This document shows positions 1-64,000 of a DNA stretch of 64,000 bases, piece by piece; position 1 is the stretch's first letter; every line of letters begins with the position of its first letter. Below the pieces are notes generated by a model. The model did not search any database. It saw nothing but the letters and a program-made list of their open reading frames with translations, and was not told where the DNA came from. The position numbers and the translations under genes are program-made. This stretch comes from Lepidodermella squamata (Eukaryota; Animalia; Gastrotricha), in assembly GCA_047495785.1 (NCBI GenBank), contig JBLDXI010000013.1:2046001-2110000 (forward strand), written 5' to 3'.

Positions 1-891
1 GAACTATTCTTCCATGCCTTATTCGATCAGAATCTTTTCTATCGCTTATGGAAGTAGCCTTTGAAGTCCTGTGGCATAAAAACCTCCCATTCGTGATTCA
101 TGAGTTCACTCATCTTAACATTGTGTTTCAAGTAGTAAGTTAATCTTTGACCTGCGCGCTGATTGGTCAATTTATTGTTGCTATGACTCAGGGATGAAAC
201 TATTTTGTCGCGCGATCCACTAAACCTTTTTTCTTTTGCAATTTCATTATTTTTTTTAAAGAAACACGTGTTTATTTTTTCATGATTCTCAGCTTCTTCA
301 TTTTATTCATTTCCTTACTTTTGTCTACCGAAGGATTTACTCGATCTTCGAAGGTTCGCTGTATGCGAATACGAAACCCGAATTGGATGAATTTGATATC
401 AAATTGAAGCTAGAGATCTGATCTATCTAGCTGTGAAATTAGAATACTGGGTGCCATTATGTTCTTGAAGACATTCAACGTTTTAGTTGACTGGTTGTTC
501 GGGAAGTTTCTTCTGATTTTACCTACAATAATGTTTATTTTTCAACAAATAACTACTAAGGAATTATTCTATTACTTTTAGTCTTCGCTAATTTCATCAT
601 TTCATCATTTTATTTCGACCTTTCTACCATTAATGTCTCAATTATCAGTTTTTTTTGTTAGGAATAATGTGAGTTATTCCAACATCATAGCATAGGGATT
701 CCACGCGCCCAGAATTTCAAGACATCTATTCATCCTAGTTCAATGGTGTTTTACTTCAAGAAATGTACTAAAAGATGAATCAACCACGGCTTCTGAATAC
801 CCATGAAGCAGGCGGGAGGCATTGACTGAAAGGGATTGATTGCAAGTCCGCAGGTGAAGTAACAAATTTCCGCACACATTTTTGCCATATT

Positions 892-3004
892 ATGTTGCCC
901 TACTTCGAATTTCTAATCGTATTTGCTAGTTTTGCTCTCGTCAAAGCTTACCCTCAGTATGCTGACCAAATTCCGAACGGTCGGAAGGTGCCTAATCCAT
1001 GCAAGCCATCTATGCTATGGACAGGCGTCGGCCATGAGCGTGTCCAAGGCCAGGGTCCTCTGAATAAATTCGGACAAGCCTTCCTAAGCGCAGGTAAAGC
1101 TTGGAACACCGGTCTTTGCCAACAGGACAGTGACGGGGATGGCAGGACGAATGGCGAAGAGCTCGGCGATCCTAACTGCCAATGGCAACCAGGTCAGCCT
1201 AACCCCACACCAAGTGGAATGATGTCGAGCGTTAGTCACCCTGGAATTTGCGAGCCAATCAATTCAGCAAAATGTCAATCACTGAACGGGAAATTTCTGG
1301 AAAATGTCGAAGGTTGCTCCAAGGCTTCGGCGACAGACTGGTGCCCGCCTGTTTACGATCCTAGGCTAAATGTCCGCAACATAACGATGCTTTACAACAG
1401 CGTTGAAATCCCATCTGATCAAACTACATACTTTTGCCAGCAATTTGACCTTCCTGGAGACACTGAATATTCAATAATTGCCGTAAAAATATCGAAAAGT
1501 TTAGACATTTTTTTAAGATTTTTTTTTTTTTACAGTGGGAACCGATTATTGATAACCAAGAATTGTTGCATCATTTAGTTTTGTACTCGTGTAACTCGCT
1601 GAAAGAAGAAAGCATTCTAGCCGATTCTTACACCACAGCTAGCGTTTGTGGTATGACTCCATTGAGTGAATTGAAAAAGTAGGTTTTCGAGAAATCGCTC
1701 CTCAATTCCAAATTTTTCCAATTAAATAGGAATGCCTGTGGCAATATGGTTGCTGTATGGGGATTCGGGGTTACCGAGAAGAGATGCTACAGCAGTGAAG
1801 TTGCCATTGAAATGGGCACTAACACCTTCCGAAAAGTCATCGTCAATCTTCACTACAACAATCCGAGTCTGAAATCAGGCCAACTCGATTCGAGCGGCAT
1901 CAGGATTTATTACACAGAGGCAGCTAGGTTGAGGCGACCTTACAAGGCAGCTATGCTCGCGTTAGGCCAGACTGACATCGCCCTCCCGCCTGGCTATCCG
2001 GACATCAGCGTCAATGCTCTGGCCTTCAACAATGATTCAGACTGTAGCCGGAAGTATTTGAAGCCCTACTCGACGTATTACCTATCCGCGATTTACTTCC
2101 ATATGCACATGATCGGATGGCATGCTAAGGCGATAGTTCGCCGGGCCGATTCGAACAAAATTGATACGATTATCGATGAAGATGTCACCTATGACCGGCC
2201 CGTGATTAAAGTTTTCAACGATCGATACTCGACAATAACTATCAACCCAGGGGATGAATTATTTGCTGGTAAACAAATTTTCGCAATTTTACTGGAAAAT
2301 TAAAAGAAATTCATCGCCAGAATGCACGTATAGGACAATTGGAAAGCAGGGTTACACATTTTTCGGGCCCGAAACCAGCGATGAAATGTGTATAGCTTTC
2401 ATCGAAGTCTATCCAAGGCCCAATGATACCAACTACCTCGGGCTATTCAGCTTTAATGAAGTAATGTTTGACTTAAAATCAGCGCTTATAGCTCGAACTA
2501 TTTGTTTCACAGGCTAACAAGTGTACTTCACAAACTGGTACACTTTCCGGTTGCGATTTCACGGCTTTTTCAGCTACAATGCTGTATCTGTATGCGGTTG
2601 GTGGAACTCAAGATATATTGGCAGCTTGTCTGGGATCCTTAGCAACATTCCCGAATGGAACTTGCAACCCGAGATGCCGAGCGTAATTAAAATTTCAAAT
2701 TTCCACCTATTGAATACAGTTTTTTCATTTTTCCAGAGGATTGGATAGGTACAACTTACTGAGAGAACCTTGCATAATGAGTTCCGTGTTCCGGAACTAC
2801 ATAATGAGCGCTGATGTAGACCTGAAGCAAGCTTACGAAATTCAATGGACACTAGTGCCTTGTCTGTCCATTCGAAGGCAGGACTATCCGCAAATCAAAG
2901 ATGTGGCCTACGTCCGAATCCCGCCAAGCTATTCGACTGGCTTAAACCAAGCTCCATCCTTCGTGTTTATAACACTTTGTTCCTTTATTATTTTGATGTT
3001 TTAA
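892..3004 (+). CDS. Temptin-domain copper type II monooxygenase (DBH/MOXD1-like), paralog 1; 6 exons, probably GPI-anchored
   Basis: Signal peptide MLPYFEFLIVFASFALVKA; temptin motifs YPQY..QIPNG..VPNPC, GVGH, DSDGDGRTNGEELGDP, SHPGICEP; CuH ligands LLHHL and LHYNNP; CuM ligands FHMH and DEMC; hydrophobic C-terminus. Introns 1483-1535, 1679-1729, 2269-2320, 2461-2512, 2683-2736 keep the frame. Confidence 0.9.
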
Positions 3005-3353
3005 GATAGCCGAGTGAATTTTCATGGAATAAAGTTTGCATGAGAACATTTCTAAAAAAAGTTTTACGTTAAATTGAGCGACGTGGTTGTTGAGGTTAAA
3101 GCGATGTAGGGCAAAAAATTTAGCAGCGCATGTCGCGCGACCTGGTAATAGATGACTTATACTTGGTACCTTAACGGTATACGTGATAATTTTCAACTGC
3201 GCGTGTTGGCACTTGGTATAAACGCGGCGTCCAACACTTTTCTACCCTCCATCTTGATGGGGTGTCATTGGGAATCAGGTTAAGCGGCGATCATGCGCTT
3301 ATATAAAGGCGCCCTCCACCTTAACATTTTATACCTATCAATTTGTATTCAAA

Positions 3354-3800
3354 ATGCTGAGATTTCTGCTTTTGTTGTCCATCGTTTCTCTTGCCTTTTG
3401 CCGCCCGGAATTTCAGAATGAAATCCCGAATGGCGGTTCAAATCGATCCTTGCGATGGCGATCTGACATGGCTGGGTGTTGGTCACGTGATTGTCGAAGG
3501 TCATGGCGCGTTCAATTCATTCGGCCGCGATTTCCTAGAAGCAAGAAACCGATGGACGGTATCACTTTGTCGAGAGGACAGCGATGGCGACGGCCGAACT
3601 AACGGCGAAAAACTAGGCGACCCTGATTGCCTATGGAAAAAGGGCTGGCCGAACCCTGAAGGCGATGTCAGTCACCCTGGTGTATGCGAACATATCACTC
3701 AGACTTCTGTCGTGAGCGAAACCGCTTCCCGGAGAAAATCGACACTTGCAGTGTGGCTCTCAAAATTAATACCAATGATTGGTGCCCTCAACTGAAAACC
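3354..3800 (+). pseudogene. Frameshifted, truncated temptin(-monooxygenase) paralog
   Basis: Signal peptide + RPEFQNEIPNG in one frame; DPC..WLGVGH..DSDGDGRTNGEKLGDP..SHPGVCE in a second; ..DWCPQLK in a third (frameshifts near 3435 and 3690). It then stops abruptly at the inverted copy of paralog 1. TATA-like TATATAAAG at ~3300. Confidence 0.8.
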
Positions 3801-4260
3801 AGGCTGACCCGGCTGCCATTGGCAGTTAGGATCGCCGAGCTCTTCGGCATTTGGCCTGCCATCGCCGTCACTGTCCTGTTGGCAAAGACCGGTATTCCGG
3901 ACTTTACCCGCGCTTAGGAAGGCTTGTCCGAATTTATTCAGAGGTCCCTGGCCTTGAACTTGCATGGATTAGGCACTTTTCGACCGTTCGGAATTAGGTC
4001 AGCATACTGAGGGTATGATTTTACCTGGGCAAAACTCGCGGCAACTAATTATAAACGCCCGAAGTAGGGCAACATGATAATGCGAAAATTTGTGCGGGAA
4101 TTCGTATACTTCAGCTGCGGACTTTCCAAATCTTTATTCAATCGATGCCTCCCGCCTGCTTCATTCATGGGTATTCAGAAGCCGTGGTTGATTCATCTTT
4201 TAGTACATTTCTTGAATTAAAACACCATTGAACTAGGGATGAATACATGTCTTGAAATTC
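3801..4260 (-). pseudogene. Inverted partial duplicate of paralog 1 upstream region and 5' coding sequence (source ~712-1200)
   Basis: Reverse complement matches 712-1200, e.g. QGQGPLNKFGQAFLSAGK..GLCQQDSDGDGR..EELGDPNCQWQPGQP and upstream gaatttcaagacat..gaatacccatgaa. An internal deletion of ~35 bp removes the W.GVGH codons. Confidence 0.9.
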
Positions 4261-4928
4261 CGGCCTGTCGATATCACATTATTCTGTTCTGTTGGACTAT
4301 GATGAACTTGTGGAATGAACTGCATTTTGCTTAAAAAATTGATAATTCAACATTCTTCCTGGGTCCTGGGGCAATGCATGTAAAAGCCTTCCAAGCCTAT
4401 GCTTAGAAACGGTCCTAAGGCTGGAACTAGCTGGATATGACTCCAATGGAAGAAATTGGCTCTTCTGGTTTGTTAGTCTGATTTACAAGTTTCTTTGTAT
4501 GTAGTCCAAATGGTTTATCAAAGATCCACCGTAAAAGTAGATAAGCGATTCCTCAATTGTCAATTGCCGCAGGTATCTCTATGGTTCTGGCTTTAATTCA
4601 AAAGTTCACGTGTTCACGTTGTTTCTCATTTCAAGTTGAAATAACTCAAAGTGAACCCACGAACATGAACTTCGTCATCCCTCGGGCTTCAAACCTCACG
4701 TCGGATACCTATTTCTGATTCGATATGAGGCATGAAAGAATGGTTGCCCGGAATTCTTCATTGTTTTTGTTGCACAGCCCTTGTTGCCTATCAAAAAGCA
4801 AGAATATTTGTCAAAAATAAACGCCGGCTGGTTTATTGATTCAAGGGGTTATCTAATAAAGAAAAGCGTGCACAAGTCAAAAGCAGGTGGGTCATCAGAT
4901 GATATCCATGCAGATAAGGCTCAAACTG

Positions 4929-5348
4929 TCACTGGGTGTTATTATTGTTACCGAGCTGAATGACCTTAACAAAAGATCCTTTCGAACAAGCGCAATAGCA
5001 ATTTCCGGTTTCGTAATCGGCCGAACTTAATTCGGCAATGGCCTCGCTCGCCGGGATCAGAGATCCCACGCCAAATGGGCCACTTGAGCCACCAGCGCCA
5101 CCGAATCCACCAGGTCCACCGAATCGACCAGGCCCCTCAGCTAGGTTGCCCGGCGAGCCGTTTTCGTTTCTTGGTGGTGGTTTGGCCAGGCAATAGCATT
5201 TGCACGCATCATAAAGAGTTACATTCATCGCTGGTCTGCTGGGGCGAGGATCGTTGATGTTGCTACTTGTTGGCGCAGAGTAAGCTTGGCTGATGGCGAG
5301 AGCGACCACCAAGGCGGCAGCCATGGAAGAGAATGAAGCGTAAGTCAT
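4929..5348 (-). CDS. Small secreted Cys/Gly-rich protein (139 aa), unknown family
   Basis: Single-exon ORF; signal peptide (..AAALVVALAISQAYS); CKCYC and CYCAC motifs flank a Gly/Pro-rich loop. Confidence 0.75.
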   Translation of the reverse strand: MTYASFSSMAAALVVALAISQAYSAPTSSNINDPRPSRPAMNVTLYDACKCYCLAKPPPRNENGSPGNLAEGPGRFGGPGGFGGAGGSSGPFGVGSLIPASEAIAELSSADYETGNCYCACSKGSFVKVIQLGNNNNTQ

Positions 5349-6624
5349 AGTTCAAGATTTTTGTCGAAATGTTGAACGATGAATTTAGCCGCTTCAACCT
5401 GCTCATTAAATACCCTGAGCAGAAGCAATCATCCTTGCCAAATTGATATTGGTGTGAAATTTCACCTATTTTTTTCGCAATAAAAAAAAACGCGGCTGCA
5501 ACGAACCGGAATGACGCCGTTCTTTTTACACTTCAAGGTGTGTTTGGCGTACTCGATGTAGAAAAATCGTGCCGTAACGAAAATATAGCACGAGCCTGGA
5601 GCAAAAAACTGTCATTCGTGAACTTGGTGAACCTTGTATTTCCAATTTTACTTGAACTTTTATTTTCTTCCAGGTATAAGGCTGTGCTTTTCACACCTTT
5701 TTTATTTGAATTTTCATTACGGGCGAAACAAATAATTTCTCAAATAGTTTTTTCTCTCCTCTACGGGGGTTTCGATCGAGAAGTGCATCAAATTATTTCG
5801 AAATGTTCGAGCTTGGTTAAAATTTGGCTTATTTGCAGATCCCCCTAGAAAAGGGAACGACGAGTCAAATTTCCGACCTTCGAAGATGCCTACAGAGTCT
5901 ACTCCCACATGAACCTCTGTTTGAAAGAAATAAGGAGCACTACAACCACCAGACCTAACCGCAGAAGAAAATGAACGGATTGCTAATAACCAAACAATTT
6001 ATATACTCCTTTGAAGATTTTCCCGAGTGAACAATTTTCTTAAATTAATAAAAACCTTCAAGGTTTTTTTTTACAAGAATAACTTTTTCCGACTGCTCAA
6101 TCGGGAATTTAAGGATAACACTTTTAGGGAAGGTAAATATGACTGTCAGCTGTGTATCTGCCTGCGAAAAATTCAACCAATCGGAAATCGGAATAGAATA
6201 TTCGATTTTTTCAATCGAGTCATTTTGCCAATAAACCCAACAATTTTAGCAAAATGAATGGTTAGCTATTATCATCAAATATCAGGTTTGAAATTTCAAA
6301 TAATTTCACCTCAAACGTAGTGATGCAAACAATTGTTATGATGTTTAATTACCCCCACATCATTTTTTGTCGCTCACTTCTTTAACTTTTATCTTAATGT
6401 TTACTCAACAAGTCGCTTGGCCTTACCACTGATGTATAAAATTACCTGCCTGCCGCCCACCACCGGCACTAGTGTAGGAGTGAATACGCTACATGTTAAG
6501 CATCAATGAAGAGACTACAAGCTTGAAATTTGGATTCATCAAGATTGCCTTCAGAGGGTCTTGAAAACGCGCCTTGGACACCAAACAATTTTTTTTTATC
6601 TAATAGGGTAGAGTATACGAAGTG

Positions 6625-9171
6625 ATGCAGTTTCGATATTACCCTTTAATAGTATTACTGCAATTTTTTCACTCATCAACCGCTTTTCCCGAGTATGCAG
6701 ACTCAATTCCAAATGCGCGAAGTGTCGTTAATCCCTGCAACACAAACCTGAAATGGGCTGGTTTGCCTTAAAAAATTCATTTTTACGGCATTTTAAGGAG
6801 GTTTAATTACCAGGTGTTGGCCACGAGAGATCAGGCGGGCAGGGCCCTCTAAACAAATTCGGCCAAGACTTTGTCAGAGCTGGCAAGTCTTGGACGGTAT
6901 CTCTATGCCGGCTCGACAGCGATGGGGATGGCAAAACCAACGGAGAAGAGCTTGGAGATCCGTGGTGCACATGGACATCAGGCCAATCAATCACCTCCAA
7001 TCAAATAATGAGTAGCATGATATCCCACCCTGGCATCTGCGAGCCGATCAATTCTCCCCGTTGCAAGGCCCTGAATGGCGATTTCGTCTACAACATCCCC
7101 GAATGCGCGACTTCGAAAACAGCTTGGTGCCCTGAGATTTACAATCCTAGTCTCCAAGTAGATACTAGAACTCTGTCTTTCAATAATTATCAAGTACCCG
7201 CAGTTCAAACCACCTACGCTTGTTTACAATTCGACCTACCTGGCGATATTGACTACACATTGCTAGCAGTAGGTTTCTTAATTACCTGAATTTCGTACTA
7301 CAGCGTGTCCCACAAGTTGCGCAACCATTTCAGTTTCGGAATTTTTTTAATTTGTTTAAAGTTTTTTTTTATTCAATTTTTAATTAATTTAATTGAAATT
7401 AATTTAGTTTTTCAATTTAAAAAAAATCACTTTATTAATTCAAGCCCATTGGAGGAATCTTCCATCCATTACCAAAGGAATAAACAATTTACCGGAGAAA
7501 ACCGTGAAAACCCCGATGGTAACTGGTTCGGTAATTTTCGGTTTTTACCTGGTTGCATCACATTTCTTCGGATTTTTTAATCCTATTTACAAGAGACATA
7601 CTTGATTACCATTCTTATGGCATTTTACATTTTTCTGAGATTTTTCTTGCTATGAGAAGATGTGACTTCCCCTCTCATTTTAGAGTTTCTGATCCCTTTT
7701 CCGTGCGATGCTCATACGACTCGCTGTATTCTATTTTTCAGTATGAACCCTTGATTGACAATCAAGAGCTGGTCCACCATGTTATTTTATACACCTGCAA
7801 CTCTCTGCATGAAGAAGATCGACTCGGGTACCAGTATCTCACGCCAGGCGAGTGTGGCATGACTCCGGTTTGCTGGAACATGGCTATTGGCTGGGGCTTC
7901 GGATCTGGAAATGGCCGGTGCTACAACGATAATGTCGGAGTTACCATGGGCAGGAGCACGTTTCGCAGGGTTCTGTTGCAAATCCACTACAACAACCCAA
8001 GATACAAGTCAGGCCAAAAAGATTCATCCGGGCTGAAACTATACTACTCCCCTGCCCATGTCGCAAGGCGCCAGTACAGCGCTGCGATGGTTGGTTTCGG
8101 CCAGAATGATATCGGATTACCGCCGGGTATGCCGGAAGTTAGCATCCAGTCGTGGGCGTTCACCAACAGCTCGGCGTGTAGTCGAGCAAAATTGAAGCCT
8201 CATTCCAAGTTCTACGTTTTGTCGATGATGTTCCACATGCATATGCTAGGGTACCATGCGAAACTGGCGATTCGGAAAGCTGGTACCAACACCTGGGTCA
8301 CGGTTGTTGATGATGATGTGACATATGATAGACCGAAGATAATCTTCTTCAACGACCAAAGCAAAGCTCCAGTAATCGAGCCTGGGGACGATTTATTCAT
8401 TGGTAATTTTCGATAAAAAAATGGGTCGAATTTGTTCATTTGATTTTAAATAGAATGCACTTACCGAACCGCTGGCATGAATTCTCACACTTTTTTCGGC
8501 CTTGAAACAATCGATGAAATGTGCATAGCTTTTTTCGAAATCTACCCTCGTCCCGATGAAAGAAATTACTTGCCTCTGTACAATTTTGGCGATGTAAGTC
8601 TTGATATTTCATTTATCTCTCCACCTCAAATATTTGTTTTTAGATGGGAGACTGTATGGATATTCCGAACGAAGTGACTAATGTGACGACAAAGGAAATG
8701 TACGGCTGTGATTTGAAGCCTTTCATGGACTCTCTTGAGCTCATCAGCACTACAGCTGAATCAGGCCGAAAGTTCAACGACAGCTGCTATTCAAACACCC
8801 AGGATAACATTTGCCGAAAACAATGCGCAATGTAAGCAAATTTTCAAAATCTCGATTTTCGGACTTTGAATTTTTTACTTTGTAGCGAGTTGGATAAGTA
8901 TAATCTACGGAATAGTTCTTGCATGCTTGGAACAGCTTTTCGCTACTACGCCAAGCGATCGATCGCCAATCTTGTCGATGTTTATAAGCTGCAATGGGGG
9001 ATCCTCCCTTGTTTGAATGTGAAACAGGCGAATTTTCCAAAAGTCAAGAATTCCTGGTACATAAGACCGGCGAGAAGTAGTTCGCCTTCAAACTATGCAG
9101 CTCTGCTTCAGATTCTTGCTTTGATAACTTTTTACTGTTGTGATTTCAACAATATTTTACTATTATTTTGA
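6625..9171 (+). CDS. Temptin-domain copper type II monooxygenase, paralog 2
   Basis: ATG 6625 MQFRYYPLIVLLQFFHSSTA-FPEYADSIPN; GVGH, DSDGDGKTNGEELGDP; VHHVI, QIHYNNP, FHMH, DEMC; hydrophobic tail. Large intron 7269-7741; other introns ~50-55 bp. Confidence 0.9.
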
Positions 9172-9436
9172 AATAAAAAAATGAAAAAATTCCTGACACG
9201 AATTTCCAAAAATGATTGTATTACTCCACAATCGGCTTTAGATACTTGACCGCAAAAGTAACGCGGTGAATTGATAGAGGCAGGTCTAGGTCATGAGTTC
9301 GCGAACATTCTCCTTCAATATCCACTTGTTCTCCTTTATACTACACGCAATGTTTACAGAACGTTTTTTACTAAGTAAATATTGAGGAGCTTATAGTCTT
9401 TGCTTTAAGCCTTCTCAAGCCTATATAGACAACAAC

Positions 9437-11651
9437 ATGGAGAAAGTTCTGCTTTTTCTTATTGGCTGTGTTCTTACACTCTACGATGCTAATCCCACGG
9501 AGGCTTTCCCAGAATTCCTGGATTCGATTCCGAATGGGAAAAATGTTATCAATCCTTGTGATCGCAATCTCAAATGGGCAGGTAATTAGTTTCGTTCTTC
9601 TTTAATCCCATTAATAATCCTATTCCCATATTTTCAAGGCGTTGGTCATGAGTTAGTTGGCGGGCAAGGCCCTTTGAACAAATTTGGCCAAGACTTCCTC
9701 AAAGCCGGTAAAAACTGGACTCAGTGGCTATGCAAGCAGGACAGTGACGGTGATGGTCGGACAAATGGAGAGGAATTAGGCGACAAAAGTTGTACCTGGA
9801 AACCAGGTCAATCCGACCCGGTTTCGACTGGCATAACGCATCCTGGAATTTGCGAACCAATTGATTCCGATAAATGCAAGACGTTGAATGGCGAATTTCT
9901 TAAGCAGGTACCTGGCTGCTCGTCACCGAACAATACGTGGTGTCCGGCGATCAATAACTCGAGTCTTCAAGTCCAGACGAGAACCCTGATGTTTAACAAT
10001 TATTCCATACCAGCGCTTCAGACGACATATGCCTGTCAGCAATTTACATTATTTACGGACGATGCCGATTATTCTTTGATTGGGGTACGTATTAGTTCAA
10101 TTACTAGCCTAGGGTTAAGGGGTCAAGTCGGTGGGAAAACATAAAAAATGATCGATTAATTTTAGAATTTTTTTAGAACATTTTCGGATTTAATTTGTAA
10201 TTTAGAATTGAAAAATGAATTAATGTTTTATATGTGTCATTTTTATTAATTTCCAGTTCGAATCAATCATCGATAATCAAGAGCTTACGCATCACATCCT
10301 TATATACTCCTGTCACCCTGGCGATGAAGAAGGCAATCTTGGTAATAAATATCAGACCCCCGAGGAATGCGGAATGACCCCAGCCTGTTGGAGCATGTCC
10401 ATCGGCTGGGGATTCGGTCACCGGAAAGGCCGGTGCTACAACAACGATGTCGCCGTAACCATGGGCAAGAGTACCTATCGAAAGGTTGTCATGCAGCTTC
10501 ACTACAACAACCCAAGGCTGAAAAGTGGCCAGCGAGATTCCTCTGGAATACGCCTTTATTTCTCCCCGGCTTCGGTCGCTAAGCGTCAGTACAGTGTTGC
10601 GCTGTTAGGCTTCGGCCAGAGCGATATTCATCTGCCGCCAGGAATGCCTGAAGTCAGCATTCAGTCGTGGGCATTTGTCAACAGTTCGCGATGCAGTACT
10701 GTCAGGCTGAAGCCATATCCGAAATACTACTTGAATGCTGTAAATTTCCATATGCATTTGATCGGTTATCACGCAAAGCTGGCAATTAGGAAGGCAGCGA
10801 CAAAATCGATGATCACTGTCATAGACGAAGATGTAACCTACGACAGGCCGAAGTTGGTTGAATATTCTGATAGAAGCAAAGCACCTGTAATCGAACCTGG
10901 CGACGATATTTTCATCGGTTGGTTTTTTCGCGTTGATTTTATGTGAAAACAGTCATGAATTTTAACAGAATGCACTTATCGAACGAATGGGACTACAACA
11001 CACAAGTTCTATGGGCCGCATACGTCGGATGAAATGTGCATTGCTTTCATCGAGGTCTACCCGCGACCCCAGGATCTCGACTTTTTGAGCCTATTCAACT
11101 TTGGTGATGTAAATTAAAAGGGCAATTCAAAGCTCCTTTTTTAATTTGTTCCATATTTTCTAGCTCAGCGAATGTATGGACAACGACGTTTACCCTTGCA
11201 ATCTGACTTCATTCTCGCCAGCCATGGAGCGTCTGATTTCAAATTCGACCTTGTTCGGGCAATTCAATTCTAGTTGTTATTCCGACAAAATTGGCGCTGA
11301 TTGCTCTGCTAAATGCGGAAGGTATGAAAAGGTTATTTTATTTCGAGAAAATTTCCACTGATTTTTTCTAGTGAGCTCGATAAGCATGGCTTGCGGAACC
11401 ATTCATGCATGCTTGGGCCTGTTTTCCGATACTACGTCCAAAAAATAGCCCCTCATCTTTCGGAAGCGTTCAAGCTCCAATGGGGTGTCATCCCGTGCCT
11501 AAATATTGAACAACGAAATGCTAATGCTATCATCAATCCGTGGTATATTAGACCAACGATGCAGGTCAACATCGCAGCCAGAAATAAGGCTTACAGTCTA
11601 TTTGATTTGTTTGCATCCGCAATATTTTTGATCATTTTCAATAAACTATAA
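9437..11651 (+). CDS. Temptin-domain copper type II monooxygenase, paralog 3
   Basis: ATG 9437 MEKVLLFLIGCVLTLYDANPTEA-FPEFLDSIPNG; DSDGDGRTNGEELGD; THHIL, QLHYNNP, FHMH, DEMC; hydrophobic tail; intron 10085-10256. Confidence 0.9.
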
Positions 11652-12135
11652 TTATTACTGCGATGGCGTATTTTTTGTTACTGAATTATTTAGTAGCTTT
11701 CAGGGATGAATGCTGACTCAAGCTTGTCCGCCTTTTTGCAGCATAGTTCAAAAATAGTCGCAAATTAGTCATCCGGCAAAATCGAAGTATCGAGGCGCAG
11801 ACATTCAATGAATCGTTGTTTGCAGGTTGAATAAAGATTGATATCGAAAGAGCGAGCATAAGTTTTATCTATTCCGGAAGAATTAATAATTCAAACCATA
11901 GCGCATCGATCGCAGAACTCGATCATGTTTTTTCGAGCCCACGCTGATGATTTATGCAAAATTTGATGGTCGTTTTTTTCTTTTTGCCAAGACCATTTGA
12001 GCCCATTGAATACCCAGCTCGAACCTTAATTTGGACGATTCGAGCACAATTTCATTCCCCCTCAGCAATTTGAGATTAATTATGAAACTAATTGTTTTTC
12101 GATTAAAGGCGCTCCTCGTCTTAGATTTCTCAGTT

Positions 12136-14329
12136 ATGGCTCCAATATTGTGCGTTTTCGGAATGTTGCTATGCGCCACCGATCTCGTGAAAGCTTACTC
12201 AGCGTTCACTGATTTGATTCCGAACGGCCGAAACGTTGTAAGCCCTTGCAACGCATCTGCAAAATGGATAGGTATGCCCACGTCCTAATTATCAACATAT
12301 TCATGAATCAGGTTAATGCATATGAAAGGGGTCGGACATGAAAGAGTAGCTGGACAGGGCCCGTTGAACAAGTTCGGCCAGGATTTCTTGAAAGCTGGCA
12401 AGTCATGGACAACGTGGCTGTGTCAGCAGGACAGCGATGGCGATGGTAGAACGAACGGTGAAGAGTTGGCTGACTACAACTGCACGTGGCAGGTCGGGCA
12501 GCCTAACCCGACTGTTGCTACGACAGATCACAGCAGCCACATGATGGCATCGGCAACAATAACCCACCCTGGCATTTGCGAACCGGTGAATTCGGCAAAA
12601 TGCAGGTCTCTAAATGGGGATTTCGTCTACAACACGCCTGGCTGCTCGTCTTCGAACTCATCGTGGTGTCCGGCGGTTTTGAATTCAACGCTACAAGTTA
12701 CCGCTCAAACGTTGAGTTATGATAATTACACGATACCGGCTATTCAAACGACCTACGCGTGCCAGCAATACACACTGCCAGGAGATGTGGACTACTCGAT
12801 TATTGCCGTAATAAAAAATCACGCTTTTTCATAATTTGACCTACTTTTCTAATAACAGTACGAGCCACTCATTGACAATCAAGAAATCGTGCATCACATG
12901 ATTTTGTACACGTGCAATTCAGAGCAGGAAGAAGCAAACCTAGGAAGCCAGTACATGCAACCAGCCGAATGTGGCATGACCCCGGTTTGCTCCAATATGG
13001 CGATAGTCTGGGGATTCGGCATGGGGGAAAATCGATGCTACAGTGACAATGTCGCCATAACGATGGGGAATAGCACCTTCCGGAAGGTTTTGCTACAAAT
13101 TCACTACAACAACCCGAAAAAGAAGGCCAATCAGTTGGATTCAACTGCTCTCAGGATTTACTATTCCCCGAAATCTGTTGCCAATCGACAGTACAGTGCT
13201 GCTATGGTTGCGTTTGGCCAGGTTGATATCGGCATGCCGCCTGCTATGCCTGAGGTGAATGTCGGGGCCTGGGCGTTTGTCAACGACACAACGTGTAGCC
13301 GAACTTTGATGAAACCTTATTCTAAATACTACATAACCACGCTGTACTTTCACATGCATATGCTTGGCTACCATGCCAAGCTTGCAATTCGGAAGGCGGC
13401 AACGAACTCGTGGGTCATTTTGATTGATGAAGATGTGACCTACGACAGGCCGAAAATGGCAATCTACAACGATCAGAGCAAAGCCCCTTTTATCGAGCCA
13501 GGGGATGAACTGTTCATAGGTTAGTTAGATTCAATGTTAGTTTCTTTTCCTCTAAGACGATTCAAACAGAGTGCACTTTCAAAACCACTGGAGCTTCGGA
13601 TTACACGTTTTTCGGTCCCAACACGGCTGATGAGATGTGCATCGGTTTCCTTGAAATTTACCCGCGGCCAAATGACAGAAACTACATGTCCTTGTTCAAT
13701 TTCGGCGACGTAATTCCACTAAAATTTGAAGCCTGTATTCCACCTTAATTATATTATATTTCCAGATGTCTGCCTGCATGTGGTTTGGAAGCGAAGACGG
13801 CTATTTGCCTACTACGAAAAATATGTACAGCTGTGATCTTGTTCCATTTCTGGCAATTCTTGACCTTATCGGCAAAACGCCGGATGCTTCGTTCAAGTTC
13901 AACGAAAGCTGCTATTCAGCCACGCCAACAACCACTTGCAAGCCTCAATGCATAACGTAGGGTTTTTACCTTAAATTTTTTGAAATCTATGAGCATTATT
14001 TTGCCAATAGGCAACTCGATAAGTTCAGTCTGAGGAATAATACATGCATGTTGGGTCCGATTTTCCGGAATCTTGTCCAAAGAGTTGTACCGAGTCTCTC
14101 CGACGCCTACAAGCTTCAATGGGGCATCACGCCTTGCATGGGTATCAAACAGTCGGATTATCCTGCGATCAAAAATTCGTGGTACATTCGCCCTAATCCG
14201 TCGGCGATCAGTGTTATTAACGCTCAAGCTAACACTATTAACAACGTGACTACTCTGAAAAATTCAGCCATACGATTTGGCTGGAACGGATTTACAGTCA
14301 TCCTAGCACTTGCTGTGTTCATTTTTTGA
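12136..14329 (+). CDS. Temptin-domain copper type II monooxygenase, paralog 4
   Basis: ATG 12136 MAPILCVFGMLLCATDLVKA-YSAFTDLIPNG; DSDGDGRTNGEELAD; VHHMI, QIHYNNP, FHMH, DEMC; tail NSAIRFGWNGFTVILALAVFIF. Confidence 0.9.
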
Positions 14330-14542
14330 AGAAAAAACTATCATTATTATTTGTCGATTTTCCCCGGTTTATGCTGTCAACTGTGATTTTTTCCAATTAA
14401 TTTCGTAAGTAAAATCAAATAAATATAAATTATTGGACACCGTCACTTCTGTGTTTGCTTAAATCTGAGTCATCCAAGAATTAAATTGCGAAGTCCATAA
14501 CAACTGTTGAAGTTGCAGTATTTGCGTTTTTCCGAACAAAAA

Positions 14543-17238
14543 ATGACTAAGATTTTTCTGACATTTTGTCTCCTACTGGCAAATCCGAGCTGCTTGGAGG
14601 CTTATAAAAGTTTCAGAACAACCATTCCCAATGGCCTGAATGTCCCTCACCCATGCAAGTCTTCAAGCCTTTTTTGGGCGGGTATTTTTTCTCAATTTAT
14701 CGTCTGAGATTGATACATTCGTTGACTAATTAGGAGTCGGACACGAAGCCCCAGAAGGTGCTGGCCCTCTGAACTCTTTCGGAAGGGATTTTCTAGCAGC
14801 GGGCAAAATTTGGACAGAAAAGCTGTGCCGGGCTGACAGTGACGGTATAGACGACGGTTCAGGGCTTTAATTCCCATTAATTGAACGATTTTAGGTGATG
14901 GGAAAACGAACGGGCAGGAATTGGGCGATCCTAACTGCGTTTGGACACCCGGAGCGACTCCAGCGATTGTTGATGCTAAACAGCTCTCTCATCCAGGCGT
15001 TTGCGAGCCGATAAATGCGCCAACTTGCACGAAATTGAACGCATTTCTGTCGAGCATCGACATTTGCGTGGCAGCCTTAGGTGGTTCTAACCCAGGCGAT
15101 TGGTGCCCTGCTGTTAGGGCGGATGGTGTGAAATTCATCGAATTCAAATACGACTCTGTTCAAATACCGGCACAGGATACTACCTACTACTGCAAACAAG
15201 CTATTTTCCCGAACGACATGGAATATCATATCATTGCTGTAAGTGAAGCTGACCTTTTTCGAGAAAAATCGCGATCCCTTTAATTCAAAATAATTTTAAA
15301 ATAATATAAAAATTCGAAATTCCAACCGATGAGTAACTTCATTTTTTCGGGGTTTCCCAATTTTTCACCATAATATTAAAATCGCCCTGCTACATTGTTT
15401 AATCAGCGGTGAAGTTCTCGGCAGTAATTAGAAATAGGGTTCCACTAAATTCTTAAAAATTTCAACCATAATTTGCGCCAAGTCGATATCGATTTTAAGT
15501 ACTGATTTTAACAACCAATGACTTTTCGGATCTAGTTATTGGCAAAATGAACAATTTCGATCCTACAACAAAAAATCCTTAGGTCATCATTTTTGATTGA
15601 GGGCAAAAGTCGAAAAATTGGACAAATTTAGTGCTGGAATCTAGAACCAGCTTGGAAGCCAAATGTCAACTTTGTGAATGTTTGACCCTGAGAGATATAA
15701 TATTCCAAAAAAGAAACTTGTAATGAAATTTGATGACTTTTTATAGTGGGAACCACTCATCGACAATCGAGAAATGTTCCACCACATTGTAATGTACAGC
15801 TGTGACGTCGATGGCGAACAAGAGTTGCAAACGACTAAGAAATACGAGAAACCCGAGTCTTGCGGCATGACCCCTCGAGAATGTTCAGATATGGCTTTTG
15901 TCTGGGCCTTCGGGCAGGGCCCCCGGTGCTACAGCAGCAACGTCGGTATACCAGCCGGGAAAAACAGCCGAAAAACATTCCTACTACAGCACCACTACAA
16001 CAACCCTTTCAAATTGCCTAACGTCGTTGATTCATCCGGAATTCGAATTTACTACACCACGACGAAGCGGATGTATGAAGGCGCGATGATGGGTATTGGC
16101 CAAATGGATATCATGATTCCGCCGGGTCAAAAAGCAACCGTCACTGCCAGGCCATTTTTAGGATCAGACACCTGCAGCCGGCAAAGCCTTGCGCCGAACA
16201 ATCAATATTACATGTCGTCAATGCTGTTTCACATGCATAAAATCGGAGTTTATGCTAAACTCGATTTAATCAAGCCAGACGGTCGAAAAATTTCAATTAT
16301 CAACCAAACAGCAACTTACGACCGGCCGCCAATGCTTACCTGGACGCAGGAGAACTCACCGGTTATTCAGCCGGGTGACGATTTCGAAATATCATGCACA
16401 TTTGACGCGTCTATTTCGCCGGACTACAAACAACAGTACACGTTTTTCGGCGAAAAAACGCAAGACGAAATGTGTTTCGCTTTCATGGAAAGTATGCAAT
16501 TTACTTCTTCATTTTTGGGTAAAATTCGAGTATTTTTCTGTAGTTTATCCACGACCAAACAATCGACCAGATCAGCAGTTTATGAACTTCGACAATGTAA
16601 ATAATTACTCCCGATTTTTTTAATATTTTTTCTAACATTTTGTCCCAAAGATGAATCACTGTCTGTGGGCTGGCGGTCAGCAGGTGGTAAAGTTACAAAA
16701 TTGCGAGAACTTCGACGCTTTCCAGCAGAACATGACTAAAAGCATGCAATCAGCCGATAGCGCTGATTGGCTGGCGAAATGCAAGGCAGAGACATATCCA
16801 GCCACTTCTTGTCCAAAGAGTTGCGCCCAATTTCTCGACAAATACGGCCTTCTCGAGAATCCGTGCTTGAAGGGGCCCGTTTTCCGCTTTGCTGGCGGTT
16901 TCATGATATCGCAGACGTATTCCGACATTTATTCAGTTCAATCGACGACAGATTTGTGCACGAAAGCTAGTTTGAATCCAAGCGTTAACCCCGTCCCGCC
17001 AGCTACAGCTACAACTGCTCAGCCTGCTTCGGGAATGAATGAGGCGCCAACAGGTGCATCAGGTAACAGAGCGTCAGCAACTGCGTCAGGTAACAGCGTT
17101 ACAGGAATGGTTTTCACTGCTGGAGAAGGCTACGGCAGCACACCTCAACCTGGAGCTAGCAAGAATGCGGCGTTTACTGCGAAGTGTGGACCTTATATTG
17201 CCATTATCCTTGTAATGATTATGATGTCACTATTTTGA
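14543..17238 (+). CDS. Temptin-domain copper type II monooxygenase, paralog 5
   Basis: ATG 14543 MTKIFLTFCLLLANPSCLEA-YKSFRTTIPNG; extra intron within DSD|GDG; FHHIV, QHHYNNP, FHMHK, DEMC; Ser/Thr/Ala stalk and GPI-like tail; intron 15239-15746. Confidence 0.9.
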
Positions 17239-18363
17239 CTCAGAGTTTGCTTTTGTTTGCTTTGAGCGTTTTTGCTTTGCGTGGGTGTTATAATCACGTC
17301 TCGAGAATCAGAAAAATACACACATCTTTGAACAAGTGAAAATTGGGGTTTTGGCGAAGTTTTTCGCACCGTGAGATTTTGATGCCGCATCCAATATCGA
17401 TGAACAGCGAGTCAAACGATGGCAATGCGATATTAGCCCTTATGATTTGAGAGAAACTGGGCTTAATAATCGATTTTTAATGAAGTGAAGTTAATGAGGT
17501 TAGGATACAAGGGGGCTGACCTACGCGGGTGCTCGGGTAGAAACCGTGGTAATTGTTGCGTGCTTTCGACTTTTTTCATTTTGACACGATTCAACGAAAG
17601 ATTTCAGTTCAGGACATTTTCGCTTAGCTGAAAAATATTATATCTTTGCTCTTTGCTGAGAATTTCGGAAGTCCTGAATGCTGAATGCTAAATTTCGGCA
17701 ATGGGATCCGAAAATCTAAAAATTTATACCCTTTTTTATAGCTTTTCAACTTGAAATAGCGTAGATATGAACTGAAACATGAGTAAAACATAAATAACAG
17801 CCTTAAAGTAGGTAATCTTCTAAAAGATGCCCTTTTCCTCCTTGGAAGATGTTAGCCGACCTGTTTTACCGCCGCATGAGTGTAAACATTCAGTTCACGC
17901 CTCGTCAAATAGCAAGACAATGGAGCTATTTTTAGAAAATCTTCCATCTGCCCTCGTTATGGATGGGTGGGAGTAGTCAATGGCCGATGTAGAACGACAA
18001 TTTCGCGGGAATCAAAGCTAATTCAAGTTCACTCCTCAAGGTTGTTGACTTTTCGGGGTAATGAGGGAAGGCAAATATACGGTTGTCATTAGGGTAAAAC
18101 TTTAATATAAAAACTGACTAATGCATTAATCACCACCTGCTATATTTCGCTCGTTGCGTTTCATGTTCTCATCATCAATCACTACGTGGTTATACGGCAT
18201 GGTGGTGTTTACTTTGCGGAAAAAGCGTATAGTGACACAGACGTTTTTTCTGAGTTGAGTGTACATGGAATGTCAACAACCGTTTTTTCTTTAAGAAGCA
18301 TCTCAAATAATGGATGATATCGCTACACAATCACAGTCATTCATTGTATACTTACTTTTAAAA

Positions 18364-21300
18364 ATGAGCTCTTTTTGGCTCCTAGCTTTTCTACCATTCC
18401 TTATTGAAGCCTACCCTAGCTATAAAAACAGCATTCCTAATGGGAACAACGTTCCTCACCCTTGCAGTCAGGGGCAGACGTGGTCAGGTTAGTTGATTGA
18501 TTTTAGGTTTCATCAGCCCTAATTCTGCTGGCAGGAGTGGGACATGAAGCGTCACAAGGAGCCGGTCCTTTAAACGTATTTGGTAAAGCCTTCCTCAATG
18601 CTGGTAAAACCTGGACTAAGGCTTTATGCATGGCTGATTCTGATGGTTAGATCAATTTTTTCATTTGGGGTAAACAAAAACAATAAAATTTTTAAGGCGA
18701 TGGTAAGACAAATGGCCAGGAACTCGGTGATCCTGGCTGCGTTTGGACTACCGGTGCAGTGCCGACAATGACTGATGTCAAGATGCTAGGCCATCCAGCA
18801 ATTTGCGAGCCAATCAATTCGACGAATTGCAGGGCTAACAATGCGTTCCTTCTCAGTAATCCATCATGTGCAACTCTGATGGGCGGAAGCAGCAGTGGCT
18901 CTAGTGGCGATTGGTGTCCTGCTATTAAGGGCGCTGATGTCAAGGTGATCGAATTCCGCTATAACAACACCCAAGTTCCAGCGCAAGAAACCACTTACTT
19001 TTGTCAACAAATCAAATTTCCGTCCGATGACGACTATCACATTATTGCGGTAAGTTTTTATTACAAATCAGCTCTCGAATCACCCGATGAATCATCAATG
19101 GCTCCTCTCCATGCCATTATATAGTTCATTTGTAGCGTCCAAAATTAGGACCTCAATTTGTTTGGCTAAGCGTTAGCTCGAACCATAGACATAATTTAGG
19201 ATAGACTGCTTACTCACGAGAAAAAGGGTGCTACGCCATGGGCACCAGATGGTCAGCTGATTCATCAGCGCTTGGAGGAAAAGTAAACAAAATATTCGAT
19301 TCTTTTTTTACTGGTTCCGTGACGGTTTCGATTTTCCCAAGGTTATCGTTGACGGATCCAGACAGAGGAAATCACGAGGAAGACGCTGATTATTTTTTCA
19401 AAATTTTTGAAGGAATTTTAACTGGTTTTATAAACCAAAAACGGTTTTGCAGTTATAAATAAAAATATATTTCACAGTCATTTAAATTGAAATTGAAGCA
19501 GTTTTTTGATGGTCCAGGTAGCCCACATCGTGGTCCACATTTCAATACTTGGAGGGACCTTCGATGATTTTTTACTGATTTTCTAAGAATTTTCAAAATA
19601 TCACCAAGCGAAATTGGCATTATATTGAAAGAAAAGCCCTACTACAATCTTTTTCCAGCTACGCCATGTGGGTGTGGCGCACGTGCTGTCAACATAGATT
19701 CCAACTCGAAACCTCCAGTTTTTAAATAGCTGGAGGTTGAGATTTCTTTTCTAAAATTCTTAGAAAATCAGTAAAAAATCATCGAAGGTCCCTCCAAGTA
19801 TTGAAATGTGGACCACGATGTGGGCTACCTGGACCATCAAAAAACTGCTTCAATTTCAATTTAAATGACTGTGAAATATATTTTTATTTATAACTGCAAA
19901 ACCGTTTTTGGTTTATAAAACCAGTTAAAATTCCTTCAAAAATTTTGAAAAAATAATCAGCGTCTTCCTCGTGATTTCCTCTGTCTGGATCCGTCAACGA
20001 TAACCTTGGGAAAATCGAAACCGTCACGGAACCAGTAAAAAAAGAATCGAATATTTTGTTTACTTTTCCTCCAAGCGCTGATGAATCAGCTGACCATCTG
20101 GTGCCCATGGCGTAGCACCCTTTTTCTCGTGAGTAAGCAGTCTATCCTAAATTATGTCTATGGCTCGAACTGTAACCTCATTTCCGACAGTGGCAAATGA
20201 AAATGAAAAAAATGTTTTCCTTAGCTAGGGACATTCATTATTATTTTCCCATGACTAGGAATAAGAATCATGAAATCCTCCGATAGAGATAATTACGCGT
20301 TACGCGTATAGTAAATATGAGAAGATTTCCAATAAGTAAGACCGCCATTCGTGCCAGGCAGTGTTGACCTAGTTTCGGACAATCGGGAACCACGCAAAAG
20401 TAACACACTTTAACGATGATTGCGCACCCTTAATGCGACAAATCTCGTGGGAATCCTCGACACCTTGGCCTTGAATTGAAAAAACTAGAAAAATGGGGGC
20501 TAAGGGCCCGCTCTGATGGTTCCGAATATATCCAAGTCTTTTCACCATTTTTCGAGTGGAGCAATATGGGATTCCTTAGAAGATATTAGTAGCTAATATC
20601 CTCCTTATACTCGAATACCAAATAATGAAAAATAATTAATGAACATTTGATTTTTTAGTGGGAACCGATCATCGATAAGCGTGAGATGTTCCATCACATG
20701 GTTGTGTTTGGCTGCAGCAGCCAAGGCGAATATCGGTTGCAAGTGCAGAAGAAATTCGAGAAACCAGAATCTTGCGGCATGCAGCCTAACGAATGCCCTG
20801 ACTTCACTATTGTTTGGGCATTCGGGCAGGGCCCAAGGTGCTACGATAGCAACGTCGGTGTTCCAGTTGGCAAGAACTTCTTCAAAACCCTGCTACTACA
20901 ACACCACTACAACAACCCTTACTTGGTTCGGGATACTACTGACTCGTCAGGAATTCGCATTTACTACACCACGAAAAAGCGACCGAATGACGCTTCGATG
21001 CTAAGCGTCGGTCAAATGGATATTTTATTGCCGCCAAAGCAAAAAACGGCTGTTTCGGCTAAATCATTCATGGGCTCGAAAGACTGCAGTCGTAAAGCGC
21101 TCGAGCCCCAGCAAAAAGTCTACTTTTCATCTATGTTGTTCCACATGCACCACTTGGGCGTTTATGCCAAGTTGTTCATAGCAAAACCAGACGGTAGACG
21201 GCTGCAGGTGATCAACGAGGCGGTAACTTACGATCGCCCGCCCTTGCTGACATGGTCGCAAGACAGTGCCCCGGTGTTGGAGGTTGGCGATGAAATCGAA

Positions 21301-22089
21301 ATCGAATGCACCTACGACGCGAATATGCGCGAATATTCGCGGGTCAACTACACATTCTTCGGAGAAGGAAGTCAGGATGAAATGTGCTTCGCTTTCATCG
21401 AAAGTATGCAGTTTTTTCGCCAAATTGTTTTACCGTATTTCAATCATTTTTTTCAGTTTTCCCCAGGCCTGGGGACAGAGCTTACATGTCTTATAGCTAT
21501 ATCGATGAAGTAAGTCATTTTCTTCAGAATATTCGGAAAAATAATCGGCTATATGCAAATAGATGAATGACTGCGTTTGGAGCGATACGCGGGGAATGGG
21601 ACCAGAGAAGCTGAAAGAGTGCGATAAATTTCGCCCCTTCAAAGACAAGTTCACCAGCATAATGCGATCGCCTGATGGCATGCGGTGGATGGAAGATTGT
21701 TACACGGACAATTATCCAGCGACTTCGTGTCGCCAGGGATGTCTTGAGTAAGTTAGGGAAAAATTTGAAAAAATTATTTATAAGCGGTGATTTTTAGTTT
21801 TCTGAACAAATACAACATGACGAATGACCCGTGTGTTCGCGGGCCGGTTTTTCGGTACAACGGTGGCTTTTGGATTTCGCCGAATTACAGCCCGATTTAT
21901 AGCATTCAATCGAACATGGAGTACTGCATTACGGGGAAATCTGGCGAAGTTGCCGCTACAACGAAAGCGCCGGGTGATTCTTCCTCGGTTGCTGCTACTA
22001 CCACCAAAAAGCCGAAAAATAGCGCTTCCAAAATGCTATATTCATTTAGTAACTTGATATTTATTATCATTGCATTACAGCTGAGTTAA
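18364..22089 (+). CDS. Temptin-domain copper type II monooxygenase, paralog 6
   Basis: ATG 18364 MSSFWLLAFLPFLIEA-YPSYKNSIPNG; FHHMV, QHHYNNP, FHMHH, DEMC; GPI-like tail; 1.6-kb intron 19050-20658 contains a foldback element. Confidence 0.9.
19184..20162. mobile_element. Non-autonomous foldback DNA transposon (979 bp, ~410-bp TIRs, 8-bp TSD; P/Galileo- or hAT-like)
   Basis: Arms 19184-19593 and 19753-20162 are reverse complements (the same spurious 74-aa ORF is called on both strands). Termini CATAGAC...GTCTATG; flanking direct repeat GCTCGAAC at 19176-19183 and 20163-20170; empty site in the paralog at 25737-25744. Confidence 0.92.
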
Positions 22090-22599
22090 TGATTCTTGGT
22101 AGAGACGGATTAACCGGTGAAAATAATTATTCAAGTTTTCAGTAACTTAAGTTTATCAAAAATTGTAGTAATAGTTGCATGACATTTTGACTGTACTAGC
22201 AATCGATCTTTGGAAATGAATAATATTGTAAAATGTCTTATGAAGCCCACTTTTTTCGGTTATAAACTGTTTCTAAAAATGAAAATGTGGACATACAGTC
22301 GGTGCACCGAGTCTTATAAATATGCTGCGGTTGGCTGTTGACGTGGAAGTATTCGTCAAGGGGCGCTGCTCTATCAGTCAGCCAAATAACATTTAAACGC
22401 CCACTCCATTTTATACTGCTTGTCTATGATGCCGTATTGTTCTAGCTCGATTGTCGATGGTCCGCTGCTACACAGGACCAGGTCGTATAATCGCAAACGA
22501 GCAGGCGTATAATCGCCTATGTTAAAGACTAGGCCTGCGATTATACGGCTATGCTGACAACTACTTTGACGCCAGTGGGAGTTGAACCACAGACCTCTT

Positions 22600-23500
22600 G
22601 TTGTTTGTATTCTTGTTCACCCGGTTTCTTTTCCGATTGCAGACGAGTTTTCACCACTGTGATCGATAAAAATTCAATTAGCGAACACAGTTTGTGAATT
22701 CTCATTTACAATCGAACGGTGTGACGATAAAAGCACTGAATGCAGCCGCCACTAACCCGGCCAGCATGGTGTGTTGTGCTACGGTTTCGTTTGTGTCTGG
22801 TCTCTTAGCTTCCTGGAGAACGGCAGAAACATCTCAAAGCAATGAAACTAGGAGTAAAATATTATTACATACCAGCGCATTCAAATTTGCAAACCGCGGA
22901 AAGTAGAACATGGAAAAGGGAACGTCTCGCAGCGCAGTAGGTCTCAAGCCGCGGTACAAACCGAAAATGCCGCGTTCTCGAATGAGGTTAGCCGATAGGC
23001 CAGTTGCGGTTAGACGCGGCCCTTTGCTCTCACCGGATGATTCTACAAAATTATTTCAGAACTTGATTACCAAAGAAAAGCAGGCAAATTAGAAATAATT
23101 TTTCCGCCCTCATCTTGTATCTGAATTTCAAGACGCTCCATAGAGGTAGTGATAATAGTTTGGCAAAGACCAACAGAACCTCCAGCTAGCATTTCACGAG
23201 GAACCGTCAATTGATTTTGGCTGTCTCGTAAATGATACCGGAAAAAGTCATTACCAACCAACTTAATAGCTTTCTCCGGGGTGATCAGCAGTAAATTGAC
23301 AGCAGCTCCTCGATAGAAGCCGAAAAAGCCTTCCTTTTTGAAGATTTTCTTAGCGCAGTAGAAGAGACTCGAATACTCGAATTTATTGAATTCGAGTTTT
23401 AAAATTTTGTTTAGTGTGTGATGAATTGTTGCGTGATCGTTTTTTGCATGTGTATTTTGGTTAAAAGTGCCAAGTCCATAGGATCACCCAGTTGCAGGTA
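22600..23500 (-). pseudogene. Mitochondrial glutamate carrier (SLC25A22/SLC25A18-like) pseudogene fragment
   Basis: Minus-strand translation gives KEGFFGFYRGAAVNLLLITPEKAIKLVGNDFFR..EMLAGG, then [25 protein letters not shown], then VTPFD/VVKTRLQ. The carrier signature is degenerate (TTSMERLE), one splice donor appears lost, and the 3' end is truncated near 22600. Confidence 0.8.
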
Positions 23501-23859
23501 TTTAACCCTTTCACGGCGGGAAGGACGATTTCGGAATTTCGACTTTGAAAATTCGCAGAAAATCGAATTTGATGAATTCTTATCAGCCCTTTTGAGGAAT
23601 ATTGCTTTTCGATGTTGGCTACAATGTTTTGAAACCAGGACTGCGTTATCTTGCATGGCCAGGACATACTAGCAATTTTAAAATAGTCAACCTGACATTG
23701 AAATTTCGATTTTTTTCAACTTGAAATCTCATAGGTTTCTGATCATGTTTTGATCCAACAAAAAATATCACCGTGTCTGCCATAGTCTAATTGACCTCTG
23801 TGTAAATTCTTTCGAGTTGGAAATTAAAAATGACGACGCTATTGAGATTTAATCAAAAC

Positions 23860-24139
23860 GGCCGAATTCGTCCTATCCGCCCAGACTTATACAGGTGGAG
23901 TGCGTGATTGTTGTGCTGCAAAAACTGTCGCGAGGAAATACTGGAAAAGCTGAATTCAGATCTGAATGCTGAGCCTCTAAAACTTCTTCAAACTAAATTT
24001 TTTCGGTGATATAAGTGAGGGAGAATATTCGGGACATTCGTGGGAGTAATTTAGAATCTAAAATTCCAAAGCTCAAGGCATCTGACTCAGAAATTAGGGT
24101 GCTCGAAAAATCAGCTGGGCGGATAGGACGATTTCGGCC
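23860..24139. mobile_element. Putative MITE with 25-bp terminal inverted repeats
   Basis: ggccgaattcgtcctatccgcccag (23860-23884) versus ctgggcggataggacgatttcggcc (24115-24139), 1 mismatch; no clear TSD. Confidence 0.55.
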
Positions 24140-24383
24140 AGTTTTTGTACAGCCTCAACGCTGATAGATAAAGACAAACGGATTTAAAAATCGTCATCAG
24201 GGCCTTCGAAAACCCCTAGAACTGCCGTCAAATATTTTTTCTACCGCAGATATATAATTCCACCATGAAAGTGTTAATGAGGAAAATGTTGAAAAAGGCA
24301 CTCGGCACTTTAAACCGCTACACCGACGATATGTTGCCAGGACACAAATAAGGATTTTTATGTTTTCATGTTTTATTTACCAG

Positions 24384-27300
24384 CTGCCCTCGTTATGGAT
24401 GTGTGGTAATGAACTGCTGATGTTAAACGACAACTTAACGGAAATCAAAACTAATTCAAATTCACTCCTCAGGGTTAAAATCGATATAAGGATATAAGGA
24501 GGGTTAGGGAAGTCAGTATAGTCATAGGGTAAAACATTTAGGTGTAAAAACCGACTAATGCATTAATCACCTGCCATAATCGCTCTCGTTTTCATGTTTT
24601 CGTCATCGCGTGAGCCCTACGTGTTTTGACGGCATGGTAATGTTTACTTTGCGGAAATACAAAGCGTTTTTTCCGAGTTGAGTGTAAACGGGATGTCACT
24701 ATCGTTTTTTCTTTAAGAAGCATCTCAAATAATGGATGATATCGTTAAATAATCACATTCACTCATTGTATACTTACTTTAAAAAATGAGCTCTTTTTGG
24801 CTCCTAGCTTTTCTACCATTCCTAATTGAAGCCTACCCCATCTATAAAAACAGCATTCCTAATGGGAACAACGTTCCTCACCCTTGCAGCCAGGGGCAGA
24901 TGTGGTCAGGTTAGTTGATCAATTCCATGTCTGGCACTTTTAATTCGAAAATTCGTGACAGGAGTGGGACATGAATCGCCACAAGGAGCCGGTCCTTTAA
25001 ACGTATTTGGTAGAGCCTTCCTCAATGCTGGCAAAACCTGGACCAAGGCTTTGTGCATGGCTGATTCTGATGGTTTGATGATCAATTTTTACGTGAGAGG
25101 CAAAAAATGACAAAACATTTTAAGGCGATGGCAAGACTAATGGCCAGGAACTCGGTGATCCTGGCTGCGTTTGGACAACCGGTGCAGTGCCGACAATGAC
25201 TGATGTCAAAATGCTAGGCCATCCAGCAATTTGCGAACCTATCAATGCGACCAATTGCAGGGCCAACAATGCGTTCCTTCTCAGCAATCCATCTTGTGCA
25301 ACTCTGATGGGCGGAGAAAGCAGTTCTAGTAGCGATTGGTGTCCTGCTATTAAGGGCGCCGATGTCAAGGTGATCGAATTTCGCTACAACAACACCCAGG
25401 TTCCAGCGCAAGAAACCACCTATTTTTGTCAACAATTCAAATTCCCGTCTGATGACGACTATCACATTATCGCGGTAAGTTTTAATATTTGTAAATGAGC
25501 CGCTCTAGAATCACCCAATGAATCATCAATGGCTCCTAACATCTCTATCATGTCATTCACTTCAATTTTAGCGTCCAAAATCGGGACTTCATTTTTTAGG
25601 CCGATCGTTAGTTCCGACTCATTTCAAGTTTTAGAATAAACCAGCTCTCGAATCACCCGATGAATCATCAATGGCTCCCCTACCTGTCATTTTTAATGTC
25701 TGAAATTAGGACCTCAATTTCTTTGGCCAAGCTTCAGCTCAAACTGTAACCTCATTTCCGACAGTTGCGAAGGAGAAGGGAAAAAATGCCTTCCTGATAA
25801 CTTGGGACATTATCATTTGTCTATGGGCAGGGGTTAGAAATCGAAACATTTTCCGATAGATAAAATCACCCTGATTGATAGTATAAATGATACCTAGTAT
25901 AAATGACAAGGTCAATAATTAAGACCGCTAAACGTGCCGAGAATTGTTGACCTATTTTCGGACAATCTGAACCACACAGATGTGACACACTTTGAAGATG
26001 CTTGCGCATCCTTACGTGATACATTTCGTGGAAATCCTCGACACATCAGCCAAAATGGGGAATTATTTGGGCCAACGAAGGCAGCGAAGGGTTGACAGCC
26101 CAGATGAAACTTTGAGTAGGGTCATTCGAGATTCCTGAGATTTTGGTGCCTATTAATCTTTTTTGTACCCGAAGTCCAAATAATGAGCAATTATTATATT
26201 TGATTTTTAGTGGGAGCCAATTATCGATAAGCATGAGATGTTCCATCACCTGTGTCTTATTGGATGCAGCAGCCAAGAAGAATATCGGCTGCAAGTACAG
26301 AAGAAATTCGAGAAACCGGAATCGTGCGGCATGCAGCCCAGCGAATGCCCTGACATCACTATTGTTTGGGCATTTGGCCAGGGACCAAGGTGCTACGACA
26401 GCAACGTCGGCGTTCCGGCTGGCAAAAATTTCTTCAAAACCCTGCTACTACAACACCACTACAACAACCCTTACCTAGTTCGAAATGTTACTGATTCATC
26501 AGGAATCCGCATTTACTACACCACGAAAAAGCGACCGAATGACGCTATGATGTTAATCGTCGGTCAAATGGATATTTTGTTGCCGCCGAAGCAAAAAACG
26601 GCTGTTTCGGCTAAATCTTTCATGGGCTCAAAGGACTGTAGTCGAAAAGCGCTCGAGCCGCATCAAAAAGTCTACTTTTCATCTATGTTGTTCCACATGC
26701 ACCACTTGGGCGTTTATGCCAAGTTGTTCATAGCAAAACCAGACGGTAGACGGCTGCAGGTGATCAACGAGGCGGTAACTCACGATCGCCCGCCTGTGTT
26801 GACCTGGACACAGGAAAAAGCTCCGATGGTGGAGGTGGGCGATGAAATCGAAATCGAATGCACCTACGACGCGAATATGCGCGACTATTCGCGGGTCAAC
26901 TACACATTCTTCGGAGAAGGAAGTCAGGATGAAATGTGCATCGCTTTCATCGAAAGTATGCAGTTTTTCATCAAATTATTTCAACAACGTTTAATCTTTT
27001 CTTTTATAGTTTTTCCCAGACCTAGGGGCAGAGCTTACATGTCTTATAGCTATATCGATGAAGTAAGTCATTTTCTCCAGAATATTCCGAACAGATCTGC
27101 TATATGCAAACAGATGAATGATTGCGTTTGGAGCGATACACGGGGAATGGGACCAGAGAAGCTGAAAGAGTGCGATAAATTTCGCCCCTTCAAAGACAAG
27201 TTCACTAGCATTATGCGATCGCCTGATGGCAAGCGGTGGATGGAAGATTGTTACACAGACAATTATCCAGCGACTTCATGTCGCCAGGGATGTCTTGAGT

Positions 27301-27870
27301 AAGTTCACAAAATGTTGAAAAAATTATTTATAAGAGGTTATTTTTAGTTTTTTGAACAAATACAACATGACAAATGACCCGTGTGTTCGCGGACCTGTTT
27401 TTCGGTTCAACGGTGGCTTTTGGATCTCGCCGCGTTACACCCCGATTTACAGCATTCAGTCGAACATGGAGTATTGCATTACAGGCAAATCTGGCGAAGT
27501 TGCCGCTTTAACGAAAGCGCCAGCTCCGGTTGATTCCATTACGGCTGCTGCTACTACTAACAAAAAACCAAAAAATAGCGCTCCCAAATTGCATATATTG
27601 TATTTAATCTATTCATCCATTTACCTAATATTGATCATCTTCGCATTAATTCTGAGTCACCAGATATGGATTAACCAGTGAAATTAATAGTTATCCAAAT
27701 TTTCATTATAGCTTATAATCAAATTTTCGAGTAATTAACCATACAAAGTTTGGATATTGCATCTCATAATTTTCTGACTGCAAAAGTAATGGATCATTGG
27801 AAATGTATAATAATAAATTATCTAATGAAGCCCACTCTGTTCTGACATAAAATTTGTCTAAATCGGATAA
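24384..27870 (+). repeat. Recent segmental duplicate of ~17948-22290 (paralog 6 unit including upstream region)
   Basis: Similarity starts at ctgccctcgttatggatg (17948 and 24384) and continues through the upstream region, introns and 3' flank (atgaagcccact at ~22240 and ~27826). Confidence 0.85.
24786..27681 (+). CDS. Temptin-domain copper type II monooxygenase, paralog 7 (recent duplicate of paralog 6)
   Basis: ATG 24786 MSSFWLLAFLPFLIEA-YPIYKNSIPNG; FHHLC, QHHYNNP, FHMHH, DEMC; introns include 25475-26210, 26956-27009, 27063-27113. Confidence 0.9.
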
Positions 27871-28015
27871 AGTTGACATTCATTGCATCGTCTTTTCCTT
27901 GAATCTTTTTATTAATATTCCAGGGCCATGTCATTCAATGTGAATCTCAGGACCTATAAGGTTATACAAATTTCCAGTACAGTCCCTGTAATTTCGCAAT
28001 TTTAATCATATTCGA

Positions 28016-28372
28016 GTGGAGCGAGTAGTCGAATGGTCACAGCGTCTCACTGGCTGCGAAGAGGCACGGGTTCAATCCTCAGAACTGCACAACGTCAATC
28101 ATGCGTCTCCGCACAACGTCTGCTTTCTTCTGCGGTTCTGGGACGTAAATCAAGCTGTCATGAAGAGTCATGCAGCCAACTGGAGCCAAGGAGTCAACCA
28201 TCGAGTGTGAAAGCTGCTGGTAATTCCCGCCAAGCAGTTCCTCCGAGACCGCGGCTCCCTTCCTCCCGGTGTAGGACGCCATTCACCGGCAATCAAGAGA
28301 TGGCTACTCGGTGCGAAAGCCTGGGGACCATGGATCGATCAGCAATAATCGGCTCATGTATAGATGACTCTT
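28016..28372 (+). mobile_element. Possible tRNA-derived SINE
   Basis: Pol III A-box-like TAGTCGAATGG (28026-28036) and B-box GGTTCAATCC (28069-28078) at tRNA-like spacing, followed by a GC-richer body; no cloverleaf acceptor stem seen; 3' boundary uncertain. Confidence 0.45.
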
Positions 28373-28877
28373 AGGCCTCATATATGTGATGACATGTGAT
28401 CCAAGTGCTGAATGTCGAAAGGCGAATTTCGCAATAAAGTATGAGTATGAGTATGAGTACATTGACGAAAGTTTCAACTGCATTATCACACGACTGCAAT
28501 TCGAAAGCGTTAATTTTTTGCTATCATCACCCATTTTATTTCAAATAATGATAAAACCCACAAAAGGTGTATATACTCATTGAGCTAAAATATGAATGCA
28601 ATAAATTAAATTAATAAATTATAAATTCTATAATGTTGTCTGTTCATGATTTTTTCACCATGGATGCCTCTTTATTCACCCATGTGCAGGTAGATTCATT
28701 AGCCTACGACTGGTGTTATTGACTCTGATTGGTGGAGGATCCCAGATTTAAGCGCGGGTGATGAATGGCATAGCGTTGCTGATGTTAAGAAGATGAATCT
28801 ACCTGCAACGAGGCCTTTGCGGTTTCGCAGCTTGGGTTGCCAGCCTCGTGTGGATGAGCGTCTATCAAGACGCCCAT

Positions 28878-29366
28878 TCAGTTGGTACATTGACCACGTA
28901 TGAACGCTATGTTCAAATCAGCAGGAGAGTTTATCTTGACCTCGCGCACCTTCAGCTCAGTACCAGCGGCCGCTTTGGCCAGCTTAGCCGTCAAAGCGTC
29001 CTTGGTGTTCTTGAACTTCATGCGCTCGGCCACCGGGGAGCCGCCCGGGCAAAAGGTCATCACCGCGCAGACGGAGGTCAGGTCACCCGTGCCACGCCTC
29101 CCATCTCCACCACCTCCATCTCCTCCACTGCCGCCGTAACTAAAATAAAAAACCGCATAACGGCTGTAATTTTTCGGAATAACCCTAGCCAGGGCATCCA
29201 AATCATCGATGGTCGTAGCCGATGGTGAGCTGTCGACCTTTTGGCTGACCTTATCAACAATCATCCGCTGCTTGTCATCAGACAGGCGGATGGTGAAGAA
29301 GCTGTACGAGCCAGACTTCAGTTTATTAAAAGCATCAATGCAGCACTGATTGATCGCAACAGACAT
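28878..29366 (-). CDS. Divergent single-domain ADF/cofilin-like (ADF-H) protein, 162 aa
   Basis: MSVAINQCCIDAFNKLK..FFTIRLSDDKQRMIVDK..IPKNYSRYAVFYF..FCPGGSPVAERMKFKNTKDAL..EVKINSPADL follows the cofilin pattern; Gly-rich insertion; upstream TATAAAAAG-like site at ~29480-29488 (minus). Confidence 0.8.
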   Translation of the reverse strand: MSVAINQCCIDAFNKLKSGSYSFFTIRLSDDKQRMIVDKVSQKVDSSPSATTIDDLDALARVIPKNYSRYAVFYFSYGGSGGDGGGGDGRRGTGDLTSVCAVMTFCPGGSPVAERMKFKNTKDALTAKLAKAAAGTELKVREVKINSPADLNIAFIRGQCTN

Positions 29367-30079
29367 TACTGCAGTTTTTTCGCAAGTAAGAAAGCCTAAA
29401 AAATACGTAAAACATCAGCATTTTTTGTGTAAAATTTCGCGACCGAAAAAATGGCCATTCTCGTGCTAAGGAGATTACCTTTTTTATATCCAGTCGAGGA
29501 TGAATACACCGCTGTTATCTTAGGATCCGTGATGCAATATTTCATCACTTATTCTGGTTGCGCGGATATGGCATAATTTTTGGTTGGCGATGATTCATCG
29601 GTTGGTCGTGAAACATGTAAGTACAGTGCGTGAATCACCTCCTATTTTATAATCAATACCACCTTTCATGCTGTTTATTGTTAGCATTCAGCTTTCAGCC
29701 TATTGATTTCTTCAATTTTATGTCTGCTTTTATTGATTTTTTATTAAAATATTCAAATTCATACATGTGCTTGGTAAAATTTGGCTCGCATATCTAAAAA
29801 TGAGGCTCATCACGAAGCGAGTCAGTGTTTTCAACTGTTTTGAGATTTTTTATCGCACAAATGTACTTTATAAATTTACATGGATGTATTAGGCCGGCAA
29901 AGGATTTTAGAGTGGCAGATATATTAGAAACAAAGGTGGTTTATTCTGTAATCAATCAACAGGGCTGAATGCAATCTGCGGCATTCTGCCTTCAACCGTG
30001 GCGATTTGTGATTAGTTATTAAACGGCAAGCCTTTTTCAGTCGCCATATTAGTTTGTTCCCAATTATCAAGCCATTATT

Positions 30080-32386
30080 TCAGTTGATAGCTGTAGTTTG
30101 GAAGGTGGAACGCGCTGCGAAATCTGCCGAATTGTCATTCTTTTTAATGTAGACGTCGTTGTTAGTCTCAACGTGCAGGAAATAACCCGGGTTGTTGTAG
30201 GATTCGTATGCTACTCCAACACCCTGGGATTTTTCGCAGAACGTCGCATCACCAGCAAGCCACCACTGGCTGCCATCGTTCGGGTAAATCTCAATTCTGT
30301 AGCTGTAGTGGCGCAAGAAATGGTTCGGCTTGTTGACTGATTCGAAGGAAATGCAACTCCCGGATAGTCCAGTCTTTTTCCTAAACTGGAAATCTTGGTT
30401 AGATGCCGGATTCGCCTCAGCATCGCTTCTGACGTAGACATTCAGGTGGCGAAGAGCGTGGGAGCTGGCGAGTTGTGAAACAGGACGAAGCACCCATATG
30501 TCTCCGGTATTGCCCTCCCAGACACGCGGGGCAAGTGCAGTAACTTCAACAGGCTGCCTGGTCAGACTAGCGCCATGAAGTGGGTCTTTCACGTTATTTG
30601 AGTCGAAAATCCCGCAGAAGGCTCCTTTAGTTACAGCTTCGTTTGATACATGCATCTCAACATCGCCATAGATCTTAACCGTCCCACCAAGGGTAGTTCG
30701 GTAAGAAAATCCCGAGGCCAAGATATTCCGAACTTCGGCATTTCCGTTGACAGTCATATCCTGGTCAAGCTGCGAGAGCCCGCCAACAATTGCGTTATCA
30801 GTTACCCTGCCGTTCCAGACCGTAGCGTGATTTTCGATTCTGGCGTTCCCTGACACGTCTCCGCCCATAACCGAGGCGGTTTTCGCAACGTAGGCCGAGG
30901 CAGATACCTTCGCACCATCAGCAACCCAGCCGCCGCCGTTTGAATGAAAGCGGCCGTTGCCCAGCGAAGGTTTGTAACCCGCCTGGAACCCATCCGGGAG
31001 AGCGTTCGTAAGCTGGACCATATAGGGGAATCTGTAAATTGTATGATACTTCTGGTCCCAGAAAATCCGGTGGAACACATCGGGAGCTGCTGTGACAGTC
31101 AGGTAGACATCGTCTCCCTGCTGGACGTAGAAGGTCAGCTCGCCATCTTTGCCAGATTTCAGTTCGCTGTATCGAGATCTTCCACTGTTGTCAATGGCAA
31201 CCAATCCCCATCGCCAGTTCGAGGCCGGTGGATCAGCGACCGGAGCGTCATTGCCATAGCCTGGCTCGTTGACCCGACTGCCGTACTCGGCATTGGGAAC
31301 TTTACGATCCTGGACCACTCCTCGGAATCTGACGGTGATTTGGTTAGCCCCAGCGTCGGGGATTAGCCTGACCAAGTTGTAGCCATAGCGCTGTGGGGCG
31401 AAATAGTCTGATACAACGTATTTCCTCGCGCCTTCATCGATCGCCTCTAGTCTGGCCAATCGATTGCGTTTCTGAACTGAATAGATGTCTGTATTCTTGC
31501 CGAAGGCTCGCCTGAAATCGGCGCCACGATTATAGCCATCTTGCCCGTCGATATAGTCCCAATTGACGTTTTTCATCGCGAAATGACCGAACTCATCGCC
31601 GAGTTGCTGAATGGACCAGCCGTTGTTCTTCATGAGGGTCTCGATAGGGTCTTGGTTATATATGTTGTCTGTTTTCACAAAAATGTCATTCACGATTTTG
31701 AAGCCGTATTTGTCCTGAAATTCAGAGGTTATGTAAATAGGCTAAATCTAAGTCAATATCATACTTACCTTGAGGTAGTTCCAGAACTGCCAGTTGCAGT
31801 ATCGATTTCTAGTGCTACCGAAGTAAACATGTGGGTTCCATGCTGAATGCGACGCGCATAGGACTTTGTCTGGTTGCTGGGGGTATTGAGATGACATGAA
31901 CTCGGCGTGAGACTCCCACATCCAGCCGCAGTAGATGCTGTTCCTCATACCACGGGTTGAGAACTGCATAGAATGCGTCAATTCATGGGTCATTCCAGAT
32001 GTGTAGTAGTCTGCCAAGGCCGAGTTACCCACCCACATAGCCATGGTCCTATCCCCCTGACCTGACCCAGCGAGACCCCATCCTTCATCGGTGTATATTT
32101 GCGCCTTGTACTTGATAGCTGAGTCGCAAAATGGTTCGGGCCAGCTAACTGGCGGAGCGAGGAACCACCGCCAGGTAGCTTCCAACTTGTCGAGAGCATT
32201 CTTCGCCTGGGCGTCGGTTAGCAAGGTTTTCTCGGCTGGCCATCGAATTTGGAAATGTTCACTTTCGGCCTTGACAGGGAACGGGTTGGTCAGTTCCTTG
32301 TCTGGAGGGGTGATCCAAGCGCCCGGGACACAGCTGGATACCACCAAAGCGGGTAGAACTGCCGCGAAAATGCAACGCAGGAACAT
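30080..32386 (-). CDS. Secreted bacterial-type Svx/AvrXca (DUF6055)-like zinc metallopeptidase with beta-helix repeat and C-terminal AbfB/CBM42-like domain; 2 exons, ~750 aa
   Basis: ATG 32386 MFLRCIFAAVLPALVVSS signal; THELTH..WMWESHA (HExxH..E); intron 31715-31768 joins YLK|DKYG in frame; HSNGGGWVA..AKVSASAYV..VSGNARIENHA hexapeptide-like repeat; SFESVNKPNHFLRHY..DATFC..YESYNNPGYFLH CBM42 pattern. Confidence 0.85.
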
Positions 32387-33121
32387 TATTCTGGAAAAAT
32401 GAAACGTGTTGTGGTTGGGATAAGGCTGTAAAAAGCCGGCTTTTAAACAGCCGATATCTTCATTTGGCAAGCTCAGCTGAAATAACCGCGTGCGTGATAA
32501 GGTCACAGAAACTTCGATGAACCTTGTTATCTGCGGTATTTAGAACTGGTTTTTAAAGACTTGTGTAATCGTTTTAAGAATCAGGTCAAACGGATGTTTG
32601 AAATTCCTGGGCGTAACTCGAGGGCACAGCCCAAAAACTTCTTCAACGTTAAAGGCTCTGAGATAAAGAGAATATTTGAGCACGTGCTTTATATATGCTT
32701 TCATTCTGTGTTTTAGAATTCTCGACCTTGGGACTTGGAAGTTTAACCCTTGAGATAAATTCGACCACTATACTGATATATTCCCAGCACTCTTCTTTGA
32801 GGAAATATAGCAACTTATCAGTACTAGAAGTTGACAAAATTGATACTGAAAGCCTCGCGTGTAAATGAAGCACACGATTCGCGTGTAAAGCATCACGATT
32901 CGCATCACGAAACTTACGTTTCATACATCTGGTCGTCAAGTGTCGACCCGAGTGGTACAGGCCTGAATCACTCATCGGATATATATCTTGCGGTCGAGAT
33001 TGGCCACAAATTGTAGAAAATCGCATGCAATTAAATTCAGCGTAGCATTCTCTATGAGACATACTGTTCAATTCAGAACTCAAGCTTCGCCTAAAATTCG
33101 TTCAATTATTCAAAAAGTTAC

Positions 33122-33390
33122 ACTAGAAATTATATCGGTACGGCGACAAAACAGCAATTTCGCAGAACAGCGAATGCGACAAAACAGCAAATTGTTTGTT
33201 TCGCAAAAAAACAGCAACAATTTGCTGGGAAAACAATATGCGTCGTTTTTCTGCTGTTATGTCGCCAGATGAAAAAATTTCTGTTTTGTCGCATTTGCTG
33301 TTTTGGGTATTTGCTGTTATGAAGGTCTTCCTATATTTCGACTTTGGTTCCACAAAATGAAAATTAGGTTCCGATCACCGCAAATTTGGT
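33122..33390. repeat. Short internally repetitive inverted element (CGACAAAACAGCAA units), probable transposon remnant
   Basis: Direct units at 33143-33217 are mirrored by TTGCTGTT/TTTTGTCGC units at 33250-33320. The adjacent gactttggttcc motif recurs inverted at ~59934 among several GGAACCAAA/TTGGTTCCG motifs at 59830-60550. Confidence 0.45.
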
Positions 33391-33577
33391 AAAAATAGAA
33401 TAAAAAAAGGTTAAATCTTGGAGATAAAAAAATAAAGCTCGCACTTGTAAGCAATTGTTTTGTTGAGCAAATTGTGCTAACAACAAAACATGCACAATTT
33501 TGTTACTAGAGTTCAGGCTTAGTACATTTTACCCAAAATGATTCTCTTGAGCGTGTGCAACAATTTACAATGAATGA

Positions 33578-34876
33578 ATGCAGCTCAAACAGCGCCATTT
33601 CTACATTGCAATTATCATTTCTGCCTCCGCTGCATTTATCGCATTCAGAATTTTATTAAGATTGCCAGCTTCGAAACATTTCGCAAGCAGGATTCTAAAA
33701 ACCTATCCCACAGTTCAGGCGGCGGGCAACCATTCTTGCGATGAAACTTGGCCAGATCTTCAGCTCATGCTGACGGCCCCTGCTGATTATATCGGAACTT
33801 ATGAGATCACGAACCTTTTCCTGCCCTCTGTTGCTCTATTCTGGCCCAAACCTCATTTCAAACTGACAATTCTAACCGATAATGAAACTATCGGCGCTCG
33901 TGAAAAAGCCGACGAGTGGGTGAATGCAACTCTAGGCACCTTCGGTATTGAGCCAACGGTTTATTTCACCGATCGCAAGTTCAACTGTTCCGGTTGGTTC
34001 AAGTCCCAGTGGCTGAAATTCTGGGCTGAAAATTTTACCGACTCAGAATACGTTGGCTTTGTTGATACAGATGCAATTTTTGTGACCCGAGTTACTTTGA
34101 ACGATCTCTTCATTGATAGAAAGCCCATAGTACGGCCGATTTTCGGCAAGCCTCGGCCGGACTTGAAAAATTACTGGAAAAAGGTTCCGGCGAGGACATA
34201 CTTAATCACAGGCTTCAAAGGTTCGATTTTTTCAACAATTTGTCGTTATCTTATACCAGCTTTTCCTATAGAACCTTTCAGCTGCATGTCATACTTCCCA
34301 GTCGTTGTCAAGGTTTCTCATCTGGCTTATATGCGTAGGGTTATTCAAATGCGATTCGCACCTGGAGGAACCTTCGACGAAGCTTTTGCTCTAATCATCG
34401 GCCTTAAGGACGTCTCCGAATTCAGTTTGATGTGCACTATTATGTGGTGGGTTTTCAGGGATCACTACCACTGGATCATAAATGAAGCTGAACCTGGTTG
34501 GGATCGCAGCTTTTTCGGTCAAGTCGCCAACATGAGCGAAGCTCGAATAACGCCGGAAATGGTTCACCCTGTGCCTATGTTGGCCATTCATTACGTCCAC
34601 ACGCCGTTTGGACTGATCAAAGACGAATTTCGGCAGGGGGTTTGCTTCTCATTGACCTCGACTGAATCTAAACCTGACTACTGTAATAACCTCCTCGAAA
34701 GAGAGTGGGAGGTTAATCCTCGCGAGTTTCAGTTCGAAACTGACGATTTCTCTGGTCGAAGCGGCGCGTTTGACGCTCATATGAAGAGGATCACTGAAAA
34801 TGACAAGTGCCCTCATCCTTGGATCGCAAAACACCTCAATGCATTGGACGATTCGAAAATTTTGATTTTACCTTAA
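33578..34876 (+). CDS. Type II membrane GT-A-fold glycosyltransferase-like protein (DxD), uncharacterised
   Basis: N-terminal TM (FYIAIIISASAAFIAF), stem, YVGFVDTDAIF DxD motif; probable stop-free 51-bp intron 34221-34271 (gttcga...ctatag) read through by the ORF. Confidence 0.7.
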   Translation: MQLKQRHFYIAIIISASAAFIAFRILLRLPASKHFASRILKTYPTVQAAGNHSCDETWPDLQLMLTAPADYIGTYEITNLFLPSVALFWPKPHFKLTILTDNETIGAREKADEWVNATLGTFGIEPTVYFTDRKFNCSGWFKSQWLKFWAENFTDSEYVGFVDTDAIFVTRVTLNDLFIDRKPIVRPIFGKPRPDLKNYWKKVPARTYLITGFKGSIFSTICRYLIPAFPIEPFSCMSYFPVVVKVSHLAYMRRVIQMRFAPGGTFDEAFALIIGLKDVSEFSLMCTIMWWVFRDHYHWIINEAEPGWDRSFFGQVANMSEARITPEMVHPVPMLAIHYVHTPFGLIKDEFRQGVCFSLTSTESKPDYCNNLLEREWEVNPREFQFETDDFSGRSGAFDAHMKRITENDKCPHPWIAKHLNALDDSKILILP

Positions 34877-35459
34877 CCTGTTTAGAAACCTGATGACGTT
34901 CAAATCCCTGATTGGGAATTTAATAAACAGAAAGCTTCATAAGAACATGGTTTCAAGCATACTGGACGTGTTATCATTCGATGGGATAAAATGGAAAAAT
35001 CAAAAATTACGAAAAATTGTTCATATTTTATTCAAGGTCATTCGAGGCAATTTATTCGAGGCAAAAAGCGTAGAAATAAGTACAGAGGCAGCGCTTTGAT
35101 TTTCAAAAATAAAATATATTCCGGTATAATGCATAAAATAAATTTGCATTTTTTGACAGTTGTCAGGTGAATGAATGGTGGATGAATAAAAAAAATGAAC
35201 ACAAACTTTACAATAAGAAGCATCCAAAACGCAAAATAACCGGATCCAAGATGTTCAAAAGCAGCTGAATTACATTCAAAAAATTAACACGCGGGGCAAT
35301 CAGCAAAGCAGTCAGCTGGCAAGCATAAATTGAATACATGAACATAAAATTCAAACTTGATTAATACATAAAATGAGGTGATTTTAAATGAATCGTTTCA
35401 GCCACTCAAAAAAAAACAGACTATAATTTTTTCAAAATAATTAAATTTTTTCAATAAAT

Positions 35460-38400
35460 CTACGTATCAGTTGGTAAATCATCGGAAATATTCTCGATTG
35501 TTACATCTGAAAGGTCAAATAAGGTTTCCTCCCGAACTGAGCTTGTGATTCCAAGATCTTGAAGGAACTTCGCTGGGCTTCGGAAGACCAGAATGTTGCG
35601 ATTCTCGCTCGGGGCAGAATTCGGGCTCCATTTCAGGAAAACCAACTTTGAGTTCCAATCAAGTAGAATTAGCCGAGGTTCATTGCTAGGAAGAGCCGAT
35701 TTCAGAACATCAATATCCGCTTGGCTCGAAAATCTCGAAGTCTTGTTTACAACACGGTCGAGAACGATTCGTTTTGAATCAGGCGAAAGCTTGAACGAAT
35801 GCAGCAAGGTTCCATTATTCCGCCTGGTGAAGGTTGCGATAGCCGACTGTTCGAGATTAGCTACCACGAAACCATCCGTTGTAGTCGATATTTGACGCGT
35901 AGTTATCAAAACAGGCCTGGTAGAAGTTGTACTGTCGCCCAGAAGCTGCATAAAGTTCTCAAAGGTCAGCTCAGACTTATCGAAATAGGTCTCTTGACCA
36001 GCGAAAATATCTATGCCAAGATCTTGCTGGAATCGTGTGGCACTTCGATAGATCAGCATTCTAGTTCTGTCATCATTGGTTGTGTTCGGTCCCCATCGGA
36101 TGAAGTAGAGTCGTGAATTCCAGTTGAAAACGGCCAATCTCGCCTCGTCGTTCGGAAGGTTTGCTTTGAACGATGCAAAGTCTTCCCTACTAGCCGATCG
36201 ATTTGTCGCATTGGCACTTTTATCCAAAACAATCCGCTTCGAGTCATTCGACAATTTGTAGGTGAAGAAAAGGCTTCTCGGGTAATTGCTTTGGAAGTAA
36301 GCGATAGTTGCAGGATCAGCTAAGGCTAGGTTGAACGGATCTGTAGTTGTGGTGATCAATAACTGAACTCGGGTAGTCGTCGAAATCGTGGTCGGTTGCG
36401 TTGTAGCATCCCCTACTGCTCCAACCATGAGCAAGAAACTGTCGAAGTTGAGTTCACTTCGATCAAAGTAAGTCTCCTGTCCAACGAAAATGTCTCGGCC
36501 AAGATCCTCCTGGAATTTAGCGGCACTTCTATAAATCAGCATTCTCGTTCGATCTTCCGGCGCTGTGTTTGGCGCCCATCGAATGAAAAGCAACCTTCCA
36601 TTCCAGTTTAATATAGCTAAGCGGCTGTCATTAGCAGGCAGCGAAGCTTTGAATCGATCAAAGTCCTGTCTTGTAGCTGTTTGGTTCGTTTTATTTAACC
36701 TGCTTTCCAGCACAATAGACCTTTGATCGTTCGTTAGTCTGTAGATTGAATACAGAGCTGTGGGTTGGCTGTCTTTGAATGATTTGACAGTATCGCTGCT
36801 AGCCTCAGCAATCCGGAATGGGTCACTTGTTGACATCGTAGAAGCTTGAGAAGTGGTAGTCGTCAAACGAGTCGTCGTCGGTGTGGTTACATCAGCAACG
36901 CTACTAACGAGTTGCAGGAAAGAGTCGTAGGTGAGCTCGCTCTTATCGAAGTAAGTCTCCTGTCCGATGAAGATATCTCTACCTAGGCTCTCTTGGAACT
37001 TCGCGGCACTGCGGTAGATCAACATTCGAGTCTGCTCTTCAGGGGCCGAATTTGGTGCCCAGCGAATGAAGAACAGCCTTGAGTTCCAGTTAATAATTCC
37101 AAGCCTGGATTCATTGACGGGGAGAGAACCTTTGAAAATTTCGAAATCCTGCCTTGTAGCGGCTTGACCTGTCTTGTTAGCAGATCTATCCAAGATTATC
37201 CGTCTAGAATCGTTCGAAAGTTTGTAAGTCGAAAACAGCAATCCTGCGTTCGATCCTTGGAATTCTCGAATCGTTGCTGCGTCAGCCTCAGCGATTCTAA
37301 ACGGATCAGGCGTAGGCCTTGTCGCGACTGTCGTGGTCTCACGAGTAGTGCTTGTTGTGGTGACTTCAGCTGCACTATTTACCAGCTGCATGAAATTGTC
37401 GTAGGTCATCTCGTTCTTATCGAAATACGTTTCCTGGGCAACAAACAAGTCTTTGCCGAGATCCTGCTGGAATCTAGAGTCACTACGGTAGATGAGAACC
37501 CGAGTGCTGTTTTCCGGTGCCGATGGAGGGCTCCAGCGTATGAAAATAAGTTTCGAGTTCCAGTCAACAACAACAAATCGACAATCATTAGCTGGAAGAG
37601 CAGCCCTGATCCGCTGGAAGTCTTCTCTAGCCAGAGTTCGCCCAGTTTTGTTCTCGACTTTGTCAATAACAATGTTCTTCAAATTGTCCGATAGCTTGTA
37701 AGTGATGAAGAGCGTTGAGGATTCATTCATCTGTTTGAAGGCTTCGATGGATCTTCTATCAGCTAAAGCAACCAAAAATTCATCGGGAATCGTTGTAGTC
37801 AGAGGAGTTATGAAAGTCGTTGTTGAGACAGTGACTGGGTTAGCAATTGATACCAGTAAATTGAAAGCATCAAAAGTAAGCTCTGAAGGGTCGAAGTAAG
37901 TTTCCTGGGCAGCGAACAAATCAATTCCGAGTGCTTGCTGGAATCGTGAATCACTTCGGTAAATCAAGATGCGAGTGTTGTTCTCCGGGGCCGTACTCGG
38001 GCTCCAGCGGATGAAAAGCAACTTATTCGACCAATTCACGACAACAAGACGAGAATCATTTGCAGGTAAAGCTGATCTGATTGCCCTGAAATCTTCTCGA
38101 GGGGTGGTTCCATTTGTTTGATTAACCACAGTATCAACAATGATCCTTCTCAAATTTGATGAAAGTTTGAAGCTTATCAATAAAGCGGACGATCTCAAGC
38201 TCTTGAATGTATCTATTGTTGCTTTATCCGCCTCAGCTATGATGAAATCATCGCGAGCCTCCGTAGTAGACCGTGCTGGAGATGGCGTGGTTGTTGAAGT
38301 AACTGGCTGGGCACTTTCGTACAATTGGACCAAGCTCTCGTAAGTAAGTTGGGAAGGATCGGTATAAGTATCCTCAGCAGCGAATGCAGTTCGGTCAAGA

Positions 38401-41400
38401 GCTTTCTGGAACTCGAAATCGCTTCGATAAATGAGCAGCGTTTGAGACTCCGGAGCTCCGTAAGGAATCCATCTCAAGTAGAAAATGCGCCCATTCCAAT
38501 TAATTATCGCGATGCGGCTGTCATTAGCAGGAAGAGAACTCTTCAGCTTATCAAAGTCACCACGTGTCACATTTTTCGTAGTCCTATTGGATACTTGGTC
38601 GACAACAATTGATTTCTGGTCGTCGGAAAGCTTGTAAGTCACGAATCTCAAAGTCGTGAAGATATCATTGAAAACTGCCAAGGCCTCAGCGGTAGCTTGA
38701 GCTGTTCCAGGCTCAGGGCGTGGTCTTAAAGTGACAGATGGGGCTAACCCAGCCATAGCTCGCAGAGAGGATTCCGTTGCTGTAGCCGTCGTGGTTTCCG
38801 GTACAAGTTGGCGAATGATATCAAACGTAAATTCAGCCAAATCGAATACACTTTCTTGCCCAGCGAACGTTCTCCTTCCAAGTACTGATTGGAACTCAAC
38901 ATCACCTCGGAACAAAATCAGTCGGTTGCAACTGTCCGGCGAAGTACTCGGCACCCATCTGAACAGAATCAACCGGCCGTTGTAATCGAAGACAACGACG
39001 CGGCAATCATCGCTAGGCAGTAAGTCTTTGAACTGATTGAAGTCGCGCCGGGTAGCTGGGCTGCCATTTTTCTCAATCACAGCATCAACAGTCAGTCGAT
39101 TTGTATCGGGCGATAATTTGAAGATGATAGTTCTCAACGTCGTGAAAATCGAGCGGAATGTGTCGAGGGCGGATGGTTCAATGAATGTCGGAGCTAAAAT
39201 GTCTGCAGTTGAAGTTCGCCCTGGGGCGGGTGTTGTAATCTCAGGCATAGTCAGACTAAGCTGCAGCAAGCTTTCAAAGGTCAGCTGATTCAGATCGATA
39301 TACGTCTCTTCCGCATCGAAAGGATCACTTCCCAATGCCTGCTGGAATCGAATATCACTTCTGAAGATCAGGATTCGAGTCCTAGCCTCAGGCGCAGCTG
39401 CCGGCATCCACCGAATGAAAATTATTCGCTTATTCCAGTTAAGAGTAATGAATCTCGGATCATCACTCGGCAACATCGACTTCATGGTAGCTATATCCTC
39501 AGGTGTCACTCGGTCGCTGGTAACGTTGTAAAGCTTATCAACAATAATAAGCTTATTGTCATCCGAAAGTTTGTAAATGATGAACCGAGTTGTTGAATTA
39601 ATGGTCTTGAACGCTCGAATGGCCGCAGGGTCGGCAAATGCGACGATGAATCCATCAGCTGAGTCGGGTTGCTGACCTGTTTTAGATTGCTGGGCCAAAC
39701 TAGCCAAGATTTGAAGTAAAGCTTCGTATGTGAAGTCAGATTGGTCGATGAACGTCTCCTGCGCCACAAATGGATGCTGGCCTAATGCCTGTTGGAACCT
39801 CAAGTCACTTCGGAAAATCAGTATTCTAGTTCTGGTCTCAGACCCGCCACTTGGCATCCATCTGAAGAATAGAAGTTGGTTATTCCAGTTCAGGACAATG
39901 AGACGAGGGTCATCGTTCGGCAAATCGGACTTGAGACGGTCGAAATCAGAATTATCAGCCAATTTTCCGGTTTTGTTTCCGATCTTGTCGACAATTATGC
40001 GTTTGTTGTCGTCCGATAATTTGAACAAAATATATCGAGAAGACGTGTTGATGGTTTTGAATGCCTCAATAGCCGACGCATCGGCAATGGCAACGAAATA
40101 ATCGTCGCCAACATTAGGCTCGGGGGTAGTTGTAACCAAGGGCTTAGCATTTTGTAGGAGAAGCAAAAAGTTCTCGTAAGTGAAATCCGCCGGATCGATG
40201 TAGGTCTCCTGGCCGGAGAATGGCTCCTTGCCAAGGGCTTGCTGGAATTTATAATCACTTCGGAAGATGAGGATTCGAGTTCTAGCTTCAGGGCCAGCAC
40301 TCGGCATCCATCTTAGGAAAAACAATCTGCCGTCCCAGTTGACAACAATGAGACGCGGATCATCAGATGGTAATGTTGCCTTGAGCCTATCAAAATCAGC
40401 CCTGGTTGCTTCTTGCGTCGTTCTATTGCCGATTCGGTCAACTGAGATTCGCTTCAAATCATCAGATAGCTTGTAGGTGATGAATCGAGTAGTTGAATTG
40501 ATGGTCTTGAAAGCCTCAATCGCAGCTTTATCAGCATAGGCTACCAAGAAATTATCTGGCGATGGGCTGGTGGTAGGAAGAGCAGCTGTTGGAGCTGGGC
40601 CAAGTCCGGAAATAAGTTCCATCAGAGCTTCGTACGTAAAGTCAGCTGGATCGATGTAAATATCCTGAGCAGCGAACGGAGCTCCGCCAATGGCTTGTTG
40701 GAACTTATAGTCACTCCTAAACATCAGGATTCGAGTTCTGCCCTCCGGAGCTTCACTCGGGATCCATTTCAAGAACAAAAGCCAACCGTTCCAGTTAACA
40801 GCAAGGATTCTCGAGTCGTCAAGCGGCAGTGAATTCTTCATTCGAGCGAACTCTTCCCTTGTAGCTTCCGGACCGGTTTTGTTGAAAATCTTGTCAACAA
40901 CAATTGTCTTGCCATCCTCGGACAGCTGGAAGCTGACGAAGCGAGACGAGCTGTTCAAAGTTCTGAATGCATCCAACGCAGCCTTGTTCGGGTAGGCAAC
41001 ATAGAAACCATCAAGTGAAATGCCACTGCCAGAGCTAGCGGTTTGTCTCTCAATCGTGTCCAGCAAACGTAATAAGCTCTCATAATTGAAATCATCAGGA
41101 TCGATGTAGGTTTCCTGACCATCAAAAGGTTCGCTTCCCAACGATTGCTGGAACTTGTAATCACTTCGCAGGATAAGGATTCTTGTTCTGTTTTCAGGCC
41201 CATTATGCGGCATCCATCGTAGATACAAGATTTTCGAGTTCCAGTTGAGGACAATGATACGAGGATCATCAAGAGGTAGAGCAGCCTTAAGCCGATCGAA
41301 TTCTGAGATTGAAGCCACGTCGCTGGTTCTGTTTGCAGTTCTGTCGATGATAATTTTCCTGCCGTCATCTGACAACTTATAAATGATGTATCTTGTGTTG

Positions 41401-43893
41401 TTTTTGATGCCTTTAAATGCATTAATCGCAGCCTGGTCACCGTAGGCAATGATGAAACCTTCGCCCAAAATGGGCTCAGGTGTTGTAGTCGATTGCTGCT
41501 GAAGATTCGCGAGAAGCGCAAGAAAGTTCTCATAGGTAAAATCATCAGGGTCGATAATTGTCTCCTGAACAGCAAACGGCTGGTTACCCAGGGCCTGCTG
41601 GAACTTGTAGTCACTTCGGAAAATGAGGACTCTAGTTCTTGGCTCAGGGCCAGCGCTCGGCATCCACCTCAAAAACACCATTAACGAATTCCAATTTATC
41701 AAAATGATGCGTGGATCGTTGATTGGTAGGGCAGCTTTGAGGCGGTCGAAATCCTCCCGACCAGCCGGGCGGGCAGTTCTGTTCCCGATTTGGTCGGTAA
41801 CAATTCGCCGCAAATCATCCGATAATTTGTAGGTAATAAATCGTGAGCTTGTGTTCAGAGTTTTATACGCGTCAATGGCCGCCTTTTCGGCAAAAGCTAT
41901 GATAAATCCTTCAGCGTCAATGTCTGGGGCTGGGCGTCTAGTTGTTGGCATGGCACCAAGGCCCTGAATTAACTGCATCAGGCTCTCGTAGGTAAAATCA
42001 GCCGGATCAATGTATGTTTCTTCGCCGTCGAATCTGTTCTTGCCCAAAGTTTCCTGGAACTTGTAATCGCTTCGGAAAATCAAAATTCGAGTTCTGTTCT
42101 CAGGCGCAGCGCCGGGCATCCACCTCAAAAACAGCGTGAATCCGTTCCATGATAAAACAATCACCCTGGGGTCGTCGCTAGGCAAGCTGTTCTTAAGCCG
42201 GTCAAAATCGTCTCGGCCAGCTATTGAGCCCGTCTTGTTACCGATTTTGTCGATAACAATCGTTTTCCCGTCATCAGATAGTTTGTACGTAATAAATTGA
42301 GTTGTTGTATTGATCTTTTTGAAGGCGTCAATCGCCTCCTTATTCGCGTAGGCTACAATATAGCCTTCGAGGTCACTTGTTTTAGGAGCAACAGTTGTCG
42401 TCGTTCTCAAACCGCCATTTTGAGCAAGTTGTAGCAAACTTTCATAGGTAACATCCGATTGATCGATGAAGGTATCTTGCGCCTGGAAAGGATTGCCGAG
42501 GCTCAGTTGGAACCTCGCGTCACTTCGGAAAATCAAAGTCCTCGCCCTGGCATCCGGGGCTGAAATCGGCACCCATTTCACGAGAATCATAACCCCGTTC
42601 CAGTCGAAAGCGACCATACGAGCGTCGTCATTCGGCAGAGCCGCCTTAAGACGATCAACATCGGCTCGCGAAACTTCACTGCCAGTCTTGTTAACAATCA
42701 AATCGATATTAATCGACTTGCTGTCGTTCGATAATTTGTAAACGATAAATCTTGAGCCGGATCTATTCATCGCCCTGAAAGCTTCCACGCCAGATTTGTC
42801 GAGTTGAGCCTCGACGAATGAGCCACTATCAGGCCGAGTTGTCGGCCTAGCTGGATCATCTTCCCAGGTAGCTTGGCCAAGGTCTTCTGACCGGCGATGG
42901 AAGTCGAGAAAATTCTCGTAGGTAAAATCGGCTGGGTCGATGTAGGTTTCTTGAGCTGTGAACGTGTTCTTACCCAAGCCAGCGCCAAATTTGTAATCAC
43001 TTCGAAACATTAAAATTCGAGTTGATTCCTCGGGGGCTCGAGGTGGGATCCATCTTAAAAAATAGATGCGAGATTCCCATTCAATAACAATGACCCTACT
43101 TCCGTCGAGCGGAAGTGAATTTTTCAGCTGTTCGAATTCTTCACGAGTCGGTTCAGGCCCAGTTTTCCGGCCCATGCTATCGATAATAATGCGATTTGTT
43201 GTCTCGTTAAGTTTGTAGACAATGTAACGGGTCGCGTTTCGCAGCGTTTTGATAGCGTCGACAGCCGCCTGTTCAGCGGCTGCGACCAAAAATCCGTCAC
43301 TTGCGTTGAAAACCGGCGTGAAAACGTCATTAGAAACGCGGCGAACGTTTCGAAACGCGTTAACAAAAGCTTCGTACGTAAACTCAGCCGGGTCGATGAA
43401 CGTCTCCTGCGCATTGATGAACCCGCGGCCCAAGTCTTGCTCGAAGCCGATATCGCTGCGAAAATTCAAAATACGAGTCGCATTATCCGGCGCTGATGTT
43501 GGCATCCATCTGATGAAAAATATGTAAGAATTCCAGTTGATGAGCGCTAAACGGCTTTCATTAGCCGGAAGTGACGCCTTCAGCCGGTCAAAGTCGTCAC
43601 GCGTTGCTGAATCGGACGATTTATTCACCAGTTGGTCGACAACAATGCGTCGAAGGTCGTCGGTTAATTTGAAGGTAACAAATCGCGTTGTTTTATTCAA
43701 CGCCCTGGCCGCAGCTATCGCCGACTTGTCGATGAAAGCGATTAAATATTCGTTAACGGGGGTTGTCGTTTGACCTTTAGTAGCCACTGGCCAGTTGCAA
43801 ATGACAGCTGTCTAAAAAAATTAATTTAAGGAGGGTGATTTATGATTGTTGTCAACTAACCACCAATAAAATGACGGATGGGTGAATTTTCAT
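35460..43893 (-). CDS. Giant putatively secreted protein (~2,794 aa) with 18 tandem ADF-H/cofilin-like domains
   Basis: Exon 1 43893-43861 (MKIHPSVILLV), intron 43860-43812 (gttagt...ttttag), exon 2 43811-35460 (TAVICNWPVATKG-QTT..) in frame with the 2775-aa ORF. 18 repeats of ~150 aa: AI.AFK....RFI.YKLSDD.K.I.VD...DF..LK..LP.DD.R...W...LFF.RW.P..APE..TR.LI.RS...F...LG....QET..D..E.TYE. Confidence 0.88.
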
Positions 43894-45203
43894 AATTGCT
43901 CCGGTAAATGCATGTATGAAAGACTACGACGACAATCGTAGTAGCCGTGGTGGGTGTAGTACACCGCCTTATCTATAGGTCTCGATTTACCTGTGTTAAT
44001 TCGCGCGTGTATTAATAATGTTCGTGTTGAGCCACGTGTGTTCTCGTAGGAAAATTATAATATATTTTCGCGTTTTCTTTTTCAACACCATATCATCATA
44101 TTATACTATTGAGAGATGAGGAATACCTGACTACAAGTGTCACGGCAGAAGTGATGTAATAATCTGCCTCGCAGTAGTTGTAAAAGAGTTAATGTACGGC
44201 GACTTTCGAGCCTTTGCAAAAAATCACTGGCACGAATGCGCGTTTATGAGGATAGCCGCATGCGACACGTTTTTGAACTCTCCGCTGATGAGATTATAAG
44301 CGGCGAGCGTGAAAAAAGCAGGCGCCACTCGTGCGGCCGTTTTTTTTTACACGCACAGGTGCTTTCATGTTATCATGCTGCCCAACCGCTAATATAAGGC
44401 AAAGCATCGCGCGTGGGTTCGTCGTTGTAGTAGGCGCTCTTTTGACTGCTATCTCTTACGGCCCAGTATAGGGCGTCCGCTATGTCAATTGCCTCAACTT
44501 TACTGCTTTTTTATCATCGTGGAGTAAAAGCCACTGGTAATACAAGATGCGGCGATTTTTTTCACCTGTCATTGGCATCAGATTAACGCTCGCGGTCATC
44601 GCAGATTGTTTAGAAAAGCCGACACGTGCACGTAATTTAGCTGACCACTTCAATGATAAATAGAATGAATTATAAGCTAGACATATTTCAAGACATTTTT
44701 AAGGGCATGCCGATATTTCCATTCATTCATTCTATCAAAAGGTGTTTTTCGATACGGGTCACAAAAAATGGTCCTTGCATTCAAGTCTTGAGCTTTGTAA
44801 TTTGACCTAGTAGATAGTCTTATAGTCACAGTCATTAAATTCATGATTCATCAGAAATGATGGAGGAAAATCAAGATCGAATAGGTATTAATCTATTCGG
44901 TAATGTTTTGTAAATTCATTAAATTCAAAATTATTGGTCGCACTTATGGAACGGAGTCGGATTTCCTTATTTTGATGCTTCTTAGAATGTCTAGAAATAA
45001 TTATCCAAATAATTAGAAATCAGAAAAAATTTGAGCAGAATTTACTGGGCGCTCTTCACTCCTTTCACTGATGAATTCGAGCAAAAATTGGTTAATTTGT
45101 AATCAAAGCCGGATGATGCAATTTTCCTTGATTGAAAAAAACGGAGTGCCTAATTGTACATAATTATGTGGTACATTTTCCCTACATATTTGTACATGAT
45201 CTA

Positions 45204-45865
45204 CCGTGGTGTGAGGTAACTTGGCCGGAAATGTGGTTTTTTGAAGCTATTACGTCTCCAGGTAACTTGTTTCGCTTTAAATTTTATACCAAAAAATCTC
45301 CGTTCAATTCTCAATCGATTGGTCAAAACCCGGTCGACGACCGATAAAATCAATCGATTCTGTTGAGGCTGAAGTGATCTTGACCAAGTGGGGTATAACT
45401 TGGCCGCATGGCTATTTCACTTGGCGACGAACCATCTGGCAGAAACTAGGGCGATGATTCATCACGCCCTCTCGTGTCTAGGCCAAATTTTAGCGCGCAT
45501 TTCTCACGTTAAAAATCGGCCAAGTTACCCCACAAAATTCAGGTAATTACCGCTCGCGATTGCGACATCAGTTTTCTGAGTTGAAGGTGTCATTTGAAAG
45601 ATATCACCGAGAGGAATCTTTCTGTGAAATCGGCGTCTTCCTCCGATCCCAGAATTCCATGTTAGAAATGCTCAACATCTCAGCGCCTGAAATGAACGCG
45701 TTGGTACTGACCTTCCTTGCCATTTAAAAAAACGATTTTCGAATTCGGTAAAAAGGGACTTGTGTAGCTCAGGTGGCAAGGAATGTTTCTATGTAAATTA
45801 TTTCGTGAAAAAGTTTTTTCTCGATGTGAAGGCGACTTTTACGGCCAAGTTACCCCACGCCACGG
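45204..45865. mobile_element. Tc1/mariner-type MITE (~660 bp, TA TSD)
   Basis: TIRs CCGTGGTGTGAGGTAACTTGGCCG / CGGCCAAGTTACCCCACGCCACGG, flanked by TA at 45202-45203 and 45866-45867; internal copies of the TAACTTGGCCG motif at ~45396 and ~45517. Confidence 0.8.
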
Positions 45866-46195
45866 TATGTACCTACACTTTTAAAAAAATTAATTTTTAA
45901 CGAAATATCTAATTTTAATTTTGATTTTATAAAATAATCTAATTTTACAAGCTTAGATTAAAACTCATTCGATTAGAACAGCACACGATTCGCCACTGTC
46001 GTTGAAGATGAGGAATTTGATGAAATGAGAAATGAGAGGAAACAATTATTGGCTTTCTCTCCCTTTATTCATTATATACTCACACAATTTGAATAGGAAC
46101 ATGGTTTAATTTGTTCATCAACAATACTGGCATCTTGCGAACATTGTCAAATAATGTTGTCAGTTGAATGACGATGACGCCAATTATTCTCATTT

Positions 46196-46438
46196 TCATA
46201 CTTGTCCGAGATCGCTTTTATTGTTGGGATCGCTGGGATTGCTGGAATTGCTGGGTTTGCTGGGAATGCTTTTGCGCCATTGATGGTAACAATACATGCC
46301 ACAAATCACCAAGATGAATGAACCGGCACCAATCAGGTAATAACCGAAGACGAGGCCAAGCTTCAGTTTAAACCAGCATCCGGCTATCAAAAGTAGAATG
46401 GAACAGCCAATGCAACCACCTAAAGATGACCCGCTCAT
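46196..46438 (-). CDS. Possible small two-TM membrane protein (80 aa)
   Basis: ATG 46438; two hydrophobic segments followed by Cys/aromatic and basic residues (CYHQWRK) and a polar tail; no homology recognised. Confidence 0.4.
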   Translation of the reverse strand: MSGSSLGGCIGCSILLLIAGCWFKLKLGLVFGYYLIGAGSFILVICGMYCYHQWRKSIPSKPSNSSNPSDPNNKSDLGQV

Positions 46439-47921
46439 TATAATAACGTGACACTTGAAATCACGATGTCCTACAGAAAACAAGAAATCGTATATTTATC
46501 ATAATAGTACCTATGATTTAAAACAGTGAAGACACATAACGCGGTTGCCAATATATGGCGCGGCGTTGTATTAAAAAGAAATACCAGGAATTAAACAAAA
46601 CGTTTTATTTTCTGAAACAGAATCCCTTCTCTCGTTCTTTCGAATAGAATAAAATGTATAGGTAGGAATATGACTTCCTCAAACTTTTTCCAGCATTTGA
46701 AACATTTTTCGTTGACATTTTGTGAATGTTGTTTATTGGCGACAAGTCCAACCAAGTAAGGCAAAGACTATGTTATATAGCGTAAGTGATGTGACATCGG
46801 CATCTAACTTAGCACGTAGGGTACCATTGAGCAAACGATCGACGAATAAGCCATTGCCGATTATACATCAATTGTAGACATTGCGTACAAAAACTCATGG
46901 AAAACCCGAAAATTTAGCAACTTTCAGCTTTTTCAGTGCCGAATATGGGAAAGGCTCGAATAGTCTGGAAATGCATCTTGCCTGAAATAATAATTAGGAT
47001 AGGATTAGGATTAGGATTAGGAAAGTATTTAGTAAATCGAATCTAACTTCGGATTCGTGTTCTACGGGGTCGAAGACCCAAGGCGTGCCTTGACAATGCT
47101 TCGGGTTCTTCGCAAGAATGGTTATGAAGTTTTATAGAGGGAGCTGTCAGGGGATATTGAATATATTTCTCTCCTTCAACTCAACGCTTGTCAGACCAGA
47201 AATTCCGGAATGATTTTTGGTAGGAGAAATCTGAAGGAGGCACGTTTTCGAACAGTGATAATTATTGCTTTTCGATCATTTTGCCGAATGAATCACGGCA
47301 AAAAGTGCGAAATATGATTCATGCTACAAAAACTAGCAATCAGCCCCTCGACATCGAAGTGATTGCTAAATTTGAAAGAAAAATAACGAAAGGCCGGCCG
47401 GAGATGTGGAAAACATGCCGATATAGCTCGAGAGTATACCTCAGACTAAAAATAGCAGAAAAAATCCAATGGCGTGTTTTGAGATAAATGGAGCTGAAAA
47501 GAAGCCCTGAATCACTTGTCAGTAGCGGTGACCTAGTACTTCTTATAGAGTTCTTGGCAAGTGGAAAACTGGTCACGCGTCCAAGAAAGCAAAAATTCAG
47601 GATGAATCACTTCGGCACACATGAGTACTAATACAGTGACAGATCTCTCTTTTTTATGCCCGACGCTTCCCAGCAATTAAGTCACGTGAGGTGGATATTG
47701 CCGGAAGCAGGACGCAGGACTTCTCGAAAAAATGCGATTTTTAAACGAGGTTTTTACCTATCATGGCTCAGTCTAAATTCATGTTCAAAGCCGAAATTTT
47801 CCCATCCGAAATACAGTATTTCACATTACAGGTTGTAACCACGCTTCAGATATCATAGCGAATTTTATTTTGTTTATTTTCATAGCTTCCTATTTTTTAC
47901 AAAATAATGAAATTTTACAAG

Positions 47922-50050
47922 CTAAACAGGAGTAGATATCACTTGTTCTTCGTAGGCTTTGTTGTGTTTGCTCGGAACTGGTGATTCAGGGGCAGGTATC
48001 TTCTTCGCCGTAGCGGCATCTTCGTTGATGTACAAACTGCCAAACAGGAAGAGGCCACCGCTAATAGCGATGACAAAAGTCGAAACAAAAAGACTGGTCT
48101 GCATTGAAAAGAAATCAGCCACGTGGTGATGGAAAATCAACACTTCGCGCTTGACATGTCCCTGCCGAAGCTTATCAGAAATCTGAGGGGGAAAATGTCT
48201 TTTTACTAATTTTTTCCCAGAAAAATTGCTTACAAATCCGCTGAGATATGGAGATGCCGCATCGCCTAGCAGGTGGGAAATTGTTGTCTGGAATGACTCG
48301 GCTGTAGCTCGGCGAGTTGGCCAAACAACGTTCAATGTGATTTCTGACAATAGGACTAAGCAGCATGAAAGAGCTGCGATTCCAAAGAAAATTAAAATCC
48401 ACGCGCCAATCATACTGTCCTATAATTGATAAAACTGATTCATAGAAAATTTTAAAAATTTCACAAAAAATTACCTTCATAATTAGGAGTCCGAAATATA
48501 TGACCGGTGCAGCAAAGAGCATGCTTGCTCCACATACGATCCCGTCAGCGGCCAGACCAACATAGGGCTTGAGCAACATGTTTGAGATTATCACGCCCAT
48601 GCCGACGCCAAAAACACCCGAAGCAATCGTTATGAGGCCGAAAATGAAACCAACTTCAGTTTCACTAAATTAAAAAAAAAATTGAAATTTCCAAGGTTTT
48701 TTTTAAGCCGTTTTTCAAAGGACATGGAAATTTCGAAAAATCATGGCCTTTCAGCTTTTGTGGTTTAATTTTCAGGGTTTGACGGTAGAAATATGGGGTT
48801 GATTAAACGATATTTCCCGTCTCATCAGTTTTAAGAAATTCAATCATCTTGGAATTGAAAAAATCGGCATCTCACCATCTTTATCGGAATTCGAAAATCG
48901 ACCCAAATTTCGGAGGAAAATCTTAATTCTCACAAGGCCATTGAATATGCAAATGAGCGTTAAACATTTAGCAGCAATTTTCTCAAATCCGCCAATTACG
49001 CTTTAAATTGCCAAAAATCAGGTAAATCAGGAAAAATTCCCAAAATTTGCGGTAAAATCAGGAACCACCTTTAATTCAAATATTAGGGGTTTTCGAGCTC
49101 AAGCTTTAAAAGATGTTTAACCTTTAAAAGCATGATTTTGTCCAAAGCTACCCACTCGTTATGATAAAATGCTGAACTTACGATCTTTGATCAATTTCGC
49201 CTTTCATCGTCAGCATTCTCAGGATAAGATCCGGCGTCCAATAGCACAACGCTCCAGTTGAAAAAGCCACGCCAACAAACGCCAGTGTTGTGTAGACGAA
49301 CGACGGAATTTTAACGAGGTAGCTCACATCTTCCTTAAAACTAGTCACCTTGTGAACACCCACCGCATTCTCGGCTTGACCGCGCTCAGGCTCTTCGACG
49401 AAGATCAGCAGGCAAAGTGCGCTTAATAGCATTGGCAGAGGCGTTAGGCGGAACGACCAACGCCAGTCGTCGAGAAAATTAGCCACAGACCCGGCGGAAA
49501 TGTAGCCAACACCGCAGCCGAGAGGTATGGCGAATTGGTAGACGGTTAGGACTAATGTTCGTTTCTTGCCGACAAACAGATCGCCGATTATTGACGGGCA
49601 AATGTTGGTATAGCTCGCCTCGGCTATTCCAAGCAACGATCGAGTGATGAGCAATAGCAGGAAAGATGATTCAGGTACGAAACTGCTCAACACGCCGCTG
49701 ATAGTTGAGAAAATCAAACTGCCAGCGATGAGGTAGCGTCGTTGGAAACGGTCGCCAAGGTAGCCGAAAATCGGCGAGGCGGCGACGTAGGTCAATTCGA
49801 AGCACGTCTGAACCAAGCCTAGATGAGTATCGTCCACGTCGAAGGCTGATTTAAGGCGGCCGACGATTGGCGGGGTCGAGTATCGGTTCATGAAATTGAG
49901 AAAATTCATGAAGCAGAACAGGAAAACGGTGAGTATCTCCTGACATCGGCTCAGGCTGGCTTCTGGCTTCTCCAATATTTCATCGGTGGTCTTGTCGAGA
50001 AAAGGCTCTTCAATGGCTTTTTCTGTATCATTTTCGTTTGGTTTACGCAT
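47922..50050 (-). CDS. Spinster-like MFS transporter (SPNS family)
   Basis: NFLNFMNRY, SPIFGYLGDRFQRRYL, RSLLGIAEASY..ICPSIIGDLF, EPERGQAE, VVWPTRRATAESFQTTISHLLGDAASPYLSG; spliced (donor ~49181, exon ~48665-48475, further short introns). Confidence 0.9.
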
Positions 50051-50274
50051 TTAATACCTAGATTAATAGAACGTGTCACATATTATCGTAATAATATAGC
50101 TACAAAAAGAACGCTCGCTTGATAAGAACCATACAACTTTATTGACTGTAGTAAGGACTTATCTATACACCCAAGCTATGGTCATGTTTATTTAGCATGG
50201 CATGATAAAAACCGAAATTTTGCGAGTTTGAAAATTGCGAGAAAGTGTTGTGTAACAAAACATTGTGTTATGAC

Positions 50275-51482
50275 TCACTTCTCCTTTGAACTTTCAACCT
50301 TTTCGAGACTTAGGCAACGAACATTCAGAAAATCCGCCAGCTGCCTAGTTATAGCAGTCGCGTATTTTACAAAATCGTAACCAGCGAAAATTATGGCAAT
50401 TAAAATCGCAGCTTTTTTCGAGACTAAAATGCCATCCGGCATAAGACTATCGTTAGCCAATAGTAATAGGATATAGGAAAAATATGAGCTGTCAAATAGG
50501 ACCATTGGCGTTTTTGACATGTTAGCTATTAGAAGCCGGCACGAAATTTTGGCGACCACGATGCAGTAGACGATTAAAAAGCCGATCGGGCAGGTCTCGA
50601 ATAGATCGCCGGTTAGGAATCGAGCCAAGGTTGCTAGTGACATGTTGAGTATTAACGTCTTCATAGGGGCGACAATGCTTCGCCGCATTTCAGGGCTCGC
50701 GTCACGTGACCGGTTGAATATGCCGATTCGCACAGCTTCGAGCAATACATCGCCGAGGTAGAAAATTGCGACGAAAAACGCGAGGCAGGTGAAGAAAAAT
50801 TTCAAATTCAACGGCCCGTATAGCACGACGTCGTCCATGATTGTCGGTCTAATGCCAGTGGCGATTAGGACGCTGATGACTATCCACTGGACCTCGCTGA
50901 TGTCGATATCGCTGAAGACGTACTTGCCGGTCCAGTGGGCCCGCCAGAAGAAGCCGTAGTCTTGGATGATGCAAAGGCCGTAGATGAAGAGTAGATTCAA
51001 ATTTGACCCCATTCGAAGGGACATGCAGACGGATAGGGTCATGCAAGCGTCGGATATTGTATCGCAGCCGTGGTCGAAGAACTCGCCCAGGCAGTTTGAG
51101 CTCTGGGTTCGTCTGGCTTGACGCCCATCGAGGTTGTCGAGGGTTTGGAAGATGAACATGCCGAGGGCCATGGCAAAGTAAGGCCAAGATGGGACATCGG
51201 TGCTGTTAGCGCCTGGGTTGTAGTAGAACAGAAAACAGAACGGGATGACCATACAAATGACCCCGGTCATAGTCATCGAATTCGGAGCCTGAGAAATGGA
51301 AGAAAAAATCATTGAAAATAAGGCTGATATTTCCAATAATTTACCCAGCATTTTGGAATAAATTGAATTATGTAGTCCCAAAAATGACGTAGGACATGCT
51401 CTTCCAGTAAGCTTCGACCTTCAACCTTGTAATGGTGCGACTTCAAATTCTCAAACTGCTTCGTAGTAAGAAATTCAGGCAT
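50275..51482 (-). CDS. Choline/ethanolamine phosphotransferase (CEPT1/CHPT1-like CDP-alcohol phosphotransferase)
   Basis: True start 51482 MPEFLTTKQFENLKSHHYKVEGRSLLE..FW..IPKCW|APNSMT after a short intron; motif LDNLDGRQARRTQSSNCLGEFFDHGCD; multiple TM segments. Confidence 0.9.
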
Positions 51483-53134
51483 ATTTCCTTGTGTTGAAAT
51501 AAAAGTAGTGCGAGTTGTAGTGATAAATGAATGAATGAATGAGAGCCCCGATTTTTTGTCTGCTGTGGCACGCGATTGCGATTTATCGATGCGCCATAGT
51601 TCTCAAATGAGTGGGTAACAAAGATTGCGGATTATTGTGGCTCGTTGAGGTCAGTATAGTAATATGAAAAACCGGTTCAGCAGTGCACCGAGTTTTTATC
51701 AAGTCCGAGAATTGGCTGTCTGCAGATTAGATAAACATATACACTAAAAATATACCTCATTCCATAATGGGTTGAGATTGAAATGGTACATGAATTTACG
51801 ATTCCAACTTCATGTCAAAGGACACGTAACATAATATTGTTTTATTCGGTACGGATTTCCGTGAAGCTCCAAGCGAATTTACCATATTAATATAGGGTCA
51901 TTATATTTTAAACGTCCTGCTACAGGAAGAAAGAGCTGTTTTCACATCTCATATTTATCAACTTTTCCGTTATTCAAACAAAGATTTATCCAATTTTATC
52001 TGTCAAGTCATTTCAAATTGGTTCTCGCACCATCGTCCACTCCCGATATACCAGTTATACCAGCCAACAACATTTTGCCCACGTTGCCGCCAAGGCTTGG
52101 TTGCCCTCGCCAGCTCTCTGCCTCTAATCACAATAATAATGAAATAAATTTAAATTTAAATAAAAGCTGCGTTAAAATAGATACGATTTTCAGCAAAAAT
52201 ACCGGTCAAATGATCAGTGACTTGTGAGCAGTGGCATTTCAGCCTCGGCATTTCAGCTTCCGCATTTCAGCAATTTTTTAGAAGTTCGAAGAATTTCAGC
52301 AATTTTTCGGCGGGGCATCGATTTTTACCTGCTTAGATCGAACGTCGAAAACTTCAAGCATTCCTCTGATGATGTTAGTGTACCGTTTGATCTTTCAGCA
52401 TTTAGAGAGCAAGCGCTTTAAGGACGAGATTTGCTCGCCTCGCCGATAATATTGCCGCAGTATTGAAAATGGGCAATAAGGTTTCAAAATACGAGAATAT
52501 AATACGTTAGCCATCTCTTCGAGACACGGGCGATTCAAACTCTAGCAAATCGTAGTCGCATAGTTTGAGGTCGAAGGTAAAACCAAGTAGCCGGGTGACT
52601 TGGTTTCTCCGATTTGGTTGCTATCGATGCTGGTGATTTCGATTTTTTCGATCTGATTGCTGAGTTATCGCACCATCTATTTTGAAATCACTGAAATATC
52701 ATTACCAAAATTAACACACCCCTATGCAATACTTGGCACTAATACTGTATGCTTAATTTATTGTACCTTTCTTATATTTTTAATTTTAGAAAATAATTAC
52801 TATGGCAATATGGCGTAGTTTTCTCGCAGACGATGCGGAAAAGATTGTCGAAACGACGGAAAAGCTGCGTGTATTCGGGATTCCAGTCAGTTGGTTTAGG
52901 CGGATTATGGCACATTCGAAAAGCCTGGCGGCTAAGGGAAAAATCTCATCGATGGCTTCAACTTTGCAATCGAGATGCTGTTTTGGCTAAAATGATGGAT
53001 AAAAATGATATCGAGAATGATATTTCGCAAACAGACCGCGTCGCTAACAAAGCCATGCTGGACTGCCAGCTGGACGATCTCGTGTTTGCGACAATTTGCC
53101 GGTACGAGCACACTTTTCTGGGTGAGCCAAGCTG

Positions 53135-54150
53135 TTAGGTCAGCCGCGGAATATGCACCAGCATGCTGTTGACGCCGCTGTTGACGTCCGCTGTGAACAA
53201 TTCGCTCAACTTCATATCGTTAAAAAGTTGCTTCACCACTACTGCTAAATTGCTATGGGTGACATGGGAAACTTTATATTTTCCCTCTTCTTTGGTGACC
53301 TCGATACCGGAACAAGTTGATTTCATTTTCGAAATCAATGTATCAAGTTGGGGACCTAAGTGGCATCGATCCATCGAATTCAACAGCTGATAAATTAACG
53401 TTTAAAATATTGCGGCCTCAGTTATCATTTTCAAGATTTACGTTTTTCAACAAGCTGCCGCTGAGTCGAGCAATCATATGGAGCAGGCATGGGAGAAAAC
53501 TGATGGCCTTCAGCGATTTGAACAGCGGAAAACCTGTGTGGCCAAGGTTTCTGAGCTCCTCCGTGAGCTCTGTGAACCCATATTCCCGTTTTACGAATGG
53601 AAATTAGTAGTATTCATCCGGTGTTTGGGTCGGGTTAGGAGGTTGCAGAAAGTAACAGATAAAACAAGGGTATTTGGAGCTTGGACAACCAGCATTAACG
53701 ATCTAGAAATATCACAGAAAACTCGGAAGCGATTAAATATTGTTTGAACGAAATTACTTTGCACATGGCCGACCAATCGCAACGAACTACCAGCTGCATG
53801 GGAATAGATTTTTCTTGAGATACATTCCGCTTGTAGCCGTCCACGATGAGACGGTCGAAAGCAGTGAACACTTGGTGGAAATATTTTTCGAAATTCGCGA
53901 TAAGCCGCGCTATTACGATATCGCCTTTCATTTCTACTTTGGCCTTGTTAGCTGCCAAGCAATATGAAAACGCGGTGCTCGCCGATCCATACACGCGAGA
54001 TGGCGTGCCGTCGATGGAAATGCGTATTGTAACGGCTGAATCTTCATACGAGAAATGACCTTTGTCGAATAAGGTGTTCAAAGTTTCCAAAACGTCAAAA
54101 TGGGCGTCGTAGATGGTTTTATCGATCGCAAATAAGGCGCGAATTTGCAT
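53135..54150 (-). pseudogene. Intron-containing RAG1/Transib-like DDE transposase relic
   Basis: Spliced translation IRISIDGT...VVRCDWSAMCK|IVNAGCPSSKYPCFIC...GHTGFPLF...LPCLLHMIARL; 55-bp introns 53703-53757 and 53387-53441; in-frame TAA at 53604-53606. Confidence 0.55.
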
Positions 54151-57100
54151 GAAGTTTGTTCAAGAGCGACCCAGTATTGCTTCAGTGCTGGTCATCAAGA
54201 AGACCGGTGGCAGATTGGTTTTTAGAACGATTGAACATCCAAAGTATCCCCCTCCACTCCAAGAGTAAAAAGCTGAATAACTTCTTTACCTGAAATAAGT
54301 GAATAATTATAGCATATCAGTTTCAATAGCGGGAAGGTCGCAGAACAACTAACAATTAACATACTTCACGAGTTTATGAGCTCGCCGAAATTGAGGTAGA
54401 ATCTGATTTTTTCGTCACCATTGAATGCAGAATAACAGCTCAGAGATTAGGCAACGCAATCGTGTTTATACTCGAAAGCGCCGATTTTCTAACACTGGCA
54501 ACCAAATTATTCAGACCAGATCAGCATTTACATCACTAGGATGTGAAAGTCGAGTTTCGCCGATGACCGTTTATTGCAGGCAACCTTCTATCATAGTCCA
54601 TAACGTATTCCAACTTTAAACAGACGTCTATAAACATCCAAAAACAACGTTATAAGCATATGATCATATAAGATTGAATCATCACAGGCTGACGCGAACC
54701 AAGTAAAGCACAAAGCTCCTTCCTGGCATGCGACATGAGGCACACTGCGATTGTTATTTGCCCAACAGCTAACAGGCTTCGCAGACCAGGTCTAATACTC
54801 AATACATCATTCTACTAGAATCAATAAATCATGTCGTAGACACGTACTCATGGAGAACGTGATTAAGAAAAAAACTATCATTCAACACTTGAATGGAAAA
54901 TGTGAAGCGAAACTTTAAATGTAGTGAGACGACAATGCGATAAAATTATTCGTTAATCTTGAATAGCGAAGCATCAACATAATAATGGAAGATCGAAGGC
55001 AATAAATAATCGAAGTTGGTGGTCGGTGATCACAAAGAGGCTACCACCAGCAACCATTCTCCAATAATTTTACATGGGAGATGAATCGAAATGAAATATG
55101 ACGATTCTTATATGCTGAAAAAATACCTTACATTAAAGTGATAACCTGATACTAACAAGTAGTAGGTAGAGAATGCGAGCATTTAGCGTTTAGCTAACAA
55201 GAATCGCACCTGGTGAAACAGCGACTTGCAATAAGATCTCAAACAGCAATACATCATAACCCATAGCTATAACTTTGAGCAATATACAGTTGCTAGTGAT
55301 GTGGCGGATGTGATGAATGGAATAAGATTAAATAACGACTAAGAGACATCGGAGAACATAACCACACACGCCGAGATCCAGTACTGCGAAACTTCGAAAC
55401 TTCGACGTGAAAAAACCGCACTACTCGTCTGTGCGCAGGTCTATGGAGTCAATGAAAAACTTTGATAATTTATTTCTCCCTTATTCTCACTACAAACCCT
55501 ATGCCAGAAAACAATTTTTATTTAATTTTTTATTATGAATATTTTGGCGCAATTTAATTTTTGGCATTTGTAAAGATCTAAAAATACTGTTAATAAAAAC
55601 ACTAAAACACTGTTTTCAAAATGCAGCCATATTGGACAGCCCCTAACTACAGAGAATTCAATCGACCTTGACCGTTATTAAACTTCAATATTTTAGTGAG
55701 AATAGCACTGAACTGCGTTGAGAGCATCAATTCGCTAACGGGGGTTCAAATCCCTCAACAAGCCATTCATTTTTATTTTTAAATCTGCCCACAAATTTTA
55801 TCTCGCTTTAATGCGAACTTTGACCCTAATCTAAATATTCACACTGAGCTGTCCGAAATTACCCCAGTTGTGTCCGAAATTTGCCGAGTCAGTTTTCCGT
55901 GAATACCTGTGCAGGTATAATTTGCAGAAGGTATATTTCTACCGTGATTAACACTACGATATGCAGTTTTTCAAGGTAAAAAAATTCGTTCATCTCACAA
56001 AATTAAGCCTGAAAAACAGGTTTTTATCCGAAATAAGACAACGTTACAGTATTCTCTCGTATTTTTTTCTGAATAAATCAGCGCAAATAATTCGGTTCTA
56101 ATATTTCTAGAAAGTTTTACGCATTCTGCTAGAAACATCAATTTAGCTAAGTAAATTCAGCACCCAGTAGGTCATGGTTTATACCGTTACAAAGGTCCTC
56201 TTATGTAGAATTCGGGTATGTAAAATTAAATGCAATTCTAAATAAAGGTAAGGTGTGATACGGTACCAACGGGACGAGACTCCGATTCTTCCCAACGTAA
56301 TGGGCGCATGCGTAAAAAAGTTCTTATAAAACGTCATTTTGCGATTTTTTTCTCGCGACTTTTGAACGATCACGATTCTTCGGACGGTTTTTTGCGTCCA
56401 GCAGGATTTTAATGGAGAGATGCTAGCAGTGTCGAGTCCATACAGTATATTAGTCCCAAGATGCAATATTCTCAAGCTACGCAGCGACTTCTCACAACCG
56501 GGCAACAAACGCGGACGCTGTCGTTTATGAAACATAAATTTGAGAAAAACTAATTTCATCCGACAACCAGAAATGTGACTTGAAATAACCGACATTAAAT
56601 TTGCCTAAATTCAAACGTTGTCGATCATCTCAGCCCAATCGCCAAGCCCAGGAACCTCAAAAATTGAGTTCGCTTTATTCGATCCGTGGCTCTCTAGTTG
56701 ATTCCAGAACCAGGCAGTTTGCAGAATCGGGCCTTCAAAATAACGTCTTTTGACCCATAAATTTAGGCCTTTGTAGCCAGGTTCAGAAACGATCGGACAG
56801 CGCGCTGTCTCGCAGCACGCGCCGTTACAGATGTTCACAAAGCGTGTATAGCGTTCACCGCGACATCAGCATGGTTATTTAACGAAGCGTCATTGGGGGT
56901 AAAAAGGACATTTTTTTGAACTAACCTAAATCAGACTTTTTCAACAACGAAAGCAATAAGCCACGCCTCTCTAGATCAAAAATATCTTGTGTACCCTAGC
57001 GCCGGGGCTAAAAATATGTTCAGGCATCTGCGGGACGGTTTCACAATAGTTATTATGAAAAATAATGGGTTTTTTTCTGCCAAGTACTGTAGCTACACCC

Positions 57101-57572
57101 GAACGTAAGACGTGTTATCGTTATTATTACACCCCGCTCTTTGAGTTGATATATTTATTACATTGTTAAACAGCTAGTAGACCTTTTTCACCTGACAGAG
57201 GCATGCGCGACTAATTATAACAGAAGCCAACCTTAAGTTCATGTTGTCAAGTGAAAAAGGGTCTCTATTGATAATTTACTCCAGTTGAATCGAAAGTTTC
57301 CAGATTGCTATAAATCGATTGAATCATCAGCCTATCTTTCGAAATTTTAGCATTTGGTCCCTATTTTGCAGGCAACAATAGAAAGCACTTGCCTATTCAG
57401 TAAAATTGAGCGTGTGAATAAGCCTCATGAATAAGCACTAAGCAAAAAAACTATTACGGCTTTTATGCACCCAAACTCCAAGACAGTACTAGTTATACGA
57501 AATTGTACCTATTTGTCCGCCTTGAGCGTTTCCATATTTGAATTGATCCTATAACGCTCGAGACATTTGGCC

Positions 57573-57580
57573 TATAAATA
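57573..57580 (+). promoter_or_regulatory. TATA box upstream of paralog 8
   Basis: TATAAATA ~55 bp before ATG 57631. Confidence 0.5.
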
Positions 57581-57630
57581 TAGCACCATGAAACACTTAA
57601 ATATAATCAATAGAATAACCCAACTTAAAC

Positions 57631-59580
57631 ATGTTGCATCTGAATATTATTGCGGTGACATTTGTCGCTGCTCTTTCAACTGTCGAAGGCCACCCTTTTT
57701 TCCGCAGCTCAATTCCTAATGGCATGAATGTGCCTCATAGCTGTAACACCTCTTTGAACTGGGACGGAGTTGGGCATGAAAGCTCTGCTGGTGCCGGGCC
57801 GTTCAACCCATTCGGCCGTGCGTTCCAAGCCGCTGGATTAAGGTGGACTAAGGAATTATGCCTGCAAGACAGTGACGGAGATGGCAAAAGAAACGGCGAA
57901 GAACTTGGCGATCCTGACTGCGTCTGGGCCCAAGGCGCTCGACCAGCGATAACCGACCGAAAACTACTCAGCCATCCCGGGGTTTGCGAACCGATCAGCT
58001 CCGCCAGCTGCCAAGAAAAGAACGCTTTCCTAAAAAATCTCGACGAGTGTTCAGGCACCTCGAATAAAACCGACTGGTGCCCTGAAATCAACGCGCCAGG
58101 TGTTCAAAAATTAGTCATGCGATACAGCCCGACTGTCATTCCTAACGATGATGATACCTTATTCCTGTGCCAAACTTACGACTTGCCTTCAGATCAGGAC
58201 TACCAAATCATCGCATGGGAACCTATCATTTCAAACGTAGCAATCATGCATCATTTAGTTGGTTTCGTCTGCGACAAGCCTTCGGAGAAAAAGAACTTGG
58301 AGTCGATGGATGGACTCTACGCGAAACCGACTTCCTGCCCGATGACTCTACCCTGCACGAGCTTCTCATTGCCATGGGCCTTCGGGGTCCCGCCTCGTTG
58401 CTACAGTGAAGACACCGGCCTTCCATTCGGCAAAAATTACTACAACAAGTTGATTCTACAGATCCATTACAATAACCCAGAGAAAAAGGCCGGTTATGTC
58501 GATTCATCCGGAATCGCGATTTACTACATCAAAAAGTCCCGGCCGGCCGATCTCGGCACTCTACTTGTTGGTCAAATGGATATTAAAATCCCGCCGAGAA
58601 CAGCTTCCCAATCAGCAATCGGGGTCGGAATGAAGGACCAATGCAGTCGTGATACATTACCCGGCCAAGCCCCTTACAACATGACTTCAATGTTGATCCA
58701 CATGCATAAAACCGGCGTTTATGCTAAGGTCATCCTTACTAAAGCTTCAACAGGCCGCAGAATCAGTATGATCGATCGAGCTATCGAATACGACCGGCCG
58801 GCTATGTTAACCTGGAAGGGGAAAGACGTCATCGAAATCGAACCTGGCGACAGTTTATCGATGGAATGCCGCTTTTCAACGACCGATAGAGCTAACTGGA
58901 CGTTTTACGGCGAGAGAACGCCTGATGAGATGTGTTTCGCGGTTATTGAGCTGTATCCGCAACCAGCTGGTCGAATGTGCGCTGTTTCGATAGACATGGG
59001 TGAACACGATATGTGTAGTGTTGGCAAGAAGCTATCGGCTCCGACTTTCAACAACTGCCCTGTAGCGAAGTTACGAGGCGTTTTGGCTAATATGACTAAG
59101 AATGAGACTGGATCTTTGCAAAAGAACTGCACCTGCCCTGGGTTGTACCCGGTACCAGCTTGCTCAAGCAGTTGTTATTCGTAAGTCCGAAATTATTTAA
59201 ATTTTCAATGAATTTTATAGATTCTTTAATTCAGATACCTTGAGAGAAACAAGTTCCTTGAATTACCTGCTAGCTGTTTCGATGATTATTTGCTGTGGAA
59301 TTCTTTCGTCGATCACTACCTTACCGATATAACAGCTTATGCTCGAAATACAATTCAATCCCAACTCGGTAAATGCTTCGAACAGAAAGCTAAAGTTGGC
59401 GGTCCACCGGTAGCTGGTTCGAGCTGTGCTGGCGAGTCGAGGACTAGCAACAGCTTGTCGAATGATTACACGCCTATGCCGGCGAGTTCTGTATCGACTC
59501 CCGTTATGCAGCTAAAAGGAACGGCTCTTTCGCTGTTGTCGCGGCCTCTTGCTATGGCTTCTTTCGTTTTCTTGCTATGA
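57631..59580 (+). CDS. Temptin-domain copper type II monooxygenase, paralog 8 (single intron)
   Basis: Signal MLHLNIIAVTFVAALSTVEG; temptin motifs; MHHLV, QIHYNNP, IHMHK, DEMC in one exon; single intron 59181-59234; hydrophobic tail. Confidence 0.92.
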
Positions 59581-60184
59581 GCGCCGCAAAACATTTGTGA
59601 TTTTTCGAAGTGTTTTTACTCTTTAAGTAAGAAATAAATTGGTTGCAATACCGAAATTTGTCCGTGTTTTCGCCTATTAAATTCAGGTTAAAAGATTCGC
59701 TAGTCCTAATATATCCTATATCAGTTTTGCTACCGTAAAGCAGGGCCAAAATATAGAGCAGAGCCCGAATATTAGAACACTCATTTAGGCTCTGAGAAAC
59801 AACACTTTCCTCAAAATGTAACAGAATATCTCTAAGCGGAACCAAAATTGACAATAGCGAAACCGAATTCCTAAACTTAGCACCAAACAGAAACCTATAA
59901 AACTGTCATTTAAAAATACCGATATCTTTTAGCGGAACCAAAGTCAAAATATGCAAAGGTCATTTTTTGAATAATTCTACGAATTTTAGGCGAAGCATTC
60001 TGAATAATTCTGAATTGAGCACTCTGCCTTATATAGAGAGTGTAGCGCTAAATTTACTGGTGATTTACTGGTGATTATTATTCAGGTCACTAGAAAATAC
60101 AAAATTTGGTTCCGATACAGCAAATTTGGTTCCGCTGAAGGGAGGACCCTTTAAAAACTGGAAATCTTGGAGAAACGTAATTTA

Positions 60185-60359
60185 CAGGGTGGCCAAAAAA
60201 TTCCACAGAAGGCGAATTCGATGAGGCAATTTAATGAGGAGTTTTAAGAAGTTGGAGAACTTCAAACATTCCTTTGCAAATAGAAGTCCTCAATTTCTTG
60301 AAACTCCTCGCATTAAAATGATGCGCATCGAATTTTTGGAAGAATTTTTGGCCACCCTG
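60185..60359. mobile_element. Small Tc1/mariner-type MITE (~175 bp)
   Basis: TA-CAGGGTGGCCAAAAA ... TTTTTGGCCACCCTG-TG terminal inverted repeats. Confidence 0.65.
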
Positions 60360-61099
60360 TGGTCGGATTTTTAAATCGACAGCGAAATTCTAGAAATTCC
60401 AGAAAATTAAAAAAAAACAGTTTTGAGCGAATTAAGTGTGTCGAATTTGGTTCCGCAAAAGGCAATTTCGGTTCCGCGATTACGAACAGCTCCAATAATT
60501 CTGGGACGCATTTCCAAAACGCAGAAAAAGAATGCTTGTTGGAACCAATTCTCGAGAACCCACACTATTACACAATGCCTTTCTTTCCCCGTGAAATATA
60601 AAGCAGGAGCTACTCGAATTGAGGTTCAAATTCACCGGCTTCGAATGCAATGAGGACGGGTAACCTCAGCGAATCACTTGAAGTGCGTTATAGGACAACT
60701 AGAGATCATGACCATTTTACAGGGGCTTCTCGATTCACATTGAAGTTAAACAATTTGTATTGCAGCATTTCCTAAGTTTCGTAATTCTATGAGCCACCTA
60801 TCGGTTGAATAAACTTGAGAAAAAAACACTCCAATGGTCAGGTAACGTTTTTCAGCAAGATGGACAGTTTTTGATACGATTTAATTTTTGCATCTATTAA
60901 GTTTCTTCAAAAGCTATAACAATAACAACAATCTGAAGCTGTTATTTGCTGGCGCGTATATGCATAATGCCGGCGAATAATCCGCATTAGCCGCCCTCGC
61001 GCGATGACAGCCTATAACAACGAAACTAACAGGTGTGAAAAACACCATCGTCTGTTACAATAATTGCAGTTCTGATATATTCGTCCTGCTTTGAAAAAA

Positions 61100-61664
61100 A
61101 TGGCAATTGCACTCAGGCTAATAGTAACTTTGCTGTTCACAGCATTGGTAGATGCCTATCCATCCTTCAGGCTGTTGATTCCGAATGGAAACCAAGTACC
61201 ACATCCATGTGCGAATACAACTAATTGGGATGGTATGACAATTACCGCTAAAATGTATTCCGCCTTAATTTCTCTTGATAGGTGTTGGCCATCAGAACCC
61301 AGCTGGCAGTGGAACGCTGAACCCGTTCGGCAAAGACTTTGTCAAAACCTTGCAATGGACGAAAGATTTGTGCCAGAAGGACAGTGATGGAGATGGCAAG
61401 ACGAACGGTCAGGAGCTCGGCGATCCGAACTGCGTGTTCATCGAGGGAGCTACGCCATCAGTCACAGATCGCAACAAACTGAGCCACCCGGGTGTTTGCG
61501 AACCGATCACATCAGCTGATTGCAAGTCGAAAAACTCGTTCTTGAACAACATCCAAGTTTGCCAGAACTACTTCAAAGTGTTGGCTGGAAATGCACCAAA
61601 CCTGCAATCTTCCCTTGTGAGCTTGATCACTATTGGAGTAGCTTATTTTGGTTTCTGTTCGTGA
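61100..61664 (+). CDS. Temptin-like protein without monooxygenase domain, with hydrophobic (GPI-like) tail
   Basis: ATG 61100 MAIALRLIVTLLFTALVDA-YPSFRLLIPNGNQVPHPC; intron 61233-61281; GVGH..LNPFGKDF..DSDGDGKTNGQELGDP..SHPGVCEP; ends ..SSLVSLITIGVAYFGFCS; AATAAA just after the stop. Confidence 0.88.
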
Positions 61665-61949
61665 AAATAAATAAGAATAAATCTTGGCCCGATATTTTGT
61701 CTAATTTGCTACCCTAATTTTTTGCGGTTTCGGGGTTTGTATTGTCCCAATCCTGGATTCGCCGTAGTCTACCGTTGCATAAATATTATCTCTTCTCAAA
61801 CAATAGGTTCTATTGTTTCGAACATCAAACGTTCAAAGGTTCTATAGAAAAACAGTTTTTTGTGACCTAATTATACGAGCCATTTATTTTCTAAGCTGCT
61901 GTTTTTGCGCTGAATGTTGCCAAATCTAACTAAGCACGACCTCTGGGCT

Positions 61950-61957
61950 TATAAATA
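61950..61957 (+). promoter_or_regulatory. TATA box upstream of the 62021 gene
   Basis: TATAAATA ~65-70 bp before ATG 62021. Confidence 0.5.
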
Positions 61958-62020
61958 GGCGCGGAAAAACACACTCGGTGGAAATAAATTCCTATAATAA
62001 TATCATATCAGTAGAAAATC

Positions 62021-62767
62021 ATGTACGCCAAGTTGGCAATCCTTGCTGTAGCTCTTGCCGCTGTCTACGCTGATAAAGGTGGCAGCAAGCCGGCTGTTTT
62101 GACGGCTGCTGTTTTGCCGGCGCTCCCAGAAGGAGCTGCGCGGCCCCCCAAGCCAGAGGTGATCCCGCTCTCGAACGGAGGACGATGCTTCTGTGCCCCT
62201 GAACCGCCGAAGCCCGATCAAGACGCAAAGCCCGTGGAAGCTCCGAAATCCAAGTCAGACGCTGCCAAGCCGGCCGAAGCTGCCAAGCCAAGCGACAAGG
62301 GTGATACCAAGGCAAAGCCAACTCCTAAGCCCACCGATGGCACCAAGAAGGAGGAAGGCGAGAACAAGAAAAAGCCCACTGAGACTGACAAGAAGAAGCC
62401 AGCAGCCGACACCGATAAGAAGTCGACTGATGAGAAGCCGAAGGCAGCTGAGACTGACAAGAAAAAGCCAGCTGCTGACACCGAGAAGAAACCTGCTGCC
62501 TCTGGTGATAAGAAGTCTGCAGTAAAAGCCAATACTGAAACAACTGCTGACACCTTTGGTAAGGCTATTGCTATCGGAGAACCCCATCCGGGACCGCGCC
62601 CTTGTGGACCGGGACCGCTGCCACATCCGCCAATTCCTGACGAGATTCTCAACGCTCCGGAATTGAAGGAGACCGACAAGTACGAATTCCGCCCGCTTTG
62701 CTCCTGCTTCTTCCCCGCCGCCCAGAAGGCCTCAGCTGCTACTGCTGTTGCTGCTGCTTCTTCGTAA
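62021..62767 (+). CDS. Secreted Lys/Asp/Pro-rich protein (248 aa) with paired CxC motifs
   Basis: Signal MYAKLAILAVALAAVYA; GRCFC; charged repeats (TDKKKPAAD); RPLCSCFFP; GC3-rich codon usage; single exon. Confidence 0.85.
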   Translation: MYAKLAILAVALAAVYADKGGSKPAVLTAAVLPALPEGAARPPKPEVIPLSNGGRCFCAPEPPKPDQDAKPVEAPKSKSDAAKPAEAAKPSDKGDTKAKPTPKPTDGTKKEEGENKKKPTETDKKKPAADTDKKSTDEKPKAAETDKKKPAADTEKKPAASGDKKSAVKANTETTADTFGKAIAIGEPHPGPRPCGPGPLPHPPIPDEILNAPELKETDKYEFRPLCSCFFPAAQKASAATAVAAASS

Positions 62768-63148
62768 TCATCTCAACGTGAGATATTCGCCGATGACTTT
62801 ATATGCAATGATTTTGACTCCAAAAATGTTTCAGCCTAATAAACTCTGTGCTTCTGGATTTTTCGAAACCGAAAAAACATTGTCTTTTGTCTCCAAGAGT
62901 TCGCTAAGACTAAGTAAACACCGTCATTATTGACTTGATTATTCTTGATGCGCCATCAAGTTGACAATGCAAGACGGTTCAAGCCCACCTTATCCGTCCT
63001 AATTCCTATTCTGAGCTAGCTATCCTATTCTAAGCAGGAGTCAGTTTAGTATAAAGCTTTTCCGAAATAACGAAAGGATTTCAGTGATTGAAATAAAAAC
63101 CCGTTGTGCCACTAGAATTATTCAATATTTTCCTACTTCATTTAGACA

Positions 63149-63613
63149 ATGATTCAATTAACTGTTTATATACTTGTTGCCGCTTTTGCTAACGAGTCAT
63201 TCGCCCAGCAAAGCAGCGACAGCGGAACTCGTCCAGCAATTGGGATCTCAGCTAACAACGGGCAACGATACCCACCAGTCGGCGCTCCGCCACCTCGTCC
63301 GCCGCCTAGCGAGGAGATTCAGCTGAAATGCGGCGCTAAATGTTTCTGCGACCAGTTATCAACGGGCAGCAACAACAACAACAACGCCGAGCGGTTTTCA
63401 TCAAGCAGCCGTACAGTGAAATCGGGGCCGCAGGGCAGTGACAACAGTCAAAGCGGATCGTCTCGGCCACAAGCTCCTCTGTCCCTGCCGCCTCCTCCGC
63501 CTCCACCTGCCCGTCCTCCGCGAGAAGTCACAGAGGCTGCCGAGTATAATAACAATTCATTCGACCTTCGAACTCGATGCTGGTGCTTCTTCCCGAAAGG
63601 AGACGCTTGCTAG
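63149..63613 (+). CDS. Secreted Pro/Ser/Asn-rich protein (154 aa), paralog of the 62021 gene
   Basis: Signal MIQLTVYILVAAFANESFA; RPPPSEEIQLKCGAKCFC ... RTRCWCFFP matches the 62021 motifs; TATAAAG at ~63050. Confidence 0.8.
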   Translation: MIQLTVYILVAAFANESFAQQSSDSGTRPAIGISANNGQRYPPVGAPPPRPPPSEEIQLKCGAKCFCDQLSTGSNNNNNAERFSSSSRTVKSGPQGSDNSQSGSSRPQAPLSLPPPPPPPARPPREVTEAAEYNNNSFDLRTRCWCFFPKGDAC

Positions 63614-63829
63614 GAGAGGGGGAGAAAACTCATAATTTCCTTTTTAAGCCCGACTATTGTCCATAACTAGGCTTAGTAGAAGAGGCGTTATTAGTGCAAT
63701 TTGCTTTTTGTGATCAAGTGTTCTTTATTGAGATGCCTATTGTCTTCCGGTAACGCTCTAATGGTAAGAGTTTGACGAGTAAATAAATACGAAATTAGCG
63801 ATTTATTGACAGAAATAATATAATATCAA

Positions 63830-64000
63830 ACATGGAATCTAACAGTCGCACAAGAAAATAGCCTGAATGTAATTGAGATGCGATGGCTTCGAACAATTTT
63901 GGGCATAAAATTATTGGACTTCATACCTAACTACGACCTCAGATTGGTTTGCGGTGGAGTCATAGAGGTCGGAAGGTTGATAGAAAAACAAAGAATGAGA
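63830..64000 (+). mobile_element. RTE-like non-LTR retrotransposon fragment (post-RT region), runs off the window
   Basis: Translation QTWNLTVAQENSLNVIEMRWLRTILGIKLLDFIPNYDLR..IEKQRMR resembles the ETW.L....E..L..FEM..LR.ILG....D.I.N..R motif of RTE-clade ORF2. Confidence 0.65.

What the first reader, a model, noticed from the sequence alone, without database searches (positions are those of the whole stretch)
892..27681. Tandem array of GPI-type temptin-copper monooxygenase fusion genes
Seen: seven head-to-tail genes, plus an eighth at 57631, with signal peptide, temptin-like domain, a two-copper catalytic core with all ligands intact (HH, H, HxH, M), a Cys-rich domain and a hydrophobic tail; there is no DOMON domain. 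Known: temptin is an Aplysia water-borne pheromone-complex protein; DBH/TBH/MOXD1 carry an N-terminal DOMON, and PHM-type cores hydroxylate amines or peptidyl-Gly. Temptin-monooxygenase fusions are, as I recall, annotated in some molluscs but uncharacterised. Inference: an expanded, diversified battery of cell-surface oxygenases whose temptin module may bind ligand or Ca2+, for chemical-cue processing, detoxification or secretion curing.
Basis: partly seen in the sequence, partly recalled or inferred. Interest (0 to 1): 0.75.

Follow-up and report, generated by a model that had tools for sequence, protein, structure and literature searches.

The report
Tandem temptin-domain copper monooxygenase genes
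Seven neighbouring genes, plus an eighth nearby, encode secreted, probably membrane-tethered copper enzymes related to dopamine beta-hydroxylase that carry a calcium-binding "temptin" module instead of the usual DOMON module; the gene type was described in 2009, but nobody knows what it does.

Summary
The window holds eight intact genes, G1 and G3-G8 at 892-27681 and G9 at 57631-59580. Each encodes a signal peptide, a Temptin_C domain, a complete two-copper DBH/PHM-type core (HH, H, HxH and M all present), a Cys-rich region with no Pfam match, and a hydrophobic C-terminal tail. None has a DOMON domain.

The array belongs to a lineage-specific expansion of about 37 core-bearing copies in this 121-Mb genome, 25 of them within C13:1.99-2.36 Mb. 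The paralogs are old (32-59% identity). The one young pair, G7/G8, is under purifying selection (dN/dS 0.15).

The architecture is not new. Takahashi et al. 2009 described it, and it is widely annotated in molluscs, Lingula, a bryozoan, a flatworm and a sponge, often in multi-copy clusters. Its function is still untested.

New here:
- The family replaces the three DBH amine-binding residues and the PHM carboxylate triad with hydrophobic residues, whereas a canonical DOMON-TBH gene in the same genome keeps the DBH residues.
- The temptin domain is the most conserved part of the protein, has an invariant EF-hand-like loop, and has no structural match in the PDB.

This scan already reported a sister array (s1-407592) on other DNA of this genome.

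The parts
892..3004 (+). G1: temptin-monooxygenase gene, 6 exons, 616 aa
   Evidence: Pfam Temptin_C E 1.7e-37 on exon 1. Spliced model has no stops and all six Cu ligands.
3354..3795 (+). T1: temptin-only remnant with a 1-nt frameshift just after the IPNG motif (about 3434). It has no monooxygenase part and is a probable pseudogene.
   Evidence: Pfam Temptin_C E 1.3e-26 on frame 3391-3792. The three-frame read shows the shift.
3702..4039 (-). Inverted partial copy of G1 exon 1 (temptin fragment)
   Evidence: Pfam Temptin_C E 1.2e-17. 78% DNA identity to 925-1200 on the opposite strand. 91% aa identity to G1 over 54 residues.
6625..9171 (+). G3: temptin-monooxygenase gene, 6 exons, 621 aa
9437..11651 (+). 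G4: temptin-monooxygenase gene, 6 exons, 609 aa
12136..14329 (+). G5: temptin-monooxygenase gene, 6 exons, 641 aa
14543..17238 (+). G6: temptin-monooxygenase gene, 6 exons, 659 aa, with a Ser/Thr/Pro/Ala-rich stalk before the tail
18364..22089 (+). G7: temptin-monooxygenase gene, 7 exons, 620 aa. Intron 3 (1609 nt) holds a foldback element.
24786..27681 (+). G8: temptin-monooxygenase gene, 7 exons, 633 aa. It is a young duplicate of G7 (91% aa identity).
57631..59580 (+). G9: temptin-monooxygenase gene, 2 exons (intron 59181-59234), 631 aa
   Evidence: Pfam finds three domains. AlphaFold2 model of exon 1 has pLDDT 86.9 and pTM 0.84. Foldseek matches DBH 4ZEL at 1.8e-23.
57685..57984 (+). G9 temptin domain (aa 19-118). 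It contains an EF-hand-like loop, D80-E91, at 57868-57903.
   Evidence: Pfam. D80, D82, D84, N88 and E91 are invariant in 98 family members.
58249..58254 (+). G9 CuH ligands H207 and H208. The third CuH ligand, H279, lies at 58465-58467.
   Evidence: Aligned to DBH H262/H263/H333. Invariant in 98 of 98.
58699..58707 (+). G9 CuM ligands H357-x-H359. The Met ligand, M434, lies at 58930-58932.
   Evidence: Aligned to DBH H412/H414/M487. Invariant in 98/98 and 97/98.
59524..59577 (+). G9 C-terminal hydrophobic tail (GPI-signal-like). Equivalent tails end every other copy.
   Evidence: Kyte-Doolittle scan of the last 35 residues of all eight models.
61100..61664 (+). T2: intact stand-alone temptin gene (171 aa, intron 61233-61281) with a signal peptide and its own hydrophobic tail
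   Evidence: Pfam Temptin_C E 5.2e-26. Splice model. 46-58% identity to all fusion-gene temptin domains.

Best explanation
Shown: the region is a head-to-tail array of seven intact paralogues, with an eighth 30 kb downstream, of the temptin-monooxygenase hybrid family. This is a branch of the DBH/PHM two-copper monooxygenases in which a temptin domain occupies the N-terminal place that DOMON holds in DBH. The array belongs to a lineage-specific expansion of about 37 copies. The genes are old, intact and constrained.

Inferred: each protein enters the secretory pathway and ends up on the extracellular or luminal face, held there by a GPI anchor or by its C-terminal hydrophobic segment. Two coppers, bound by HH+H and HxH+M, use O2 and an external reductant such as ascorbate to hydroxylate a C-H bond, as in DBH and PHM.

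Inferred: the residues that hold the amine of dopamine/tyramine in DBH, and those that hold the peptide carboxylate in PHM, are replaced by hydrophobic residues. The substrates are therefore probably neither phenylethylamines nor Gly-extended peptides. They are more likely hydrophobic small molecules or groups on secreted matrix material. Pocket positions differ between subfamilies, which suggests different substrates.

Inferred: the temptin domain is the most conserved part of the protein and carries an invariant EF-hand-type DxDxDGxxNxxE loop. It most likely acts as a Ca2+-stabilised docking or regulatory module.
For: - Domain architecture: Pfam finds Temptin_C, Cu2_monooxygen and Cu2_monoox_C, and no DOMON.
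- Gene integrity: eight stop-free spliced models.
- Similarity of the core: it aligns best to human DBH 4ZEL (9.4e-29), then to PHM (about 2e-12), with all ligands in register. The AlphaFold2 model (pLDDT 86.9) matches DBH and PHM by Foldseek.
- Ligand conservation: the six ligands are invariant, or 97/98 for the Met, across 98 family members and in all eight window copies.
- Substrate residues: the equivalents of DBH E265/E366/Y491 are L/V/I, M/T/L and others, and F. The equivalents of PHM R240/N316/Y318 are hydrophobic (residue roles from PMC3197665).
- Control: the canonical DOMON-TBH gene of the same genome (L029; Pfam) keeps E, E and Y.
- Selection: G7/G8 dN/dS is 0.15 at dS 0.30. All other pairs are saturated at silent sites yet intact.
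- Temptin conservation: mean pairwise identity is 61% for the temptin domain, against 48-52% for the core and 28% for the C-terminal region.
- Tail: the hydrophobic C-terminus is present in the window copies and in 72 of 102 homologues.
- Expansion: all copies from this genome, together with a few ENA metagenome sequences, form one clade (SH-aLRT 99) apart from the mollusc, brachiopod, bryozoan and flatworm clade and from the sponge clade. There are 86 exon-level matches in the genome.
- Literature: a TBH/temptin protein is a major nacre matrix protein in abalone (PMC6003135). Temptin-like genes are among the most mantle-specific genes in zebra mussel (PMC9210306).
Against: - No activity, copper content, localisation or expression data exist for these genes, or as far as I could find for any member of the family.
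- No GPI predictor was available. G8 has a long tail followed by 7-8 polar residues, and G9 has a weakly hydrophobic tail. Both could be transmembrane anchors, or poor signals.
- From my memory, vertebrate MOXD1 has a similar tail yet stays in the ER.
- The mapping of pocket positions rests on sequence alignment to DBH/PHM, and the E366-equivalent lies in a variable stretch.
- Conserved ligands do not prove catalysis. A ligand-poor paralogue is reported elsewhere in this genome (s1-394243; I did not check it).
- The matrix role is taken from molluscs, and this animal is not known to make a shell.
Confidence: 0.6

Rival explanations
1. They are ordinary tyramine/dopamine beta-hydroxylases that make octopamine or noradrenaline in secretory vesicles, with the tail acting as a vesicle membrane anchor.
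For: The closest solved structure is DBH. Many database homologues carry automatic names such as 'tyramine beta-hydroxylase-like'.
Against: - The genome has a separate canonical DOMON-TBH gene. It scores far higher against the Pfam models (206 and 137 bits, against about 53 and 69) and against DBH (4.6e-128), and it keeps E265/E366/Y491.
- The temptin family has hydrophobic residues at all three positions in 98 of 98 members.
- About 37 diverged copies is hard to reconcile with a single neurotransmitter step.
Confidence: 0.05
2. They are catalytically active copper monooxygenases that reside inside the ER or secretory pathway, like vertebrate MOXD1. The C-terminal hydrophobic segment acts as a membrane anchor, so they are not GPI-anchored at the cell surface.
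For: The architecture resembles the MOX/DBH clade, with a signal peptide and a C-terminal hydrophobic segment. G8 has about 25 hydrophobic residues followed by 7-8 polar ones, which is long enough to span a membrane.
Against: - In six of the eight copies the hydrophobic run reaches the last residue or stops within four residues of it. It is preceded by small residues (N-S-A, N-A-A, S-T-G, G-T-A) and in G6-G8 by a Ser/Thr/Pro-rich stalk. This is the usual layout of a GPI signal.
- A mollusc member is found in the extracellular shell matrix (PMC6003135).
Confidence: 0.25
3. They are mainly non-catalytic binding or signalling proteins, that is, membrane-tethered temptin pheromone-like molecules, and the monooxygenase part serves only as a scaffold.
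For: - The temptin domain is the most conserved part.
- Stand-alone temptins exist next to the enzymes, and in Aplysia and Biomphalaria they act as attractants (PMC10075465).
- A copper-site-poor paralogue is reported elsewhere in this genome (s1-394243, unchecked).
Against: All six copper ligands are invariant across 98 members and in all eight copies, over divergence that has saturated silent sites. That is not expected of a mere scaffold. The core is under purifying selection in G7/G8 (omega 0.14).
Confidence: 0.07
4. They are peptidylglycine alpha-hydroxylating (PHM-like) enzymes for peptide amidation.
For: They share the fold and the ligands with PHM.
Against: The PHM residues R240, N316 and Y318, which hold the peptide carboxylate and backbone, align to L, F and V in G9 and to hydrophobic residues across the family. 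The core is much closer to DBH than to PHM.
Confidence: 0.03

Closest known systems
Temptin/mono-oxygenase 'hybrid' genes of lophotrochozoans (Takahashi et al. 2009, PMC2762978). These are today's automatic annotations 'DBH-like monooxygenase protein 1/2', 'tyramine beta-hydroxylase-like', 'MOXD1 homolog' and 'Temptin', with Pfam architecture PF24784+PF01082+PF03712.
   Same: - They have the same three Pfam domains in the same order and no DOMON.
- The Ca-loop and the copper ligands are invariant.
- Most members have a C-terminal hydrophobic tail.
- Molluscs also carry multi-copy clusters on one contig: Sinanodonta, Bulinus, Patella, Dreissena, Haliotis.
   Different: - The copies in this genome form their own strongly supported clade on a long stem, joined only by a few unnamed ENA metagenome sequences. 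They are 32-38% identical to mollusc members.
- The expansion (about 37 copies in 121 Mb) is large.
- The 2009 claim that the hybrid is restricted to Lophotrochozoa no longer holds, because a sponge (Sycon) protein has all three domains.
Dopamine beta-hydroxylase, tyramine beta-hydroxylase and MOXD1/2 (DOMON-containing copper type II monooxygenases; structure 4ZEL)
   Same: - The two-domain CuH/CuM core has an identical ligand set.
- DBH is the best sequence match and the best fold match.
- There is an extra C-terminal region after the core.
- The proteins follow the secretory route.
   Different: - The N-terminal domain is a temptin domain instead of the Ig-like DOMON sandwich.
- The amine-binding residues E265/E366/Y491 are replaced by hydrophobic residues.
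- The genuine DOMON-TBH orthologue exists separately in this genome.
Peptidylglycine alpha-hydroxylating monooxygenase (PHM, 1PHM/1OPM)
   Same: The catalytic fold and the six copper ligands are the same.
   Different: The substrate triad R240/N316/Y318 is absent. Similarity is lower than to DBH. Extra N- and C-terminal domains are present.
Aplysia/Biomphalaria temptin (water-borne protein pheromone component)
   Same: The domain is the same (Pfam Temptin_C), with the DSDGDG calcium motif and conserved cysteines. A stand-alone temptin gene also lies in this window.
   Different: Here the domain is the N-terminal module of an enzyme. The window's stand-alone temptin has a hydrophobic C-terminal tail, so it is not obviously free and water-borne.

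Membership tests
Copper type II ascorbate-dependent monooxygenases (PHM/DBH superfamily) | Cu2_monooxygen (N) and Cu2_monoox_C (C) domains above the Pfam cut-offs | tested here: met
   in G9, 68.9 bits (cut-off 30) and 52.8 bits (cut-off 23). The other copies also score above the cut-offs.
Copper type II ascorbate-dependent monooxygenases (PHM/DBH superfamily) | CuH ligands (HH plus a distal H) and CuM ligands (HxH plus M) in register | tested here: met
   Aligned to DBH and PHM. Present in all eight models and in 97-98 of 98 family members.
Copper type II ascorbate-dependent monooxygenases (PHM/DBH superfamily) | Two beta-sandwich catalytic fold | tested here: met
   AlphaFold2 model with pLDDT 86.9. 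Foldseek matches 4ZEL at 1.8e-23 and PHM entries at about 1e-18.
Copper type II ascorbate-dependent monooxygenases (PHM/DBH superfamily) | Copper-, O2- and reductant-dependent hydroxylase activity | not testable with these tools
   This needs a recombinant enzyme assay.
DBH/TBH/MOXD subfamily | N-terminal DOMON domain | tested here: not met
   Pfam finds no DOMON in any window copy. DOMON is found only in the separate gene on C12.
DBH/TBH/MOXD subfamily | Phenylethylamine-binding residues E265, E366 and Y491 (human DBH numbering, PMC3197665) | tested here: not met
   These positions hold hydrophobic residues in all eight copies and in 98 of 98 family members. The control gene L029 keeps them.
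PHM | Peptide-binding residues R240, N316 and Y318 | tested here: not met
   One search aligns them to L, F and V in G9. Across the family these positions are hydrophobic.
Temptin-monooxygenase hybrid family (PF24784+PF01082+PF03712) | N-terminal Temptin_C domain with the DSDGDG Ca motif, followed by both monooxygenase domains in one protein | tested here: met
   All three domains lie in one open frame in G9. Spliced models give the same layout for the others. The motif is invariant.
Temptin-monooxygenase hybrid family (PF24784+PF01082+PF03712) | Groups with known members rather than with DOMON-type enzymes | tested here: met
   218 homologues were found; each of the 120 listed carries at least one of the three domains, and all but a few short entries carry all three. 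In the tree, rooted on the genome's own DOMON-TBH, the window copies sit inside the temptin-type ingroup as a separate clade.
GPI-anchored proteins | N-terminal signal peptide | tested here: inconclusive
   By inspection only. Each has a hydrophobic h-region and small residues at -3/-1 directly before the temptin domain. No SignalP was available.
GPI-anchored proteins | C-terminal signal: small omega residues, a short spacer, and a terminal hydrophobic run with no cytoplasmic tail | tested here: inconclusive
   The hydropathy scan and inspection fit for six of the eight copies. G8 (long run plus 7-8 polar residues) and G9 (weak run, KD 1.46) are ambiguous. No GPI predictor was available.
GPI-anchored proteins | Lipid anchor demonstrated (PI-PLC release, Triton X-114 partitioning) | not testable with these tools
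   This is a bench experiment.

The most novel reading that the evidence does not exclude
The temptin-type enzymes may be an unexplored functional class of two-copper monooxygenases. In this reading, cell-surface (GPI-held) hydroxylases with a hydrophobic, amine-free pocket act on non-amine substrates such as lipophilic cues, toxins or secreted-matrix groups. The temptin domain has a fold with no solved relative, an invariant EF-hand-like loop and two near-invariant histidines (H49, H115). It would be an active partner that gives Ca2+-dependent docking to substrate or matrix, or delivers metal or electrons, and so would functionally replace DOMON. The expansion to about 37 genes would then be a substrate-range battery, comparable in logic to P450 or GST expansions.
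Probability: 0.2. Interest if true: 0.65.

Novelty: new member of a known kind. Interest (0 to 1): 0.36.

Why it matters
DBH, TBH and PHM are the only two-copper monooxygenases of this fold whose substrates are known. MOXD1/2 and the temptin-type branch are orphans.

The temptin-type branch is large. It has dozens of copies per genome in molluscs and about 37 here. Its members are often mislabelled 'TBH-like' or simply 'temptin', so transcriptome and proteome studies read them as neurotransmitter enzymes or as pheromones.

Three results give concrete, testable reasons to treat the branch as a distinct enzyme class with unknown chemistry:
- The family has lost the amine- and carboxylate-binding residues while keeping every copper ligand.
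- A genuine TBH coexists in the same genome.
- The temptin module is the most constrained part of the protein.

A compact genome with many intact paralogues is a convenient source of proteins for de-orphanising the class.

Tried and rejected
1. Structural relatives of the temptin domain. An AlphaFold2 model of aa 20-159 (pLDDT 89.8) gave no Foldseek hit in the PDB (best E 7.1) and no VIA-align hit with Z of 2 or more among 48,161 chains. The fold gave no functional lead.
2. Histidine-brace idea. Only G9 would start with His after signal cleavage. The other copies start with Tyr or Phe. Rejected.
3. Recent truncation origin of the stand-alone temptin T2 from its neighbour G9. T2 is 46-58% identical to every fusion-gene temptin domain. 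Not supported. Only the inverted fragment near G1 is a recent partial copy.
4. Enrichment of G7/G8 substitutions near the copper ligands. I found 6 in 55 columns against 8.6% overall, p = 0.33. Not significant. The two copies do differ at 3 of 5 pre-chosen pocket positions and at four consecutive residues after HH. I treat this as a post hoc lead only.
5. Search for near-identical sequences or transcripts in JGI metagenomes with a profile of the core exons. The best hit was 31% identical, so this gave no evidence on expression or on sister species.
6. Extra domains in the Cys-rich C-terminal exons. Pfam found nothing above its cut-offs.
7. Organism identity. I did not establish it. The nearest sequences are unnamed ENA metagenome contigs at 44-47% identity. 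Other agents of this scan guess a rotifer, which I did not test.
8. Joined spliced models. I used them only inside local scripts (alignment, dN/dS, tree). I sent them to no search or fold tool; those tools received single exons by reference.

Full report
**What is in the sequence**

The window is eukaryotic DNA with about 42% GC and very short GT-AG introns. Pfam finds Temptin_C (PF24784, E 1e-34 to 1e-37), Cu2_monooxygen (PF01082) and Cu2_monoox_C (PF03712) in the long open frames between 892 and 27681 and at 57631. It finds no DOMON. tblastn with the 517-aa frame at 57631 places every copy on the + strand.

I resolved each intron by listing in-frame GT..AG pairs and scoring the joined peptides against an HMM built from 86 database homologues. 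Where scores tied, I used the splice consensus and the paralogous junctions. This gave eight stop-free genes of 609-659 aa:

| Gene | Coordinates |
|---|---|
| G1 | 892-3004 |
| G3 | 6625-9171 |
| G4 | 9437-11651 |
| G5 | 12136-14329 |
| G6 | 14543-17238 |
| G7 | 18364-22089 |
| G8 | 24786-27681 |
| G9 | 57631-59580 |

The gaps between neighbouring genes are as small as 214-485 nt.

The joined models were used only in local scripts. All database, family and fold tools received single exons by reference, so no search was made with a joined model.

- A temptin-only remnant lies between G1 and G3 at 3354-3795. It has a 1-nt frameshift just after the IPNG motif.
- An inverted partial copy of G1 exon 1 lies on the minus strand at about 3702-4039. 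It is 78% identical in DNA and 91% in protein over 54 residues.
- An intact stand-alone temptin gene lies downstream of G9 at 61100-61664. It encodes 171 aa, has one 49-nt intron, and has its own signal peptide and hydrophobic tail.

**Anatomy of the proteins**

All eight begin with a hydrophobic signal-like segment. It ends in small residues at -3/-1, directly before the conserved aromatic start of the temptin domain.

The temptin domain carries the motif DSDGDGxxNGxE. D80, D82, D84, N88 and E91 (G9 numbering) are invariant in 98 aligned family members, and their spacing is that of an EF-hand Ca2+ loop. H49 and H115 are present in 97 of 98.

The catalytic core aligns to human DBH (4ZEL, E 9.4e-29) better than to PHM (about 2e-12). 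HH, H, HxH and M are all in register. These ligands are present in all eight copies and in 97-98 of 98 family members.

An AlphaFold2 model of G9 exon 1 (516 aa, pLDDT 86.9, pTM 0.84) matches DBH and then PHM by Foldseek.

After the core comes a Cys-rich region of about 150 residues with no Pfam match. In G6-G8 a Ser/Thr/Pro/Ala-rich stalk follows it.

In seven of the eight copies the protein ends in a clearly hydrophobic run with 0-9 residues after it, preceded by small residues such as N-S-A, N-A-A, S-T-G and G-T-A. G9's run is weaker (KD 1.46). The same kind of tail ends 72 of 102 database homologues, so it is a family trait. This layout suits a GPI signal. I had no predictor, and the tails of G8 and G9 are ambiguous.

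**Evolution**

The paralogues are old, at 32-59% identity. They fall into subfamily A (G1, G3, G4, G5), subfamily B (G6, G7, G8) and G9 on its own. Silent sites are saturated for every pair except G7/G8.

G7 and G8 are 91% identical, with dS 0.30 and dN/dS 0.15. By region, dN/dS is 0.10 for the temptin domain, 0.14 for the core and 0.19 for the C-terminal part.

Genome-wide, the G9 exon finds 86 exon-level matches. About 37 of these loci bear a core, and 25 lie within C13:1.99-2.36 Mb, which includes this window. Several temptin-only loci also turn up.

I built a tree from the core region of the eight window copies, 27 other copies from this genome and 45 database members, rooted on the genome's own DOMON-type enzyme. 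All copies from this genome, together with five unnamed ENA metagenome sequences, form one clade (SH-aLRT 99) on a long stem. That clade is separate from a mollusc/brachiopod/bryozoan/flatworm clade and from a sponge clade.

The expansion is therefore specific to this lineage, and its subfamilies predate the split from the ENA relatives. I did not identify the organism. Other agents of this scan suggest a rotifer, which I did not test.

**What is already known**

The protein search returned 218 homologues. Nearly all of the 120 listed have the same three-domain architecture; a few short ENA entries lack one or two of the domains. They come from many molluscs, Lingula, the bryozoan Watersipora, Macrostomum and the sponge Sycon. 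[quoted passage not shown] Several species have many copies on one contig. The protein atlas gives the same picture.

Takahashi et al. 2009 (PMC2762978) described exactly this temptin/mono-oxygenase hybrid in Pomatoceros, Aplysia and Lottia and called it a lophotrochozoan novelty. The Sycon protein shows that this restriction no longer holds.

I found no functional study of the family. The scattered observations are:
- A 'TBH/temptin' protein is a major nacre matrix protein in abalone (PMC6003135).
- Temptin-like genes are among the most mantle-specific genes in zebra mussel (PMC9210306).
- A role for temptin in forming the prismatic shell layer is cited in PMC11464482 and PMC10075465.
- Snail studies count 'temptin-like' genes as pheromone genes.

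Within this scan, a sister array 198 kb downstream (s1-407592) and a ligand-poor paralogue (s1-394243) were reported earlier.

**What they probably do**

The genome has a separate canonical DOMON-TBH gene on C12. Pfam scores it at 206, 137 and 49 bits, and it matches DBH at 4.6e-128. That gene keeps the three residues proposed to bind dopamine or tyramine in DBH: E265, E366 and Y491 (PMC3197665; alignment).

In the temptin family the same columns hold different residues:

| Reference residue | Residues in 98 temptin-family members |
|---|---|
| DBH E265 | L/V/I in 97; A in 1 |
| DBH E366 | M/T/L/V/S and others |
| DBH Y491 / PHM Y318 | F in 85; I/L/V in 12; 1 gap |
| PHM R240 | hydrophobic |
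| PHM N316 | hydrophobic |

The chemistry (two coppers, O2 and an external reductant) is therefore probably kept, but the substrate is unlikely to be a phenylethylamine or a Gly-extended peptide. A more hydrophobic substrate is likely. The pocket columns differ between subfamilies and even between G7 and G8, at 3 of 5 pre-chosen positions. There is no general excess of G7/G8 changes near the ligands (p = 0.33), so I treat this only as a lead.

The temptin domain is the most conserved part of the protein, at 61% mean pairwise identity against 48-52% for the core and 28% for the C-terminal region. Its confident model (pLDDT 89.8) has no structural relative in the PDB by Foldseek or by VIA-align. 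Its role as a Ca2+-stabilised docking or regulatory module is an inference.

For comparison, the DOMON domain of DBH also has a putative group 1/2 metal site and an unknown, possibly regulatory role (PMC4846438).

**Verdict**

It is a new, lineage-specific and unusually large set of members of a gene type that is known but uncharacterised. It is not a new kind of gene.

GPI anchoring, expression and substrates remain untested.

Noticed in passing
window:19175-20171: A foldback element of about 1 kb lies inside intron 3 of G7. Its two arms are 424 nt long and 99% complementary, with 149 nt between them. The element is absent from the paralogous intron of G8, so it inserted after the G7/G8 duplication. 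Each arm carries the same 74-codon open frame.
   Followed up: partly
window:61100-61664: A stand-alone temptin gene (171 aa) has a signal peptide and a GPI-like hydrophobic tail. The genome search also shows a run of temptin-only matches at C13:2.198-2.216 Mb. Membrane-tethered temptins would differ from the water-borne Aplysia pheromone.
   Followed up: partly
G000:C12:758300-760600 (L029:272-2023, minus strand): This is a canonical DOMON + Cu2_monooxygen + Cu2_monoox_C gene of 584 aa in a single open frame. It matches human DBH at 4.6e-128 and keeps E265/E366/Y491. It is the likely true tyramine/dopamine beta-hydroxylase of this animal.
   Followed up: yes
window:35460-43787 (minus strand): A single 2775-codon open frame contains 17 Cofilin_ADF stretches by Pfam (E 1e-134). 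A separate 162-aa cofilin frame lies at 28878-29366. The scan has already noted this (s1-384312).
   Followed up: no
window:30080-32506 (minus strand): Open frames here carry DUF6055 and an AbfB arabinose-binding domain. These are bacterial or fungal-type domains in an animal genome. The scan has already noted this as probable horizontal transfer (s1-384493).
   Followed up: no
window:4929-5348 (minus strand), 62021-62767 (+), 63149-63613 (+): Three small open frames have signal-peptide-like starts, low-complexity Gly/Pro/Lys-rich bodies and short C-x-C motifs near both ends. They have no Pfam match. They flank the monooxygenase genes and may encode secreted matrix-like proteins.
   Followed up: no
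L030-L089 (JGI metagenome contigs): The profile of the core exons finds 60 distant Cu2-monooxygenase-like loci (22-31% identity) on metagenome contigs of up to 83 kb. Some are probably from microbes. I did not examine them.
   Followed up: no
L001 (ENA ERZ27333047 k141_687212): The nearest relatives outside this genome (44-47% identity) are unnamed metagenome contigs whose genes look compact and intron-poor. They interleave with this genome's subfamilies in the tree, so they come from a related, unsequenced or unlabelled lineage.
   Followed up: partly
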